From NCBI RefSeq assembly GCF_004010195.1, contig NC_057718.1, positions 49,992,575 through 50,049,447 on the forward strand: DNA of 56,873 bases. The letters are read 5' to 3'. Shown here in pieces: positions 1-56,873 of the stretch; the stretch's first letter is position 1; each line of letters opens with the position of its first letter. Made by a program: the position numbers and the translations under genes. The notes under the pieces are model-generated. The model had not been told where the DNA came from, made no database searches, and saw only the letters and a program-made list of their open reading frames with translations. Source of the stretch: Chiloscyllium plagiosum. Taxonomy: Eukaryota.

Positions 1-211
1 ACTCCGACCTATCACCCTCACCTTGACCTCTTTCCACCTATCACATTTCCAACGCCCCTCCTCCAAGCCCCTCCTCCCTACCTTTTATCTTAGCCTGCTG
101 GACACACTTTCCTCATTTCTGAAGAACAGCTCATGTTCGAAAGGTCGATTCTCCTGCTCCTTGGATGCTGCCTGACCTGCTGCGCTTCTCCAGCAACACG
201 TTTTCAGCTCT
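1..211 (+). mobile_element. 3' end of Penelope-like element (subfamily A) with degenerate hammerhead motif
   Basis: C-rich tract, then ctgaagaacagctcatgttcgaaaggtc (119-148) and the tail ctcctgctccttggatgctgcctgacctgctg shared with many copies in the window. Confidence 0.8.
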
Positions 212-910
212 TATCCTAGATGGTGTCAAGTTTCTTGAGTGTTGTTTGAGCTGCACTTATTCAGGTAACTGAATATTTTTTGACTTGTGCCTTGTAGATT
301 GTAGATGGTGGTCAGACTTTGGGGAGTCAGAATGTGAGTCACTCACTGCGACATTCCCAGCATTTGACCAGCTGTTGTAGCCACTCTTTTTATATGGTAA
401 GTCCAGTTGATTTACAAGTCAATGGTAAACACAGGGATGTTGATAGTGGGAGATTCCATGATTGTAACACCATTGAATGTCAAGGGATAGTGGTTAGATT
501 GTCTCTTTTTGAAGATGGTCATTGTCTGGCATTTGTGCGTTGAGAATCTTACTTACCATTTTTCAGCCTAATTCTGGATATTGTCCGGGTCTTGTTGCAT
601 TTGAGCATGAACTGCTTCAGTATCTGAGGAGTCACAGATTGTGCTGAACAATGCATAAGCACAATCTAATCTTATGATGAAGGGAGGTCATTGATAAAGC
701 AGCTGAAGATAGTTGGATCTGGAAAACTACCCTGAGGAGCACCTGCAGTGATACCCTGGAGCTGATATGATTGAACTCCAACAACCACGACCATCTTCCT
801 ATGTGACAGGCTTGACTCCAACCAGTGGAGAATTTGCTCTTGACTCCCTATGATTCCAGTTTTGCTCGGGCTCCTTGATGCTCTTGGTCAAATATGGCTT
901 TGATGTCATG
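212..910 (-). mobile_element. Old CR1/L2-superfamily LINE, reverse transcriptase fragment (degenerate)
   Basis: Minus-strand translation gives GITAGAPQGS..PTIFSCFINDLP (RT motif region); same family recurs at 35400-36940. Confidence 0.8.
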
Positions 911-1787
911 TGCTTATGTGAATTGTGAGCAAAAATTAATACTTTACTCCTGAATGTAAAACTCTAAATTTGACTCATGGTTGAGAAAATGGCTCCAGCA
1001 TTTGGTCTCAAATTGTAATTCAAATCAATGATTATAATCACATGATATAAAGTTTATAGTCTGGACTTCATACCTCCTTCACATTAGCGTTTATATTACT
1101 GCATGCCTTACATTGGAATGTTATAAACAAATGATGACTGTTGAATCATTCCTGATATAAATGTATTACTCCAGAGACCTTTAAACTAAATGGCCTTTAG
1201 ATACAAATGGTATGAGTAGAGTCGACTGATTGCTAAATACTAATGTAGAGTGAAAACTTAACTTCTTTTCCCATTTTGTGTAACTATTTGCCCTGGTGAT
1301 ACACTCGTGGTTAAAGTTAATGACCTATAATGCCTCCCAACATTGGCATCCTTTGAATTTTTGTGCGTAAAATCCTAATTTTAACTTGAGGCGGCATAGG
1401 TGCAAAAGTGGTCAGTCATCCAACAACTGAACTCCCCCTGCCTCCCAGAGCATGAGGCAGAAGACATTTTTCAAGTTTTTGTTCTCTCAAAAATGTCCTG
1501 CAGCTTATTTTTGCCCTTTTTTGGGTGAGAATGATCTTGTGGATGGTCAGTAAAACCAGGAAATTCATACACTACAACAATACCACGGACAATCTTACCT
1601 CCAGCTTGGGAAAGCGAGCAGGGTGGAAGGGACAGATCACAAACAGGGTAAGAAATCTGGGTCAAACACGTCAGGTTTCCTGTTGGTGCAGAAAGAGCTC
1701 TCCTGTCTTTTCTGAGCCAAAAAGAATCTACAGAAATTTAAAGATTTAATAATGTTCCAAAGCTACTTGTTGACATTTGTCAGTTTA

Positions 1788-2104
1788 GCGCGGTGGCTCA
1801 GTGGATAGCTCTGCCGCTTCACAGTGCCAGGAACCCTGGGTTCAATTCCAGCTTTGGACAATTGTCTGTATAGAGTTTGCATATTCTCCCTGGGTCTGTG
1901 TGGGTCTCCAGTTTCTTCCCACAATCTACAAATGTGCAAGTTAGTTAAATTGACCATGGCCTGTAGACTAAGTGAATTAGCCATGGGAATTGCAGGTTTC
2001 AAAGGTAGGGTAGCAGGAAGTGTCTGGCTGGGATGCAGTTCAGAGGGATAGTGTGGACTTGATGGGCTGAATAGCCTGCTTCCACACTGTAGAGATTCTA
2101 TGAT
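1788..2104 (+). mobile_element. HE1-like tRNA-derived SINE
   Basis: A box gtggctcagtgg, B box gggttcaattcc, V-SINE-like core, CR1-like 3' tail ending gattctatgat. Confidence 0.88.
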
Positions 2105-3529
2105 CTTCTTTTATTCAATGACAGCTTTAATAATGACTGGGATACATAATTCTCACATCTTGAACTTAAAATGGCTTTGTGATTGGAACATTATTGTTCC
2201 CTTCCCAAACCCATGTTTCAGTACTTACTGGAATTACCTGCGTTCAGTGGAGTCTAGCTAAAGAACATGGATGATAAAATATCTCAAGGCACTAAGATTG
2301 CAGGAAAACAGTGAGCAGATTTTGCCCAGACTCCATTTATTCATTGAACTGATAGAGTAAAAACCCAACCAAAAATCAATGCAGTGATAACATTCATAAC
2401 TATATGTAACATAAAAGAAGTTTTGAGTTTCTTTATCTTGCTACAATTCTGTGTCTCTGAAAACTGGCACTAGAAATCTCATTTCGCACTGCTTTATAGT
2501 AAGAGCTACATGTCACTGTGTTAATTTTATTTAGCAGTATCGTGACATCCATAATAGGACAAACAATGTAGCTTTATGCGTTGGAAGCATTTGGGAAATG
2601 ACAGAAATTGTATTTCAATTTGTGCTGGTTATATGACAGTTCACGTTTTCACAGAAATGTATCAACGTAATTACAAATGTAACACCTTCCATGAACTGTA
2701 CAGTGAAGTAGTAGAATAGAATACAATGGTTCATTTATTTTCTTGGCTCTAAGATGCCCTTGATGTATTTCAGAGAGTTAAACCTGTTGCTGTTTTATTA
2801 ATTCAAAAGAAAATGGACTATCACCAAAAATATGGAATTTTATTCAGAATGTCTACTCCTGAGCTGTGAGCAACCTGACTTTGAAACACCAAAAATGACT
2901 TCACAGAGCTACATTGAAATAACTCCCAAGTTTATTAAACAAATGCAAAAACTTTTTAAAGCATAAACATTTTTAAAATAGATACATTTTGCATCAATGA
3001 AAATGCCCTGAACCTGTAGACCCTTGTTTACAATGATATGAAAGTCACATTTCTCATCATTCCATTTGGAGTGAGGCCAGCTTTAAGTGTGCTGTTGAAT
3101 TGGGATGAAATTATTTTTAACCCAGATTTCTCATAAAGAAGAATTTATGTTAATATACTTTGGATAGTTTAATTATATTCTGAAGACCTTCTTAATGCTA
3201 TTATTAATTATTATTAATTAAATCATTATTAATCTCTTTAATTGCTTTTCAAAGATAGGAATGCTACATACTGAGAGTAATTATAGCAGAAACCATGCAA
3301 AATCCAATCACACATGTCTTAAAAAAGGACATAAGTATTTTACTGTTTGTGAACCAACATCTTAAGTAGGCTTTGTAAAAACGATATGCTGCACTATAAT
3401 TAAGCATTAATTTCCCTCTTGTCATTGATTGATATTCAATCATGCATACATACATAATCCCTCCCAGTAACCATCACTACCCTTCGTGTACTTCAGGTAT
3501 CAGCCTTTGCTCATCCAGTACAGGCCAAA

Positions 3530-3735
3530 TTGAGTCCGAAAGGTTTGGGTTCATGCTCTAAAGGCTGGAGTAAATAATCCTGGGCTGTGCTGTGGCAGTG
3601 CTACACTGTCAGTCTCAATGAGGTGGTACACCAAGGACTCATTTGCTCTTTCAGGTGGCTGTAAAGCATCTCACATCATTTATTTTAGAAAACAGACTAA
3701 GACAAAATCCTGACTGCCCTGACCAACATAAGTTC
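3530..3735 (+). mobile_element. Diverged DeuSINE/SacSINE-like SINE relic
   Basis: Core-like segment ctctttcaggtggctgtaaagcatctcac...ctgccctgaccaacata resembles the Deu domain. Confidence 0.5.
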
Positions 3736-4353
3736 CAAGTAGCCCTCAAGCATTCCACTCAATGAAAGCAACTTCAATCTGTTGCAAAAAGTGTCTTCCT
3801 GCAACAAATAAAGGACATCTAAAATTCTTTTACTTTTATTTTGTTTAAGTGCCATTTCATCCCTTCTCTGTGCTTCCTTTTAGTGCCAAAGTGTGAGATG
3901 TGACTCCCTGAACCTCATCATGTACCCCCACAGAGTGACAGGCGTGAGAGAGTTGCTGTGTTTTGGGAGGAGCTTCCTGAAACTAAGGTAACTGCCCTGA
4001 TCCATCAATGAGTCCCTGTGTGCTGAACTGAATTTCTGACACATTGGCACTCCCTGATCCTCCTGACTTACTGTCACATCTGAACAATCTGGTATTGAAA
4101 TATGCATATGGCACTGTCCTGAGAGGTAGCATCCTTAGGCAGAATTTCCATTACTCCCAGGAATCGAGGACGGAAATGCTTTCAGGAGAAGGTGCAACAT
4201 TCTCCTCGATGATCATTCCAAAAGTTTTCTGGTATTTGCCACCTCTACCTGAATGCAGTGCTAGTTAAGGGTTGTTTCAGGAGTTCACTGCCATGGGTCA
4301 TCCTTGTCTTGGATCTATCTAGTATTTAGTGGCACAGGATACATCATTGTAGT

Positions 4354-5460
4354 ATATGTACAACCCCTATGTTCCAGCGGCTGATGTCCTCACCTTCCTG
4401 GGAAGGTACGTCCAAGTTGAGGGAGAAGCCGCCGATGTGATCGACCCCTTTGGGATCTGGACCAGTAAGCGGCAGGTCAGGGTGACTCTGAGGGTCAATG
4501 GCAATGGGAACATTCTTCACCCATCCTCAAGCCTCGCAATTGGAGGGAACAGAGGCTACCTGACATATGCAGGGCAGCCGAAAGTGTGCCGAACCTACGG
4601 GAAGTCGGGACACGTGGCGGTGGACTGCAAGGGGACCATCTGCAGGAACTGCAAACAGGAGGGTCACCTGACTAAGGACTGTCAGGAAGAAAAGAGCTGC
4701 AACCTGTGCGGAGAGGCGGGCCACATGTACAAGACCTGCCCAAGACGGGGGGCCCCACTTACGCACAGATGGCTGGAGGTGGCAATGTGAGCCGTGGACC
4801 CCCAAAGAACAGTAATGTGCACCCAGACAGCAGGGAAACAGAGTCTGGTGGCACCCAGAAAGAAGAACAGGCTGGAGTGGAGGAGGTGGCAACCAGCGGA
4901 GAGACACAGCAGCTGATCCTAGCTCTCGCTGGGCAGATGGAAGCATTGGATGAGGAGGTAATCGAGCAGACAGGTAACTGAGAGCTGTGATCCTCTGACA
5001 GTCCCATTGTCAGACACAGAACTGGACGGTGCGGACCCTTGCCTCGGCTCAATGACTCCAGAGCGGGTAAATAACCACAGTGAGGGCTTGGATAGCTACC
5101 TCAGCCCAGCGAGGGTCCAGCAGTTCGTGCTCACCATGGGGATGCAGACAGCTTCCCCAGAGACAGGACAGTCAAATGGACAACGGTAACCCCATACACT
5201 GGGATTAAAAAAGGTTCATTTGCTATAGTATAACAGGGCACCCACTCAGTAGGTGGGTCCTGCTGAAGCCACAGCTAAATAATAAGAGACTGGATGGTTA
5301 ATAAAGGGAACTGTAAATAGGATAACTGTAAATTCGAGTAATTCAATCTGTTCTTTGTAATGTTAAGACATACAATGTATATATCTATGAATGACATGAC
5401 AAATTGTACAAGTACCAAAGATTTATTTCTATGAATAAAGTATATTTTGAAATGAAAAAA
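4354..5460 (+). mobile_element. Tx1/L1-clade retrotransposon copy containing only ORF1 (zinc-knuckle protein) plus 3' tail
   Basis: ORF 4356-4790 has three CCHC knuckles (CRTYGKSGHVAVDC, CRNCKQEGHLTKDC, CNLCGEAGHMYKTC) after a Y.GQPKVC motif; aataaa plus A-rich tail at 5435-5460; 15-bp TSD atacatcattgtagt at 4339-4353 and 5461-5475. Confidence 0.85.
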
Positions 5461-5955
5461 ATACATCATTGTAGTCTATCTACAGAAATGGCACTGTTCT
5501 TAGATAACAGGAAGGCTTATTGCATGACAACAATAAGTACAACTACAGTTGCTGAGGTATATAAAGTTGCTGAGATATAATTACTAGAAGCTAAAGAAGC
5601 AGTTATCAATGCACCTGTTCCTTCCGAAAACTGCAGTCGAACCCTTTGTGTCCAGCCACCGATTTTGCATAACATCAGCTGAAGGGGTGGAGCCAATGTA
5701 ACATGAACATTAACACCCTTAGAATTATCACATCATAAACCATGAGGAAGATGGTGGCATAGTGATGTCGTTGCTGGATTAATAATCCAGAGGCTCGGTT
5801 AAATTTTGAGGGACCATAATCACCACCACCGTCAAGTTCCCCATGAAGCCATTCACCGTCCTGAGTTGAAAATATATTGTCATTCCTTGAATGTCACTGG
5901 GTGAACATCTTAGATCTTTTCTCATAATGACTTTGTGAGCATATCTACAACAAAC

Positions 5956-7674
5956 TGTGGAAAAGGAAATGGAAGATATAGAATGTAGGGAAATTGATGC
6001 TGACATCTTGAAAAATGTCCATATTACGGAGGAGGAAGTGCTGAATGTCTTGAAATGCAGAAAAGTGGATAAATCCCTAGGCCCTGATCAGGTGTACCCT
6101 AGAGCTCTGTGGGAAGCTTGGGAAGTGATTGCTGGGCCTCTTACTGAGATATTTGTATCATTGATAGTCGCAGGTGAGGTGCCAGAAGACTGGAGGTTGG
6201 TTAACGTGGTGCCACTGTTTAAGAAGGGTGGTAAGGACAAGCCAGGAAACTATAGATCAATGAGCCTGACATCGGCGGTGGGCAAGTTGTTGGAGGGAAT
6301 CCTGAGGGACAGGCTCTACATGTATTTGGAAAGGCAAGGACTAATTAGGGACAGTCAACATGGATTTGTGTGTGAGAAATCATGTCTCACAAACTTGATT
6401 GAGTTTGTTTGAAGAAGTAACAAAGAGGATTGATGAGGGCAGAGCAATAGGTGTGACTTTAGTAAGGCATTCGACAAGGTTCCCCATGGGAATCTGGTTA
6501 GCAAGATTAGATCTCATGGAATACAGGGAGAACTAGCCATTTAGATACAGAATTGGCTCACAGGGAGAACTAGCCATTTAGATACAGAATTGGCTCAAAG
6601 GTAGAAGACAGAGAGTGATGGTGGAGGGTTGCTTTTCAGACTGGAGGCCTGTGACCAGTGGAGTGCCACAAGGATCAGTGCTGGGTTCACTATTTTTCAT
6701 CATTTATATAAATGATTTGGATGTGAGCATAAGAGGTACAGTTAGTAAGTTTACAGATGACATCACAATTGGAGGTGTCGTGGACAGTGATAGTTACCTT
6801 GGATTACAGTGGGTTGTTGATCAGATGGGCCAATGGGCTGAGTAGTGGCAGATGGAGTTTAAGTTAGATAAATGTGATGTGCTGCATTTTTGGGAAAGCA
6901 AATCTTTGTAGGACTTATACACTTAATGGCAAGGTCCTCAGGACTGTTGCTGAACAAAGAGACCTTGGAGTGCAGGTTCATAGCTCCTTGAAAGTGAAGT
7001 TACAGGTAGATAGGATAGTGAAGAAGACATTTGGAATGCTTTTCTTTATTGGTCAGTGTATTGAATACAGGATTTGGGAGGTCATGTTGCAGATGTATAG
7101 GACGTTGGTTAAGCCACTGTTGGAATATTGCGTGCAATTCTGGTCTCCTTCCTATCAGAAAGATGTTGTGAAACTTGAAAGGGTTCAGAAATGAGTTACA
7201 AGGATGTTTCCAGGGTTGGAGGAGTTGAACTATAGGGAGAGGTTGAACAGGCTGGGGCTGTTTTGCCTGGAGCGTCAGATGCTGAGGGGTGACCTTATAG
7301 AGGTTTATAAAATCACGAGGGGCAAAGATAGGAAAAATAGATAAAGTCTTCTCCCTGGTGTGGGGGAATCCAGAACAAGAGGGCATAGGTTTAGGGTGAG
7401 GGGGTGATAGATATAAAAGAGACCTGAGAAGAAACCTTTTCACACAGAGGGTGGTGCATGTATGGAATGAGCTGCCAGAGGAAGTGGTGGAAGCTAGTAC
7501 AATAGCAACTTTTAAAATGCATCTAGATGGGTATATGAATAGGAAAGGTTTGGAAGGATATGGGCCGTGTGCTGGCAGGTGGGACACAATTGGGTTGGGA
7601 TATCTGGTCTGCATGGATGAGTTGGATCGAAAGGTCTGTTTCCGTGCTGTACACCTCTATGACTCTATGACTAT
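5956..7674 (+). mobile_element. CR1 (HER1-like) LINE, 5'-truncated ORF2 (RT) with 3' tail; pseudogenised
   Basis: ORFs show PEDWRLVNVVPLFKKG, NYR..SLTS, SGVPQGSVLG, KFTDD, LEYCVQFWSP; ends in ctatgactctatgac; nested in the 3' tail of an older LINE (about 5850-5955 and 7675-7793). Confidence 0.95.
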
Positions 7675-7799
7675 AAATGGAATGCAGGAGACCATGAAGC
7701 TCCCCATCACATTCTTAAGAGCAACTAGGAATGAACTAAAAATACTGGTCCAGCCACTGATGTCCACATCTCATGAATGTATTTAAAAAAAAACAATAC

Positions 7800-8880
7800 T
7801 ATGCTTCTGACAGCTATTCCACCTGGGTCTTGTAGACTTATCTCTGTAAGCTGTTGCTTCTGATGTTGTAACCATGATTACTGTGGTGACTGGGTAATTG
7901 GTCAGAGAGGTCAGTGACCTCAGCACTGAAATCAAACTTTAAATTCATTGAGATATCCAGTGACATGAACAAGTTCTGTGTATTCGAAACTTCAGGATCA
8001 CTGATCTTCCTGGTAATTACATTAGTTTACTTTTCTAAAGTAGATTGCTAAACCATATTTAAGATGTTTATCTATGTAACTTCCATTTTTCCTTCAATTT
8101 TGTAACTGCATTTCATGTTTGAATTTGAGGCAATGCTGTACCTGTCGTCTCCTTCAATTATAAATCTTGTATTCTAAATGGTTATTCTCTGCCCTTAAAT
8201 CTGCTGGAACTATATTATCGACTTTTACCATTTCTTCTCAATGTAGTGATTAATCTTATCATCATATTATTATCTTGAATCTGTATAATTTTGTCCTTGC
8301 TTTAAATCTGTGGATTCTTAAGAACAAATTCACAAATGTAGTTTTAAATCGAATGACTGTCGAGCTAGCCAGACTGTGTACCAGTATTTCCTTCATTTGC
8401 CATTTTAACACTCTATTTCTGTAAAATTGTGTTGATTTTTAAAATATCTATTTCTTTGTCATGTTTTTTCTCAGTATTACTTTTGGGTTTAGCCATCTTT
8501 TTCAAGAACTCAGCTCATAATGGTAGCTATCCACTTATGTTGTGCTGTCCCCACTGTCTGTAGCTAAAATGGAATTTTCCCATGTTTTCCTAGGGAAAAT
8601 GTTCATTTTCCTGCCTTTTAGGTCTTAAAAAAACAAGCAATTCCTCTACATACATTTTAAAACAACACTCAGGTTGCAGCATTTATCAGTGTTTTGATAA
8701 AATAATTATAGCATAATTATCAAATCCTAGTCCTTTTTAATCTTTAACTTTTTCTCATTTTTGTCCTCCTAGACTCTTGAATTGCATTTCTGAAAATTTC
8801 TTTGCTTTCAGCTTAAAGAAATTCTGAGGTCTTCCTGATTCTGTAACCTCAGTCTAAATTTTGTTTTGTGTTTTTTTACT
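7800..8880 (-). pseudogene. Degenerate coding-like island (K/E/N/S-rich), identity unknown
   Basis: One minus frame reads through scattered stops as protein-like text (FFKLKAKKFSEMQFKSLGG; FLKKMAKPKSNTEKKHDKEIDILKINTIL); strong purine skew on the minus strand. Confidence 0.35.
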
Positions 8881-9156
8881 GTTTGTTGCTGATGGTGGTG
8901 ATGCTCATTATGAAAGATAAGAACTATGGTGTCTTGTAGCACAGTGGTAGTATTCCAATCTATGGCCTAGAAAATCTGGGTTCAAATCATACCTACCCAA
9001 GATAGATGTCATAGCAAATCTGAGTAGGATGACTGAAAGAACTAACAAGGAATCCATGAGAAGGCTCACATGATGCAATGGTAGTGCACCTTCCTTTGAA
9101 CAAGGAGGCCCGGATTCATTTTCCACCTGTCTAGTAGGCTGTGATCTCACCGACAT

Positions 9157-9772
9157 TGTTTAGGCCCCTTTTAGAATACTGTACTAAATTCTGATATCCC
9201 TGCTATAGGAAGATGTTGTTAAACTTGAAAGGGTGCAGAAAAGATTTACAAGGATGCTGTTGGAGTTGGAAAGTTTGAACTATAAGGAGAGGCTAAATAG
9301 GCTGGGTTATTTTTCCTGCAGCATTGGAGGGGTGACCCTGTAGAGGTTTATAAAATCATGAAGGGAATGGATATGGTGAATAGTTAAGGTCTTTATCCCA
9401 AAGTAGGGGACTCCAAAACTAGAGGGCATGGGTTTAAGGTGAGAGGGGAAGGATTTAAAAGGGACGTAAGGGGCAACTTTTTGATGCAGAGGTGGTGCAT
9501 TCATGGGAAGACCAATATAGAAACATAGAAAATAGGAGAAGGAAGAGGCCATTCGTCTCTTCCACTATTCATCACAATCTTGGCTAATGAAGTGGTGGAG
9601 GCTGGTACAAATACAATATTTGAAATTCATCTGGATGGGTACATGAATGGAAAGGGTTTAGAGGGATATGGGCCAAATTCTGGCAAATGTGTCTACATTA
9701 ATTTAGGACATCTGGTCAGTATGGACAAGTTGGACCCAATGGTCTGTTTCCATACTCTACATCTCTATGACA
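9157..9772 (+). mobile_element. CR1 LINE 3' fragment
   Basis: gatgttgttaaacttgaaagggtgcagaaaagatttacaagg and CR1 3' UTR; ORF 9580-9813 parallels the CR1 C-terminus at 7451-7786. Confidence 0.85.
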
Positions 9773-9954
9773 CCACTTCTGAACAGATGGATGAGGAAAT
9801 ATCTAAAAAGTGAGAACTCTCTTTTCCATGTCCTTCTTTTTCCTTTCTGGTGTTTGTGCTATTTTCACAAAGTCACACAACAGGAGGGTGGTGGGATCAT
9901 GGCGTCTGTGTGGATCTTGACTTGCTAATAATTCTCGTAGTTGGGGAATCCTCT

Positions 9955-12900
9955 TTGTTACTTCTTCAAAAAACTCAATCAAGTTTGTGAGACCTTATTT
10001 CCCATGCACAAAGCCATGCTGACTATCCCAAATCAGTCCTTGCCTTTCCAAATACGTGTACATCCTGTCCCTCAGGATTCCCTCCAACAACATGTCCACC
10101 ACCAACATCAGGCTCACTGGTCTATAGTTCCCAAGCTTGTCCTTATCACCCTTCTTAAACAATGGCACCACGTTCGCCAACCTCCAGTCTTCTGACACCT
10201 CACAGTGACTATCGATGATACAAATATCTCAGCAAGGGGCCCAGCAATCACTTCTCTAGCTTCTCACAGTGTTCTCGGGGAAACCTGATCAGGTCCTGGG
10301 GACTTATCCATCTTTATGCATTTCAAGACAGCCAGCAGTTTCTCCTCTGTAATATGGACATTTTGCAAGATGTCACCATCTCTTTCCCTACAGTCTATAT
10401 CTTCCATATCCTTTTCCATAGTAAATTCTGATGCAAAATACTCATTTAGTATTTCCCCCATTTTCTGCTGCTCCACACAAAGGCCACCTTGTTGATCTTT
10501 GAGGAGCCCTATTGTCTCCCTCGTTAATCTTTTGTCCGTAATATATTTGTAAAAACACTTTGGATTCTCTTTAATTCTATTTGCCAAAGCTATCTCATGT
10601 CCCCTTTTTGACCTCCTGATTTGTCTCTTAAGTATACTCCTACTTCCTTTATACTCTTCTAAGGATTCACTTGATCTATCCTGTCTATACCTGACAAATG
10701 CTTCCTTCTTTTTCTTAACTAAACCTTCAATTTTGTTAGTCATCTAGCATTCCCTATACCTACCAGCCTTTCCTTTCACCCTAACAGGAATATACTTTCT
10801 CTGGATTCTCGTTATCTCATTTCTGAAGGCTTCCCATTTTCCAGCCGTCCCTTTACCGGCGAACATCTGCCCCCAATCACCTTTTCAAAATTTTTGCCTA
10901 ATACCGTCAAAATTGGCCTTTCTCCAATTTAGAATTTCAACTTTTAGATCTGGTCTACCTTTTTCCATCACTATTTTAAATCTAATAGAATTATGGTCGC
11001 TGGCCCCAAAGTGCTCCCCCGCTGACACCTCAGTCACCTGCCCTGCCTTATTTCCCAAGAGTAGGTCAAGTTTTGCACCTTCTTTAGTGGGTACATCCAC
11101 ATACTGAATCAGAAAATTGTCTTGTACACACTTAACAAATTCCCCTCCATCTAAACCCTTAACACTATGGCCATCCCAGTCTATGTTTGGAACGTTAAAA
11201 TCCCCTACCATAACCACCCTATTATTCTTACAGATGGCAGAGATCTCCTTACAAGTTTGTTTCTTAATTTCCCTCTGACTATTAGGGGGTCTGTAATTCC
11301 AGTAAGGTGATCATCCCTTTCTTATTTCTCAGTTCCAACAAAATAACTTCCCTGGGTGTATTTCAAGGAATATCCTCACTCAGCACAGCTGTAATGCTAT
11401 CCCTTATCAAAAACGCCACTCCCCCTCCTCTCTTGCCTCCCTTTCTCTTCTTCCTGTAGCATTTGTATCCTGGAACATTAAGCTGCCAGTCCTGCCCATC
11501 CCTGAGCCATGTTTCTCTAATTGCTTTGATATCCCAGTCCCATGTTCCTAACCATGCCCTGAGTTCATCTGCCTTCCCTGTTAGGACACTTGCATTGAAA
11601 TAAATGCAGTTTAATTTCTTAGTTCTCCCTAGTCCCTGCCTGGCCTGACTGTTTGACTCGCTTCTGTTCTCAACTGTATCAGTCTCAGATTGACCTCTTT
11701 CCTCATTATCTGCCTGGTTTCCACCCCCTCCCCCCCCATCTCCACCACTTTACTAGTTTAAATCTTTCCGAGCAGCTCTGTCAAATCTCCCTGCCCTTAT
11801 ATTAGTCCCCTTCCAATTTAGGTGCAATCCGTCCTTCTTGTACAGGTCACTTCTACCCCAAAAGAGATTCCAATGATCCAAAAATGCGAATTCTTCTCCC
11901 ATCCACCATCTGCTCTATTCTCCTATTCCTGCCCTCACTAGCTCTTAGCACCAGGTGTAATCCAGATATTACTACTCTCGAGGACCTCCTTTTAAAATTC
12001 CTGTCTAACTCTCTGTAATCACCCTTCAGAATCTCAACCTTTTCCCTTCCTATGTCATTTGTTCCAATGTGGACAATGACCTCCTGCTGGCCCCTCTCCC
12101 CCTTGAGAACATTCTGCACTCTCTCTGAGACATCCTTGATCCTGGCACCAGGGAAGCAATACACCATTCTGATTTTTTTGCTGCTGGCCACAGAAACGTC
12201 TGCCTGTACCTCACACTAGACAATCCCTAACACAACTGATCTCTTGGAACCCAATGTACCCCTCATTGCATTAGAGCCAGTCTCAATACCAGAAACTTGG
12301 TTGTTCATTATACGTTCCCCTGAGAATCCATCACCTCCTACGTTTTCCAAAGCAGCATACTTGTTTGATATGGGATAGCCACAGAACACACCTTCCCAAG
12401 GTGCCTACCTCTCTTACCTTTCCTGGAGTTAACCGATCTATGTGACTGTATCTGAGACTTTCCCCCCTTCCTATAATTGCCATCCATCACATACTGTTAC
12501 TGTTGCAAATTCCTCATTGCTTCTAACTGTCCATTTGATCTGATAAGGTTCACAACCAACAGCATTTATTGCAGATATAATCTTCGGTAACCCTTAAACT
12601 CTCTTTAAACTTCCACATCTGACAAGAAGCACATATCACTCTACTAAAGGCCATTTTTGCTCCTTCATAATCTACTGACCCAGAAAATAACACCATCCTT
12701 TTCCTCTACAAACACTGCCCCAGCTTAAATTATAGTTATGGCTTATATTTTAAGTTTGATCAGGAGACATATCTCCAAAAACCTACAATCAAGAAAGGAC
12801 CCACTCCACTCACTACTGCAGACTTTCTGTGGGCCACACTTAAAACAATGATTAATTTATAAAAGTAAGTTACTGTGGATGCTGGAATCTGGTTTCAGAT

Positions 12901-13512
12901 TTCAGCATCTGCAGTAACTTACTTTTATCTCGTGTTTAACCCACTGGCACCTCTCTTCCAGGAATGCCTACCCCGAAGAAGTACTGCTCTTCTCTCCGAC
13001 AGGAGTTTCGCTCGAGCTTTGACAAAAGGTCAGTTAGACTCGAAACGTCCGCTCTTTTCTCTCCTTACAGATGCTACCGAATGTGCTGAGACTTTCCAGC
13101 ATTTTCTCTCTTTGGGTACAATGATTAACTTATCTGATTCTGTGCTGTGACCTTTGTCCAACCGCTCCTCCAAGATCAGTTGTGAATTTCAGTGTTTGTT
13201 AATTTTCCCAGACACACTCCGATGTCCAGCGGCACATGAATTCAAACAGCAAAGGCAGCGTCAGTTTCTTTCTCTCTCTGTCTCCTGCACTGACCTCACC
13301 ATGTGCTTCCTTTGTTTGTCCTTCTCCCTTTTAAAACTGCCGTTGCTTTGACTTTTTTTCCCAAAGTTCCAAAACAATGCAACAGCATATAAAACAGTCA
13401 TTGCTGCTCCTGGTATTCGAGGAAATCACCTCCAGCACCTAAAATACCTCAAAAAAGGAGCAGCTGTTACAGCCAGAAATGTTTCCCGTCCTCCATCTTG
13501 GATTACCCAGAA
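9955..13512 (-). mobile_element. CR1 LINE 5' part: 5' UTR, ORF1 with SGNH esterase domain, ORF2 APE endonuclease and start of RT; 3'-truncated
   Basis: ORF 11853-12191 CFPGARIKDV...VIVHIGTNDIG (esterase); ORF 10885-11217 VGDFN.P.IDW...LDLLL...SDH (APE); ORF 9995-10198 EDWRLANVVPLFKKG. Confidence 0.93.
12861..13117 (+). mobile_element. Short Penelope-like terminal fragment (subfamily D) nested in the CR1 5' region
   Basis: Palindrome at about 12860-12927; variant hammerhead-like tgacaaaaggtcagttagactcgaaacgtc (13020-13049); 16-bp TSD acaatgattaa(t/c)ttat at 12845-12860 and 13118-13133. Confidence 0.7.
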
Positions 13513-13767
13513 TTGATTCATAAGCAAATAAATTAGCAATTTTACAATAAATGTAGCTACAAGTTAATTTAGCTGCTCCTCAAAGCCTCCCTTGTCTCCT
13601 TCCAAACACTGGATTTCCTGAAGCCTTGGAAACCCCACTAACCATGGAAGCTACTAACTTCCATTAAGTATTTAAATTGCCAAATTGCTTGCTGGAAACA
13701 ACTTGACTACCCACACAGGGTGCCACCTCCATTAAATTCTCCTTTTATAGTAATTGATTTTGAGGAA

Positions 13768-13985
13768 GGTCAGAAGTCATATGATTGCTGACAACATGAT
13801 GCTAGGTTATAATCCAACAGGTTTATTTGAAATCACAACTTTAAGAACGCTGCTCCTTTGTCACTTGATGAAGGAGCAGTGCTCTGAAAGCTAGTGATTT
13901 CAAATAAACCTGTTATACTATAACTTGGTGTCATGTGACTTCTGAACATGTCCACCCCAGTTCAACATTGGCACCTCTACAGCAT
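13768..13985 (+). mobile_element. Fold-back Penelope-like terminal fragment (subfamily C) with hammerhead motif
   Basis: Diverged inverted repeat centred near 13862; ttgatgaaggagcagtgctctgaaagcta (13865-13893); same tail as 49954-50057. Confidence 0.75.
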
Positions 13986-14766
13986 ATTTTAAGAAATATA
14001 TAAAATAATAACGAAAAATTTAAACAATACAAAATGACAAAAACTTGTGCAAAGTGACATTATCACATCCCCACTTTTTTTGTTGCGTGTTATTAAAGGG
14101 TCAAATGTCTCTTTTCCAGTATTTTGAGTAGTTTCATAGAGCCTTATAATTTCTTTGTAACAGAATCCGATAGCTGACTGTTGCTATCTACCCAGTTTCA
14201 GCAGTTCAATTTTCAGATGTCCAGCATCTACTTTAAAGCTGCAATTATCAATCCTCAGTTTTGTTTTGCATTCATGCATTTCAAAGAAATTACATTATTC
14301 CATCATCATTTATTATTGATGCAGCAATTTGTACTGGATTTGTTTTTAGAATCTCTTTCAATATTTTCACTAAGAAAATGTTATACCTACTGCCTCGACA
14401 AAAAATAAGAGTTTCTGCCACTAAGGTACTTTTTACTACTCTTCTAATGTTTTGAACTTTCAAACCTAAAGGCAACATTTATCCTCTTTGCTCAAAAGAA
14501 AGATTATAGACCCCCTGCATTTAATGCTACCACATAGATTTATCTAAGAAGCATCATCAAAAACAATAGGTTTCACATACTTAGTATCTCCCAATGATGG
14601 AAATTACTTACACAATACTCCATTTTTAATTTTTTTCCAAAAAAATTTTCTGCCTTGGAATTTTGCATTGCCGTACTCAACTCTTAAAATCTCAAAACTG
14701 GCACCTAGCCTCATTTGTACTCCCAGTGAATTTAACTGTCCTTTACAATTCTTGCTCTCAGTTTTG

Positions 14767-14949
14767 CAGGTCAGGCAGCATCCAGGGAACAGGAGATTCG
14801 ACGTTTCGGGCACAGGCCCTTCTTCAGGAAGAAGGGCCTGTGCCCGAAACGTCGAATCTCCTGTTCCCTGGATGCTGCCTGACCTGCTGTGCTGTTCCAG
14901 CAATAAAGTTTCAACTTTGATCTCCAGCATCTGCAGACCTCACTTTCTC
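14767..14949. mobile_element. Fold-back PLE terminal insertion (subfamily A) with perfect 60-bp-arm palindrome and hammerhead motif
   Basis: Arms 14766-14825 and 14828-14887 are exact reverse complements with a 2-nt spacer; minus strand ctgaagaagggcctgtgcccgaaacgtc; TSD cttgctctcagttttg at 14751-14766 and 14950-14965. Confidence 0.9.
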
Positions 14950-15593
14950 CTTGCTCTCAGTTTTGAAAACCAATGTATCTTTTTTCTGAGGCCCTACTAC
15001 CTGTAAGTTACTAATTGCAATGTGGCTAACTTGTTTTAAAAGGAAGATTGCTGATACATAGCAACGCTTATTCCAATCTGCCTGATTTCCAATCCAATGT
15101 AAGTAAAAGTCTCTGCAGTCTGACTGTCAATTTTGAATTCTGTTTTCAGCTTATTTATGAAAATAGTTTTTAATTCACAGCTCTAATCCTCCAAAACATC
15201 ATCTAAGTGTATCATAAAGATGTCTGAAAGCTGCACTCCCTTCCTCCAATTTATGGGATAACCTGGCAATTCAGACAACACAATTTTAATAAGATGGATA
15301 TTACTGAGAAGTATCAAACTCTGGAGGCAGCTTTTGGGCCATATCAATTTACCTTGCAGACTGAGCTGTGTTTGCTGATTTTCTTGAAGGCAAAGGAACA
15401 GTTCTCCTTCAAGCTGATCACACTTTAATATCAATTGATCTATATTCCCAAGGATTTGTTCTAACGGAACCAAAGAAATCTTCAAAATTGTTTTCCCTGA
15501 AACTATTCCAACCTTGGTGTTTAGTCTTTCTTTAAAACCTTGGGTTAATAGCCTACCTTTAGGCACATAAATCCAATCAGGAGACACCAGGAA

Positions 15594-15830
15594 TCATAGG
15601 TTCTCGACAGCATAGAAGGTGACCATTCAACCTATTAAATCCACACTGACTCTCTGAAGAACTTCCCACCCAGATTAAGACACCCTCTCCATAACCCCAC
15701 ATTTACCATGGCTAACTCACCTATCCAACGCATCCCTGGAGACTACAGACAATTTAGCATGGCCAATCCACCTGGCCCGCACATCTTTGGACTGTGGGAG
15801 GAAAACAGAGCACCCAGAGGAATCCCACGC
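15594..15830 (-). mobile_element. HE1-like SINE (5'-truncated)
   Basis: aatttagcatggccaatccacc..cacatctttggactgtgggagg core matches copies at 32150-32449 and 51794-52125. Confidence 0.85.
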
Positions 15831-16518
15831 ATTTCATCGTTGCTGTACCATTCCTTGGAATAACTTGTGTACTGCTGACAGAACGTGAAACATTATCTGA
15901 CCCAGCATGATGTAAAGAATCTGGCCCTGGGATTTCATAACATCATTGTCTTTGGATATCAGCAAGCTGCTGAACTTAAATATTTCAATAGCCAATATTT
16001 TCCTTATTTTGACATTCTGACTGTTTCCTTAAGGATCTTCGATAAATCACCTTCTAAATAGCTCAAATCAGAATACATTATAGGTTTCATTTTCACAGTT
16101 GTCAGTGAGTCAATTACATGATTAGTCTTAGAACAATTTTATGAGTTTGGTCTTAAAACTTGAGAAAATACCTTATCCAGCACAAAAGGATTTCTTATTG
16201 CCTTGTCCTATACTTAACTGGGCACTGACTGAACTTTTATCAGTTCTTTGCTGCTTTGCTTCTTGAAGTTCATCCATTTGTTTTACAGGAGAGAAAGAAC
16301 AAAGGTGTTTGAAGGTGAAAAATGTAAAGAGAGTATGATCTGCTTCTAAGAAATTTGAAATTGGCAACGTGTAAGGAATTACTTTTTCCCCTTCCACTGA
16401 AAATATATGGTCAGAGAATTTGGTAATTTTAGACACACCCGTGTTTTATCAGTGTATTTTTGACAGAAATATTCATGATATCATTACTGTATCATAGCAT
16501 GTGTATAAAGGCTTCATG

Positions 16519-16703
16519 GAGGAGAAAGTGAGATCTGCAGATGCTGGAGATCAGAGCTGGAAATGTGTTGCTGGAAAAGCGCAGCAGGTCAGGCAGCATC
16601 CAGGGAACAGGAGAATCGACGTTTCGGGCATAAGCCCTTCTTCAGGCTTATGCCCAAAACGTCGATTCTCCTGTTCCCTGGATGCTGCCTGACCTGCTGC
16701 GCT
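16519..16703 (-). mobile_element. Fold-back PLE terminal insertion (subfamily A) with hammerhead motif
   Basis: Inverted arms about 16578-16636 and 16645-16703; minus ctgaagaagggcttatgcccgaaacgtc; 15-bp TSD tataaaggcttcatg at 16504-16518 and 16704-16718. Confidence 0.9.
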
Positions 16704-16997
16704 TATAAAGGCTTCATGCTCCATCTTAATCTGGTATTATTTGGAGCATGACATGCTACTAAAAGCATATTAGTGAATTGTAATTTTATTTCTGTATAAT
16801 AGCTAGTGGTCATAATGCTCTGTTGGATTCTTTGAAACCACAATGAGTGTGCTTAGTTTCATGTTTAACGAGGGATAATAAAAGCATTGCCTCAATGGGT
16901 AAAATACCCTTTTGGAGTAAAAATCACATCAGTCAACTATGTCATTTCCTGGCAGGAACAGAGGCGTGGAAAAACTAAAATTGGATTAGAAAGCATA

Positions 16998-17554
16998 CAG
17001 GTAGTTCTCCCATAACACTGTAGTTGCGTTCCAGTGAAAATCTCGCATAATAGAAAATCGCTTCATAGAAGAAAAGGAACTATAGGAAAAATGGGGTTGG
17101 GGCACCAGCAAAACATATCACTCACAAATCACCCAAAGGTCAACGCAATGTATGGCACAGCCTGAATGAAGGTTGAAATCATATTTAATAATGAAACAAA
17201 AGGAAATTTAACACAGTACATTTTAAAAATTTAAGAAAGCTGCTCTCTTTACAATACCTCTCACAGAAAGCTGCTCTGTCAGCAGCTGACATTAGCCCAT
17301 GTGCAGATTAGCATAAATACTGGCACCAACATTGTGCATGCGCCGAACGGTGCAGACACCAGCACATGCACGGAATAGCTCAGAAATTTCGGCGTGAATA
17401 TTGGTTCACAGAAGAAAGCCCACGAACCAATCCCCGCTGGGATTGCGCTATTGTCAATGGAGGTATGTGTTCTTGAAAATAGCGTTCCCTCATTCTTCAG
17501 TGACATTATAGCTAAATCGTGCAGCCAAAACATGCATAATCCCAGAATTGCTTG
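16998..17554. mobile_element. Probable Tigger/pogo-type (Tc1-mariner) non-autonomous DNA transposon
   Basis: TA-flanked imperfect terminal inverted repeats: ta|caggtagttct ... agaattgcttg|ta. Confidence 0.5.
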
Positions 17555-17865
17555 TACTACCATCTTTATACCAACATCGATTTTGGCTGGCCATTCAAAT
17601 AGGCAGTTACCCGATACAACAGGAGTCTCTTTACTGTATACAATCAGGATCCTGTGATGTAGGCAGCTCGTTATTGGAATTTTGTTGGTTAACAGAGCAG
17701 CTTCATCAATGGGAACACTTGGCCTAACAACAGACTGTTTGGAAAATTCCAGAACATGAAACCAATTGGAATGCTATTTGTAGTGACACATGGGAATTGC
17801 ATAAGGATTTCACAGTTAAATAAGTCCTCTAGTTGTTTTGGTAGTTTTGGGGAAATCAATCATTT

Positions 17866-18050
17866 ATAAGAACATCAGAACATAAGAACTAGGAGCAACA
17901 GTAGGCAATTCAGCCCTTCGAGTCCGCTCACTATTTACTATGATCGTGGCTGATTTCACCTCGGCCTCTACTGCATTTTGTTAAATTGACTAATTAAAAA
18001 TCTGTCTATCTTCTCCTTAAATTTACTCAGTGTCTTGGCATTAACCATAC
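17866..18050 (-). mobile_element. CR1 LINE 3' tail fragment
   Basis: Antisense short tandem tail ataagaacatcagaacataagaac followed by aggagcaacagtaggcaattcagccc. Confidence 0.65.
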
Positions 18051-19159
18051 TCAACCACAGAATCACAGTTCGGTCCTTAATTATTGCTCACTTGTTGCTG
18101 AATAACTGACAGTAAAAGCATTGAATGGAATTGCACAAGCCCCCTTGCTGATGACACGTGTCCAATCTCTCCCCACCACCAGGCCACTTTGCCACAAGTG
18201 CCACCTGATTAAACCACTTATGCGACCAATTAAGGGCCTCCTTTCACCTCATGGACATTTTACCGGCATGCAGGGGAAGCTGGTGGTCTCTCAGTGGGTT
18301 TCAAGTGGCCATCCATTTTGGAGATCCCATGGTCCATGGGGAGGCTACAGCACCCACCCTCAGCTGTCAGTTCCTTCAACCACTCTTCAAGCATCCCTGG
18401 CTCTTGGTGTAGCCTCAAATGGCACTGTTGAGGAAGCGGAGCCAACAGTCCTTTGATTACACAAGCAGTTCTTGAGGATGGGCTGTTGATTTTAATAGTG
18501 AGATTAGCCCCAGTGTTATCCACTTAATTGACCACGACACAGAATGTCTCCCCCAGGTATCTCAGCAGTACTTACACTGCTGAGAATTCATCTCATTCTT
18601 TCACAATGTTAAACCTCCTCAAAACTTTAAACACTTTTGTTTGTTTGTCTTAACCTTTTCAGCTGCATTGAGTACATTCCTACTATTGCATGTCTCTCCA
18701 TACAGCCATAAATCCACAAGTCTCCTATTCTCTGGATCTAATATCCTTTCCATAATAGGTGTCAGAAGCTGTATATATTGCTCCAACACTATCTGAATCT
18801 GATTAAGCTCTGTCTTGGTTTTTATTTCAGTGCCTGCCTTGTGAAGAATCCAATTGACATTTTTATGGCACTTTTGGTTAAGCTGACTTTAGTGTTCATT
18901 TTCTCTTTATAGGTATCTCTGATGCTGCACTCATCTAGATGATCATTTATCTTGTTTCTGCACAGTCTGTCTCCAGATATTTGAAATCTCTAATTATTAT
19001 AGCTTTTATATTTCTGGAAATCTCTGATTTAAAAAAAAATCCTTCTGGCCCTTTGCATTTAATTGTCAGTCCATGGACAACAAATATTGTTACATACACT
19101 CTTGAAATACAGACTACACATTGTGATCAAATGTTTTCATTCTGTATCAGAAGAATAAG

Positions 19160-19892
19160 AGTAAGATGGTGGCAGATTAGTTGCACAATGTGCGGGCTCC
19201 ACAGCCAAGGACCCTACAACAAGTCCACTCCATCCTCTTTACCTTCTCTTTCGCTTTACTTTTCTTTCTTTCCTTTTTTTTCATGTTTCCATTTATTATG
19301 GTACCTCACCTTTTAACAATTTTGGTGGAAGGTATCTTCTCCCAGCCTAGGCCCAGGCCCAAACCCAAGCCCAGGCCCAGGAATGAGCTAGCTTCCAGTG
19401 GCCTTGAGTGGAGTTAAATTCCTGGAACCTGACGGAGCAGTCTCCTGGTGTGGAAATCCTGGCTAGGAAGGGCTGTCTCGGCCTAGCATGGTGGTCCTGT
19501 CCTGTCATGGAGGTGTTGTCCCAGTGTGGAGATCTTCTTTGGTGGATTCCAGCTATTCCAGCAGCCCAGTGTGAAGGTCTAGTTTTGTTTTGGCATGGAG
19601 ATCTCGTCCTGGTTTCGGAGGCAGCTTCTAGATTTTTCAGCAGCCCAACATGGTGGTCAAGCCTTGGCATGGAGGTTTTGTCTCAGCTTGGCTGGGCAGT
19701 CTTGGATTGCCCTGCTTGGCAGTTTTGGTCTGATTTCCAGGGTACTCAGAACCCAGGAGTCATTAATTGAACTGTGATGAACTTTTACTTTTTTCTTCTT
19801 ATTCATGACTTCTGTCATTAATTTAGGCACCATGTATGGCAACGTATAACACTTTTCACTGCATTTCTTTGTAAAAATACATGTGACAATGA
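19160..19892 (+). mobile_element. Non-coding retroposon sharing a 3' tail with Rex1/Babar-like LINEs
   Basis: Ends acacttttcactgc..catgtgacaat, like the tail at 47440-47475; internal degenerate GC-rich repeats. Confidence 0.5.
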
Positions 19893-20962
19893 GTTACTAT
19901 TCCATTCTAGATTTGCATCAGGATTTTTCAAGAAAATTAACTCAAAATACAACATGATACTCTTTGCCTATTTTAAAAATCAAAGCATTTAGGACATTTT
20001 TTGGGGGGAGTCAAATTGAAATAAGTTAAGCTTCATGTTCATCTGAAAAAAATAATTTACTTATGGTCTGTCAAAACACTTTTGGCCAGGATATCATTTG
20101 TCCAGCACAGATTAACAAACTTTAACTGGAACTCTGAATTGGTTCCATATTCCACGATTCTCCACCAAAAAAATAACTAAACTGGTGGCATTCTTTTTAA
20201 AATTGGTGATGCTAGCTGCGAAGCTGAATGACTTTTGTTTGCATTTTGTTGTGAATGTAGCCATTGCCACAGTGAGAGGAGCTCTGCTGAAATCACTAAT
20301 AACTGAGGCAATCTGATTGTTCCTGTTTGACAACTCATTTTATAGGAAAAATATTCCTTAGGTACTCAAATGTCTCATTTGCAATGTTTTCATTAAAATT
20401 CTGTCAAAGTTGAACTCATACTCTAAACTCAATAATTGCAAAGTCACTTGGCGCAGCCCGTATTCAATCTGCACAGCTGAGATAATGATGCCAATTGCCA
20501 CCCTTTTGGGATTGAACATTACAATGGGAATAATGCCAAGTGGCATCTCAATAATGAATGAATATTGTGGTGTGGTGCACAATTAAGCTCATAATGAAAA
20601 TTCTGATATGCAACCCATCTTTCAAACAAGTTACATGTACAAACCGAATGAGGATAAACACAAATATGGATGCAAGAATGAAACATAATGACGCAGTTTG
20701 AATTTGGTGAATCACAGATTGCATTTAAGTATATAAAAAAAATGTAGACGGAATTTTTTTAAGACTTCAGAAACAAGTTAAAACCATGATATTTTTATAG
20801 ATTTTCTGCCATTGTTTGAAAGGAAAAAATAAACATTTATTTTGCTTTAGCTAGTAAAAAAGAAAATCAAATGTCCTAAATTTATATGGGAGGGACTTAA
20901 AGTTTTGGCATAGGAGGAACTTAAAATTTTAAGCACAATATGTTGAATAGGTACTAAAGTAC

Positions 20963-21095
20963 TTACCTGAAGAAGGGCTCATGCCCGAAACGTCGATAGA
21001 TTCCTGAAGAAGGGCTCATGCCCGAAATGTCGATTCTCCTGCTCCTTGGATGCTGCCTGACCTGCTGCGTTTTTCCAGCAACACATTTTCAGCTA
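20963..21095 (+). mobile_element. Short PLE terminal insertion (subfamily A) with two tandem hammerhead motifs
   Basis: ctgaagaagggctcatgcccgaaacgtc (20967-20994) and ctgaagaagggctcatgcccgaaatgtc (21004-21031); 14-bp TSD aggtactaaagtac at 20949-20962 and 21096-21109. Confidence 0.9.
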
Positions 21096-23069
21096 AGGTA
21101 CTAAAGTACAATGCAGGAATTCTGTTTGGCAGTGCAGATACTTTGTAGCATTATTTTCTTGACATTTTGCTTTGTCAGGAATAGATGATTAAATATGGGC
21201 TACAATATTTACAGAGTAGAAAGTAGGATGCAGGAGAGGCCAAAAATGGCTGAAGCACCAGCAAGATTGTGGAAATGCGATTATAATTAATGTGACAATA
21301 CCATTACTTGAAGATCACTTTAAGAATATTTTTTGAATCAATATCCTGAAAGAAGGGAACTGGGTAAAGTTTATCCAAGATGTGGTAAGATCAGTCATTA
21401 GGGTTAGAGTGAGAAAATTAGAACTCATACAAGATGGAAGATCAGGTATCATGGCAAGGAGTGGAAAGGGAAAACATCAGGGGCAAAAGGGGAGGTTTCA
21501 GCAATTGAGACTTAGGCTGGAGGTCAAAAACTCCACTGAGGGGTAAAAATGGGGTTAGCCTGTCAGAACTTCATAGCCCACCAGTGCTGAAAATGCACTT
21601 ACGTAATAAAGCCAGCAGCTACTGCTTCTCATTCACTGCAAGGTATTCCATTCCCTTACAGACTCATGTAGCAGCAGTGAATTTATAATCAGACTCCCAA
21701 TGGCAAAAAATGTTCAAATGTTAATAGCAGGTAGGTTTCAGTGCAGCCAGATAACCAAGTGCCTCAATATCCAAAGCCCTGAAAGTGGCAAAGCATGTGT
21801 GAAGTGAATGCCATGATTGAATGGCAGAATGGACTCGATGGGCCGAATGACCTTACTTCCACTCCTATGTCTTATGAAATTAGGGCTACATTTTTCATGT
21901 TTAGCAATTTATTTCCCTGTACCTACCCAATTCTGTACTTCTCTCTGTCAAACAGTTGCTATCATGGCATTTATATAGTTAAGAGACAATGCAGTTCAGG
22001 GAAGAAACAAAGGATTCCTCAAGTTTCCTACTTTAGCGTCAGCTTTGATCATTTGTAATACTTTCATCCAGTTTCCTCTCTGCCAGAAGTTTGTAGGATC
22101 TGGAGAACAGAAAAGTAAGACCATGACCACATCAAACTAGAGAAAAATTTAATCACATTCCCTTTTATCTCAATGACACCACCACCACCACCAGGTCTTT
22201 GGTACACTCCCCCCCCCCCTCATCCAAGCATATTCACCACCTCCCACCCTCCACCCCTCACCTGCGTCACTTTTATTATTCATTTCTTAGGTAGCTGAAA
22301 AAAAGAACCATGTGTACGTAAGGCATTGTTGCAATGAGGAGAAGAAATCATATTGGTCACTGCAGATAGACATTGCCTCAGGAATGGCTGACTGAGTTAA
22401 AAGTCTTTTCTATGGCTTAGGGGTTACCAGCTTGTTTATCTCCATCCATTGAGCCCCTGCTACTCATGTGTGTTATCTTCTTCTGCAAGAGAGAGGAAAG
22501 TACAGTACATACTTGAGTAATACTTGAATTGTTTTGACTACTTTATAAGGTTAAACTTATGAGGTTGACTATTACATGGTTACTACTTTTGAGTGACTGA
22601 AATTCATGCCCGCCAGAATTCATACCATATCATTAGCAAAAGCCCAAGTGATCTCTAAATAAATAAAGACAAAAAAAAAGAATTCAGTAATTCGGAAAAC
22701 TCAGAGCGGAGGGGGATGACCGGCACACTGACTCATAAATGTTGATTTGTTATCCTTGAAGAACTAGGATCAACGTTTTCATGAGATATTTGAAAATTCC
22801 AGATTTTGTTTGTCCACAATAGGAGGTTGACTTTCACATGAGCTCGGCTATTGCTCGAGTATATAGGGTATATCAGTGCCTGGCATGCCATGGCTTTCAT
22901 GGTTTAAAAGCTGGAACTGCTAGAAAGCTATGAGGCCTTCATCTGTAACAGTGGGCAAATGGACAGTCAAAGATATGAGTGCCAGCCAAGAATTCTGACT
23001 GATAACGATTTCTGGTCGGCTATGTGATGGGAGTGTGGTAAATTGAACAGTATCCAGACTCTTAGTTGC

Positions 23070-23300
23070 ACTTGACATTGATTTGATCACTCGCATGAGT
23101 TCTTTGAAATTCTTTAAGACCTGCATCCTTGGGGCTAGATTTGGTGGCCCTGACCACTGGAGGTATGTGGTCTCCTGTTTTGAGTAAATATAGGGAACTT
23201 CTGATACCACCACCAATACAGAACACCTCTTCTTCTTTTATTCCCCTCTCACAAGATCTCCAATGCAGCATCTGTAAACTTTGGAAATCATAATTTCCTT
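23070..23300 (-). mobile_element. Harbinger-type Myb/SANT-like accessory ORF relic
   Basis: Frameshifted minus translation FTDAALEIL..RRRGVL...APRMQVLKNFKELMRVIK resembles the Myb/SANT-like pattern F...ALE.L....RR.VL...PRT..QC.KKF.DL. Confidence 0.55.
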
Positions 23301-25579
23301 ATGTTATACTGTCCTTCTATGCATTTTATGTCAGTGTCACTTCTTCCACGATTGATAGTCCTGTTTCTCATTCTGAGGTGCTGGCTAGCTTTAAGTGATA
23401 CTTACCGCTCACAATAGAGACTCCCTTGCTGATTCCCTCTGTTAAGGTTGGGTAACCTGAAATAATTAAAATGAAAGGTCACAAAGTTGGCATATTGTCT
23501 GCACTTCAAACAGAGGTGGAAGCAAATTTCACTTTGCAACCTCCCATGTTCATGAATGACTATGTGCAAGCCTTGGAACTTGTGAAAGAATGTTGGATTA
23601 ATACTTGATGCTGAAAAAAAAGCATTGTGGGGAGAAAGCAGAGCAGTAGGATTAGTCTTGCATTGTTTTAGTCAATGAACTCATATATAATGGGTTGAAA
23701 GGCCACATTCTGTGCTAGAAGTTTCTTTAATTTTATGATTGAAATACAACACAGACTGCAGTAAACTAGAGACTATGTGGAAATTTCTACCACCCATCAT
23801 AACTTTGTTTCATAATTTTACACAGAACATGATCAAATAATTGAGGGAACAGCTCGTAATTTGTTTGGAGAAAGTTAAATTCTAGCCTTATGCCTTGTTC
23901 AAATCCTTGGCAGGTTCAGTGTTTCACAAACCACATACACACATACATCAGCCCAGTTTAAAGTCTGTTTGGATAACCATCATTTTCATTGTATTGTCAT
24001 AGAAAAGGAATTTCAGTTCATAATGATCTACAGGAAGGATAATTACTACTTTGCCTCTGGAAAAACAAGTTGTCCTCCCCAAACAATCCACTCATTTTGC
24101 ACTAACAATGAACACCACAATTAGATGATTAGCATTTATAAAAGCAGATTAGACTTTTCAAACTTAAGCATATGCAGCTTTTTAGATCAAGCATTTGCTT
24201 TGATAGGTGAAGTAACAGTATTGAGTACAGTGTATTTTTTTTTTACCAATTTAGTGTAATAAAGACTTGATTATCGCATTAAATTCTATTAATGACAAAT
24301 TGCAATTCATAACACATTATAATTGCATCTGTTCCTTGGGGACCTTGGGGACACTGTATCATTCCCCCAGAATCATATTTAACATTTCAGATTTATTCAC
24401 AGAACATCAGCGATAATAGGATATTAAGACACACCTGCCACATGCTTTCCCACAATAGAACTTGGGACCTCAACAGGGAATTATCTTTCCTTCTATCCAT
24501 CTTCCATATATTGCCAAACAAACCACTTTACCTTTTGCTTGTGAAATATGCACTTACATCAACAGTTACATGTGGGGAATTCATAACATCAAAACACTGG
24601 GCTCCTGGCCAATAGAATGTTGTGATCAAGGCTACAGCTTATCAAAAAGTGCCTGACAAGAGAAACTGATAAAAAATAATACAGTCTAGCATAACTGTCA
24701 TTGTTCTGTGGACACCTCAATTCATTTAAATTAATGTCACTAATTTTTATTGGTAACTTCATTAATCCATCTAGACAGTGGAGCATTAGGAACGAAGAAC
24801 AATTTTTTTTTTTATAAAATGCACGATAATAGGAGAAAATTACATTAAGGCTCTACCTCAACAAATCTTCACTTAAATGTTTTTTCCCATATTTACTTTA
24901 CCTGTCTTAAACACAGGTGATTTCACCTGCTAGAATATATATCCTGTCAATTTCTCAGACACTTAAATAAAGGATGCCTTGAAGTAGCAAGTTATAATAT
25001 AACCAACAATTGTATCCCAGCACTTTTAAGTAAAACAAGAAGAGACATTTTGTAAATTCTTCAATGTTAAGGAAAGATGACAGAGTTTTCACAGTGAGAT
25101 GAAGGTTCTGAAATGCTGTTCACTTTATCAATGAGGGGAAATTTACACTCAACCATTTACTGATAAATAAAATTGAGGTTTATTTGAGTTTTTTCAGATA
25201 TGGATTACGTACTCCATGCAGCAACTATCTCACTGGGTTGTTTTGCCAAAATTGTTTCCTCAACCTCTCATACTTGGACGTCTATTAAGATTCTGCCCCA
25301 ATGTCAAAAAAAGAAACAACAATATCGTCACATGAATAGTTCAACAGATTGAAAGCATTCTTTCAAAAACATGATGAATGTTCAAGCAAGAAATTTAAAT
25401 GTGGGTGGGGGAGTTATAAAAAAGGCATTTTATTCTCACTAGTCTGGCAAGGCTCCAGTTCTTCGCAAGACAGATGAGAAATCACATGGTCGAAAAACTT
25501 GAATGTCTAACTCCTGTTTTCTCAGTGCTACTGGCATAACTTGGCTTCCTAAATAGCATCTGCAGTGTGCGTATCCAAG

Positions 25580-25692
25580 GCAAAAGTGAGGACTGCAGAT
25601 GCTGGAAATTAGAGTCAAGATTAGAGCTGTGCTGGAAATGCACGCGGCAGGTCAGGCAGCATCTGAGAAACAGGAAAATCGACGTTTTGAGT
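25580..25692 (-). mobile_element. Diverged PLE terminal fragment (subfamily A)
   Basis: aaaagtgaggactgcagatgctgg...caggtcaggcagcatc...atcgacgtttt; ends inside the hammerhead motif. Confidence 0.75.
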
Positions 25693-26413
25693 AGATCACT
25701 GTTGACAATCGTCTTTTGTCTCTGCTTCCTCTTGGGGCCTACCAACTGAATATTTATTGGTAGAGGATATACCACCATAGAGTGAGTATCTACAGAAAAG
25801 ATACCAATCTCAGATAACAAAAATGTTTACTCCATGATAGCAACAGGTCCAATTAATTTTGGTCAACTATAAATACAAGCATGTTAAAGAGCTGATAGAG
25901 ACTTATCTCCTCCCTGTGAAAACCAGAACAGAATTCCATGTCTCCACCCACAGACTTCGTGATATTAGTACAATGGGTAGAGCCAATGTAACATGAAGAT
26001 TAACCCATTCTGAATCATTTTCATATGCAATACCTTGAAGGCTACAATCCACATTGTTTTTAACCAGTCATGAAAAAAGAAGGCATGTGTTTCACATCAT
26101 TACCAACTTAATCTCAAAGACTCTGAGTAATGTAGCCAGTTGTGATTACCTCAGTTTTCATCCTATTATTTGCAGTTGAGAAAGCTGACCTGCCTCAGGG
26201 CCACCACTGACTTTATTCGACAATATCATCTCAGAGTTGGGAAAATGCCCTCACCAGGCCCACTCCTCCCATTGCCATCACAACTACTCCCCGCTCCCCC
26301 AAATCCAAATGCCTGTAAGATAAATTGCATTCTCCTGTTTTGTTTCCTGTTCCTACTATCATATTTTATCCAGGATATCAGCAATGGAAGATTATTTTGA
26401 ACTGAAAAAAAAA

Positions 26414-28799
26414 GGGCTGAATCTTCTGTTCTTTTGGTGTATTGAGGGTTGCATTATGTTTTATGGGGCATTCTCACCACAAGGACCAGCAAATTTGCTT
26501 AATTATTTTATCAAATGAACTTCATTAACTCCCTATCATGCCCTATGGCATCCCTTATGTCCATTTCTAACCCCACTTTACCACTCACTGTTCCTGGAAC
26601 AATTCACCATTCAGTGAATATCTACTGAAAGACCAGCAATTCCTTGTGCCCGTGTCATCTTTATAAGACCAGCAATTCAGTGTTGCCCTTCACTGGCAAT
26701 ATAATGGTACAGCAGCCACAAATCCATGTTACTCACAGCACACAGCTGGCATGGCTAACACTTCCTCACACATACAACCCTATTCTCTCACCCTTGGGAT
26801 TGTTTCACTATGAGGTTGCGAATTTACCTGTTTCCTATCTAAGCACCCTGTCTTCAAAAGTGCTGCTCTAACACCAAATGTCCACATCTTGTCATTTCCC
26901 AGTAACAGAGCAGTACATTCTGGCAAGCAATTGACCAATTCCAAACCAAACATCAAAAAGGAATTGAGGTTGCCCTGCAATGCAAACCAAATGCTGGCAT
27001 CATGACAAATGACTATTTAAGATTCCACAATGGTCTGCTGCACCCAGCTCTCATCTACTGGAACCTGGTATTAGTCAGGTCCTGTTGGACATGTAGCACC
27101 CAACACAATTGAGTTCTATCATGAAGAAGGAGAGCAGCCTCCTTCCAAGAGTCCTCATTTATCTCCTCTGAAGACTGTTCCCATTCCCCCAGTTCCTCAG
27201 AATCCAGCGTTTCACCTCATTAATTGCTCCAAGTGTCTGGAGCAAGGCATGCCAGAATGATGGGTCACACTGTTCAGACTATAATGGAGAGCCCTCTCTG
27301 GCTAGTTCAAGCAGTGGAACTACATCTTCATATAGACATATCATCTGCCCCAACACAGACAAAGCATGGGTGACATTAGATCTGCACTCTGTGTCAGTCA
27401 AGGGATGAACAATGCTCATAAGCCCTATCCTCAGTAGTCAGCCTTGTAAGATAACTGGACCATTAGGGGACACAAGAGCATTCTAGGATGTAGGAATCAA
27501 GGCAGCTATCAGTGGAATGTGTACACATCTCCAAGAAATGATAACCGTAATCACAGTTCATTTGAACATTAATTGAATAGAACTCCTTTCTGTTCGTGAA
27601 TTTGACATCATCGTCATATGGCCCTCTTGGTGCTATATGCCTACAGTCAATGGCACCCTGCACCTGGGGGAATCACAGCTATGTTTCTGAATCTTGCTGC
27701 CCAGTCTGCAGCACTGACCCAGTCATGGAGAAATATAACAAACTGCTATGATCTTGCACAGACAGCATTGGCCACTATCCTCATGCTTTGGTGGGTGTTC
27801 AATCTCACACAGGTCATCCATTGCTTTCTGGAAGGAGATAGGCCTACAGGTGATCAGAGTAGACGTCACCTTCACAGTGACCAAGAGAGGATGGTCTCCC
27901 ACTCCTGCAATCCTCAGTTCCTGCTCTAGAATCTGACAAAATTCGCTCACAGTGTCCTGGAGACATATGGAGCCTGGACTGACAGCACATTTTGCTCGTG
28001 CACAAGAAATCGAGTCAGGGTTGAATAGCTCTGTTTGCTAAGTCATGACATGTTATTCACTCTCCCCCCCCCATCCCACATCATCTGGACAGATTCCTAT
28101 TGACAAGCAGCATGGCTCTTTGTCTGTGTTAAAGGGCATAGCAATATGACATTATTGATAGCTTTTGGCTTAGGCTAAAGCATCAAAATACTAACTGGCA
28201 AGGCACAACATAGTATGGCATGGGCAAGGCAAGGCAAAGCATGATCTGTGAGCATGTAGGTAGGCACAATGTGAGTGAACATTAAGAGATCAACTCTGAG
28301 CTGCAACCTGGACCAATCCATGAGCCAAGTGCCTGCCTCTGCCCACAAAGAGTCCCTGCAGCATCCTTTCAATGTTGATTGCCAGTGCTTTCTGCTTGCA
28401 TGTGGATCAGAGAGGTGCTATGATGGTCATGAGGGGTTGGCAAATGTCAGATGCCAATGTCCATGGGCGATGGCTGCTCCTCATAGCCAGAGCTGAAGTT
28501 GCCAGATATCTGCTCAGGCTTCTATGTTTAGAATTCTCAATGTCTAGCTTGTTTAGCGTGTTTGACAAGATAGGAAGCTGAATGTAATGAGGTGAGTTGC
28601 AGTGCTAATAAGGTGTTTAACAAACAATTATCCCCTTTAATTGGAAACTCGCTGCCCAGTGAGAAACTCTGCACCACCAGGCAAAAGCATAAAAGATGTA
28701 ATGAGTTTATCCTGATGTTGAGATAGGTCTCGGCGGATACCTCATCCGATTCTGCCATAAATCACAGCATGTTGCTCAGAACCCTATAAGGTTCCACCC
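26414..28799 (-). mobile_element. Degenerate PIF/Harbinger DNA transposon (HARBI1-like DDE transposase)
   Basis: ORF 27463-27663 QGAIDCRHIA...FTNRKEFYSINVQMNCD...DSYIL matches the Harbinger GAIDC.H / NRKG..SINVQ motifs; imperfect TIRs gggctgaatctt and aaggttccaccc. Confidence 0.85.
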
Positions 28800-30099
28800 A
28801 TAGTTTTGAGATGTGAGAAATTCCCTTTCTCCCCAAGCTTATCTAAAGAAAAAATTACTCTTGCTTTTAGTAACAATCATTATAAAATTAATCTTTAAGT
28901 ATTTTACAATTAAATGTTGTTGTCCATTCTGAAATGGAGTACAAAATAAACCTTATAAAATAAATCTTAGAAACAATCTTGCAGCTGATGATTAAAAATC
29001 TTGCAGTTCTGGCATAAGCTTGTGTTAGAATCAATAGAATTTGTTCAGGCTGCCAAATATTGAATAACATTTACTGCTTGCAGGTGCATTTCAGAAGTAA
29101 TTTATCATAATGGTTGTACTGTATATGAAATCATTAGTGTTTTTCATGCTGCAATCTGATCTACAGTATTGTTAAAACACAAAACAACCTTTCCTATTTC
29201 ACAAAGACTACTCCCTCCACTCTTCCCCCTCATCTCAGGAATGTCACATAACAAGATAAGGTTTCCAATTATAGCTGAAAGAACAGAGTGATATGTCAGG
29301 ATGTTTCCAAGAGTTTTTAAAGAAATACTGAACACTGCATTTAAAGCATGTTTCCTGAATTCTAACATTGGTAACATTGTCATTAATGACCAGCAAGGTA
29401 TGTTTTTAACTCTCACAAATCTCAGGGAAGCAGAAGGTGGACATCCTGTTGCAGTGAGGAGGAGATACTGTTAATTTTTGTGATCAGACTTTGTTTGCTT
29501 TGAATAGGTGAGCTAGATGATCACTAATCTCACATCATGTGGACAGCTCTAAGTTTGGAAGGCCTATACACTCAGACAGTTATTCAAAACAGAATGGCAA
29601 TGGACTAAACCTTAACAGATAAGTGGGCATTTCAAATAACTAATTATTAAGATTAAAGACAGATTATTATCATGCTATTGCTACTCATCTAAAGGCTTAA
29701 CCATTAGTATATTGATGCTGTCAGCTTTTCTCGCTGCAATGATTTATATTCCTTGCTTGCAATTCATCAACAGTAAGTTCCATACTGCTCAGATACATTT
29801 ATGTCATTCCCTTTTGTTCTGTGTGTGCCTCATGTTTTTTTTTTATTTTGGCATTTTGATGGTGTATGCTCTGAATGGGGTCAGATTTGACAACATGCTT
29901 AAGTTAACCATTTTCGAGGAACAAGTAACAATCAATGAACTGGCACAATAATGGTTGACTAATCATACCATCTTATGCAAGATTACACCTTGTTTCTTAC
30001 CCTTTAGATATGCAAAGTGATCTAAAATTAAAGCTGCAATGTTTTTCAATCAACATTATAATAATATGAAATCCAAACTTTTGTGAGTGAACAGCTCTT

Positions 30100-32140
30100 C
30101 ATTGAAGGTAACTGTATGCAGAGATTCTAAGACAAGATATCTTATCTCGAGGCCTACAGGCTCAGGCTCCAGTTCCATGTGTTCTGATATCACTGTAACA
30201 CAGATACTTTCATACATGTTTAATAAATATACTTTCAGTGAAAGAAGTATATTTACTCAACCTTTTACTCTTCAATTTCCTCAAGTTCTTGTATTCTACA
30301 TCTCCTTAACATTTAATCTTAACAAGTAACATTCAATCATGAATATTTAGCTCTTTTGGTTCCAACTGTGTCCACTGCATAGGTCTCCTTTTCTTGAGGA
30401 ATTAATTTCCAACACCATTCTCTGTTCTCATGGAGCATGTGTAGGACAAATGTGCTTTCTTGTCATTTCCTTGGAGGGACAAACGTTAGTGGATTGCATA
30501 GGCATTTTCTGACCACTCTGGTCTTTGATTTGTGCCACTCACAAAGATTTAAATGTCACAGTATTACAAACCAATGAGGGAAAAACTGCAGAAGACCCCA
30601 GTATTCGAAAGATCATAGCCACTTGCTGTCTGATCTGGAGATGAATATAAAAGTATGTGAATGGAAAGAAAGAGCATTGTGATTGCAACACCAGAAGTGA
30701 GGAACTGAAGACTTCTTCACTATTCGCAGGGTCAGAATTCCTCTTTCTTTAGATATTGTTATCACTCCAGCATTTGTGTTGCTGTGAAGCTGCTGAAGTG
30801 CAGGCAAAGAGAGACTCTACAATAGGAGTGTAACATCATGGGCAACAGAATAAATGACCAGAACATAATCAATAGGAAATTCACATGTAGTATTACTATC
30901 TGAAGATCTACTTGAATGATCAACCTGACTCTGCAGTTGATAGCTGACATAAATAAGGGAATGAAGGTTTTTATTCTCCCTTGCAAGATTTTATCCAAGT
31001 CGTCATCATTCATTAACTGCAGAAGAAAGATTTCTTCAACTAATTATTCACTGTGATCTTGGTGTTCTTAATATTTTTGTAACAGTAAGTCAATACATCT
31101 CTACGGTTTACCAATTGTTGCAAAACGACTAGTTGTATAAGTGCAAGTTTTCTTGTAAATCTTCTGCAATCTTCTCATTTTCAATCTTCAAGTCTTGATT
31201 ATATAATATGATTGCTAAATGCTGAACTTTTATTTTCGTTGGGTCACTGAGTTTTCCAGCAACACATATTTAAGCGCTGAAAGAAAACTTATTGTGTTTC
31301 TATGGCTGATGGGGTTGCCTTGCAAATTTCAGCTATCATTTATGCAGATCCATAATTATTGTCTGTTACATATTGACACAATCCAATTTGGACTGAAGGA
31401 TTTTTTTTTTTCTCTCAACAACACAATTAGTAAGCTAATTCATTTTGAATTTCTTTCCATTCACATACTTTTATATTCATCTCCAGATCAGACAGCAAGT
31501 AGCTATGATCTTTCGAGTACTGGGGTTCTTCTGCAGTTTTTCCCTCATTGGTTTGCAATGCTGTGACATTTAAATCTTTGTGAGTGGCACAAATCAAACA
31601 CCAGATAGTCAGAAAATGCCTATGCAGTCCCCCAATGTTTGTCCCTCCAAGGAAATGACAAGAAAGCACATTTGCCCTACACATGCTCCATGAGAACAGA
31701 GAATTTTGTTCGAAATTAATGCGTTTTATCTGAAGATTGAAGTTTTTGTTAAAAACGTCAAACTCCTATTGATGCATGATTATAAAGGTGTTTGCATACA
31801 GTTGGCTGCTACAAATACAGGCTTTCATCAACCATCCTGACTGAAGCTTCAGTTATCTCAAATTTCTTTCAAAGCTCTGAGGATGTTTTCCTGTATGACT
31901 GAACATCTTTCTTCCTCCATCAATCTGAATATTTCAGATTTTAGGGTCACTTTATTGGGAGGTTTTGATGCTTCACTTGCTTTCATTAGTGATTCAATGA
32001 GTAGAAGGTTTTGTTCTGGCTATCCAGCGGTTGTTCACTCTGGGAATAACTCCTTCACCGAACTCAGCAGCTGCTGTTGTATCAGGTCTATGCTAGCTTC
32101 TGTGTAATAGTCAACACATTTATTTCCTCTTCATCTCCTG
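30100..32140 (-). pseudogene. Degenerate coding-like island containing an inverted duplication
   Basis: Minus read-through e.g. YTEASIDLIQQQLLSSVKELFPE*...LLIESLMKASEASKPPNKVTLKSEIFRLMEEERCSVIQENILRALKEI*; ORF 30762-31013. Confidence 0.4.
30401..31720. repeat. Inverted duplication of about 270 bp of unique sequence (arms 30401-30671 and 31450-31720)
   Basis: Direct alignment of the reverse complement, e.g. ctctgttctcatggagcatgtgtagg vs cctacacatgctccatgagaacagag, with scattered mismatches. Confidence 0.95.
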
Positions 32141-32149
32141 CAGGAAATT

Positions 32150-32449
32150 AGATTCCCTTCAGTGTGGGAACAGGCCCTTTGGCCCAACTAGTCCACACCA
32201 ACCCTCCGAAGAGTAACCCACCCAGATCCATTCCCCCTAACTAATACACCTAACACTACGGGAAATTTAGCATGACCAACTTACCTAATCTGCACATCTT
32301 TGGACTGTGGGAGGAAACCGGAGCACCCGGAGGAAACCCACGCAGACACGGGGAGAATTCCTGTATGGAGTTTGCACAATCGGCCGAGGCTGGAATCGAA
32401 CCCGGGTCCCTGGCGCTGTGAGGCAGAAGTGCTAACCACTGAGCCACTG
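32150..32449 (-). mobile_element. HE1-like tRNA-derived SINE, near full length
   Basis: Minus strand cagtggctcagtggttagc (A box) and gggttcgattcc (B box), conserved core, CR1-like tail. Confidence 0.92.
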
Positions 32450-34932
32450 AGGACTAAGTCTCCACAAAAAAGAGAAATTTAGAAACAGTACCACCTCATC
32501 ATTAGCTGCAGGAACATTCAAAATCTCAGACTCCAAGAAATGGTCTTGAATGATTGCTTCCTCCTCTGTAACTACATGCTGAATGAGCAAACGACAATCC
32601 CCCAGTGGCCAGTCACTGCCTTCTTTGGCACCTTTCTCTTCTAACCATTTTCAGCTTGTGTTTTGAGAGAGATTGAGGGCCGTTAACACTTCTTTGCAAT
32701 GCTAAGGCTGAAGTGCGTATAGTTGAGCTTGATCCTTGGTGCACTGATTTGTGGTTAGTGTCATCAATACATGCCAAATTCACAATATTTAAAGCTATAC
32801 AAGCAGCTGCAATTAATAAAGAATTTAATGGTTAGGAATAATGTATAATAACTGTGTAATATTTTTTCAAATGATGTGAAGTGTAATGTGCATCTCAACC
32901 CCCCTCTCTCTCTGATTTTAGTGCTTCTCAAGCTCCAGCTCAAATGGAAGATGGTCTGAGAACACTTCTCTTCAACCATAATGAAGCATCTTAAAGAATT
33001 GATATGTCCACTCGAGGATTCAATTTAAGATTAAATTTCCTGCCATTTACCAAAAACTCTCTACTAGGATTCATCTTGCAGCCATGTAGTTTCAGGTCAT
33101 GCAATGCAGCACACCCAGCCCTCTAGGGTGCCCTGTGTCATAGTTCTCTGCTTCACCCCTCACACCCTGCCCTGACAAAGGTGGAGGGTTGGGAGGTATT
33201 CACTGAGCAGTTGAGAGTCACCTATTAGGTGTGCTTTATCTATCTCATATGCTGGGAGAGCCTAGCCTGGATATGTATTCCAGCTCAGGGAGAGACTTTT
33301 GCCTCCCACACACTTGTAGATGTGAGTCATTTCTCTGCGTTGCTTTCATGAATTGCCGATACAGAGCCCACTGTCCTAGCCTCAATATTCAGCCCTTGAA
33401 CTGATGGAACAAGGTATGAGTCCCTAAGTGCTACTTCTCCAGTTTTGCCTGTGCTGTTCTATTCCCAGGTCCCTATCGCTGGGTTATCAGAGGGATGACA
33501 AGCACAGACATTGCTGAAACAATGATACTTCTAAAAAAACTCAAAAGGACCTTCACTTGTGAAGAGGCAGAACACTGCACTGTTTTTACTTCAGAGAAAC
33601 ATGTTGGCAGCTAGATGGAAATTGAGACTACAGTAAACGTTATAACAGTGAAAGTGAATATATATTTAGAAATGTAAGATTTCCATACATTAATAAAACA
33701 TCCATAGCACTTATGTTCTCTCAAAAGGATCGCTTTGCCTTTTGCCTTACCACTATCGCTGAGTGTGGGCCTGAGAGAGCAGCTGGGCTGGAGAGAGCCT
33801 GCTGATTGGTATGCCCTGGTGACTGTGACAACGTTGGCAGGTATCCTGTGTATGTTCAGGGCCTATAGGACCCGACATCAGCAGAAATCTCCTGCAGGAG
33901 ATTGAGGTGCACTCTTCTTGGACTGGACAGCTGCAGACAATGGAGTCACTGGCAGAGGGAGAGCAGTGCTGAAGGGTCCTTCAATGGAGCTCCTGCGGCT
34001 CTTGTCTATTGCCCTTCTTTCCTATGGATGCCTGCTGGCAGCTTTCTGTCTGCCTGAGTAGTAGGGCCCCCTGGAGTGAAGTCAAGGAGTCTTGTCCCCT
34101 TCTCATATTGATGCTGGACACTCATGACGACAGTGATGGAATGTAGGTCTAAGTACATATCTGTCATCCACTAATTATTTGGCTGGACCGGGCCTTCAGC
34201 ATAGTTGCCTTTCCATACAGGCCACTGCCATAGACAGAAGATGGACAGATCCCTCCGTCTAGTGCAAGAATCCCTGCCTAATGTTCTCCTGCCTGTTTCT
34301 GCAGGTTGACCATGTTACCTAATGTTGAGTACAAAGGCATGTTTTCTGCATGGGGCTAAACAGTTCCTTGGTCTCTGGCAATCCCCTGAGGGCCAGAAAT
34401 CTTGAAATAGCTGTGGACACATATCAGTGATGTGCTCAGCATATTGTGTAGAGCTGGGATAGCCAATGGGGTGATAGTCTCTGCTACTGGATGCTTAAGG
34501 TGAATGCTTTGCTGCTGTGACCTCTGAGAGTTCACAAACTTTGCCTTTAGAGGTGCTAGTGCTGCTCTGTTGCAGACTGTGAGCTGTTAAGTTTTGCCAT
34601 CAGTAAACCTTCATAGCTATGCAAGGGAAGAAGAATAGTTTTTGAGGAAATGTAGGTGTCCATGTGCATCTGAGAAGAATGAGCTGCAATGTTCCTCCTT
34701 TACTTGCCATGCCAATATCTCCATTAGCACAGGATGGGTCAAGGTCATCACTTACTATGAGGAACCCTTCCATCACTCTGGGCTCTTTATTTTAAAAAAA
34801 ATGTCTAGCTGCTTATCCTACAATGAGAGAAAAGGAAGGGTGAAGTATCATTAGAATGTATGTGGGAGTATTTGATGAGCATGCTATAGAGTAATAGAGA
34901 CCTACAGCACAAGTGGAGATCCTTTGGCCCAT

Positions 34933-35132
34933 CTTTTGGCTCATGTCCATACCAGTCAAAAATAACCACCTAACTGTTGTGGTTCTGTTCGCCGAGCTGG
35001 AAGTTTTTGTTGCAAACGTTTCGTCCCCTGGCCTTTTGGCACATGTCCATACCAGTCAAAAATAACGACCTAACTGTTGTGGTTCTGTTCGCCGAGCTGG
35101 AAGTTTTTGTTGCAAACGTTTCGTCCCCTGGC
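34933..35132. repeat. Tandem duplication, 2 x 100 bp, spanning a PLE-flank junction
   Basis: 34933-35032 and 35033-35132 differ at two positions. Confidence 0.95.
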
Positions 35133-35374
35133 TAGGCAACATCATCAGTGCTTGGGAGCCTCCTGCGAAGCGCTTCTTTGATGTTTCCTCCAGTGTTTAT
35201 AGTGGTCTGTCCCTGCCGCTTCCGGTTGTCAGTTTCAGCTGTCCGCTGTAGTGGTTGGTATATTGGGTCCAGGTCAATGTGTTTGTTGATGGAGTTTGTG
35301 GATGAATGCCATGCCTCTAGGAATTCCCTGGCTGTTCTCTGTCTGGCTTGCCCTATGATAGTAGTGTTGTCCCA
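34976..35374 (-). mobile_element. Penelope-like element 3' fragment (subfamily B): end of endonuclease ORF plus hammerhead motif
   Basis: ORF 35132-35452 WDNTTIIGQARQRTAREFLEAWHS..SINKH is a PLE C-terminus (RE.LE motif); minus ctgatgatgttgcctagccaggggacgaaacgtt at 35115-35148. Confidence 0.88.
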
Positions 35375-35399
35375 CTCAGTGGCCATGAGTTTCAAAGTT

Positions 35400-36940
35400 G
35401 CTGACTTCGGCAATTTCTGGAGTGCATCTTGTAGATAGTACACAGCTAGCATGTAGATGGCTACTACTGAGCATTGGTGGTGGAGAGAGTGGATTTTGTG
35501 GATATGGAGTCAGTCAAGAGAGTTGCTTTGTCCTGGATAGAGTCCAGCTTATTGAGTGTTATAGATATAGAAGATATAGAACCCCTACTGTGTGACAACA
35601 GGCCCTATGGCCCAACCAGTCCACACCAATTCTCAGAAGAGTAACCCACCCACCCAGACACATTCCCGTACATCTACCCGGACTAATACACCTAACCTAC
35701 ACATCCCTGAACACTATGGGCAATTTAGCATGGCCAATTTACCTAACATGCACATCTTTGGATTATGGGAGGAAACCGGAGCACCTGGAGGAAACCCACG
35801 CAGACACGGGGACAATGTGCAAATTCCACACAGACAGTTGCCAAAGGTGGGAATTGCACCCAGGTACCTGGTGCTGTGAAGCAACAGTGCTAACCACTGA
35901 GTCACCATGCTACCCCGTGTTTTTGGAGTTGAATTCGCTGAGGCAAGTGGGCATATTCCATCACACTCCTGACTTGTGCCTTGTAGGTGGTGGATGTGCT
36001 TTGGGGAATCAGGAGGTACTCACCACAATATTCCTAGTCTCTGATCTATCTTGTAGCCATTGTATCTATATGGTCAGGCCAGTTGAGTTTCTGGACAATG
36101 GTAACCCCTGGATGTTGACAATGGGGATTCAGTGATGGTAAATCTATTGAAAGCCAAGGGGAGATGGTTAGATTGTCTCCTTTTGGAGGTGGTTATTGTC
36201 TGGTGTTTGTGCTTCAATGTTGAAAACAAAAAATGCTGGAGATCACATTGGGTCATCCATGAGAGAAAGCAAGCTAACATTTTGAGTCTAGGTGACTCTG
36301 CTTCTGTATGTGAGGAGTTGCAATAATGCTGAACTTTGTGCAGCCATTGACAAACATCTGCACTTGTAAGCTTATGATAGATTGATGAAGCAGCTGAAGA
36401 TGTTTGGGCCTCAGACACTACCCTAAAGAACTCCTGCAGATGTCCTGTAGCTGAGATGACTGAGTTCCACTACCACTACCAACTTCCTATGTATCAGGTA
36501 TGACTCCAACCAGTAGAAAGTTTGTGCCTGATACCCACTGATTCCAGTTTTGCTCAGGCTCCTTGACATCATACTCAGCTGAATGTTGACTAGTTGTCAA
36601 GGATGTCACTCTTGCCTCATCTCTGGAATCCAGCTCTTTTATCTATGTTGAACCAAGGCTGCAATGAGGTCAGGCATTGAGTGGCTCTGGTAGAAGAAAA
36701 ATTGGAGCAGGTTATTGCTAAGCAGGTGTTATTTGATAGCACTGTTAATGATGCCTTCCATCACTTTACTGATGATTGAGAGTGGACTGATGGGGTGGTA
36801 ATTGACCAAATTGGATTTGTCTTGCCATTTGTGTACAGAACATAACTGGGAAATTTCCACATTGGCGGGTAGATGCCAGTGTTGAAGCTGAAATGGAATA
36901 ATTTGATTAGGGATACAGAAATCCCTGGAGCAGAATTCTT
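35400..36940 (-). mobile_element. Old CR1/L2-superfamily LINE RT fragment (same family as 212-910), interrupted by a SINE and a small PLE end
   Basis: ORF 36761-36943 KLFHFSFNTGIYPPMWK; DICRSSL/GVP.GS-like region; visible similarity to 212-910. Confidence 0.8.
35575..35915 (-). mobile_element. HE1-like SINE
   Basis: Minus ggtgactcagtggttagcactg head and the same core as 32150-32449. Confidence 0.9.
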
Positions 36941-36944
36941 CAAG

Positions 36945-38375
36945 AGGAAGAAGAAAGTTTATGTAAAGATGTGATGTGAAGGCTCAGTCAGGGTGCTTGA
37001 GTTACAAATTAGCCAGGAAGGACCAAACAAGAGCTAAGAAGAGCCAGGAAGGGACATGAGAAGTCTTTGGCAGATAGAATGAAGGAAAACCCAAAAGCTT
37101 TCTATAGGTGTGTCAGGAATAAAAGAATGAGAAGAGTAAGATTAGGGCCAGTCAAGGACAGTAGTGGGAAAATTGTGTGTGGAGTCCAAGGAGATAGGAG
37201 AGGTGCTAAATGAATATTTTTCTTCAGGATTCATACTGGAAAATGACAATGTTGTTGAGGAGAATATTGAGATGCAGACTATTAGACTTGATGGGATTGA
37301 GGTTCATCTGGAGGAGGTGTTATCAATTCTGGCAAGTGTGAGAATAGATAAGCCCCCTGGGCCAGATGGGTTTTATCCTAGGATTCTCTGGGATGCTAGG
37401 AAAGATATTGCAGAGCTATTGGCTTGGATCTTTATGTCATCATTACCTACAGGAATAGTGCCAGAAGATTGGAGGACAGCAAATGTTGTCCCATTGTTCA
37501 AGAAAGGGAGTAGAGACAACCCTATGAATTATAGACCAGTGAGCCTTACTTCAGTTGTGGATAAATTGTTGGAAAACTTTCTAAGAGATAGGATTTATAA
37601 TCATCTAGATAGGAATAACTTGATTAGGGATAGTCAACACGGTTTTGCGAAGGGTAAGTCATCCCTCACAAATCTTATTGAGTTCTTTGAGAAGGTGACC
37701 AAACAGGTGGATGAGGGTAAAGCAGTTGATGTGATACATATGGATTTCAGTGAGGCATTTGACAAGGTTCCCCATGGTTAGCTATCGCATAAAATACGGA
37801 GGCATGGGGACTGAGAGCGATTTAGCAGTTTGGATCAGAAATTGGTTAGCTCAAAGAAGACAGAGGGTGGTGGTTGATGGGAAATGTTCATCCTGGAGTT
37901 TAGTTACTAGTGATGTACCGCAAGGATCTGTTTTGGTGCCACTGCTATTTGTCATTTTTATAAATGACCCGGATGAGGGCATAGGAGGATGGGTCTGTAA
38001 ATTTGTGGAGTTGTGGACAGTGCCACAGGATGTTGTAGATTACAGAGGGACATAGATAAGCTGCAGAGCTGGGCTGAGAGGTGGTAAATGGAGTTTAATG
38101 CGGAAAAGTGGGAGGTGATTCACTTTGGAACGAGTAACAGGAATGCAGAGTACTGGGATAATGGTAAGATTCTTGACAGATGAGCAGGGAGATATCAGTG
38201 ACCATGTATACAGATCTCTGAAAGTTGCCACCCAGGTTGATGGGGTTGTTAAGAAGGCATACGGTATGGTATGTTAGCTTTTATTCGTCAAGGGAGCTAT
38301 GAGGTCATACTGTACAAAACTTTGGTGTTGCGTACAGTTCTTGTCACCATGTTATAGGAAGGATGTGGAAACATT
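36945..38375 (+). mobile_element. CR1 LINE ORF2 (RT) fragment
   Basis: ORF 37164-37781 [50 protein letters not shown] 37750-38055 VPQGSVL. Confidence 0.95.
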
Positions 38376-38847
38376 GAAAAAGTTTTTGTTGCAAACCTTT
38401 CGTCCCCTGGCTGGGCGACATCATCAGTGCTTGGGAGCCTCCTGTGAAGCGCTTCTTTGATGTTTCCTCCGGTGTTTATAGTGGTCTGTTCCTGCCGCTT
38501 CCGGTTGTCAGTTTCTGCTGTCCGCTGTAGTCGTTGGTTTATTGGGTCCAGGTCGATGTGTTTGTTGATGGAGTTTGTGGATGAATGCCATGACTCTAGG
38601 AGTTCCCTGGCTGTTCTCTGTCTGGCTTGCCCTATGATAGTAGTGTTGTCCCAGAGGAACACCTAGCGGCAGGGACAGACCACTATAAACACCGGAGGAA
38701 ACATCAAAGAAGCGCTTCGCAGGAGGCTCCCAAGCACTGATGATGTCGCCTAGCCAGGGGACGAAACGTTTGCAACAAAAACTTCCAGCTCGGCGAATAG
38801 AACCACAACAACGAGCACTCGAGCTACAAATCTTCGCACAAACTTTG
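38376..38847. mobile_element. Inverted pair of Penelope-like 3' fragments (subfamily B) with hammerhead motifs
   Basis: Minus copy 38376-38653 and plus copy about 38665-38847; intact plus motif ctgatgatgtcgcctagccaggggacgaaacgtt at 38737-38770. Confidence 0.88.
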
Positions 38848-39050
38848 AACCACCTAACTATTTCAATGTATTGCCTTGCCAGGTGCTGATTCCTCCTCGG
38901 TAAGTAAATAGGAGACACAGTGCTAGGAAACAGTCGAGCTACAAATCTTCGCACAAACTTTGAACCACCTAACTATTTCAATGTATTGCCTTGCCAGGTG
39001 CTGATTCCTCCTCGGTAAGTAAATAGGAGACACAGTGCTGAGGAAACAGT
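38820..39050. repeat. Tandem duplication, about 2 x 115 bp, spanning a PLE-flank junction
   Basis: 38820-38934 repeated at 38935-39050 with a 1-nt indel. Confidence 0.95.
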
Positions 39051-39379
39051 AGAAGATTGACAGCAGAAGTGGGTGTGAGTCCTACAAAGCATAGCATGCA
39101 TGTGATAGTGAGATGGCCAGGCCAGTGTAAGGTAACTCCACACTGTCAGAGTTAGTCTTAGTGATATTTGTAATTCTTATGCTCCCTAACAGGCTACTCT
39201 TTGTAGGCTAAAGTTGAGCTATGGATTTGACATTGCTACAGTTTAACTGCCAAAGCCTAGGATGGAGGATTGCCACTATGTGTTCCACCAAGATCAATCT
39301 TTATGATATACTCTTAGTGAGCACGTACCATACTCAATTTAAACATTCCTAGAATTCCAAAAGCATAAATAAGAAAGAA

Positions 39380-39680
39380 CTTGAAATTTTGTAATGCCTT
39401 CTGTGACCTAAGGATAATCCAAGAAATTTCACAGCCATAAAAGGCCATTGAAATGTAGTTGCTGTTGTAATTTAGGCAGAAGAGGCAGCTAATGTGTAAA
39501 CAGAGATCTGCCAAGAATAGATTGCCTAATATTGTTATTGTGATTGAAGGTTAAAAGCTGATCAGTTCAGCAGCAAAATATGCTATGGGATCTTTTACAT
39601 CCATTTAGGAGAAGTGGCAGAGGCTCAGTTTAATATCAAATCTGCAAGATGTGACCTCTGACCATGCAGTGCTCCTGGAA
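39380..39680 (-). mobile_element. Diverged DeuSINE/SacSINE-like SINE
   Basis: ctatgggatcttttacatcca...ggctcagtttaatatc...gacctctgaccatgcagtgctcc is the reverse complement of a Deu core-like sequence. Confidence 0.6.
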
Positions 39681-42600
39681 CTAAGGGAAAGTTTGCAATT
39701 GATATCAGTCCGAGAGGATTACTCAATTGACCTGGTTCAGCAGAAGCTGCAGAAATTGTTTACTATGAGAAGTGACACCAGGCTCTTCGTTAATAATGGC
39801 GCTGATTGAAGACTAACTGAAGGAACTGATAACCAAAACTGGAGGCAACCAAGTTGGGGTCTGCATTGAGCTTAGCTACAATGGATCTTGTAAGATGTGA
39901 TACAACTGTGTTATTCATTCTCATGATGGTGGGCATTGTGTACTGGGTCTGGATCAAGAGAGACTGCTGAGTCTGGGCTTTGGTGTGAATATTACACGAG
40001 TAGGCTTGGTATTAATGCTATTCACGAAATAATCTCTCTCCACAATCTGTTGTTTGATCTCCAACTCGCACAGGTTGCCTTTTTGCATATTTGGATATTA
40101 ACCCTTAGCCCCGAATGTAACTGAATCCCTGGAGCAGGGAATGGCTCCTTCGAGAGCTGCAGGTTGTTTGGACCTGAAGACTGCTGGATTAGTAAGCATT
40201 CTGACAATGCACCTTCTTTGGTTTGAGCTTCGTCGAGTCTTGGTATTTGCCCTTTTTATTGCAGGTTAGAGTTGTCAGAGGACTCACAAAGAAAAGCTTG
40301 TGTGGTTAATAATCCTTTAAGAATTCAGAATGCTGCCTAGTAGTTTGAAATAATCAAGGTAATGGAAGATATTTTCTCCTAAAATCTGGCTTTCAATCAA
40401 AAGCTGTTTAAACCCGAATATATACAATCCTGGGTACAATAACAATTTATCTTTATAGAATTAACATAAACCATGTTTTAGAAAAAGAGAGCGATAAACT
40501 GTAGATATTTGACTGCATGAAAGATGTCAACTCATGAACCTTTATAGTGTTTCTGCTTTTGGTTCGGTTTTTGAGCATGGACACTTCTTTTTTTGTTTTG
40601 GTGAAACAAAGTGCTTATTGGTCAATTCTTACACTATTGTCTTAAGGAAAGTAATAACTGAGTTTTAGTGAGTTTTAACAGAATATATATTTTCATTGTC
40701 GCCTCAGTATTCTTAGTTTTATATAAAAAAACATTCTGAACCACAGCACTTGTTATATTCAACTTACAATGACTGTAAAAGTGATATTATATGTCCTAGC
40801 TCTTTGTAAAAAAAAAATTCTGGTATATAAATATAATTTAGCATGCCATTTGATGGTGTATTTAAACATGGTTACAACTTGTCTTTCTAAACTAACTTGC
40901 ATTTATAATCTAATCATAAATTTGAAATATGTTAAGATAGTGTCTTGCAGTTGGAAAGAAAATAGTGTGTTAACACCTATGGGCTAGACATTTATGAGCA
41001 GGGTGGCAGGCAGATGGTTGGGGGAGCAGATAAAATTGGCTGTCATTGCAACAGTACAATGCCTCCATCCACTGCCACTCTGATTTTACCTGCAGCATGC
41101 AAGGTCACTGCTGTATGTCCAGCCTGCTGAATGAAACAGAGTAAAGTGTACTGCCAGAGGATCTATCCACAAGGTAATTCTGCCCTTACTGCAGTTTTCC
41201 CTTGCCCTTATCCTGAAGGTTACAGACTCTCTCACCACTTGCTGAAAGCCTGGGCTTACATCTAATTCCTACCTCCGCGGCATTTCCTCATCGGATTGCT
41301 CGCAGTCTCTTTGCTGGTAGCACAGCTGGGCCATGAATCTACCTTCCCTCTTGTTGTCCAGAATCTCTCCTCCTGGAAGAGAGCAAAACACCTACCCTGA
41401 ACAAGTTAAAGATCTGGTGGCTATTAATTAAGATGGGTTTACCATTAACTTTTGCGTCAGAAACATGGACATACACAGAGCATAGAATTCAGCCTATGGT
41501 GTACAGTGAAAACTTTCCAAAACTTAACTATGTAAAATTTGTTGAAGTGATGGGACTTACATGAGACCAAAGGTTGGATTCTATGAATCTTCTCAACTTG
41601 AAGAGCCATTTTTCCCAGGAGAGCGTGTATAGTATGCTGGGGGACACTGCCCATTCTAACCACAAGTGAACTGGTCCGTATAATATGGGGATAGTTAAGA
41701 TGCCAACTAACCCACCCACTTTTAAGGTCATTGAAGTCCTCAGGTATCCAACTAATGCCTGCTTAGGCCATCATCCCACCTCCAAACCAGAGAAGTTATT
41801 AAACACCTCTGGGGCAAGTGGGGCTTGAGCTCAGATCTCCTGGCTCAGAGGTAGAGCCACTGGCACTACACTACAAGGGCCCATAACTTGCTGAACAATG
41901 CAAGGAATGTGAGAGTGAGAAGGCCTCTTTTTAATAAAATAATTGAAAATTCTCTAAGGAAGCAAGGCATGTCTTTTGAGGGGTGCGTTGAAGAGACCCT
42001 CATCCTTCCAAGATCTTATACCCCATTGCCTGCCAGGCCTTTCAAACCCACTGCTCCACCTTACCACCACCATCACTACGCTCCCTAATCCGGTCCCAGC
42101 TAAATGTCCTTTACATCTTGTGTCCTCCTTGCTGTTCCAGCAGCTCTCGTTTTTGTTTGGAGTGCCTGGGCTGCTGGTCAGTTTGGATGGACACTGTTGA
42201 AGATGAGGCTTCCACTCACTGAGGAGTGATAATCCAATCCTTACCTTATTAAAGCCATCCAGAGTGGTTAAAGGCTGCAGCAGAACCTTTTCTGAAATTA
42301 CCAGAAGGTGCTGAGTAGCAGAAAGCCTAGGTTCAAGTCCCATCTGTTCCAGAGGTGTGTCAACACTTGTCTGAACAGGTGAATTGAAAATACCTACACC
42401 ATCCACAAAATTAAATCCAACAAATCAGTGAAAGACATCACAACTTGTCTGAACAATGAGGCAGCCGCACAGCTCTGTTTCTAGTTGGTATCAAATGAGG
42501 GACAACATGTGAAATGTGATAACCGCTACAATATAGAAACACAAAAAAAATGATCCGAGGATTTATAATTACCTCAGCTGAAAACAAAACCAGTAAAGAA

Positions 42601-43253
42601 AAAGGCATGTATTCCTGGTAAACACAAACATTATAATGAAAGAAGAACATCATATTCCCATAGCTTCTCATCATTCACCATTATTTTTACACCCACTTGA
42701 ATTCAAAAATTGGTTGTCTGGTGGCTGTTGACTTAATAATCTATTTTTAACCTATTGTCAACAAAACTAAGCGTAAATGAGGCATGAGATGGAAACACAC
42801 ATCAGTTGTACTTACAAAAGAATTGTTTGTCTAATTGTTATTATCAGAGTCTGCTGTGAAATTGTTACAGCAGATGAACTTTTAGTACCATCTCACAATA
42901 GCTGGAGGTAATTCATTTTATTGCTTTGACAATGGTCTATCTGAAGCAGTTCTTCAACTTTACACCAGTGGCAAAGTCTGTGCCCTTTCACATCCTTGAG
43001 TTCAATGAGTTTGCCAGTTAACAAATGAAAGAGCTTGCCTTCATTTAAAATCTTATTGTGACTTGTAAAGATGTCCCAATCACGTCATTCATAAAGAATT
43101 AATTTGAATTTCAGCCATTTGCACTTTGTGGCTGAATGTAGCGATCAGGTTTTGTTTAACACACCAAGGTCCAACAAGCATTAATGGGATAGGTGATCAG
43201 TTAATCTGTTGTTGATGCTGTCAGCCTGAAAGGATTGTTAGTTAAATAGAGTC

Positions 43254-43470
43254 GAGAGTGTGGTGCTGAAAAAGCACAGCCAGTCAGGCAGCATCCGAGG
43301 AACAGGAGAATCGACGTTTCAGGCATAAGCCCTTCACAGATTGAAGGTGAGCCTCATCCTGGATGAAAGGCTTATGCCCGAAACATTGATCCTCCTGCTC
43401 CTTGGATGCTGCCTGACCTGCTGTGCTTTTCCAGCACCACACTTTCGACTGCAGTCCTCATTTTCTCCCT
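43254..43470. mobile_element. Diverged fold-back PLE terminal insertion (subfamily A)
   Basis: Inverted arms around a short spacer near 43340-43360, degenerate hammerhead motifs; TSD gttaaatagagtc at 43241-43253 and 43475-43487. Confidence 0.85.
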
Positions 43471-43721
43471 GTTGGTTAAATAGAGTCTGGAGAAAAGGAA
43501 AGCACAGATTGACTCAACTGTTTTTGAAATTATAGTTGTGGCAATATATGGTTGATTATAGTCATCAAGGTTTAGAAACAAGGAAAATAGGATCAGGAGT
43601 AGGGAACTCAGAAATTTCTTCCCCAGCTTCTCACAAAGCTCTGGGAAACACCTGACCATGTCCCAGAGATTTATCTATCTTTATGCATTTTAACACTGAA
43701 ATTTATTTATAACACTAACTA

Positions 43722-43750
43722 GGAGAAAGTGAGGACTGCAGATGCTGGAG
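43722..43750 (-). mobile_element. 29-bp PLE 3'-terminal micro-insertion
   Basis: ggagaaagtgaggactgcagatgctggag between 15-bp direct repeats ttataacactaacta (43707-43721, 43751-43765). Confidence 0.85.
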
Positions 43751-43989
43751 TTATAACACTAACTATCTACAAGGTTACAATATCACAGACATACTCACAT
43801 TGTCAGGGTTCTGTGCTTTCTGATCTTACAGTAGATTATACACATAACTGACTAACCACACTGATGCTCTCACAGAGAAAGTTTAACCAAAGGTGAAGTT
43901 GGGTACCTTTATACTGGAACATGACATTTATGATGTCATCTGTCTTAAAGGTACACTCTCTATGTTACTGGAATCTGTGCCATAAAACC

Positions 43990-45660
43990 ATAATCTCCAA
44001 ATCTTAGTGTGAGGTATTCAATGGGTTCCAGATGCAGATGCCCATCGGTTTTAACATTTCAGACAATCGCAGCATGCTCAGTGCATCAGGATTTTCAAAA
44101 AGTCCAAAGTGCATCTTTCAGGGTCCACCAGATCTATGACTATCTGGAGATGGGAAGGTCTGTGTCATTGATATTTCATTTAGGTCTGTTATATGACTGT
44201 TACCTCAATTTTTTTTTCTCAAAATGCTCTTCTTCCTACCATCCTTTCATCTGGAAATTTAAAATATGATGAAACTTGCTCCCCCACCCACAAGATAGCG
44301 GCGGTAAAGTTGATGTAAATTTTCTTTTGGTAAACATGCTAAAAATGAAATTAATTAAGATATCAATGATAAAGTTCGTAATTTCCATAATCATAACTCC
44401 CCTTTTATCTGTTTCGTTCCTACTATTCCGAGCAATGTCCAGAAGCTGATGCTTGATGTTTATTAAAACAACTCTTCTTAGAAGAGAACTTGGGCTTTCT
44501 CTCAAAAGTTCCTTGTTTGATGTTTTGCTGAGTGGCACATGATGGGTTTTAGCTCTTGTGCTGTTTAGTTGTATGTAGGTCAATAGAACATATTTTAATT
44601 CCTTTTGGTTGGTGGATGAAACCCACTGAAACAGTAAAAGTTCAGTGCTTGTAGCACTCAAAACAATGATTTTTTTTTCTTTTTGTGTTTGTTCCCCAAA
44701 ATCTTTCATCTATACAAACACCATTTAGGATAACCATGCCAACCACTCAAGATTCATCAGCATTGAACAAGGCTTCTTCACCTGCACAGTTTCTCATGAA
44801 TTTGGACAGAACTGTTGTCAAAACATTCTTTGCTAAAGTGATACATCCAGGCACCCTCTTGCCATGAGGCTTTTAGTCATGAAAGTTGTTTTGTTTCCAA
44901 GATTGTGATTAAGCTTGTTTTACCCTCTGAGAAGGAAGCCAAGTGCCATCTTCATTTGAAGTGTCCTCCAGAACAAAATGTTGCTGCTGCATCTATTGAA
45001 TTTAGAATAGTGCAGTCCTGCTTTTGCTTTCTCAATTCTTATTCAGTTTATTTTCTTTTGTGATCAGAATCTCACTTGAACATAATGGCTGTCTAGTTTT
45101 GGAGGAGTTAAAAATGAAATGTCAAAGTGCTTCACCGTTTCTCTATTCTTTTTAAACCAACTCCTCTCTTTAATCATAGGGGAGATGTTCAATTTTCACA
45201 CCAGGTCATAATTTCAGTTTCAACCTGCAATTATTCTCATGCAGTTGCAAGCAGAATTATGTGTCATGTATATTTATTTTCTTGGAATTGACAGACTAGT
45301 CAGTAGTTTCAGATTTTTACTGGGTTTTGGAAGCATAAAGATTTAGTGCCAAATTAAGTGCCAATTATAACTGTCAGAATGATTTTAATGCAATGCAGGA
45401 TCATTCACAATGCCTATCAGACTAGTCATCAGCCTATGAATCCTTTTACTTCTTCTGCTGTTCTCCATGGGAAGAATTTGATTATATAAACGCCTAACAA
45501 TGACAGATGCCAGCTCAGTATGCTGTTGAGGAATTTGCTGATAAAAGCATGGCTGTTTTGAGTGCACAATACAGCAATGCGTTCAACACACGGACTGTAT
45601 TGAAGTGAAACTGAAGATATCTGCTTTCAAGGAATGTGCGTCATGTTAAGATCACATGAT
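43990..45660 (-). pseudogene. Degenerate coding-like island
   Basis: ORFs 44236-44709 and 45385-45567 plus read-through (TELASVIVRRLYNQIL, ITLAKNVLTTVLSKF, ITNFIIDILINFIFS) show repeated amphipathic helices; many stops. Confidence 0.4.
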
Positions 45661-46299
45661 TCCAGCAGATTAACACAGACATTTGTGCGTGGTTGGATTT
45701 GGGTATAGGAAGGGTTTGGAGGGATATGGGCTGGATGCGAGCAGGTGGGACTTGATTAGGTTGGGATATCTGGTCGGCATGGACGGGTTGGACCAAAGGG
45801 TCTGTTTCCATCTGTACATCGCTATGACTCTATGACATCCCCTCCTTTTGATCCAAAAAATGGTAGCAATAATGGCAGCCATTATCATGTACATTTTTAG
45901 TTATCCCTAGTTAATAACTAAAACACAGGATTCTCATGGTTTAGCATTTCATTATTTCCATTATTTTTTGTTATTTTAGATTTTATTGTCACATGTACTC
46001 AAGTACAGGGATACAGGAGTATAGTGAAATGTGTACAGTGTTGTCATTCTTGGTAACATCTTAGGTACAAAGAATGTTTTGACAACAGTTCTGTCCAAAT
46101 TCATGAGAAACTGTGCAGGTGAAGAAGCCTTGTTCAATGCTGATGAATCTTGAGTCATTGGCATGGTTATCCTAAAAGGTGTTTATATAGATGAAAGATT
46201 TTGGGGAGCAAACACAAAAGGAAAAAAAAAATCATTGTTTTGAGTGCTACAACCAATTAACTTTTACTGTTTCAGTGGGTTTCATCCACAAACCAAAGG
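44601..46299. repeat. Inverted duplication of about 230 bp (arms 44601-44832 and 46068-46299)
   Basis: ORF track shows the same peptide TQDSSALNKASSPAQFLMNLDRTVVKTFF on opposite strands; direct nucleotide alignment. Confidence 0.95.
45690..45836 (+). mobile_element. CR1 LINE 3' tail
   Basis: gaagggtttggagggatatggg...ctatgactctatgac, as at 7545-7674. Confidence 0.85.
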
Positions 46300-46710
46300 T
46301 ACCTAAGTACTGCTTACTTTAAAGTAGAAAAACAAAGAAATAAAGTTAAAAGTTCAACATTGTAGTCCTTCTCAAGAGCTTAGTCATGCTGAGCTCACAC
46401 TGCCCACAAGGGTTCCGTCTCCTCCATGCCTGGCTTCATCTCCTCGGTGCCAGGCTTGATCTCCTCTGTACCAGGGTCGATCTCCTCATGCTTGATGCTG
46501 CTGCAGTTGGCAGGGGACCCCTATAGCTGTCATGCTGGGCTCACTCTCTTGACCTCACTGTTCCCAATACTGGCTCACTCAACCTCACATTGGGCTAGCT
46601 CTCTCACTCTTCCCCTGCTCTCTCACTGTCCCCACACTGGGTTGATCTCTCCACAGAAGGTAAGTCGATTAAAGTACGAAAAAAAGCTGTTTTTCCATTC
46701 CCTCCATCAC
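45975..46710 (-). mobile_element. Retroposon with Rex1/Babar-like 3' tail, interrupted by the inverted copy at 46068-46299
   Basis: ttttattgtcacatgtac antisense tail; degenerate atctcctc repeats at 46425-46490. Confidence 0.5.
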
Positions 46711-47099
46711 CATTTCAGTGATACAGGTGATAGGCAGCTGCTTCCTTCATCTGGTTTTTCTACATATCACCTATTTCACCATCAGTCTCAGCATTTGCAT
46801 TGCACAGATTGTCCTTAAATCATGCCGGTCACGTAGCAGTATGTCTGTATTTTCTTGCTATTGACTATTCATTTGTGTGTTGTTTATCACCAGGGAATGT
46901 TGTTTCTGTATCATTTGTTGTTGCTATGATAGCCATTATTATCTTATTTCTGCTGTTGATTTGCTGTGAGCCTCTGGGTCTGATGATTGCTGTATGATCT
47001 GTGTAGGTGGTGCACTCTTTCCTTCCTGATGAGTCAACTACAGTTGAGGAAAGGTCTCTATAGTTGGCTACATGTGTCTGTCATTGAGATAATATTTCT

Positions 47100-47490
47100 A
47101 TACGTCTTCCATCAGGCAAATGATGCAGAAGCCTGAACACACATACCTGAAAATGTGTTGCTGGAAAAGCGCAGCAGGTCAGGCAGCATCCAAGGAACAG
47201 GAGAATCGACGTTTCGGGCATAAACCCTTCTTCAGGAATCACACATACCAGCAGGTTCCGGAACAGCTTCTTCCCAGCCGTTATTAGATTATGAATGGGC
47301 TCACAAGTCTCAAACAATGCTGATCTTGCTAATGTTGCTCTCGCCTAGCAGACGCCCTCTAACCTGTATGCCTCTGTCTAAGTATTTTTACAGCTTCTGA
47401 TCTGTACATCCTTGTTCCCCCACACAGCTCTTAAACAATACTTTTCACTGTACTTCGGTACTCGTGACAATCAATCAATCAATAAATATC
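47100..47490 (+). mobile_element. Rex1/Babar-like LINE 3' end
   Basis: LPSGK*CRSLNTHT | SRFRNSFFPAVIRL C-terminal motif split by a PLE insertion; tail cttttcactgtac..gtgacaatcaatcaatcaa. Confidence 0.75.
47148..47239 (-). mobile_element. Short PLE terminal insertion (subfamily A) with hammerhead motif
   Basis: Minus attcctgaagaagggtttatgcccgaaacgtc; 10-bp TSD cacacatacc at 47138-47147 and 47240-47249. Confidence 0.9.
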
Positions 47491-47783
47491 ATTCAATTCC
47501 ACCATTTTCGATCAAAGTGGCAACTGTTTCATACAGGTCCTAAGGTGCCACTTGAGCTAGATTTTGCTGACATTGCTGAATGTTTGTACCCCAACTGGGT
47601 CTTCAGGACTCAGCTCTGGCAATGGTTTAGCAGATAGCTTTGCAGTTTGCCTTGTATATATCTGTGTGGTAGTAGCTATTTAGTGATTTTCTCAGCTTTT
47701 CCATTTGACTGGGAACATTGTGGAGATGATGTGATGTGAGATAGTCATAGAGGTTTACAGCAGCAGGCCCTTCAGCCCACCTT

Positions 47784-49172
47784 GGAGAAAGTGAGGACTG
47801 CAAATGCTGGAGAGTCAGAGTCGAAAAGTATGGCACTGGAAAAGCACAGCAGGTCAGGCAGTGATGTTATTGGGTGTGTGTGTCCCAGAGATGTTCTCGG
47901 AAAAGTACCGCGAGTTGGCATCTTGTTTCCCCAATGTAGAAGAGACTTCATCGAGAGCAACGGGCACAGTAGATGAGGTGTGCTGATGTACAGGAAAATC
48001 TCTGCCAGATGTGAAAAGATCCTTTGAAGCTTTGGATGGAGGTGAAGGGGGAGGTGTGTGCTCAGGTTTTACACCTCTTGTGTTGTCAAGGGAAGTTGCC
48101 GGGAGTGGAGGGTGGGTTGAATGGGGGTGTGGACTTAATGAGAGATGTAGATAGGAGTGCGAAATGTATCTCTGATGGTGGGGTCTAATTGCAGGTGATG
48201 GAAATAGTGGAGGATAATGCGTAATATCCAGAGATTAGTGGGATGGAAGCTGAGGACCAGGAGGATTCCATCCTTGTTACATTTGAAGGGGTGGACTTCA
48301 AGGGTGGAGGTGCAGGAAGTGGAGGAGATGCACTGAAGGACATTGTTGATCATGTGGGAGGAGAGATTGTGGTCCTTGAAATAGGGGGCCATCTGAGATG
48401 TTCCGGAGTGGAATTGCTCCTCGTGGGAACAGATACGGTGGAGGCGGAGAAATTGGGAGTAAGGGATCGTGTTTTTATGAGAGGGGGTGGGAGGAGGTGT
48501 AGACAGGCAGTTATGGAAGTCGGTGGGTATCTAATAGATGTCCATGTTGAGTCAGATGCCGGAGAGGTCCAGGAAGGGGAGGTGGCATCTGAGATGGCCC
48601 AGGTGAACTTAAGGTTAGGATGGAAGGTGTTAGTGAAGTTGCTGAACTGTTCCACTTCCTGGACACCTCCCTCCCCTTCCTGGACCTCTCCGTCACCAGC
48701 TCCACTGACCGACTTAACATGGACATCTATTTCAAACCCATTCACTCCCACAGCTACATCCTCCTAACTCCTCCCAATCCACACCCCCATTCCCCATAAA
48801 AACGCGATTCTTTACTCCCAATTCCTCCGTCTTTGCCGTATCTGCTCCCAAGAGGAGCTATTCCACTTAAGGACATCCCAGATAACCTCCTGTTTCAAGG
48901 AACGCAATTTTCCCTCCTGTGTGATCAACCATGCCCTCGAACGCATCTCCTCCACTTCCTGCACCTCCGCCCTTGAACCCCACCTGTCCAATTGCAACAG
49001 GGATAGAAGCCCCCAGTCTTCATTTTCCATCCCACTAATCTCTGGTACAGAGAGTATCTTCTGCCATTTCTGCCACTTACAATCAGAGCCCAGCACCAGG
49101 GATATATTTCCCTTCCCACCCCTATCTGGTTCCAGAGAGAGACCATTCCCTCCGTGACTCTTTCATTAGGTC
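47784..49172. mobile_element. Rearranged Penelope-like element: GIY-YIG endonuclease and RT C-terminal region on minus (47863-48660), inverted RT C-terminal region on plus (48661-49172)
   Basis: Minus translation FSCTSAHLIYCARCSR*SLFYIGETR...FREH (GIY-YIG with Cys motif); EQFSNFTNTFHPNLKFTW; IPYSQFLRL.RICS-like on plus. Confidence 0.9.
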
Positions 49173-49174
49173 TA

Positions 49175-50057
49175 AGCATGTGGGTGTGTGTGTGTGTGCA
49201 CGGGGTGGGTATGAGTGTCTGTGAGAGAGTGTGTGTATATGTATGTGTGTGAGTATGAGTCTAATCGGGTTTTAGTCTGTGAGTGGGTACGTGTGTGAAT
49301 GTGGAAGTGTGTATGTAAGTGTATGAGAGAAAGCTTGTGTATGAGAGAGGATCTGTATGAGTGTATGGGTCTGTAGGAGTGTGTGTGTTTGTGTGTGTTT
49401 GTGTGTGTGTGTATGTCATGCAGTGGAATCACCTGTAGTGTGACATGAACCGAAGATCCAGTTGAGGCCATCCCCATGGGTACTGAACTTAGCTATCAGC
49501 CTCTGCTTGGCCACTTTGCATTGTTGCCTGTCCCTCACACACACACCCTCATGCACACATACACATATATTTTTATAGGGTGAATTTGTACTTGCAGAAT
49601 TACATTTTATTTTGCTCAAAAACTGCATGAATCCATGTACGATTCTGTAAATCCCTTTTTTAGATTAGAATCAGTCTGAACATTGTGGCACAGACAGTCT
49701 CACGCAGGGCAGCTCACAACATAAATGTATTATCTGGGCCGACATGGCTCCTATTGTTAAAGTTCACTTGATTATGTAACTTTAGAAAGTTCTGGGATTT
49801 ACATGTGAAAGAACTGAAACCAACATGCCCATTCTAAAGGATGAGAGACTTAACAAACAATCCAGGTCTTTTTCAATATATAATTTCAATTACATCACAC
49901 TGTAAACCTTTGCTATAAATTCTGTGTCTTGTGATCTTATACTCCACAACTATCTGATGAAGGAGCAGTGTTCCAAAACCTATTGGAGTATAACCTGGTG
50001 TTGTATGATTTTTAACTTTGTACACCCCAGTCCAACACCAGCATCTCCAAATCATCA
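49175..50057. mobile_element. Penelope-like 3' region (subfamily C) with (TG)n/(CA)n tracts and a degenerate hammerhead motif
   Basis: Imperfect TG microsatellite at 49178-49415; ctgatgaaggagcagtgttccaaaa at 49954; tail accccagtccaacaccagcatctcc shared with 13950-13985. Confidence 0.75.
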
Positions 50058-50317
50058 ATTCCATAAGTTAAGGAATGCCTTATCATGAAAGATGATGATT
50101 TAATGGTGGGAGAATTCATAATCTTGGCAGTCCAGATTGAATCTGCCATGTTTGATTTGACAACGTCACACAGAATGTACCCGCCGAATCCTCTCTGCAG
50201 ATCCAGCTTGTCCAACTATCTCAAATGCAAGAGTTACCAGAACTGAAAATTTAGCAATCTCATCAACAATTGCCCCAGTATGGTCAGCTTGCTCAAAAAT
50301 TGCTGAAATTATGGACA

Positions 50318-50830
50318 TTTTTGATTTGATTTGATTTCTTATTGTCATATGTATCAAGGTACAATGAATAGTATTGTATTGTATGCTGACCAGACAAAAT
50401 ACAGAAGTATATCAGGATAATAGAACAGAACATAAAGCATGGTATTACAGCTGAAGAGAAGGTGCAGAGAAAGATCATCTCTAATATTTGAGAGGTCTCT
50501 CAAAGTCTACCAACAGCATGGAAGAAGTTCTTGAATTTGTTAGTATCTGTTTTCAAATGTTCGTAATTTCTGTCCAGTAAAAGAGGGTGGAAGAGAGTAT
50601 AGCTGGGGTGGGAGGGGCCTTTAATTATGTTGGCTGCTTTCCCGAGGCAGCAAGAAGGATAGACACAGCCAATGGAAGGAAGGTTGGTTTGCATGATGGA
50701 CTGAGCTGTATTCACAACTCTCTGTAATGTTTTGTAGTCTTGGGCAGAGCAGTTGCCATACCAAGTTATGATGCATCCAGATAGGATGTTTTCTATGGTG
50801 CATCTATAAAAATTGGTAAGAGTTATTTTG
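50318..50830 (-). mobile_element. Rex1/Babar-like LINE 3' fragment
   Basis: ORF 50500-50715 AQSIMQTNLPSI...KAANIIKGPSHP..LF; antisense tail tttgatttgattt..ttattgtcatatgta. Confidence 0.8.
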
Positions 50831-51793
50831 GATAGTGCCCATCAATTTACATTACCAGGTCCATCTCAAGAAATAGGGTAATTTATGCTCATATTTGAAT
50901 TACATTGCAGAGCTTTGTAGGTCATGGAGTTATCTTGAGTGTGCTATTAGTTACATGTACAACCAATTTTTAATAATCAGTCAGGCTCATTACATGTTTT
51001 TTTTAAGCTGGCTGGAAGTAACATGCATACATTGTGCAGGGCTCTGCTTTTGCTACCAAGATGATTTGTTAAAGTCATATATCTTTTCTGAATAGGCATG
51101 AACAAACATTTTAAAACTATAAAATAAACCAACTGTTCGCACACAGAACTTGGTGGGAGTCATTTATGGACAACTCAAAGGCACAAAACATAATAGGCAG
51201 GAGGTGCAAATCAGCAATATTTTTTATTGTCGTATTTGTCTCAATGCCTTGAGATTTCAGCTGGTCTGGAATCAAGGTTGACGGCTTCCTCCCAAGTCTG
51301 TCATATTGTGCCAGTACGTCTTGTCACTCTATTTTGCTGATGGGACAGGATATTCCTGGAGTCAGTGATAAAGGAATGGAATGTTGGCTGGAACATACAA
51401 GTCAGACATCAGACTATTGCTTAGCTAGTCTGTGGTCAGATGTTAGTTATTAAAACAGCTGTTCTTTTTAGTATAGATGGATGACATGGAATTGTTTTAT
51501 CAAAGCCATAGCTTCAATGTTTGCAAATAATATAATGCTTGAAAATGCAACAAATTGCTCTTTTGATTTTGGCCATAGATGTTAATGAGAAGAATTGATG
51601 AAGCTAGATGTAATTGTGTCTGAATTTAATGCCAAGGTGACTGCTGGGTGGTCCATCTACATTTATTCTGGCAACATTTTGTTGTCATAGTTAATGCAAC
51701 TGAAAGGCTTGCTAGCCATTTCAGAGAGTAGTTAAGAGTCAAACTCACTGGTGTAGATCTGATGCTACATTTAGGCATGCCTAGGTAAAAAAA

Positions 51794-52125
51794 ATCATAG
51801 AATCCCTGCAGTGAGAAAGCAGACCATTTGGCCCATCAAGTGACACCGAGCCTCCAAAGATATATCCACCCAGACCCACTCTCCTTCCTTGCATTTGCCA
51901 TGGCTAATCTACCTAAGCGTGCACATCTCCAGATACCATGGGTAATTTAGCATGGCCAATCCACCTAATCTGCACATATTTGGACTGTGAGAGGAAACTG
52001 GAGTACCTGAAGAAAACCTACACAGACACAGGGAGAATGTGCAAACTCCACACGGTTGCCCAAGTGTGGAATCAAACCAGGGTCCCTGGTGCTGTGAGGC
52101 AGCAGTGCTAATCACTGAGCCACCA
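51794..52125 (-). mobile_element. HE1-like SINE
   Basis: Minus ggtggctcagtgattagc head, B box tggtttgattcc, conserved core and CR1-like tail. Confidence 0.9.
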
Positions 52126-52856
52126 TATTGTTCATCAAAATGTCAGAATTCTTCCCCTAAAGCACATTAATGTTTATTTAATCAAAGTAAACAGTCAACT
52201 TAGTGTCAACAACATAGAAAATTCTTAGTTTAAATGGTGAGTAGTTGTGTGGACATAAAATTAGCTAGCGTACAGGAAGCAAAGTAGTGATAAAATTTGT
52301 TTTGCGATTGGAAGGAAGTCTGCACTGTTTTTCCTCAGGGCTGATTACTAGAACTACTGCTCTTTTTGAGTAGGTTAATCATCTCAGCTTCTAAGCATTG
52401 GTATCTAATAAACTGTCATCATCAGGCAGAGGATCAAATAGTATGTGTGGGTAATAAAAGCCATGTGTGGTGCTGACTGCTGGAATGGCTAACATCTTAT
52501 CATTTCAAAGCTGCACACCATGATCTATTTCGCTAGATGCTGCCAGAGCATGAAGATCTAGAATCTCTTTCAGAGAAACATGTGACAGAAATTGTGCACT
52601 CACCACTCCACGCCCGGCCTTATATGAAGGAGGTGAGCAGTGTGGTCCTGGAAAGGGCTGCTCACACACTCAGACGACTGCCGAGGTCAACTTCTGCTTC
52701 CTTCCAGTGAGAAGCTATCCTATGTCCTGAGCAACAAGTGAGCAGGTCGGTGGCTACAGTTCCCAATGAATCCACATCGAATGCATACGTTGCTTGCCCA
52801 GCAGACCTCCGACAGATAGATGATTCTGATAAACATTAGAAAGATGATGGATATGA

Positions 52857-52985
52857 AAGTTTGTGAGAAGATTTGTAGCTCGGGTGCTCGTTGCTGTGGT
52901 TCTGTTCGCCGAGCTGGAAGTTTTTGTTGCAAACGTTTCGTCCCCTGTCTAGGTGACATCCTCAGTGCTTGGGAGCCTCCTGTGA
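52857..52985 (-). mobile_element. Short PLE terminal insertion (subfamily B) with hammerhead motif
   Basis: Minus gcactgaggatgtcacctagacaggggacgaaacgtttgc; 13-bp TSD atgatggatatga at 52844-52856 and 52986-52998. Confidence 0.9.
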
Positions 52986-53076
52986 ATGATGGATATGATT
53001 TAATTATGGTGAGGGAATATTGCACATTGTCAGTCTTATTTGTATGGATCTAACTTGATCAAGTGGCAGCTTAGGC

Positions 53077-53169
53077 CTGATCAAGGGCTTATGCCCGAAA
53101 CATTGACTCTCCTTCTCCTTGAATGCTGCCTGACCTGCTGTGCTTTTCCAGCACCCCACTATTCGACCC
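53077..53169 (+). mobile_element. Diverged short PLE terminal insertion (subfamily A)
   Basis: ctgatcaagggcttatgcccgaaacatt plus subfamily tail; diverged direct repeat tggcagcttaggcctgatca / tggcaacttaagcctaatca. Confidence 0.75.
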
Positions 53170-53489
53170 TGGCAACTTAAGCCTAATCAGCTGACAATCG
53201 ATCTGGCTTCAGTGGATGTGTTCCACGTCTTGTAAGAACCACAGCATGATGATGACCTGCTATCAAAACCACTTGAATTTAGATTAGTTTCAGTCACGTA
53301 GTCAACTACAATCAGTCTTGCAAGAGCAGACAAACCGCTAAGTCACTAACTTTAGGAGATCCAATGGTTACCTGCAGCTTGATTGTCCTGTTTGTCAAAG
53401 ATATACATTTTGAAAATTTCGTATGTGACTACATTAACTTTAATGAAACAAAGAACAACAAGTTGAGTTATTAAAATTGTTAGATATTA

Positions 53490-53665
53490 AAAATAAAAAC
53501 AGAAATTGCTGTAAAGGTTCAGCAGGTCTAGTAGCATCTGTAGAGAGATGTTAATGTTTGAGTTGAATGACCTTTTCTCAGAACTGCCTGACCTGCTGAG
53601 CTTTTTCCAGCAATTTCTATTTTTGTTTCTGATTTACAGTATCCACAGTTCTTTTGGTTTTTAGA
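53490..53665. mobile_element. Old fold-back PLE terminal fragment
   Basis: acagaaattgctg..cagcaggtc inverted against gacctgctgag..cagcaatttct; flanked by ttagatat(t)aaaaataa direct repeats. Confidence 0.6.
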
Positions 53666-53859
53666 TATAAAAATAATTTGAACTAGCTTTACATTAACGT
53701 GGAAGCTGAAGGAATAAAATGGAGAATTCTGAACCCTTCTGTAAGTGAGGCTTGAGATTGTGTGGACACAAATATTTGAAGGTGTTATGACAATCGAGAG
53801 ACCAATTAAAAAATCTAAATAATCAAAATCGTTCCCTCTAAACCTAAAATCACAACATA

Positions 53860-54420
53860 TCAGTATGAAGAGGTTATGGTAATCCTTTGTGTAAGCTGGA
53901 GCATTGTTCAGGTCTGAGCACCACACTGCCGAACAGACGTTAGGGTCTTAGAATGCCAAAGAGATTTACTGGAGGCATACTAGAGATGAAAGACTTAAAT
54001 TCCGTGGAAAGATTGAAAATCTGGCCTCATTCTTTTTAAAACTGAGAAGCTTAAGAAGAGATCTACTGGCAATGTTCTGACTTATGAGTTGTTTTGATCA
54101 AGATAAACTGTATCTAGTGGCAGAAAAGCAGGTAAGTGAAGAACACATTTTTAATTAATGACAAGATTGATTGGTTGAAAGAAAATGAGGACAGAAAGGA
54201 AGGAACATTTTACAGAGCAAGTCGCGATTTAGAATGCGTTGTCTGATCGGGAGGTGAAAGCAGATTCAATGGTAACTCTCAAAGATGAATTGATTAATCC
54301 TTAAAGTGTAAAAAAAATCTTGTAAGGCCTTGGGGAAAGAGCAAGGCAATGGGATTAGTTGGATTGTTCTATCAAAGAAGTGGTATATCCTACTTCTGTG
54401 CTATGCCACTCGATGACTTA
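53860..54420 (+). mobile_element. Highly diverged CR1 3' fragment
   Basis: ctggagcattgttcaggtctgagcacc (LEYCVQFW-like) and a CR1-like 3' UTR. Confidence 0.55.
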
Positions 54421-56035
54421 ATATGTTCTCAGCATCAGTGAGAAGTAAAAATGAAATGCGTAGAAAATTTAATTTTACTATGACTTGTAAATAACATTAC
54501 ATCATATAAACCTCAAAACATTACACAATAGGCTGCATTTACATTTATAACCATTCACTTACAGGGAAGGTTCTACATCTGTTGTGCGGAGGGTAATGAG
54601 AGAAAAAGGGTGGAATTTTCTTTTTTTTGTGAACGTCTATTTTATAGTTACTCACAAACTATTAATAATTGAATAAGGAATCAAAATGTTTGCTTGTGAA
54701 GAACGTTTTCCTAATTTATTTCTGTGTTGAATCGAAGCCCTGTGACAGATGTGACAACATTTGATATTTATAGTGCAACGTGGAATCAGCCAAATAATCC
54801 AGCTGCATGCAACTCATACTGAACTCAGAGACAGTAGAGCTCTGTGCATAAATTCATCCAAACAGCTGAAATTATTAATATCTTTTAAAGTATTGACAGC
54901 AGGGCTGATTATGCCCCAATGTTATGAAGGAGTAACGTATTCATTGCCAGCTGGTGTACTCATGCTCCTAGGTAATTTTCAACCCATTTTAAGCTCTGCT
55001 ACTACATTCTAATTCACACCAGGTTCCATTCCATTGAACCTACAAGTCCAGCAAGTTAAAAGTGAAACTCCTCAACCTCCTGTTCAATCCCGTAGTAAGA
55101 TTAGATCTGCACTCAGGTGAGTAACAGAATGGAATTCCACCAACACAGCTCTCAGTTCCATGTAATTTTACCTCTCTATGACATAGCCCTTATCCACACG
55201 ATCAGTATCTGCTCTTAGAGTAAAAGCATAGTTTACTCTTTACTTCACAATCCACCCTCCCCACAAATTCACTCTTCCCACAAACTATTAACATCATGAA
55301 CTATTTTTCCTCAAATGCCTATTCCTGACAACCCCCAAGTCACCTTCATCAGAATTATCAATCTCCAAATGCATCCTCAGCTCTCTTGGGGAATGAGTAG
55401 AGTGTATTTGCTCCTTTTGTGTTCTCTTGGAAGGTAAGCTCATTGGTGGAGCGGGAAGACAACTTCTTATGACAGCTAGTTCCCAAACTGTGACACTTAC
55501 AGACACGTAGGTATAACAGCACAGGAGATCAATAATGAAAAAACTGATTCAAGAAGCAACACTCCACCACTCAAACATTCAAAATCCCTTGAAAAGGATG
55601 ATGATGAAGTAGGATACACTCTCTCATTTCTTATTAGTTTGCTAGTGACTCTAGCGTTGACTTTAGGAGTCAAAAACAAGAATGAAGAACATTCTGGAGA
55701 CAAGGAAATGAGAACTTTTCAATCACCCTCAGACTAAAGATTTTTTCTTCCCGTAGGTACTAATAACAGGTCCACATTGGCTTCAGCACTAGGCTATTGT
55801 GAAGCAAGCAATGGCATTTTCGGTATTTCATTAGAAAATAGGAATATATCTTTATCAACAATAGAATAAACTTCTGGACCAGATCTACAGCAAGTTGTGC
55901 CTAGTATACTGGCTTGCAGAATTACTTGGAAAGTAAACCTTATTATCAAGTATCTTCTCAATAAAAATCTCATTAATGACAGGAAGACAGTTAGTGTGAG
56001 TCCTTCAGACAATGGCTCTGTAGCTTGATTTTGCA

Positions 56036-56873
56036 ATGTCCGGGATCCCCGCATTGCCCGATTCTACCTCCTTCCCAAGATCCACAAGTCTGACCACCCT
56101 GGCCGACCCATTGTCTCAGCCTGCTCCTGCCCCACAGAACTCATCTTCACCTACCTCAATACTGTCCTATCTCCCCTAGTCCAGGAACTCCCCACATACG
56201 TTCGAGACACCACCCACGCCCTCCACCTCCTCCAAGACTTCCGTTTCCCCAGCCTCAGCGCCTCATCTTCACCATGGACATCCAATCCCTCTACACCTCA
56301 TCCACCGTGACCAGGGCCTCCAAGCCCTCTGTTTCTTCCTCTCCCAACATCCCCAACAGTACCCTTCCACTGACACTCTCATTCGTTTCGCTGAACTGGT
56401 CCTCACCCTCAACAATTTTTCCTTCGAATCCTCCCACTTCTCCAGACCAAAGGGGTAGCTATGGGCACCCGTGTGGCCACCAGCTATGTCTGTCTCTTTG
56501 TCAGCTACATAGAACAGTCCATCTTCCATAATTACGCCGGCACCACTCCCCACCTCTCCCTCTGCTACATTGATGACTACATCGGCGCCACCTCGTGCTC
56601 CTGCGAAGAGGTTGAGCAGCTCATCAACTTCACCAACACATTCCACCCCGACCTTACATTCACCTGGACCATCTCAGCCAGCTCCCTCCCCTTCCTGGAC
56701 CTCTCCGTCTCCATTTCCGGTGACCAACTAACCACGAGCATCTACCACAAACCACTGAATCCCACAGCTACCTGGACTACACAGCCTCCCACCCTGCCTC
56801 CTGTAAAAACATCAACTCGGCACCGTCCTCTTGACCTATCATCTTTCCCATCATTCTCAGCCAACTTCCCCCC
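56036..56873 (+). mobile_element. Penelope-like element reverse transcriptase (frameshifted; runs to window end)
   Basis: FYLLPKIHK..PGRPIVS, FTMDIQSLYT, QTKGVAMG, YIDD, FTNTFHP, LPFLDL, IYHKP, YLDY..SHP: canonical PLE RT motifs. Confidence 0.95.

Follow-up and report, generated by a model that had tools for sequence, protein, structure and literature searches.

The insertions of EN+ Penelope-like elements (PLEs), as set out by Craig et al. 2021 (PMC8557442) and Arkhipova et al. 2013 (PMC3846280), are marked by hammerhead-bearing pseudo-LTRs (pLTRs), head-to-head inversions, an optional tail of 30–40 bp, target site duplications (TSDs), heavy truncation, and solo pLTRs. Scattered single minimal hammerheads derived from truncated PLEs have been on record since 2014, and reports of non-autonomous PLE derivatives followed. 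The published account of minimal type I PLE hammerheads reports mostly single motifs "probably related to truncated PLEs" as well as opposite-strand pairs; for cleavage as dimers, PMC6765202 cites Lunse et al. Non-LTR retrozymes of animals (Cervera and De la Pena 2020, PMC7229834; Li et al. 2026 preprint, 10.64898/2026.07.22.740005) are type I hammerhead repeats that do not code for protein and are related to PLE pLTRs; they are defined by tandem units, occur also as dispersed monomers, and include a chondrichthyan case. In PAc, a Poseidon element of Anolis carolinensis (Frangieh et al. 2024, PMC11167929), internal initiation of reverse transcription at two sites has been shown in vitro, insertion did not need hammerhead cleavage, and an RNA is used only if it contains the first 172 nt of the ORF, a requirement established in vitro for this one Poseidon element. 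Dispersed PLE hammerheads, non-autonomous PLE derivatives, and cargo capture are all already in print; fossil insert boundaries such as those described below allow ideas on how PLEs replicate to be tested in a vertebrate.

We analyzed a 56,873-nt stretch of the Chiloscyllium plagiosum genome (contig NC_057718.1, positions 49,992,575 to 50,049,447), hereafter the window. Its insertions resemble canonical EN+ PLE insertions in every feature listed above, including TSD size and head-to-head inversions (here 7 of 15), and differ in that solo pieces dominate and that the starts of one family (A) cluster at the 5′ edge of the ribozyme, a clustering that we did not find described in the available portions of PMC8557442 and PMC3846280. 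The ribozymes share with the published minimal hammerheads the minimal core, the palindromic positions 15–16, and the extra base before stem II, but stem II is 4 bp in family A compared with 6–8 bp there; the accessible text contains 0 mentions of shark or Callorhinchus, and we did not find insert boundaries mapped in it. Our preferred reading, to which we assign a probability of roughly 0.63, is that the inserts are solo or inverted pLTR pieces of EN+ PLEs (Poseidon-type in family B, Neptune-type in family A), likely copied in cis from the 5′ pLTR–ORF junction of autonomous mRNA and probably incapable of further movement.

Hammerhead motifs and the insertions that carry them

All 16 motif sites listed in the initial annotation, which had been made from the sequence alone, were recovered near their listed positions, and their description as minimal type I hammerheads with an ACGT palindrome was borne out: CUGANGA, stem II, GAAA, the palindromic 15–16 pairs, and an NUH cleavage site are present. 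A strict descriptor (CTGANGA, a stem II of at least 4 bp, and GAAA-N-N′-U-H) scanned across the window returned five full cores (14827−, 16645−, 20967+, 21004+, and 47235−), against a mean of 0.045 and a maximum of 1 in 200 dinucleotide shuffles. Three more family B cores (35148−, 38737+, and 52965−), missed by the descriptor because of an internal mismatch in their stem II, are intact by inspection, so that strict scan and inspection together give an intact core at 8 of the 16 sites. Changes in the core or stem III are found at 119, in both 43310–43385 copies, at 38427 and 53077, in both family C copies, and in family D. Stem II forms in the predicted folds of A, B3, and C, and the monomer folds of 12 segments were no better than those of shuffles (z −1.4 to +0.6). 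An Rfam search gave no hammerhead family up to E 5; its 10 weak matches, all to unrelated families, were taken as chance.

The 16 sites sit in 15 insertions, all of them pLTR pieces of PLEs; these are listed here with the parts of the one composite and a further PLE relic:

1..209, plus: A1, 3′ terminal part of a longer copy of a Neptune-type PLE that runs off the window; pyrimidine-rich UTR (1–118), decayed hammerhead (119–146), short end without tail
12856..13117, plus: D, one insertion; TSD 11 bp (12845–12855 / 13118–13128)
13794..13980, plus: C1, two copies of a third terminus family, inverted head to head and with decayed cores; right boundary approximate; TSD not found
14767..14949, plus: A2, inverted arm (intact core 14827, minus strand) and main copy with tail; TSD 16 bp
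16519..16703, minus: A3, main copy (tail present, core 16645 intact) and inverted arm; TSD 15 bp
20963..21095, plus: A4/A5, partial tandem of two cores (20967, 21004) 37 nt apart; short end; TSD 14 bp
25583..25690, minus: A6, older copy with tail; start inside stem II; no TSD found
34975..38847, minus: B composite (B1–B3), one insertion; 12-bp TSD (34964–34975 / 38848–38859)
35075–35374, within it: B1 pLTR, no tail
35375–38379, within it: cargo, 3.0 kb of old host repeats
38380–38653, within it: B2 pLTR, 3′-truncated
38665–38847, within it: B3 pLTR, inverted, with tail
43254..43469, plus: A7, inverted arm and main copy, each with a decayed core; tail of main copy partly deleted; TSD 18 bp, 1 mismatch
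43722..43750, minus: A7b, 29-bp tail-only insertion without ribozyme, absent from the initial list; TSD 15 bp
47148..47239, minus: A8, 92-bp solo copy; intact core (47235), start 4 nt before core, short end; TSD 10 bp
47781..49160, minus: A9 and relic, A tail (47781–47861) joined to a decayed Neptune-type relic; ribozyme and UTR deleted; no TSD found
49860..50054, plus: C2, a longer copy of family C; core (49954) decayed and preceded by ~100 nt; left boundary approximate; TSD not found
52857..52985, minus: B4, 129-bp pLTR piece; intact core (52965), tail, start 21 nt before core; TSD 13 bp
53079..53169, plus: A10, solo copy; short end, core (53077) decayed; TSD ~15 bp, 2 mismatches
56044..56810, plus: decayed Neptune-type PLE reverse transcriptase relic

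TSDs of 10–18 bp are present at 10 of the 15 insertions, none of which has a poly(A) end; exact words of at least 9 were found at 0 of 400 random boundary pairs. The proposal that most motifs sit in non-coding inserts of 90–260 bp with their own 10–16-bp TSDs stands in part, in that 9 of 15 insertions are short (29–262 bp) and have a TSD. It fails for family B, which is coding, for the three B sites that share one TSD, for the site at 119, which is the end of a longer element rather than a mini-insert, and for the four insertions where no TSD was found. An adjacent inverted, 5′-truncated copy occurs in A2, A3, A7, C1, D, B2/B3, and the 47863–49160 relic, and no flank or cargo is shared between any two inserts within the window.

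These structures bear on whether ribozyme-cut monomers might have circularized and been copied by rolling-circle reverse transcription, as non-LTR retrozymes. A4/A5, the only head-to-tail ribozyme pair in the window, and D, a permuted unit of ~225 nt, would fit such a route, and for one chondrichthyan, type I hammerheads have been reported within PLE-derived repeats (10.64898/2026.07.22.740005). However, the window holds no tandem array of ribozyme-bearing units beyond that 37-nt partial tandem, its cores are minimal rather than canonical, half of the listed cores are broken, and the inverted arms and optional tails are marks of PLE insertion. The cleavage site coincides with 0 insert boundaries: A4 ends 3 nt past the cut, and the D junction lies 5–6 nt before the core. 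In RNA run X21, of a type not suited to circles, no back-joint at the cleavage site was supported, and a back-joint from 186 to 145 (4 reads, 2 starts) was rejected as an RNA circle, since a genomic partial tandem explains it. This poly(A) single-cell run, of a type that could not be expected to show cleavage, had no common read end. We regard a retrozyme origin as highly improbable.

PLE clades behind the four groups

Family B, initially taken as non-coding, carries parts of a Poseidon-type ORF from both its end and its start. B1 and B2 hold the last 80 codons of a PLE ORF, their translation matching residues 382–462 of P0001, a Chiloscyllium protein with RT and GIY-YIG domains, at 81–85%. 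The B terminus encodes the first 36 residues of the ORF; this peptide matches residues 19–54 of P0062, which displays the pLTR–ORF junction in a relative, at 83% (E 2.5e-15), and residues 1–37 of the 824-aa P0016 weakly (E 0.049). By these matches, family B is classed as pieces of Poseidon-type PLE pLTRs, and a pLTR is the stretch with a UTR or ORF end, the hammerhead, and the first bases of the element, as can be seen in B. As in PAc (PMC11167929), the B ORF starts at stem II, with its ATG at the start of the stem and the cut site 28 nt later (26 in PAc), and there are two 3′ ends ~36 nt apart in AC-rich sequence; B, known here from sequence alone, differs in that its inserts end 68 or ~105 nt into the ORF, compared with 111–118 nt for main-site ends in PAc. 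Families A, C, and D are not Poseidon-type.

The family A tail abuts, at 47861/47863, a decayed Neptune-type thumb/linker/GIY-YIG relic (47863–48660, minus), of which an inverted copy lies at 48664–49160 (plus), and the A-terminus translation also falls within 2 of 150 Neptune-RT matches (P0151 and P0221). We accordingly class family A, on homology, as pLTR pieces of Neptune-type PLEs. Both PLE relics noted initially are real (47863–49160 and 56044–56810). An ATG frame in the A tail was rejected as an ORF start, there being no N-terminus match among the proteins assembled for this analysis. A protein search with 47857–48234, a stop-to-stop frame mostly off the true frame, gave no match, and Pfam, run on 13 frames, had matches only for LINE pieces; the 8 frames derived from PLEs, being short or off-frame, drew 0 families. 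Patterns of family A had 0 matches in viral, prokaryote, and metagenome contigs. For family B, a search of sequencing runs listed no RNA run that contains it, a result that we weigh in neither direction.

In D the order is permuted, beginning with the inverted tail and the tail; 84 nt from downstream come next, followed by a hammerhead variant (13019) and the body as far as the short end. An ATG at 12964 in the 84-nt stretch is a probable ORF start. Among the assembled proteins, the D peptide best matches the N-terminus of P0168 (924 aa, Neptune-like), with a score reached by 9 of 2000 shuffles against four N-termini and not above the null over all assembled proteins (score 32, null median 32); by homology, D would be Neptune-type. 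No ORF in the window is linked to family C. The suggestion of about four subfamilies of one population is recast, the four groups being treated as at least two PLE clades (Poseidon-type B; Neptune-type A and, by homology, D). The proposed PLE origin itself is upheld by pLTR sequence throughout, by the PLE ORF ends in B, and by the junction of A with a GIY-YIG relic.

Clustered starts and the origin of short copies

According to the preferred reading, a PLE protein would nick the target and start reverse transcription inside the RNA at either of two sites ~35 nt apart, giving the optional tail. Two 3′ ends are found in both families, with tails in A2, A3, A6, A7 (partial), A7b, A9, B3, and B4, and none in A1, A4/5, A8, A10, and B1. 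When the site at the front of the mRNA is used, reverse transcription would run off the RNA 5′ end after 90–130 nt (A) or 300 nt (B), which would yield a discrete short class. The insertion might often be completed by an additional, inverted stretch or by a template switch, which would produce the hairpins, the permuted D, and the 3-kb B cargo observed here. The ribozyme would ride along, with cleavage setting no insert boundary. Solo copies would lack a recognition site of their own if, as for PAc, the first 172 nt of the ORF are needed, a requirement that may not hold for Neptune-type A. Mobilization by PLE RT/GIY-YIG enzymes, as initially proposed, is judged right.

The starts of 6 of 10 family A insertions fall within 12 nt at the 5′ edge of the ribozyme (−8 to +2 of the core), as read by hand from one alignment of the 10 insertions; they are spread over about 10 nt rather than fixed at a single base. 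The simulated P for such a cluster is 0.019 to 1e-5 under exponential truncation with means of 60–500 nt and 0.0004 under uniform truncation. In public DNA contigs, the tail peak is 6.1 (X2) and 8.9 (X1) times the nearest UTR peak while depth along the UTR drops just 1.5–2 times. These depths are sums over contigs rather than copy numbers, the core of A1 is diverged (trough 113–136), and the step is inflated by a tail common to subfamilies whose UTRs may be less than 80% alike. Among loose-end contig rows at 138–140, 10 of 11 read the upstream edge of the core and then diverge from row to row. In C1, the inversion junction lies at the hammerhead 5′ edge (13864/13865). The sole sequence clue to a transcription start is an initiator-like word at −4 in A1, absent in A7. 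For family A, a discrete short class is present, and the smooth continuum of 5′ truncations that would have spoken against one is not seen. We infer that the clustered starts mark the start of transcription.

Ordinary 5′ truncation of full-length cDNA at a hot spot, through RT stalling, cDNA fold-back, or microhomology at the purine-rich ribozyme edge, would instead make the cluster uninformative about the RNA start. PLEs are as a rule heavily 5′-truncated (PMC8557442), other starts exist at +17, +99, −21, −72, and about −100, and the inversion junctions of A2 and A3 use overlaps of 2–3 nt. Yet a hairpin stall would be expected on the 3′ side, whereas most copies include the whole fold; stem II has just 4 bp and folds no better than shuffles; and the same start occurs in copies without inversion (A4/5, A8, and A10). 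Moreover, B1 and B2, which are 96% alike, share an identical start base 226 nt from the ribozyme. We consider a hot spot unlikely as the source of the cluster, although family B also truncates freely, because B3 and B4 start elsewhere (−72 and −21, respectively).

The initial annotation had proposed that the terminus is mobilized on its own, SINE-like. In this form, solo pLTRs with an internal promoter would be self-transcribed and copied in trans by PLE enzymes, breeding from short masters. The discrete start and large surplus of short copies would fit, but the short-class test cannot separate this from cis copying, because copying an autonomous 5′ pLTR to the RNA 5′ end also yields a discrete class. 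In Drosophila, the promoter of Penelope lies within the pLTR (PMC2377424), non-autonomous PLE derivatives are known (MRC1, PMC8557442; retrozymes, 10.64898/2026.07.22.740005), D retains sequence beyond the tail, as a mobilizable mini-element would need, and A-terminus reads are present in the poly(A) RNA run X21. In that run, however, of which about 2 in 100 was read, such reads lie on both strands (852 versus 1388 at the peak) with no common start or end, as for passengers in host transcripts. The inserts are wholly pLTR, lacking a foreign head, poly(A), or simple-repeat end, with no tRNA, 5S, or 7SL-type Rfam match up to E 5; they end at RT-initiation-type ends of PLEs (a tail of ~35 nt or none), often with an inverted copy; all but D end at or before the tail, without the downstream ORF sequence that PAc needs; and the absence of any flank or cargo common to two inserts also speaks against this reading. 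Independent mobilization is thus not supported, and we hold it to be decidedly unlikely. Equally doubtful is its broadest form, a Penelope-dependent SINE equivalent in sharks, in which ribozyme-headed short retroposons would breed from their own masters, transcribed from the first base of the hammerhead fold and served by PLE enzymes in trans, with D-like mini-units (pLTR plus ORF-start region, 225 nt, permuted) as mobilizable masters and the same machinery moving kilobases of host DNA between pLTRs.

If, under cis copying, the clustered starts do correspond to the RNA 5′ end, internal initiation in the front pLTR would explain why genomes of this kind fill with very short copies, and the predicted transcription start would lie about −4 (A) and −226 (B) from the core, within a few bases. 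For annotation, such pieces are best labeled PLE pLTRs rather than SINEs or functional ribozyme genes.

Host DNA between pLTRs

The sites at 35115, 38395, and 38737, initially read as separate mini-inserts, belong to a single insertion, with one TSD common to all three around 3.9 kb. Local inversion or duplication was rejected as the source of the cargo, since the window has no near-identical copy of it and neither 33500–34932 nor 38850–40500 shows a continuation. Recombination between two separate inverted B copies was also rejected, because the same direct TSD at both outer ends is not expected from recombination. Continuity of the left and right flanks across an empty site could not be demonstrated from other copies in the window. 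The arrangement resembles that of Adineta vaga host DNA between Penelope pLTRs (PMC3846280) in having a pair of direct pLTRs plus an inverted one around unrelated DNA within one TSD; it differs in that the cargo there is a gene, here old repeats, in that B2 is 3′-truncated, and in that the composite is read without a donor or empty site. The composite suggests that in sharks PLEs are able to mobilize about 3 kb of host sequence. Its outer junctions are spanned by tandem duplications of 100 bp and 115 bp.

Hammerhead motifs and insertion anatomy

All 16 hammerhead sites reported in the initial annotation are present in the window, a repeat-rich stretch of eukaryotic DNA, and the catalytic core is intact at 8 of these when a strict scan is combined with inspection. 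The strict scan for minimal hammerheads recovered five full cores, compared with an average of 0.045 across 200 shuffled sequences; the cores of B1, B3, and B4 (single copies of insert family B) are intact on inspection but were missed because of an internal mismatch in stem II, which the scan does not permit. An Rfam search detected no hammerhead family. The core of D, the fourth insert family, has U3 and A8 in place of C3 and G8, reflecting either a covariant core like that in PMC4209133 or two decay events. The same paper counts single minimal hammerheads in the thousands per genome, "probably related to truncated PLEs", and the tie of dispersed single minimal hammerheads to truncated Penelope-like elements (PLEs) is to that extent already known. 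We found no description of the shark families A–D, or of start clustering at the ribozyme edge, in a search of mainly open-access literature.

Self-comparison and boundary searches resolved 15 insertions. Ten of them have target-site duplications (TSDs) of 10–18 bp (no exact word of at least 9 was shared by any of 400 random boundary pairs), nine measure 29–262 bp and have a TSD, and seven contain a head-to-head inverted stretch. The 3' ends of A and of B each come in two forms, ~35 nt apart, that is, with or without an optional tail. TSDs, inverted stretches, and two 3' ends are all marks of PLE insertions listed in PMC8557442 and PMC3846280. The smallest PLE footprint in the window is the following.

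43722–43750: tail-only insertion, 29 bp, with a perfect 15-bp TSD

Links between the families and PLE coding regions

Most of the inserts had been described as non-coding, a description that fails for family B, in which pieces of ORF are encoded on both sides of the core. B1 and B2 carry the coding sequence for the final 80 residues of a Poseidon-type ORF, a stretch 81–85% identical to P0001, a Chiloscyllium protein with both reverse transcriptase (RT) and GIY-YIG motifs, and the B ORF piece shares 77–89% identity with proteins of Chiloscyllium punctatum, Hemiscyllium ocellatum, and Rhincodon typus (8 matches among 52 candidates), so that an orectolobiform shark is the probable host. Downstream of the core, an ATG where stem II begins opens a reading frame that matches residues 19–54 of another protein, P0062, at 83%; in P0062 these residues are followed by the N-terminal region of a PLE and by RT. 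B copies end 68 or ~105 nt inside the ORF. The layout is that of the anole element PAc as given in PMC11167929, with an ATG-to-cut-site distance of 28 nt in B and 26 nt in PAc. According to that paper, RT initiates within the PAc RNA at two sites, which define the tail; it requires the ORF's first 172 nt, and ribozyme cleavage is dispensable.

Family A is a Neptune-type terminus, a clade label taken from a linker with C/H residues preceding GIY-YIG and from resemblance to long unnamed proteins rather than from a tree. An A tail (47781–47861) adjoins a GIY-YIG relic whose broken frames align with residues 577–821 of protein P0160, and the translated A terminus was also found in 2 of 150 RT matches. 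Copy A1 extends upstream into the UTR and then past the window edge. D can be aligned to A in both body and tail; for family C, no ORF link was found within the window.

Clustered starts and the origin of the short copies

Relative to the first base of the core, the outermost A starts lie at +2, -1, -1, +17, -8, +99, -4, and -1, with two further long copies (offsets hand-read from one alignment). With 6 of 10 starts within 12 nt, the discrete short class that the initial annotation had set against a smooth truncation continuum holds for A; simulated P values for the clustering are 0.019, 0.002, 0.0004, 2e-5, and 1e-5 at exponential means of 60, 100, 150, 250, and 500 nt, respectively. The upstream edge of the ribozyme is also the site of the inversion point in C1 and of the ribozyme segment of D. 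B1 and B2 share a start base 226 nt upstream of the core, and B3 and B4 start elsewhere.

For a depth profile, four public runs were aligned to window positions 1–240. The ratio of the tail peak to the nearest UTR peak was 6.1 and 8.9 in the DNA runs X2 and X1, 9.8 in the poly(A) RNA run X21 (raw RNA reads), and 49 in the fourth run, X15. Depth in this profile does not equal copy number; A1 is diverged at the core, and more subfamilies have the tail in common than the UTR. Depth in the DNA runs drops 1.5–2-fold across ~60 nt of UTR. Among rows with loose ends at 138–140, 10 of the 11 listed (634 further rows lie beyond the listing) include the upstream edge of the core and then disagree with one another, their mutual agreement past the edge being 0.52–0.66.

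The anatomy of the insertions, their ORF links, and the clustering of starts are directly observed. They are most simply explained by internal initiation at the front junction of pseudo-LTR (pLTR) and ORF. Reverse transcription would begin at this junction, at the front of the autonomous mRNA, and would then run off the 5' end of that mRNA; the Drosophila Penelope transcript starts within the upstream pLTR, according to PMC2377424. Initiation and run-off of this kind would produce a discrete class without any need for short masters, and the resulting copies would be missing the recognition sequence downstream. The start cluster would mark the transcription start, and the short copies would be dead ends. 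The initial annotation had suggested that the ribozyme-containing terminus is mobilized on its own in a SINE-like manner, which we consider unlikely; the best foothold for that idea is the following unit, which could be read as the monomer of an internally deleted mini-element.

12856–13117: D, permuted unit of ~225 nt plus an inverted tail

Within one 11-bp TSD, D comprises the tail, 84 nt beyond the tail, and then the ribozyme segment to the short end. The 84 nt imply that its template reached downstream of the tail, and D is consistent with front-junction initiation. A 16-residue frame beyond the tail has its best match at the N-terminus of P0168, a 924-aa Neptune-like protein, a likeness that is only suggestive of an ORF start (9 of 2000 shuffles against four N-termini; score not above the null across all the proteins compared).

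Insert boundaries are not set by the ribozyme; among the insertions in the window, no segment starts or ends at the GUC/GUU cut site, and A4 ends 3 nt beyond it. No tandem array of ribozyme-bearing units was found in the window, and by the criterion of a 2026 preprint (10.64898/2026.07.22.740005) the insertions are not active retrozymes, with the exception of a 37-nt partial tandem of A4 and A5.

The family B composite and other repeats

The B1 pLTR, a 3.0-kb cargo of old LINE and SINE fragments, the B2 pLTR, and an inverted B3 form one insertion, since the same 12-mer recurs at both outer ends, as rarely happens by chance: the word at 34964 occurs elsewhere in the window only at 35064 (1 mismatch), 38848, and 38963, and an exact 11-mer was shared by 1 of 20000 random boundary pairs 3–5 kb apart. 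The layout is the same as in the Adineta NRPS case (PMC3846280). No near-identical second copy of the cargo was found in the window. Tandem duplications of 100 bp (34933–35132) and 115 bp (38816–39053), 98–99% alike, lie across both outer junctions and are the only long-period tandems among 8 tandem-repeat rows; they stem either from the insertion itself or from the assembly, and assembly error is a possible origin of the composite itself. A 14-nt sequence adjoining the right TSD (38856–38869) reappears in inverted orientation at the B2–cargo junction (38371–38384) with 93% identity, hinting that this junction may have formed at the target site.

Other repeats in the window
5939–7786, 9152–12215, 37046–38379, 45705–45836: decayed CR1-type LINE pieces (RT, AP endonuclease, and esterase-like ORF1 domains)
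1786–2111, 15678–15831, 32149–32447, 35562–35908, 51782–52126: old dispersed SINE-like repeat of ~340 bp, 66–83% alike (self-comparison)

Inverted repeats of 230 bp (44604–44832 and 46068–46297, 95% alike) flank ~1.2 kb and probably belong to a DNA transposon; the CTGATGA words within them are not hammerheads. A second pair, of 272 bp (30401–30671 and 31450–31720, 94% alike), flanks ~780 bp and is probably a non-autonomous DNA transposon. At 27481–27669 lies a fragment resembling the non-RT part of protein P0119 (37%), which we take to be a piece of a PIF/Harbinger-type transposase, and 4353–4790 encodes a ZCCHC3 RNA-binding domain with zinc knuckles, presumably ORF1 of an L1/Tx1-type element.

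Follow-up and report, generated by a model that had tools for sequence, protein, structure and literature searches.

The window analysed here is a 56,873-nt stretch of the Chiloscyllium plagiosum genome (GCF_004010195.1 NC_057718.1:49992575-50049447), with coordinates counted from its first letter. It holds end-pieces of Penelope-like elements (PLEs) with minimal hammerheads, which form families A, B, C and D (Table 1). Judged from sequence, A, C and D appear to be Neptune-type and B Poseidon-type, with C and D assigned by likeness of motif and tail alone. A family B window peptide matches the end of P0001, which is an RT protein with a GIY-YIG motif, at 85% identity. In family A, the broken ORF at 47801-48661 matches P0012 and is connected to the A module over a deletion. 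For A and B, an RT plus C-terminal GIY-YIG ORF is therefore linked to the repeat module, as in endonuclease-positive PLEs, and the inverted or tandem pLTR, optional 30-40 bp tail and TSD of those elements are also present. The CX2-5CxxC linker between RT and endonuclease, described as a feature of the Neptune clade (PMC8557442), is present in P0012 and decayed in the window copy. Placement of A, C and D in the Neptune clade is suggested by this linker (family A only) and by likeness. A Pfam search of nine broken window peptides returned 0 families.

Positions are numbered with the C of CTGA (C3) as +1, and cleavage is predicted after +28. The motifs have the core, helix II hairpin, palindromic helix III and short helix I (2-4 bp) of minimal type I hammerheads, for which self-cleavage as a dimer is a predicted property. 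The metazoan PLE hammerheads described in PMC4209133 are alike in the CUGANGA core, the unpaired base before helix II, the palindromic loopless helix III, the short helix I and the U3-A8 variant. They are also mostly solo motifs or opposite-strand pairs, and a circular or multimeric template was proposed for them in 2014 (Cervera and de la Pena, PMC4209133); the account of the motifs given there includes no mapping of truncation points. A hammerhead descriptor scan gave 28 rows in the window and 6-15 sites in shuffles, so isolated matches were left uncounted. Rfam gave no match at the gathering threshold for the window hammerheads. Pattern scans for further copies found 0 in viral contigs; three metagenome loci looked bacterial and were taken as chance, as were nine loci in bacterial genome records, judged by title and not by alignment.

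Table 1. Element pieces in the window; end positions are relative to C3 (+1).
Feature	Position	Strand	Structure and ends	TSD
Family A copy	1..211	+	core C at 119; extends at least 118 nt upstream of core; upstream reference	
Family D composite	12861..13117	+	inverted tail (12861-12891), tail, leader, hammerhead unit probably starting about -4	16 bp, 12845-12860/13118-13133
Family C palindrome	13768..13985	.	centre 13864-13865; arms 13839-13863/13866-13890; long arm to -3..-1, short arm +2..+4	tentative, 11 bp, 2 mismatches
Family A palindrome	14767..14949	.	arms 14766-14825/14828-14887 (100% identity, 2-nt gap); short arm to -3..+1, tail-bearing arm from +3..+6; 3-nt microhomology	16 bp, 14751-14766/14950-14965
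Family A palindrome	16519..16703	.	arms 16577-16636/16645-16704 (98% identity, 8-nt gap); tail-bearing arm (- strand) to -1..+2, short arm from +10..+12	15 bp, 16504-16518/16704-16718
Family A partial tandem	20963..21095	+	unit (-3/-1..+31), two extra bases, second unit (-4..+91) from 21000	14 bp, 20949-20962/21096-21109
A-like copy with tail	25578..25690	-	5' end about +18..+22, without core	sought, not found
Family B (putative Poseidon-type) copy	35075..35375	-	endonuclease C-terminus; core 35148; 5' end about -226	
Family B palindrome	38380..38848	.	arms start -226 and -72; cores 38427 (-), 38737 (+); centre about 38655, away from core	
Older family A (A2) palindrome	43254..43469	.	arms 43250-43336/43364-43450, 27-nt spacer; both arms to about -8	18 bp, 43236-43253/43470-43487
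Tail-only insert	43722..43750	-	+97..+126	15 bp
Family A solo insert	47148..47239	-	-4..+91	10 bp, 47138-47147/47240-47249
Broken, probably Neptune-type RT/GIY-YIG ORF	47784..49160	.	fused to A 3' module at +50; inverted arm; inversion centre about 48660, roughly 0.9 kb from 3' end	
Family C copy	49176..50056	.	core 49954	sought, not found
Family B solo insert	52857..52985	-	core 52965; 5' end -20..-22	13 bp, 52844-52856/52986-52998
Family A2 solo insert	53084..53169	+		20 bp, 53064-53083/53170-53189, 3 mismatches
Family D palindrome	53493..53657	.	one arm to -4..-2, other from +50	16 bp, 2 mismatches
Broken, probably Neptune-type RT fragment	56038..56873	+	runs off window edge	

Known endonuclease-positive PLE units (Neptune, Penelope/Poseidon) are likewise heavily 5'-truncated and form partial tandems, adjacent inverted 5'-truncated copies and head-to-head palindromes, with an optional 30-40 bp tail at one end and TSDs of 10-20 bp (PMC3846280, PMC8557442). 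The window inserts differ from the units of these accounts (Arkhipova 2013; Craig 2021) in being mostly only 90-220 bp. Non-LTR retrozymes are also non-coding, pLTR-derived and equipped with type I hammerheads, and are reported from vertebrates, including one chondrichthyan (Li, Clavereau, Pollet 2026, 10.64898/2026.07.22.740005). They are described as head-to-tail tandems of complete units, whereas the window inserts are dispersed, solo or head-to-head, and have TSDs. The only tandem is the partial one at 20963, and an array of complete hammerhead units is absent from the eight tandem-repeat rows of the window; on this feature the inserts do not fit the definition of a non-LTR retrozyme.

The 5' ends and inversions of the A, C and D insertions cluster at the 5' edge of the hammerhead, as the initial annotation had claimed. 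The counts cover this one window and comprise 14 A, C and D events, with the RT fragment at 56038..56873 left out, and three family B events. The furthest 5' point lies at -8..+8 in 9/14 of the A, C and D insertions, a per-base rate about 39 times that elsewhere (hazard ratio 39, p 7e-8). Family A alone gives 6/10 (ratio 27, p 2e-5), and 5/9 when 53084 is removed (p 2e-4). About 13 windows were open to post hoc choice; a scan test with geometric truncation and mean lengths of 20-1000 nt gave a P of at most 2e-5 for windows 5' of +40 and at most 0.012 for any window. The 3' ends fall at two sites, +91..97 or +125/126.

Recomputed arms uphold the palindrome centres first listed at 14826-14827, 16637-16645, about 13862 (the family C palindrome) and about 43340-43360; 4/9 inversion centres lie away from the core. 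The end at 47239 is indeed at -4 and directly abuts its TSD. The start at 20963 follows a perfect TSD as listed, but the templated match begins only at -1 to -3. An end placed at 53077 belongs to the core edge, but its exact base does not hold, because the TSD at 53064-53083 itself contains core-like letters and fixes the end only to -1..+8. The palindrome at 53493-53657 and the composite at 12861-13117 are core-edge cases beyond the earlier list. In the composite, the hammerhead unit has a U3-A8 variant core at 13019, and its boundary at about -4 is suggested by helix I pairing and not by a known upstream sequence.

Counter-examples among A, C and D are 1-211 (past -118), 25578-25690 (about +20), 43722-43750 (+97), the ORF-bearing 47784-49160 and the family C copy at 49954, which was treated as long since it probably reaches an inversion near 49535, some 420 nt upstream. 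The three family B events all lie away from the core (-226; -226/-72; about -20). The contrast of 0/3 with 9/14 has a Fisher p of 0.08, or 0.21 with the window-edge ORF copy added.

Descent from one pre-truncated master is excluded because the copies differ in TSD, junction and sublineage. A single-master, SINE-like family was also rejected, since a fixed 5' end with shared diagnostic mutations was not found. It is highly improbable that the short copies descend from pre-truncated masters at all. Short copies with an internal promoter could be sources, which is compatible with the preferred model given below; however, 21004 groups by diagnostic letters with the long copy at 119, these letters being absent from the other short copies, and the joints differ from case to case over no fewer than three sublineages of A as well as C and D.

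None of the 14 ends lies at +27..+31, so the breaks avoid the predicted cleavage site as first noted. The inserts do continue past it, but for about 63-98 nt and not up to 150. Since they span the site, an uncleaved template is supported; the multimeric or circular template once proposed with it is not needed, because internal priming near the RNA 5' end gives equal inserts. The mechanism first offered was a stall or strand switch of RT at the ribozyme folded as a monomer. The ends are near the ribozyme, and no element near the core is better paired than stem II (predicted pairing probability about 0.9). However, RT reaches the fold from the 3' side and the fold is unwound by -4, so ends would be expected at +21..+37, where there are 0/14. 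The stem II energies (RNA; A -6.7, B -6.9, C -4.4 and D2 -2.7 kcal/mol) do not track the clustering: B has an equal hairpin without clustering, and C and D have weak hairpins with it. Both hairpins are also far weaker than the complete RNA:cDNA duplex (about -27 kcal/mol with RNA parameters). A stall of this kind is therefore very unlikely, and the mechanism of the initial annotation as a whole is partly supported.

The preferred explanation, with a probability of roughly 0.55, is that most of the Neptune-type inserts are short because RT starts inside the leader and runs off an RNA 5' end predicted to lie just upstream of the core. In the anole PLE (PAc of Anolis carolinensis, Frangieh 2024), RT initiates internally near the ORF start, at two sites bounding the tail; the hammerhead is near the ORF start, uncleaved RNA is the dominant template in vitro and both target strands are extended (PMC11167929). 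By analogy, RT in the window families would start on uncleaved RNA at the two sites that flank the tail, with nicking and extension possible on both target strands. PAc primes inside the ORF, whereas the window sites appear to be in the leader upstream of the ATG; the main-text account of PAc gives no positions of genomic 5' ends (PMC11167929). The location of the hammerhead-tail module in the leader, directly upstream of the ORF start, is suggestive. The leader of the composite at 12861..13117 has an acceptor-like AG together with an ATG (12964) similar to Neptune N-termini, and in comparison with close full-length relatives the best score of the peptide that follows the tail falls on their start methionine; the N-terminal count of 5/69 is inside the shuffled range (0-9). 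On each transcript, priming could thus occur about 100-130 nt downstream of the 5' end. Leader priming would end by run-off at -8..+3, the RNA end being a transcription start or a processed end, and priming in the downstream repeat would account for the less frequent long copies that extend beyond the core. A finished cDNA end may join the target by 2-3 nt of microhomology to give a solo insert, a second cDNA or itself to give a head-to-head palindrome, or another RNA to give a tandem. A weak inverted repeat around the core may set the exact joint.

In 20963-21095 two successive stops of copying fall at one edge (-4, then -3/-1) and each joint has extra bases, which is the expectation for run-off and jump, and 12861-13117 also has an internal joint at about -4. 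R2 template jumping likewise proceeds from the template 5' end with added bases. LINE-1 twin priming produces 5' inversions joined by microhomology, as at the window joints, but it inverts upstream sequence, whereas the window palindromes repeat one sequence in both arms. For an RNA starting at -4, the first 12 nt are unpaired in the minimum-energy fold and the ends lie 5' of all predicted structure. Two B copies have a common, different end near -226, which would fit a family-specific RNA start. Family A has an initiator-like motif with its A at -4, although this is weak at a background of 1.2% per nt. Neither a G at -5 derived from a cap nor a DPE-like motif was kept as start-site evidence, since they do not discriminate. 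Against a single RNA 5' end, the ends spread from -8 to +8 and not over one base. Because helix I of A and D likewise begins at -4, a start site cannot be told apart from a structural cause. In Drosophila virilis the promoter is internal with the start site in the upstream pLTR (PMC2377424; PMC6765202), which speaks for the preferred model. This start, however, precedes by 46 nt a 75-nt intron that runs up to helix I (PMC4209133; PMC2377424) and is therefore not at the hammerhead, which counts against run-off at the core edge.

Sequence reads from outside the window point both ways on run-off, the depth rise, the strand-change joints and the loose-end consensus speaking for it. RNA-read depth is flat from -27 to -8 (222 to 216) and then rises to 306 at -1 and 372 at +9, a step confounded by reference mismatches that clip reads at 138-145, by subfamilies with other upstream sequence that would drop out near -4 and by over-representation of a few loci. 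The 10-to-1 ratio of raw depths on either side of the core exaggerates truncation, as other subfamilies may differ upstream. Contig word depth in X1 and X9 was set aside because it does not measure copy number. Clip piles at places 138-145 were rejected as breakpoints, being an artefact of mismatches to the reference copy. Among the strand-change joints listed, 3/4 have one side at -7, -5 or -4. In the 18 of 507 loose-end rows examined, the consensus follows the element to -4/-5 in 6/6 DNA rows at places 138-140 and is inconsistent between them by -9..-11; at -5 the commonest letter of the DNA rows is the templated C and not the G that a cap would leave. No pile of RNA starts or ends is listed in X21, whose poly(A) single-cell reads are a poor test, and 0 reads of X22 aligned. 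Moreover, no end-to-start RNA joint of circular monomers is listed, a test weakened by core clipping and poly(A) selection.

The inverted repeat centred on the core could also act directly, with the nascent cDNA self-priming on it and no role for an RNA end or RNA fold. Self-priming has been proposed for PLE palindromes (PMC3846280), and cDNA 3' ends are predicted to be self-paired at -10 (0.64), -9 (0.43) and +9/+10 (0.9). The joint at 16641 fits an 8-nt loop and the arms at 14826 have private variants in common, but simple fold-back at the 14826 and 13864 junctions would require a 2-nt loop. Self-pairing is also as strong or stronger at +43, +47, +61 and +66, yet no ends pile up there, and neither the solo inserts at -4 nor the clustering in C and D, whose sequences are different, is explained. 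Sequence-directed fold-back is therefore an improbable general cause. Even less probable is that the GIY-YIG endonuclease cuts the ends during resolution of a DNA intermediate. ATT is preferred by the anole enzyme (PMC11167929) and family A ends at -4 begin with ATT, the tail has been attributed to endonuclease resolution (PMC8557442), and the 5' ends of two inserts coincide with the tail boundary (43750, 12892). However, this preference comes from another clade, the D and C ends are not ATT, and the internal tandem joints at -4 with added bases resemble RT events.

A hammerhead dimer may instead serve as a hand-off scaffold, in which two RNAs pair through the palindromic helix III and a trans helix I (-4..-1 of one RNA facing +29..+32 of its partner). 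At this point RT would stop or switch, and palindromes would arise from two cDNAs held together. The A, C and D ends gather on the 5' strand of helix I, and dimer folding of such motifs is published (PMC4209133). The tandem joint at 20963 links -4 to +31, the partner strand in the dimer, but this is a single event and a 4-nt direct repeat at -4 and +30 explains it equally. At 14826 and 13864 the joints are easier to reconcile with two cDNAs than with a 2-nt loop, and a subfamily site distinguishes the arms of the 43350 palindrome. Against this, helix I is 2-4 bp, family B has an equal dimer design and 0/3 ends at the core (a small sample), hammerhead core mutants leave insertion size unchanged in vitro (PMC11167929) and Naiad PLEs without hammerheads are described as still making inverted structures (PMC8557442). 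It is thus doubtful that the PLE hammerhead acts without cutting, with trans helix I of the dimer fixing RT stop, hand-over and cDNA joining. If true, this would explain the conservation of a barely active ribozyme and give a ribozyme a non-catalytic role in cDNA synthesis.

The clustering refines the known behaviour of PLEs. A description of 5'-end clustering at PLE hammerheads was not found in the open-licence literature, and the accounts in PMC3846280 and PMC8557442 do not, in their treatment of these units, report an accumulation of 5' ends or of inversion centres at the edge of the hammerhead. A 5' pile that is sharp and specific to a family would be a genomic readout of the template RNA end. 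Taken together with the internal priming sites already published, such a pile would account for the flood of hammerhead-headed inserts of 100-130 bp, and the small palindromes would likewise be by-products of leader priming. The finding therefore bears on the PLE copying cycle and on the purpose of the PLE hammerhead.

The 5' ends of the family A, C and D inserts cluster at the hammerhead core. The event set joins the inserts recognized by the initial annotation with all others found by BLAST, misses included, and in 9 of its 14 events the furthest 5' reach is within -8..+8 (+1 is the C of the CTGA core; negative positions are upstream). The other five end at about +20, +97, beyond -118, about -420 (inferred) and about -900. 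An ORF fragment is excluded because its 3' end lies beyond the window; its inclusion gives 9/15. TSDs of 10-20 bp flank most inserts, therefore these are separate events. The per-base rate of ending inside the 17-nt interval exceeds the outside rate by a factor of about 39 (p 7e-8), with about 13 possible intervals for this post hoc choice. Family A alone has 6/10 ends at the core edge (p 2e-5), or 5/9 without insert 53084 (p 2e-4). Clustering also exceeds that of geometric random truncation, with a scan P <= 2e-5 for intervals 5' of +40 and <= 0.012 anywhere.

The four palindrome centres that the initial annotation placed at the core were all found there. The insert end at 53077, also assigned to the core edge, can be positioned only to -1..+8, since its TSD is similar to the core. 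Altogether, 5/9 inversion centres are at a core. Family B has 0/3 events at its own core (Fisher p 0.08, or 0.21 against 9/15). Two copies of family B that lie 3.3 kb apart in different flanking sequence have 5' ends that agree to about 3 nt near -226, which may reflect the start of the B RNA or a local re-copy. A few further 5' ends, those of one insert and one palindrome that consist of tail only, form a second group at the 5' boundary of the tail, where the first of the RT start sites also lies.

Minimal type I hammerhead motifs occur in four repeat families in the window, with cleavage predicted after +28. A broken ORF is joined to family A, and the Neptune Cys linker is present in the closest relative of this ORF. 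From the likeness of motif and tail, families C and D are classed with the Neptune type of Penelope-like element (PLE). The family B repeat adjoins the end of an RT and GIY-YIG protein; we call it Poseidon-type from this protein layout, which lacks the linker motif. The broken ORFs have their nearest proteins in bamboo sharks (Chiloscyllium, Hemiscyllium), with best matches at 80-85% identity for family B and about 60% for the decayed family A ORF, so the window is probably shark-type DNA.

Features of the window by position
Feature	Position	Remarks
ORF, repeated CCHC motifs	4353-4790	presumably zinc-knuckle-like
RT fragments, inverted	5954-10422	presumably LINE-like
Composite, TSD-bounded	12861-13117	both ends lie close together on the element, at about +89/+90; resembles a single round of a unit of some 215 nt, or a full-length unit with a very large deletion inside; U3-A8 core variant of hammerhead; acceptor-like AG upstream of ATG
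Tail-only palindrome	12861-12928	
Tail-only insert	43722-43750	
Inversion centres away from a core	12893, 38655, 48660, 49535	
Tandem insert	20963	
Family B copies, common 5' end	35375, 38654	
Inverted duplication, otherwise unique sequence	30401-31720	272 nt, 94%, 778-nt spacer; PLE ends or clear TSD looked for, not found
Inverted duplication, otherwise unique sequence	44604-46297	230 nt, 95%, 1235-nt spacer; PLE ends or clear TSD looked for, not found
Tandem duplication, near-perfect	34933-35132	100 nt; spans family B copy 3' end and flank
Tandem duplication, near-perfect	38819-39050	115 nt; spans family B copy 3' end and flank
Possible fifth family	47026-47070	single hammerhead-like motif; second copy or TSD not found in window
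ORF fragment	56038-56873	outside the 14 events

A stall of RT at the folded ribozyme had been proposed as the cause. RT reads the RNA from 3' to 5' and reaches the core only after the 3' strand of helix I, after helix III and after stem II, so that a stall at the monomer fold predicts ends at +21..+37. This zone contains 0/14 A/C/D ends, and stem II strength (-6.9 kcal/mol in B vs -6.7 in A, weaker in C and D) is at odds with the clustering; such a stall is very improbable. The predicted GTC cleavage site likewise has 0/14 ends. Trimming of the ends by an endonuclease is also judged very improbable. Descent from pre-truncated masters has little likelihood. The short copy at 21004 and the long copy at 119 have diagnostic letters in common, the copies at 14827, 16645/47235 and 43360/53077 fall into other sublineages, and every insert has its own, different joint; a single pre-truncated master is therefore refuted. 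Fold-back of the cDNA, suggested by predicted self-pairing maxima at -10 and +9/+10, is unlikely; equal maxima at +43, +47, +61 and +66 have no pile of ends.

The preferred reading, with a probability of about 0.55, is that the core-edge ends arise by RT run-off at the RNA 5' end. Insert 3' ends fall at two places, +91..97 and +125/126, resembling the two tail-bounding start sites of Frangieh 2024 (PMC11167929). That paper showed internal RT initiation at these sites, near the ORF start, on an uncleaved RNA template with both target strands extended. In the composite the tail is followed by about 35 nt and then an ATG; the hammerhead-tail module therefore likely forms the leader of the element RNA. 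Compared with close full-length relatives, the peptide from this ATG scores highest at their start methionine, a result that is suggestive only, since N-terminal best matches (5/69) are inside the shuffled range. With priming in such a leader, a copy would reach the RNA 5' end, and stop there, after 100-130 nt. The tandem insert has two stops at one edge with bases added, and its joints are consistent with run-off and jump. One joint connects -4 to +31, its pairing strand in a dimer, as expected if RT were handed off at a dimeric hammerhead; however, a 4-nt direct repeat accounts for it equally well, and hand-off is rather unlikely. A motif resembling an initiator, with its A at -4, lends weak extra support to run-off. 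Against run-off, the ends are scattered across about 16 nt, -4 doubles as the first base of helix I, and no RNA end appeared in the data.

Four sequencing runs were compared with window 1-215 as reference. Matching contigs number 46,625 and 41,690, from two organisms, and matching RNA reads 2,477 in X21 (poly(A) single-cell reads) and 0 in X22, another run. Depth in X21 is flat from -27 to -8 (222 to 216), then 306 at -1 and 372 at +9. Of the four strand-change joints listed, three have a side at -7, -5 or -4 (their orientation is not reported). Among the 18 of 507 loose-end rows listed, the consensus matches the element as far as -4/-5, and the rows disagree by -9..-11. In X21 no accumulation of RNA starts or ends is listed, for which such reads are a weak test. 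These data agree with the window but are semi-quantitative, because reference mismatches clip reads at places 138-145, upstream sequence may differ in other subfamilies and some loci are over-represented among the RNA reads.

Earlier papers describe minimal hammerheads and the dimers they form, together with a proposed circular template (PMC4209133, PMC6765202), an internal promoter (PMC2377424) and, in a 2026 preprint (10.64898/2026.07.22.740005), retrozymes as PLE derivatives. No description of 5'-end clustering at the hammerhead edge was found in the open-access literature. According to PMC8557442 and PMC3846280, PLEs regularly show inverted copies truncated at the 5' end, tails, partial tandems and palindromes arranged head to head. 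The core-edge clustering is real and non-random, and is a variant of known PLE behaviour.
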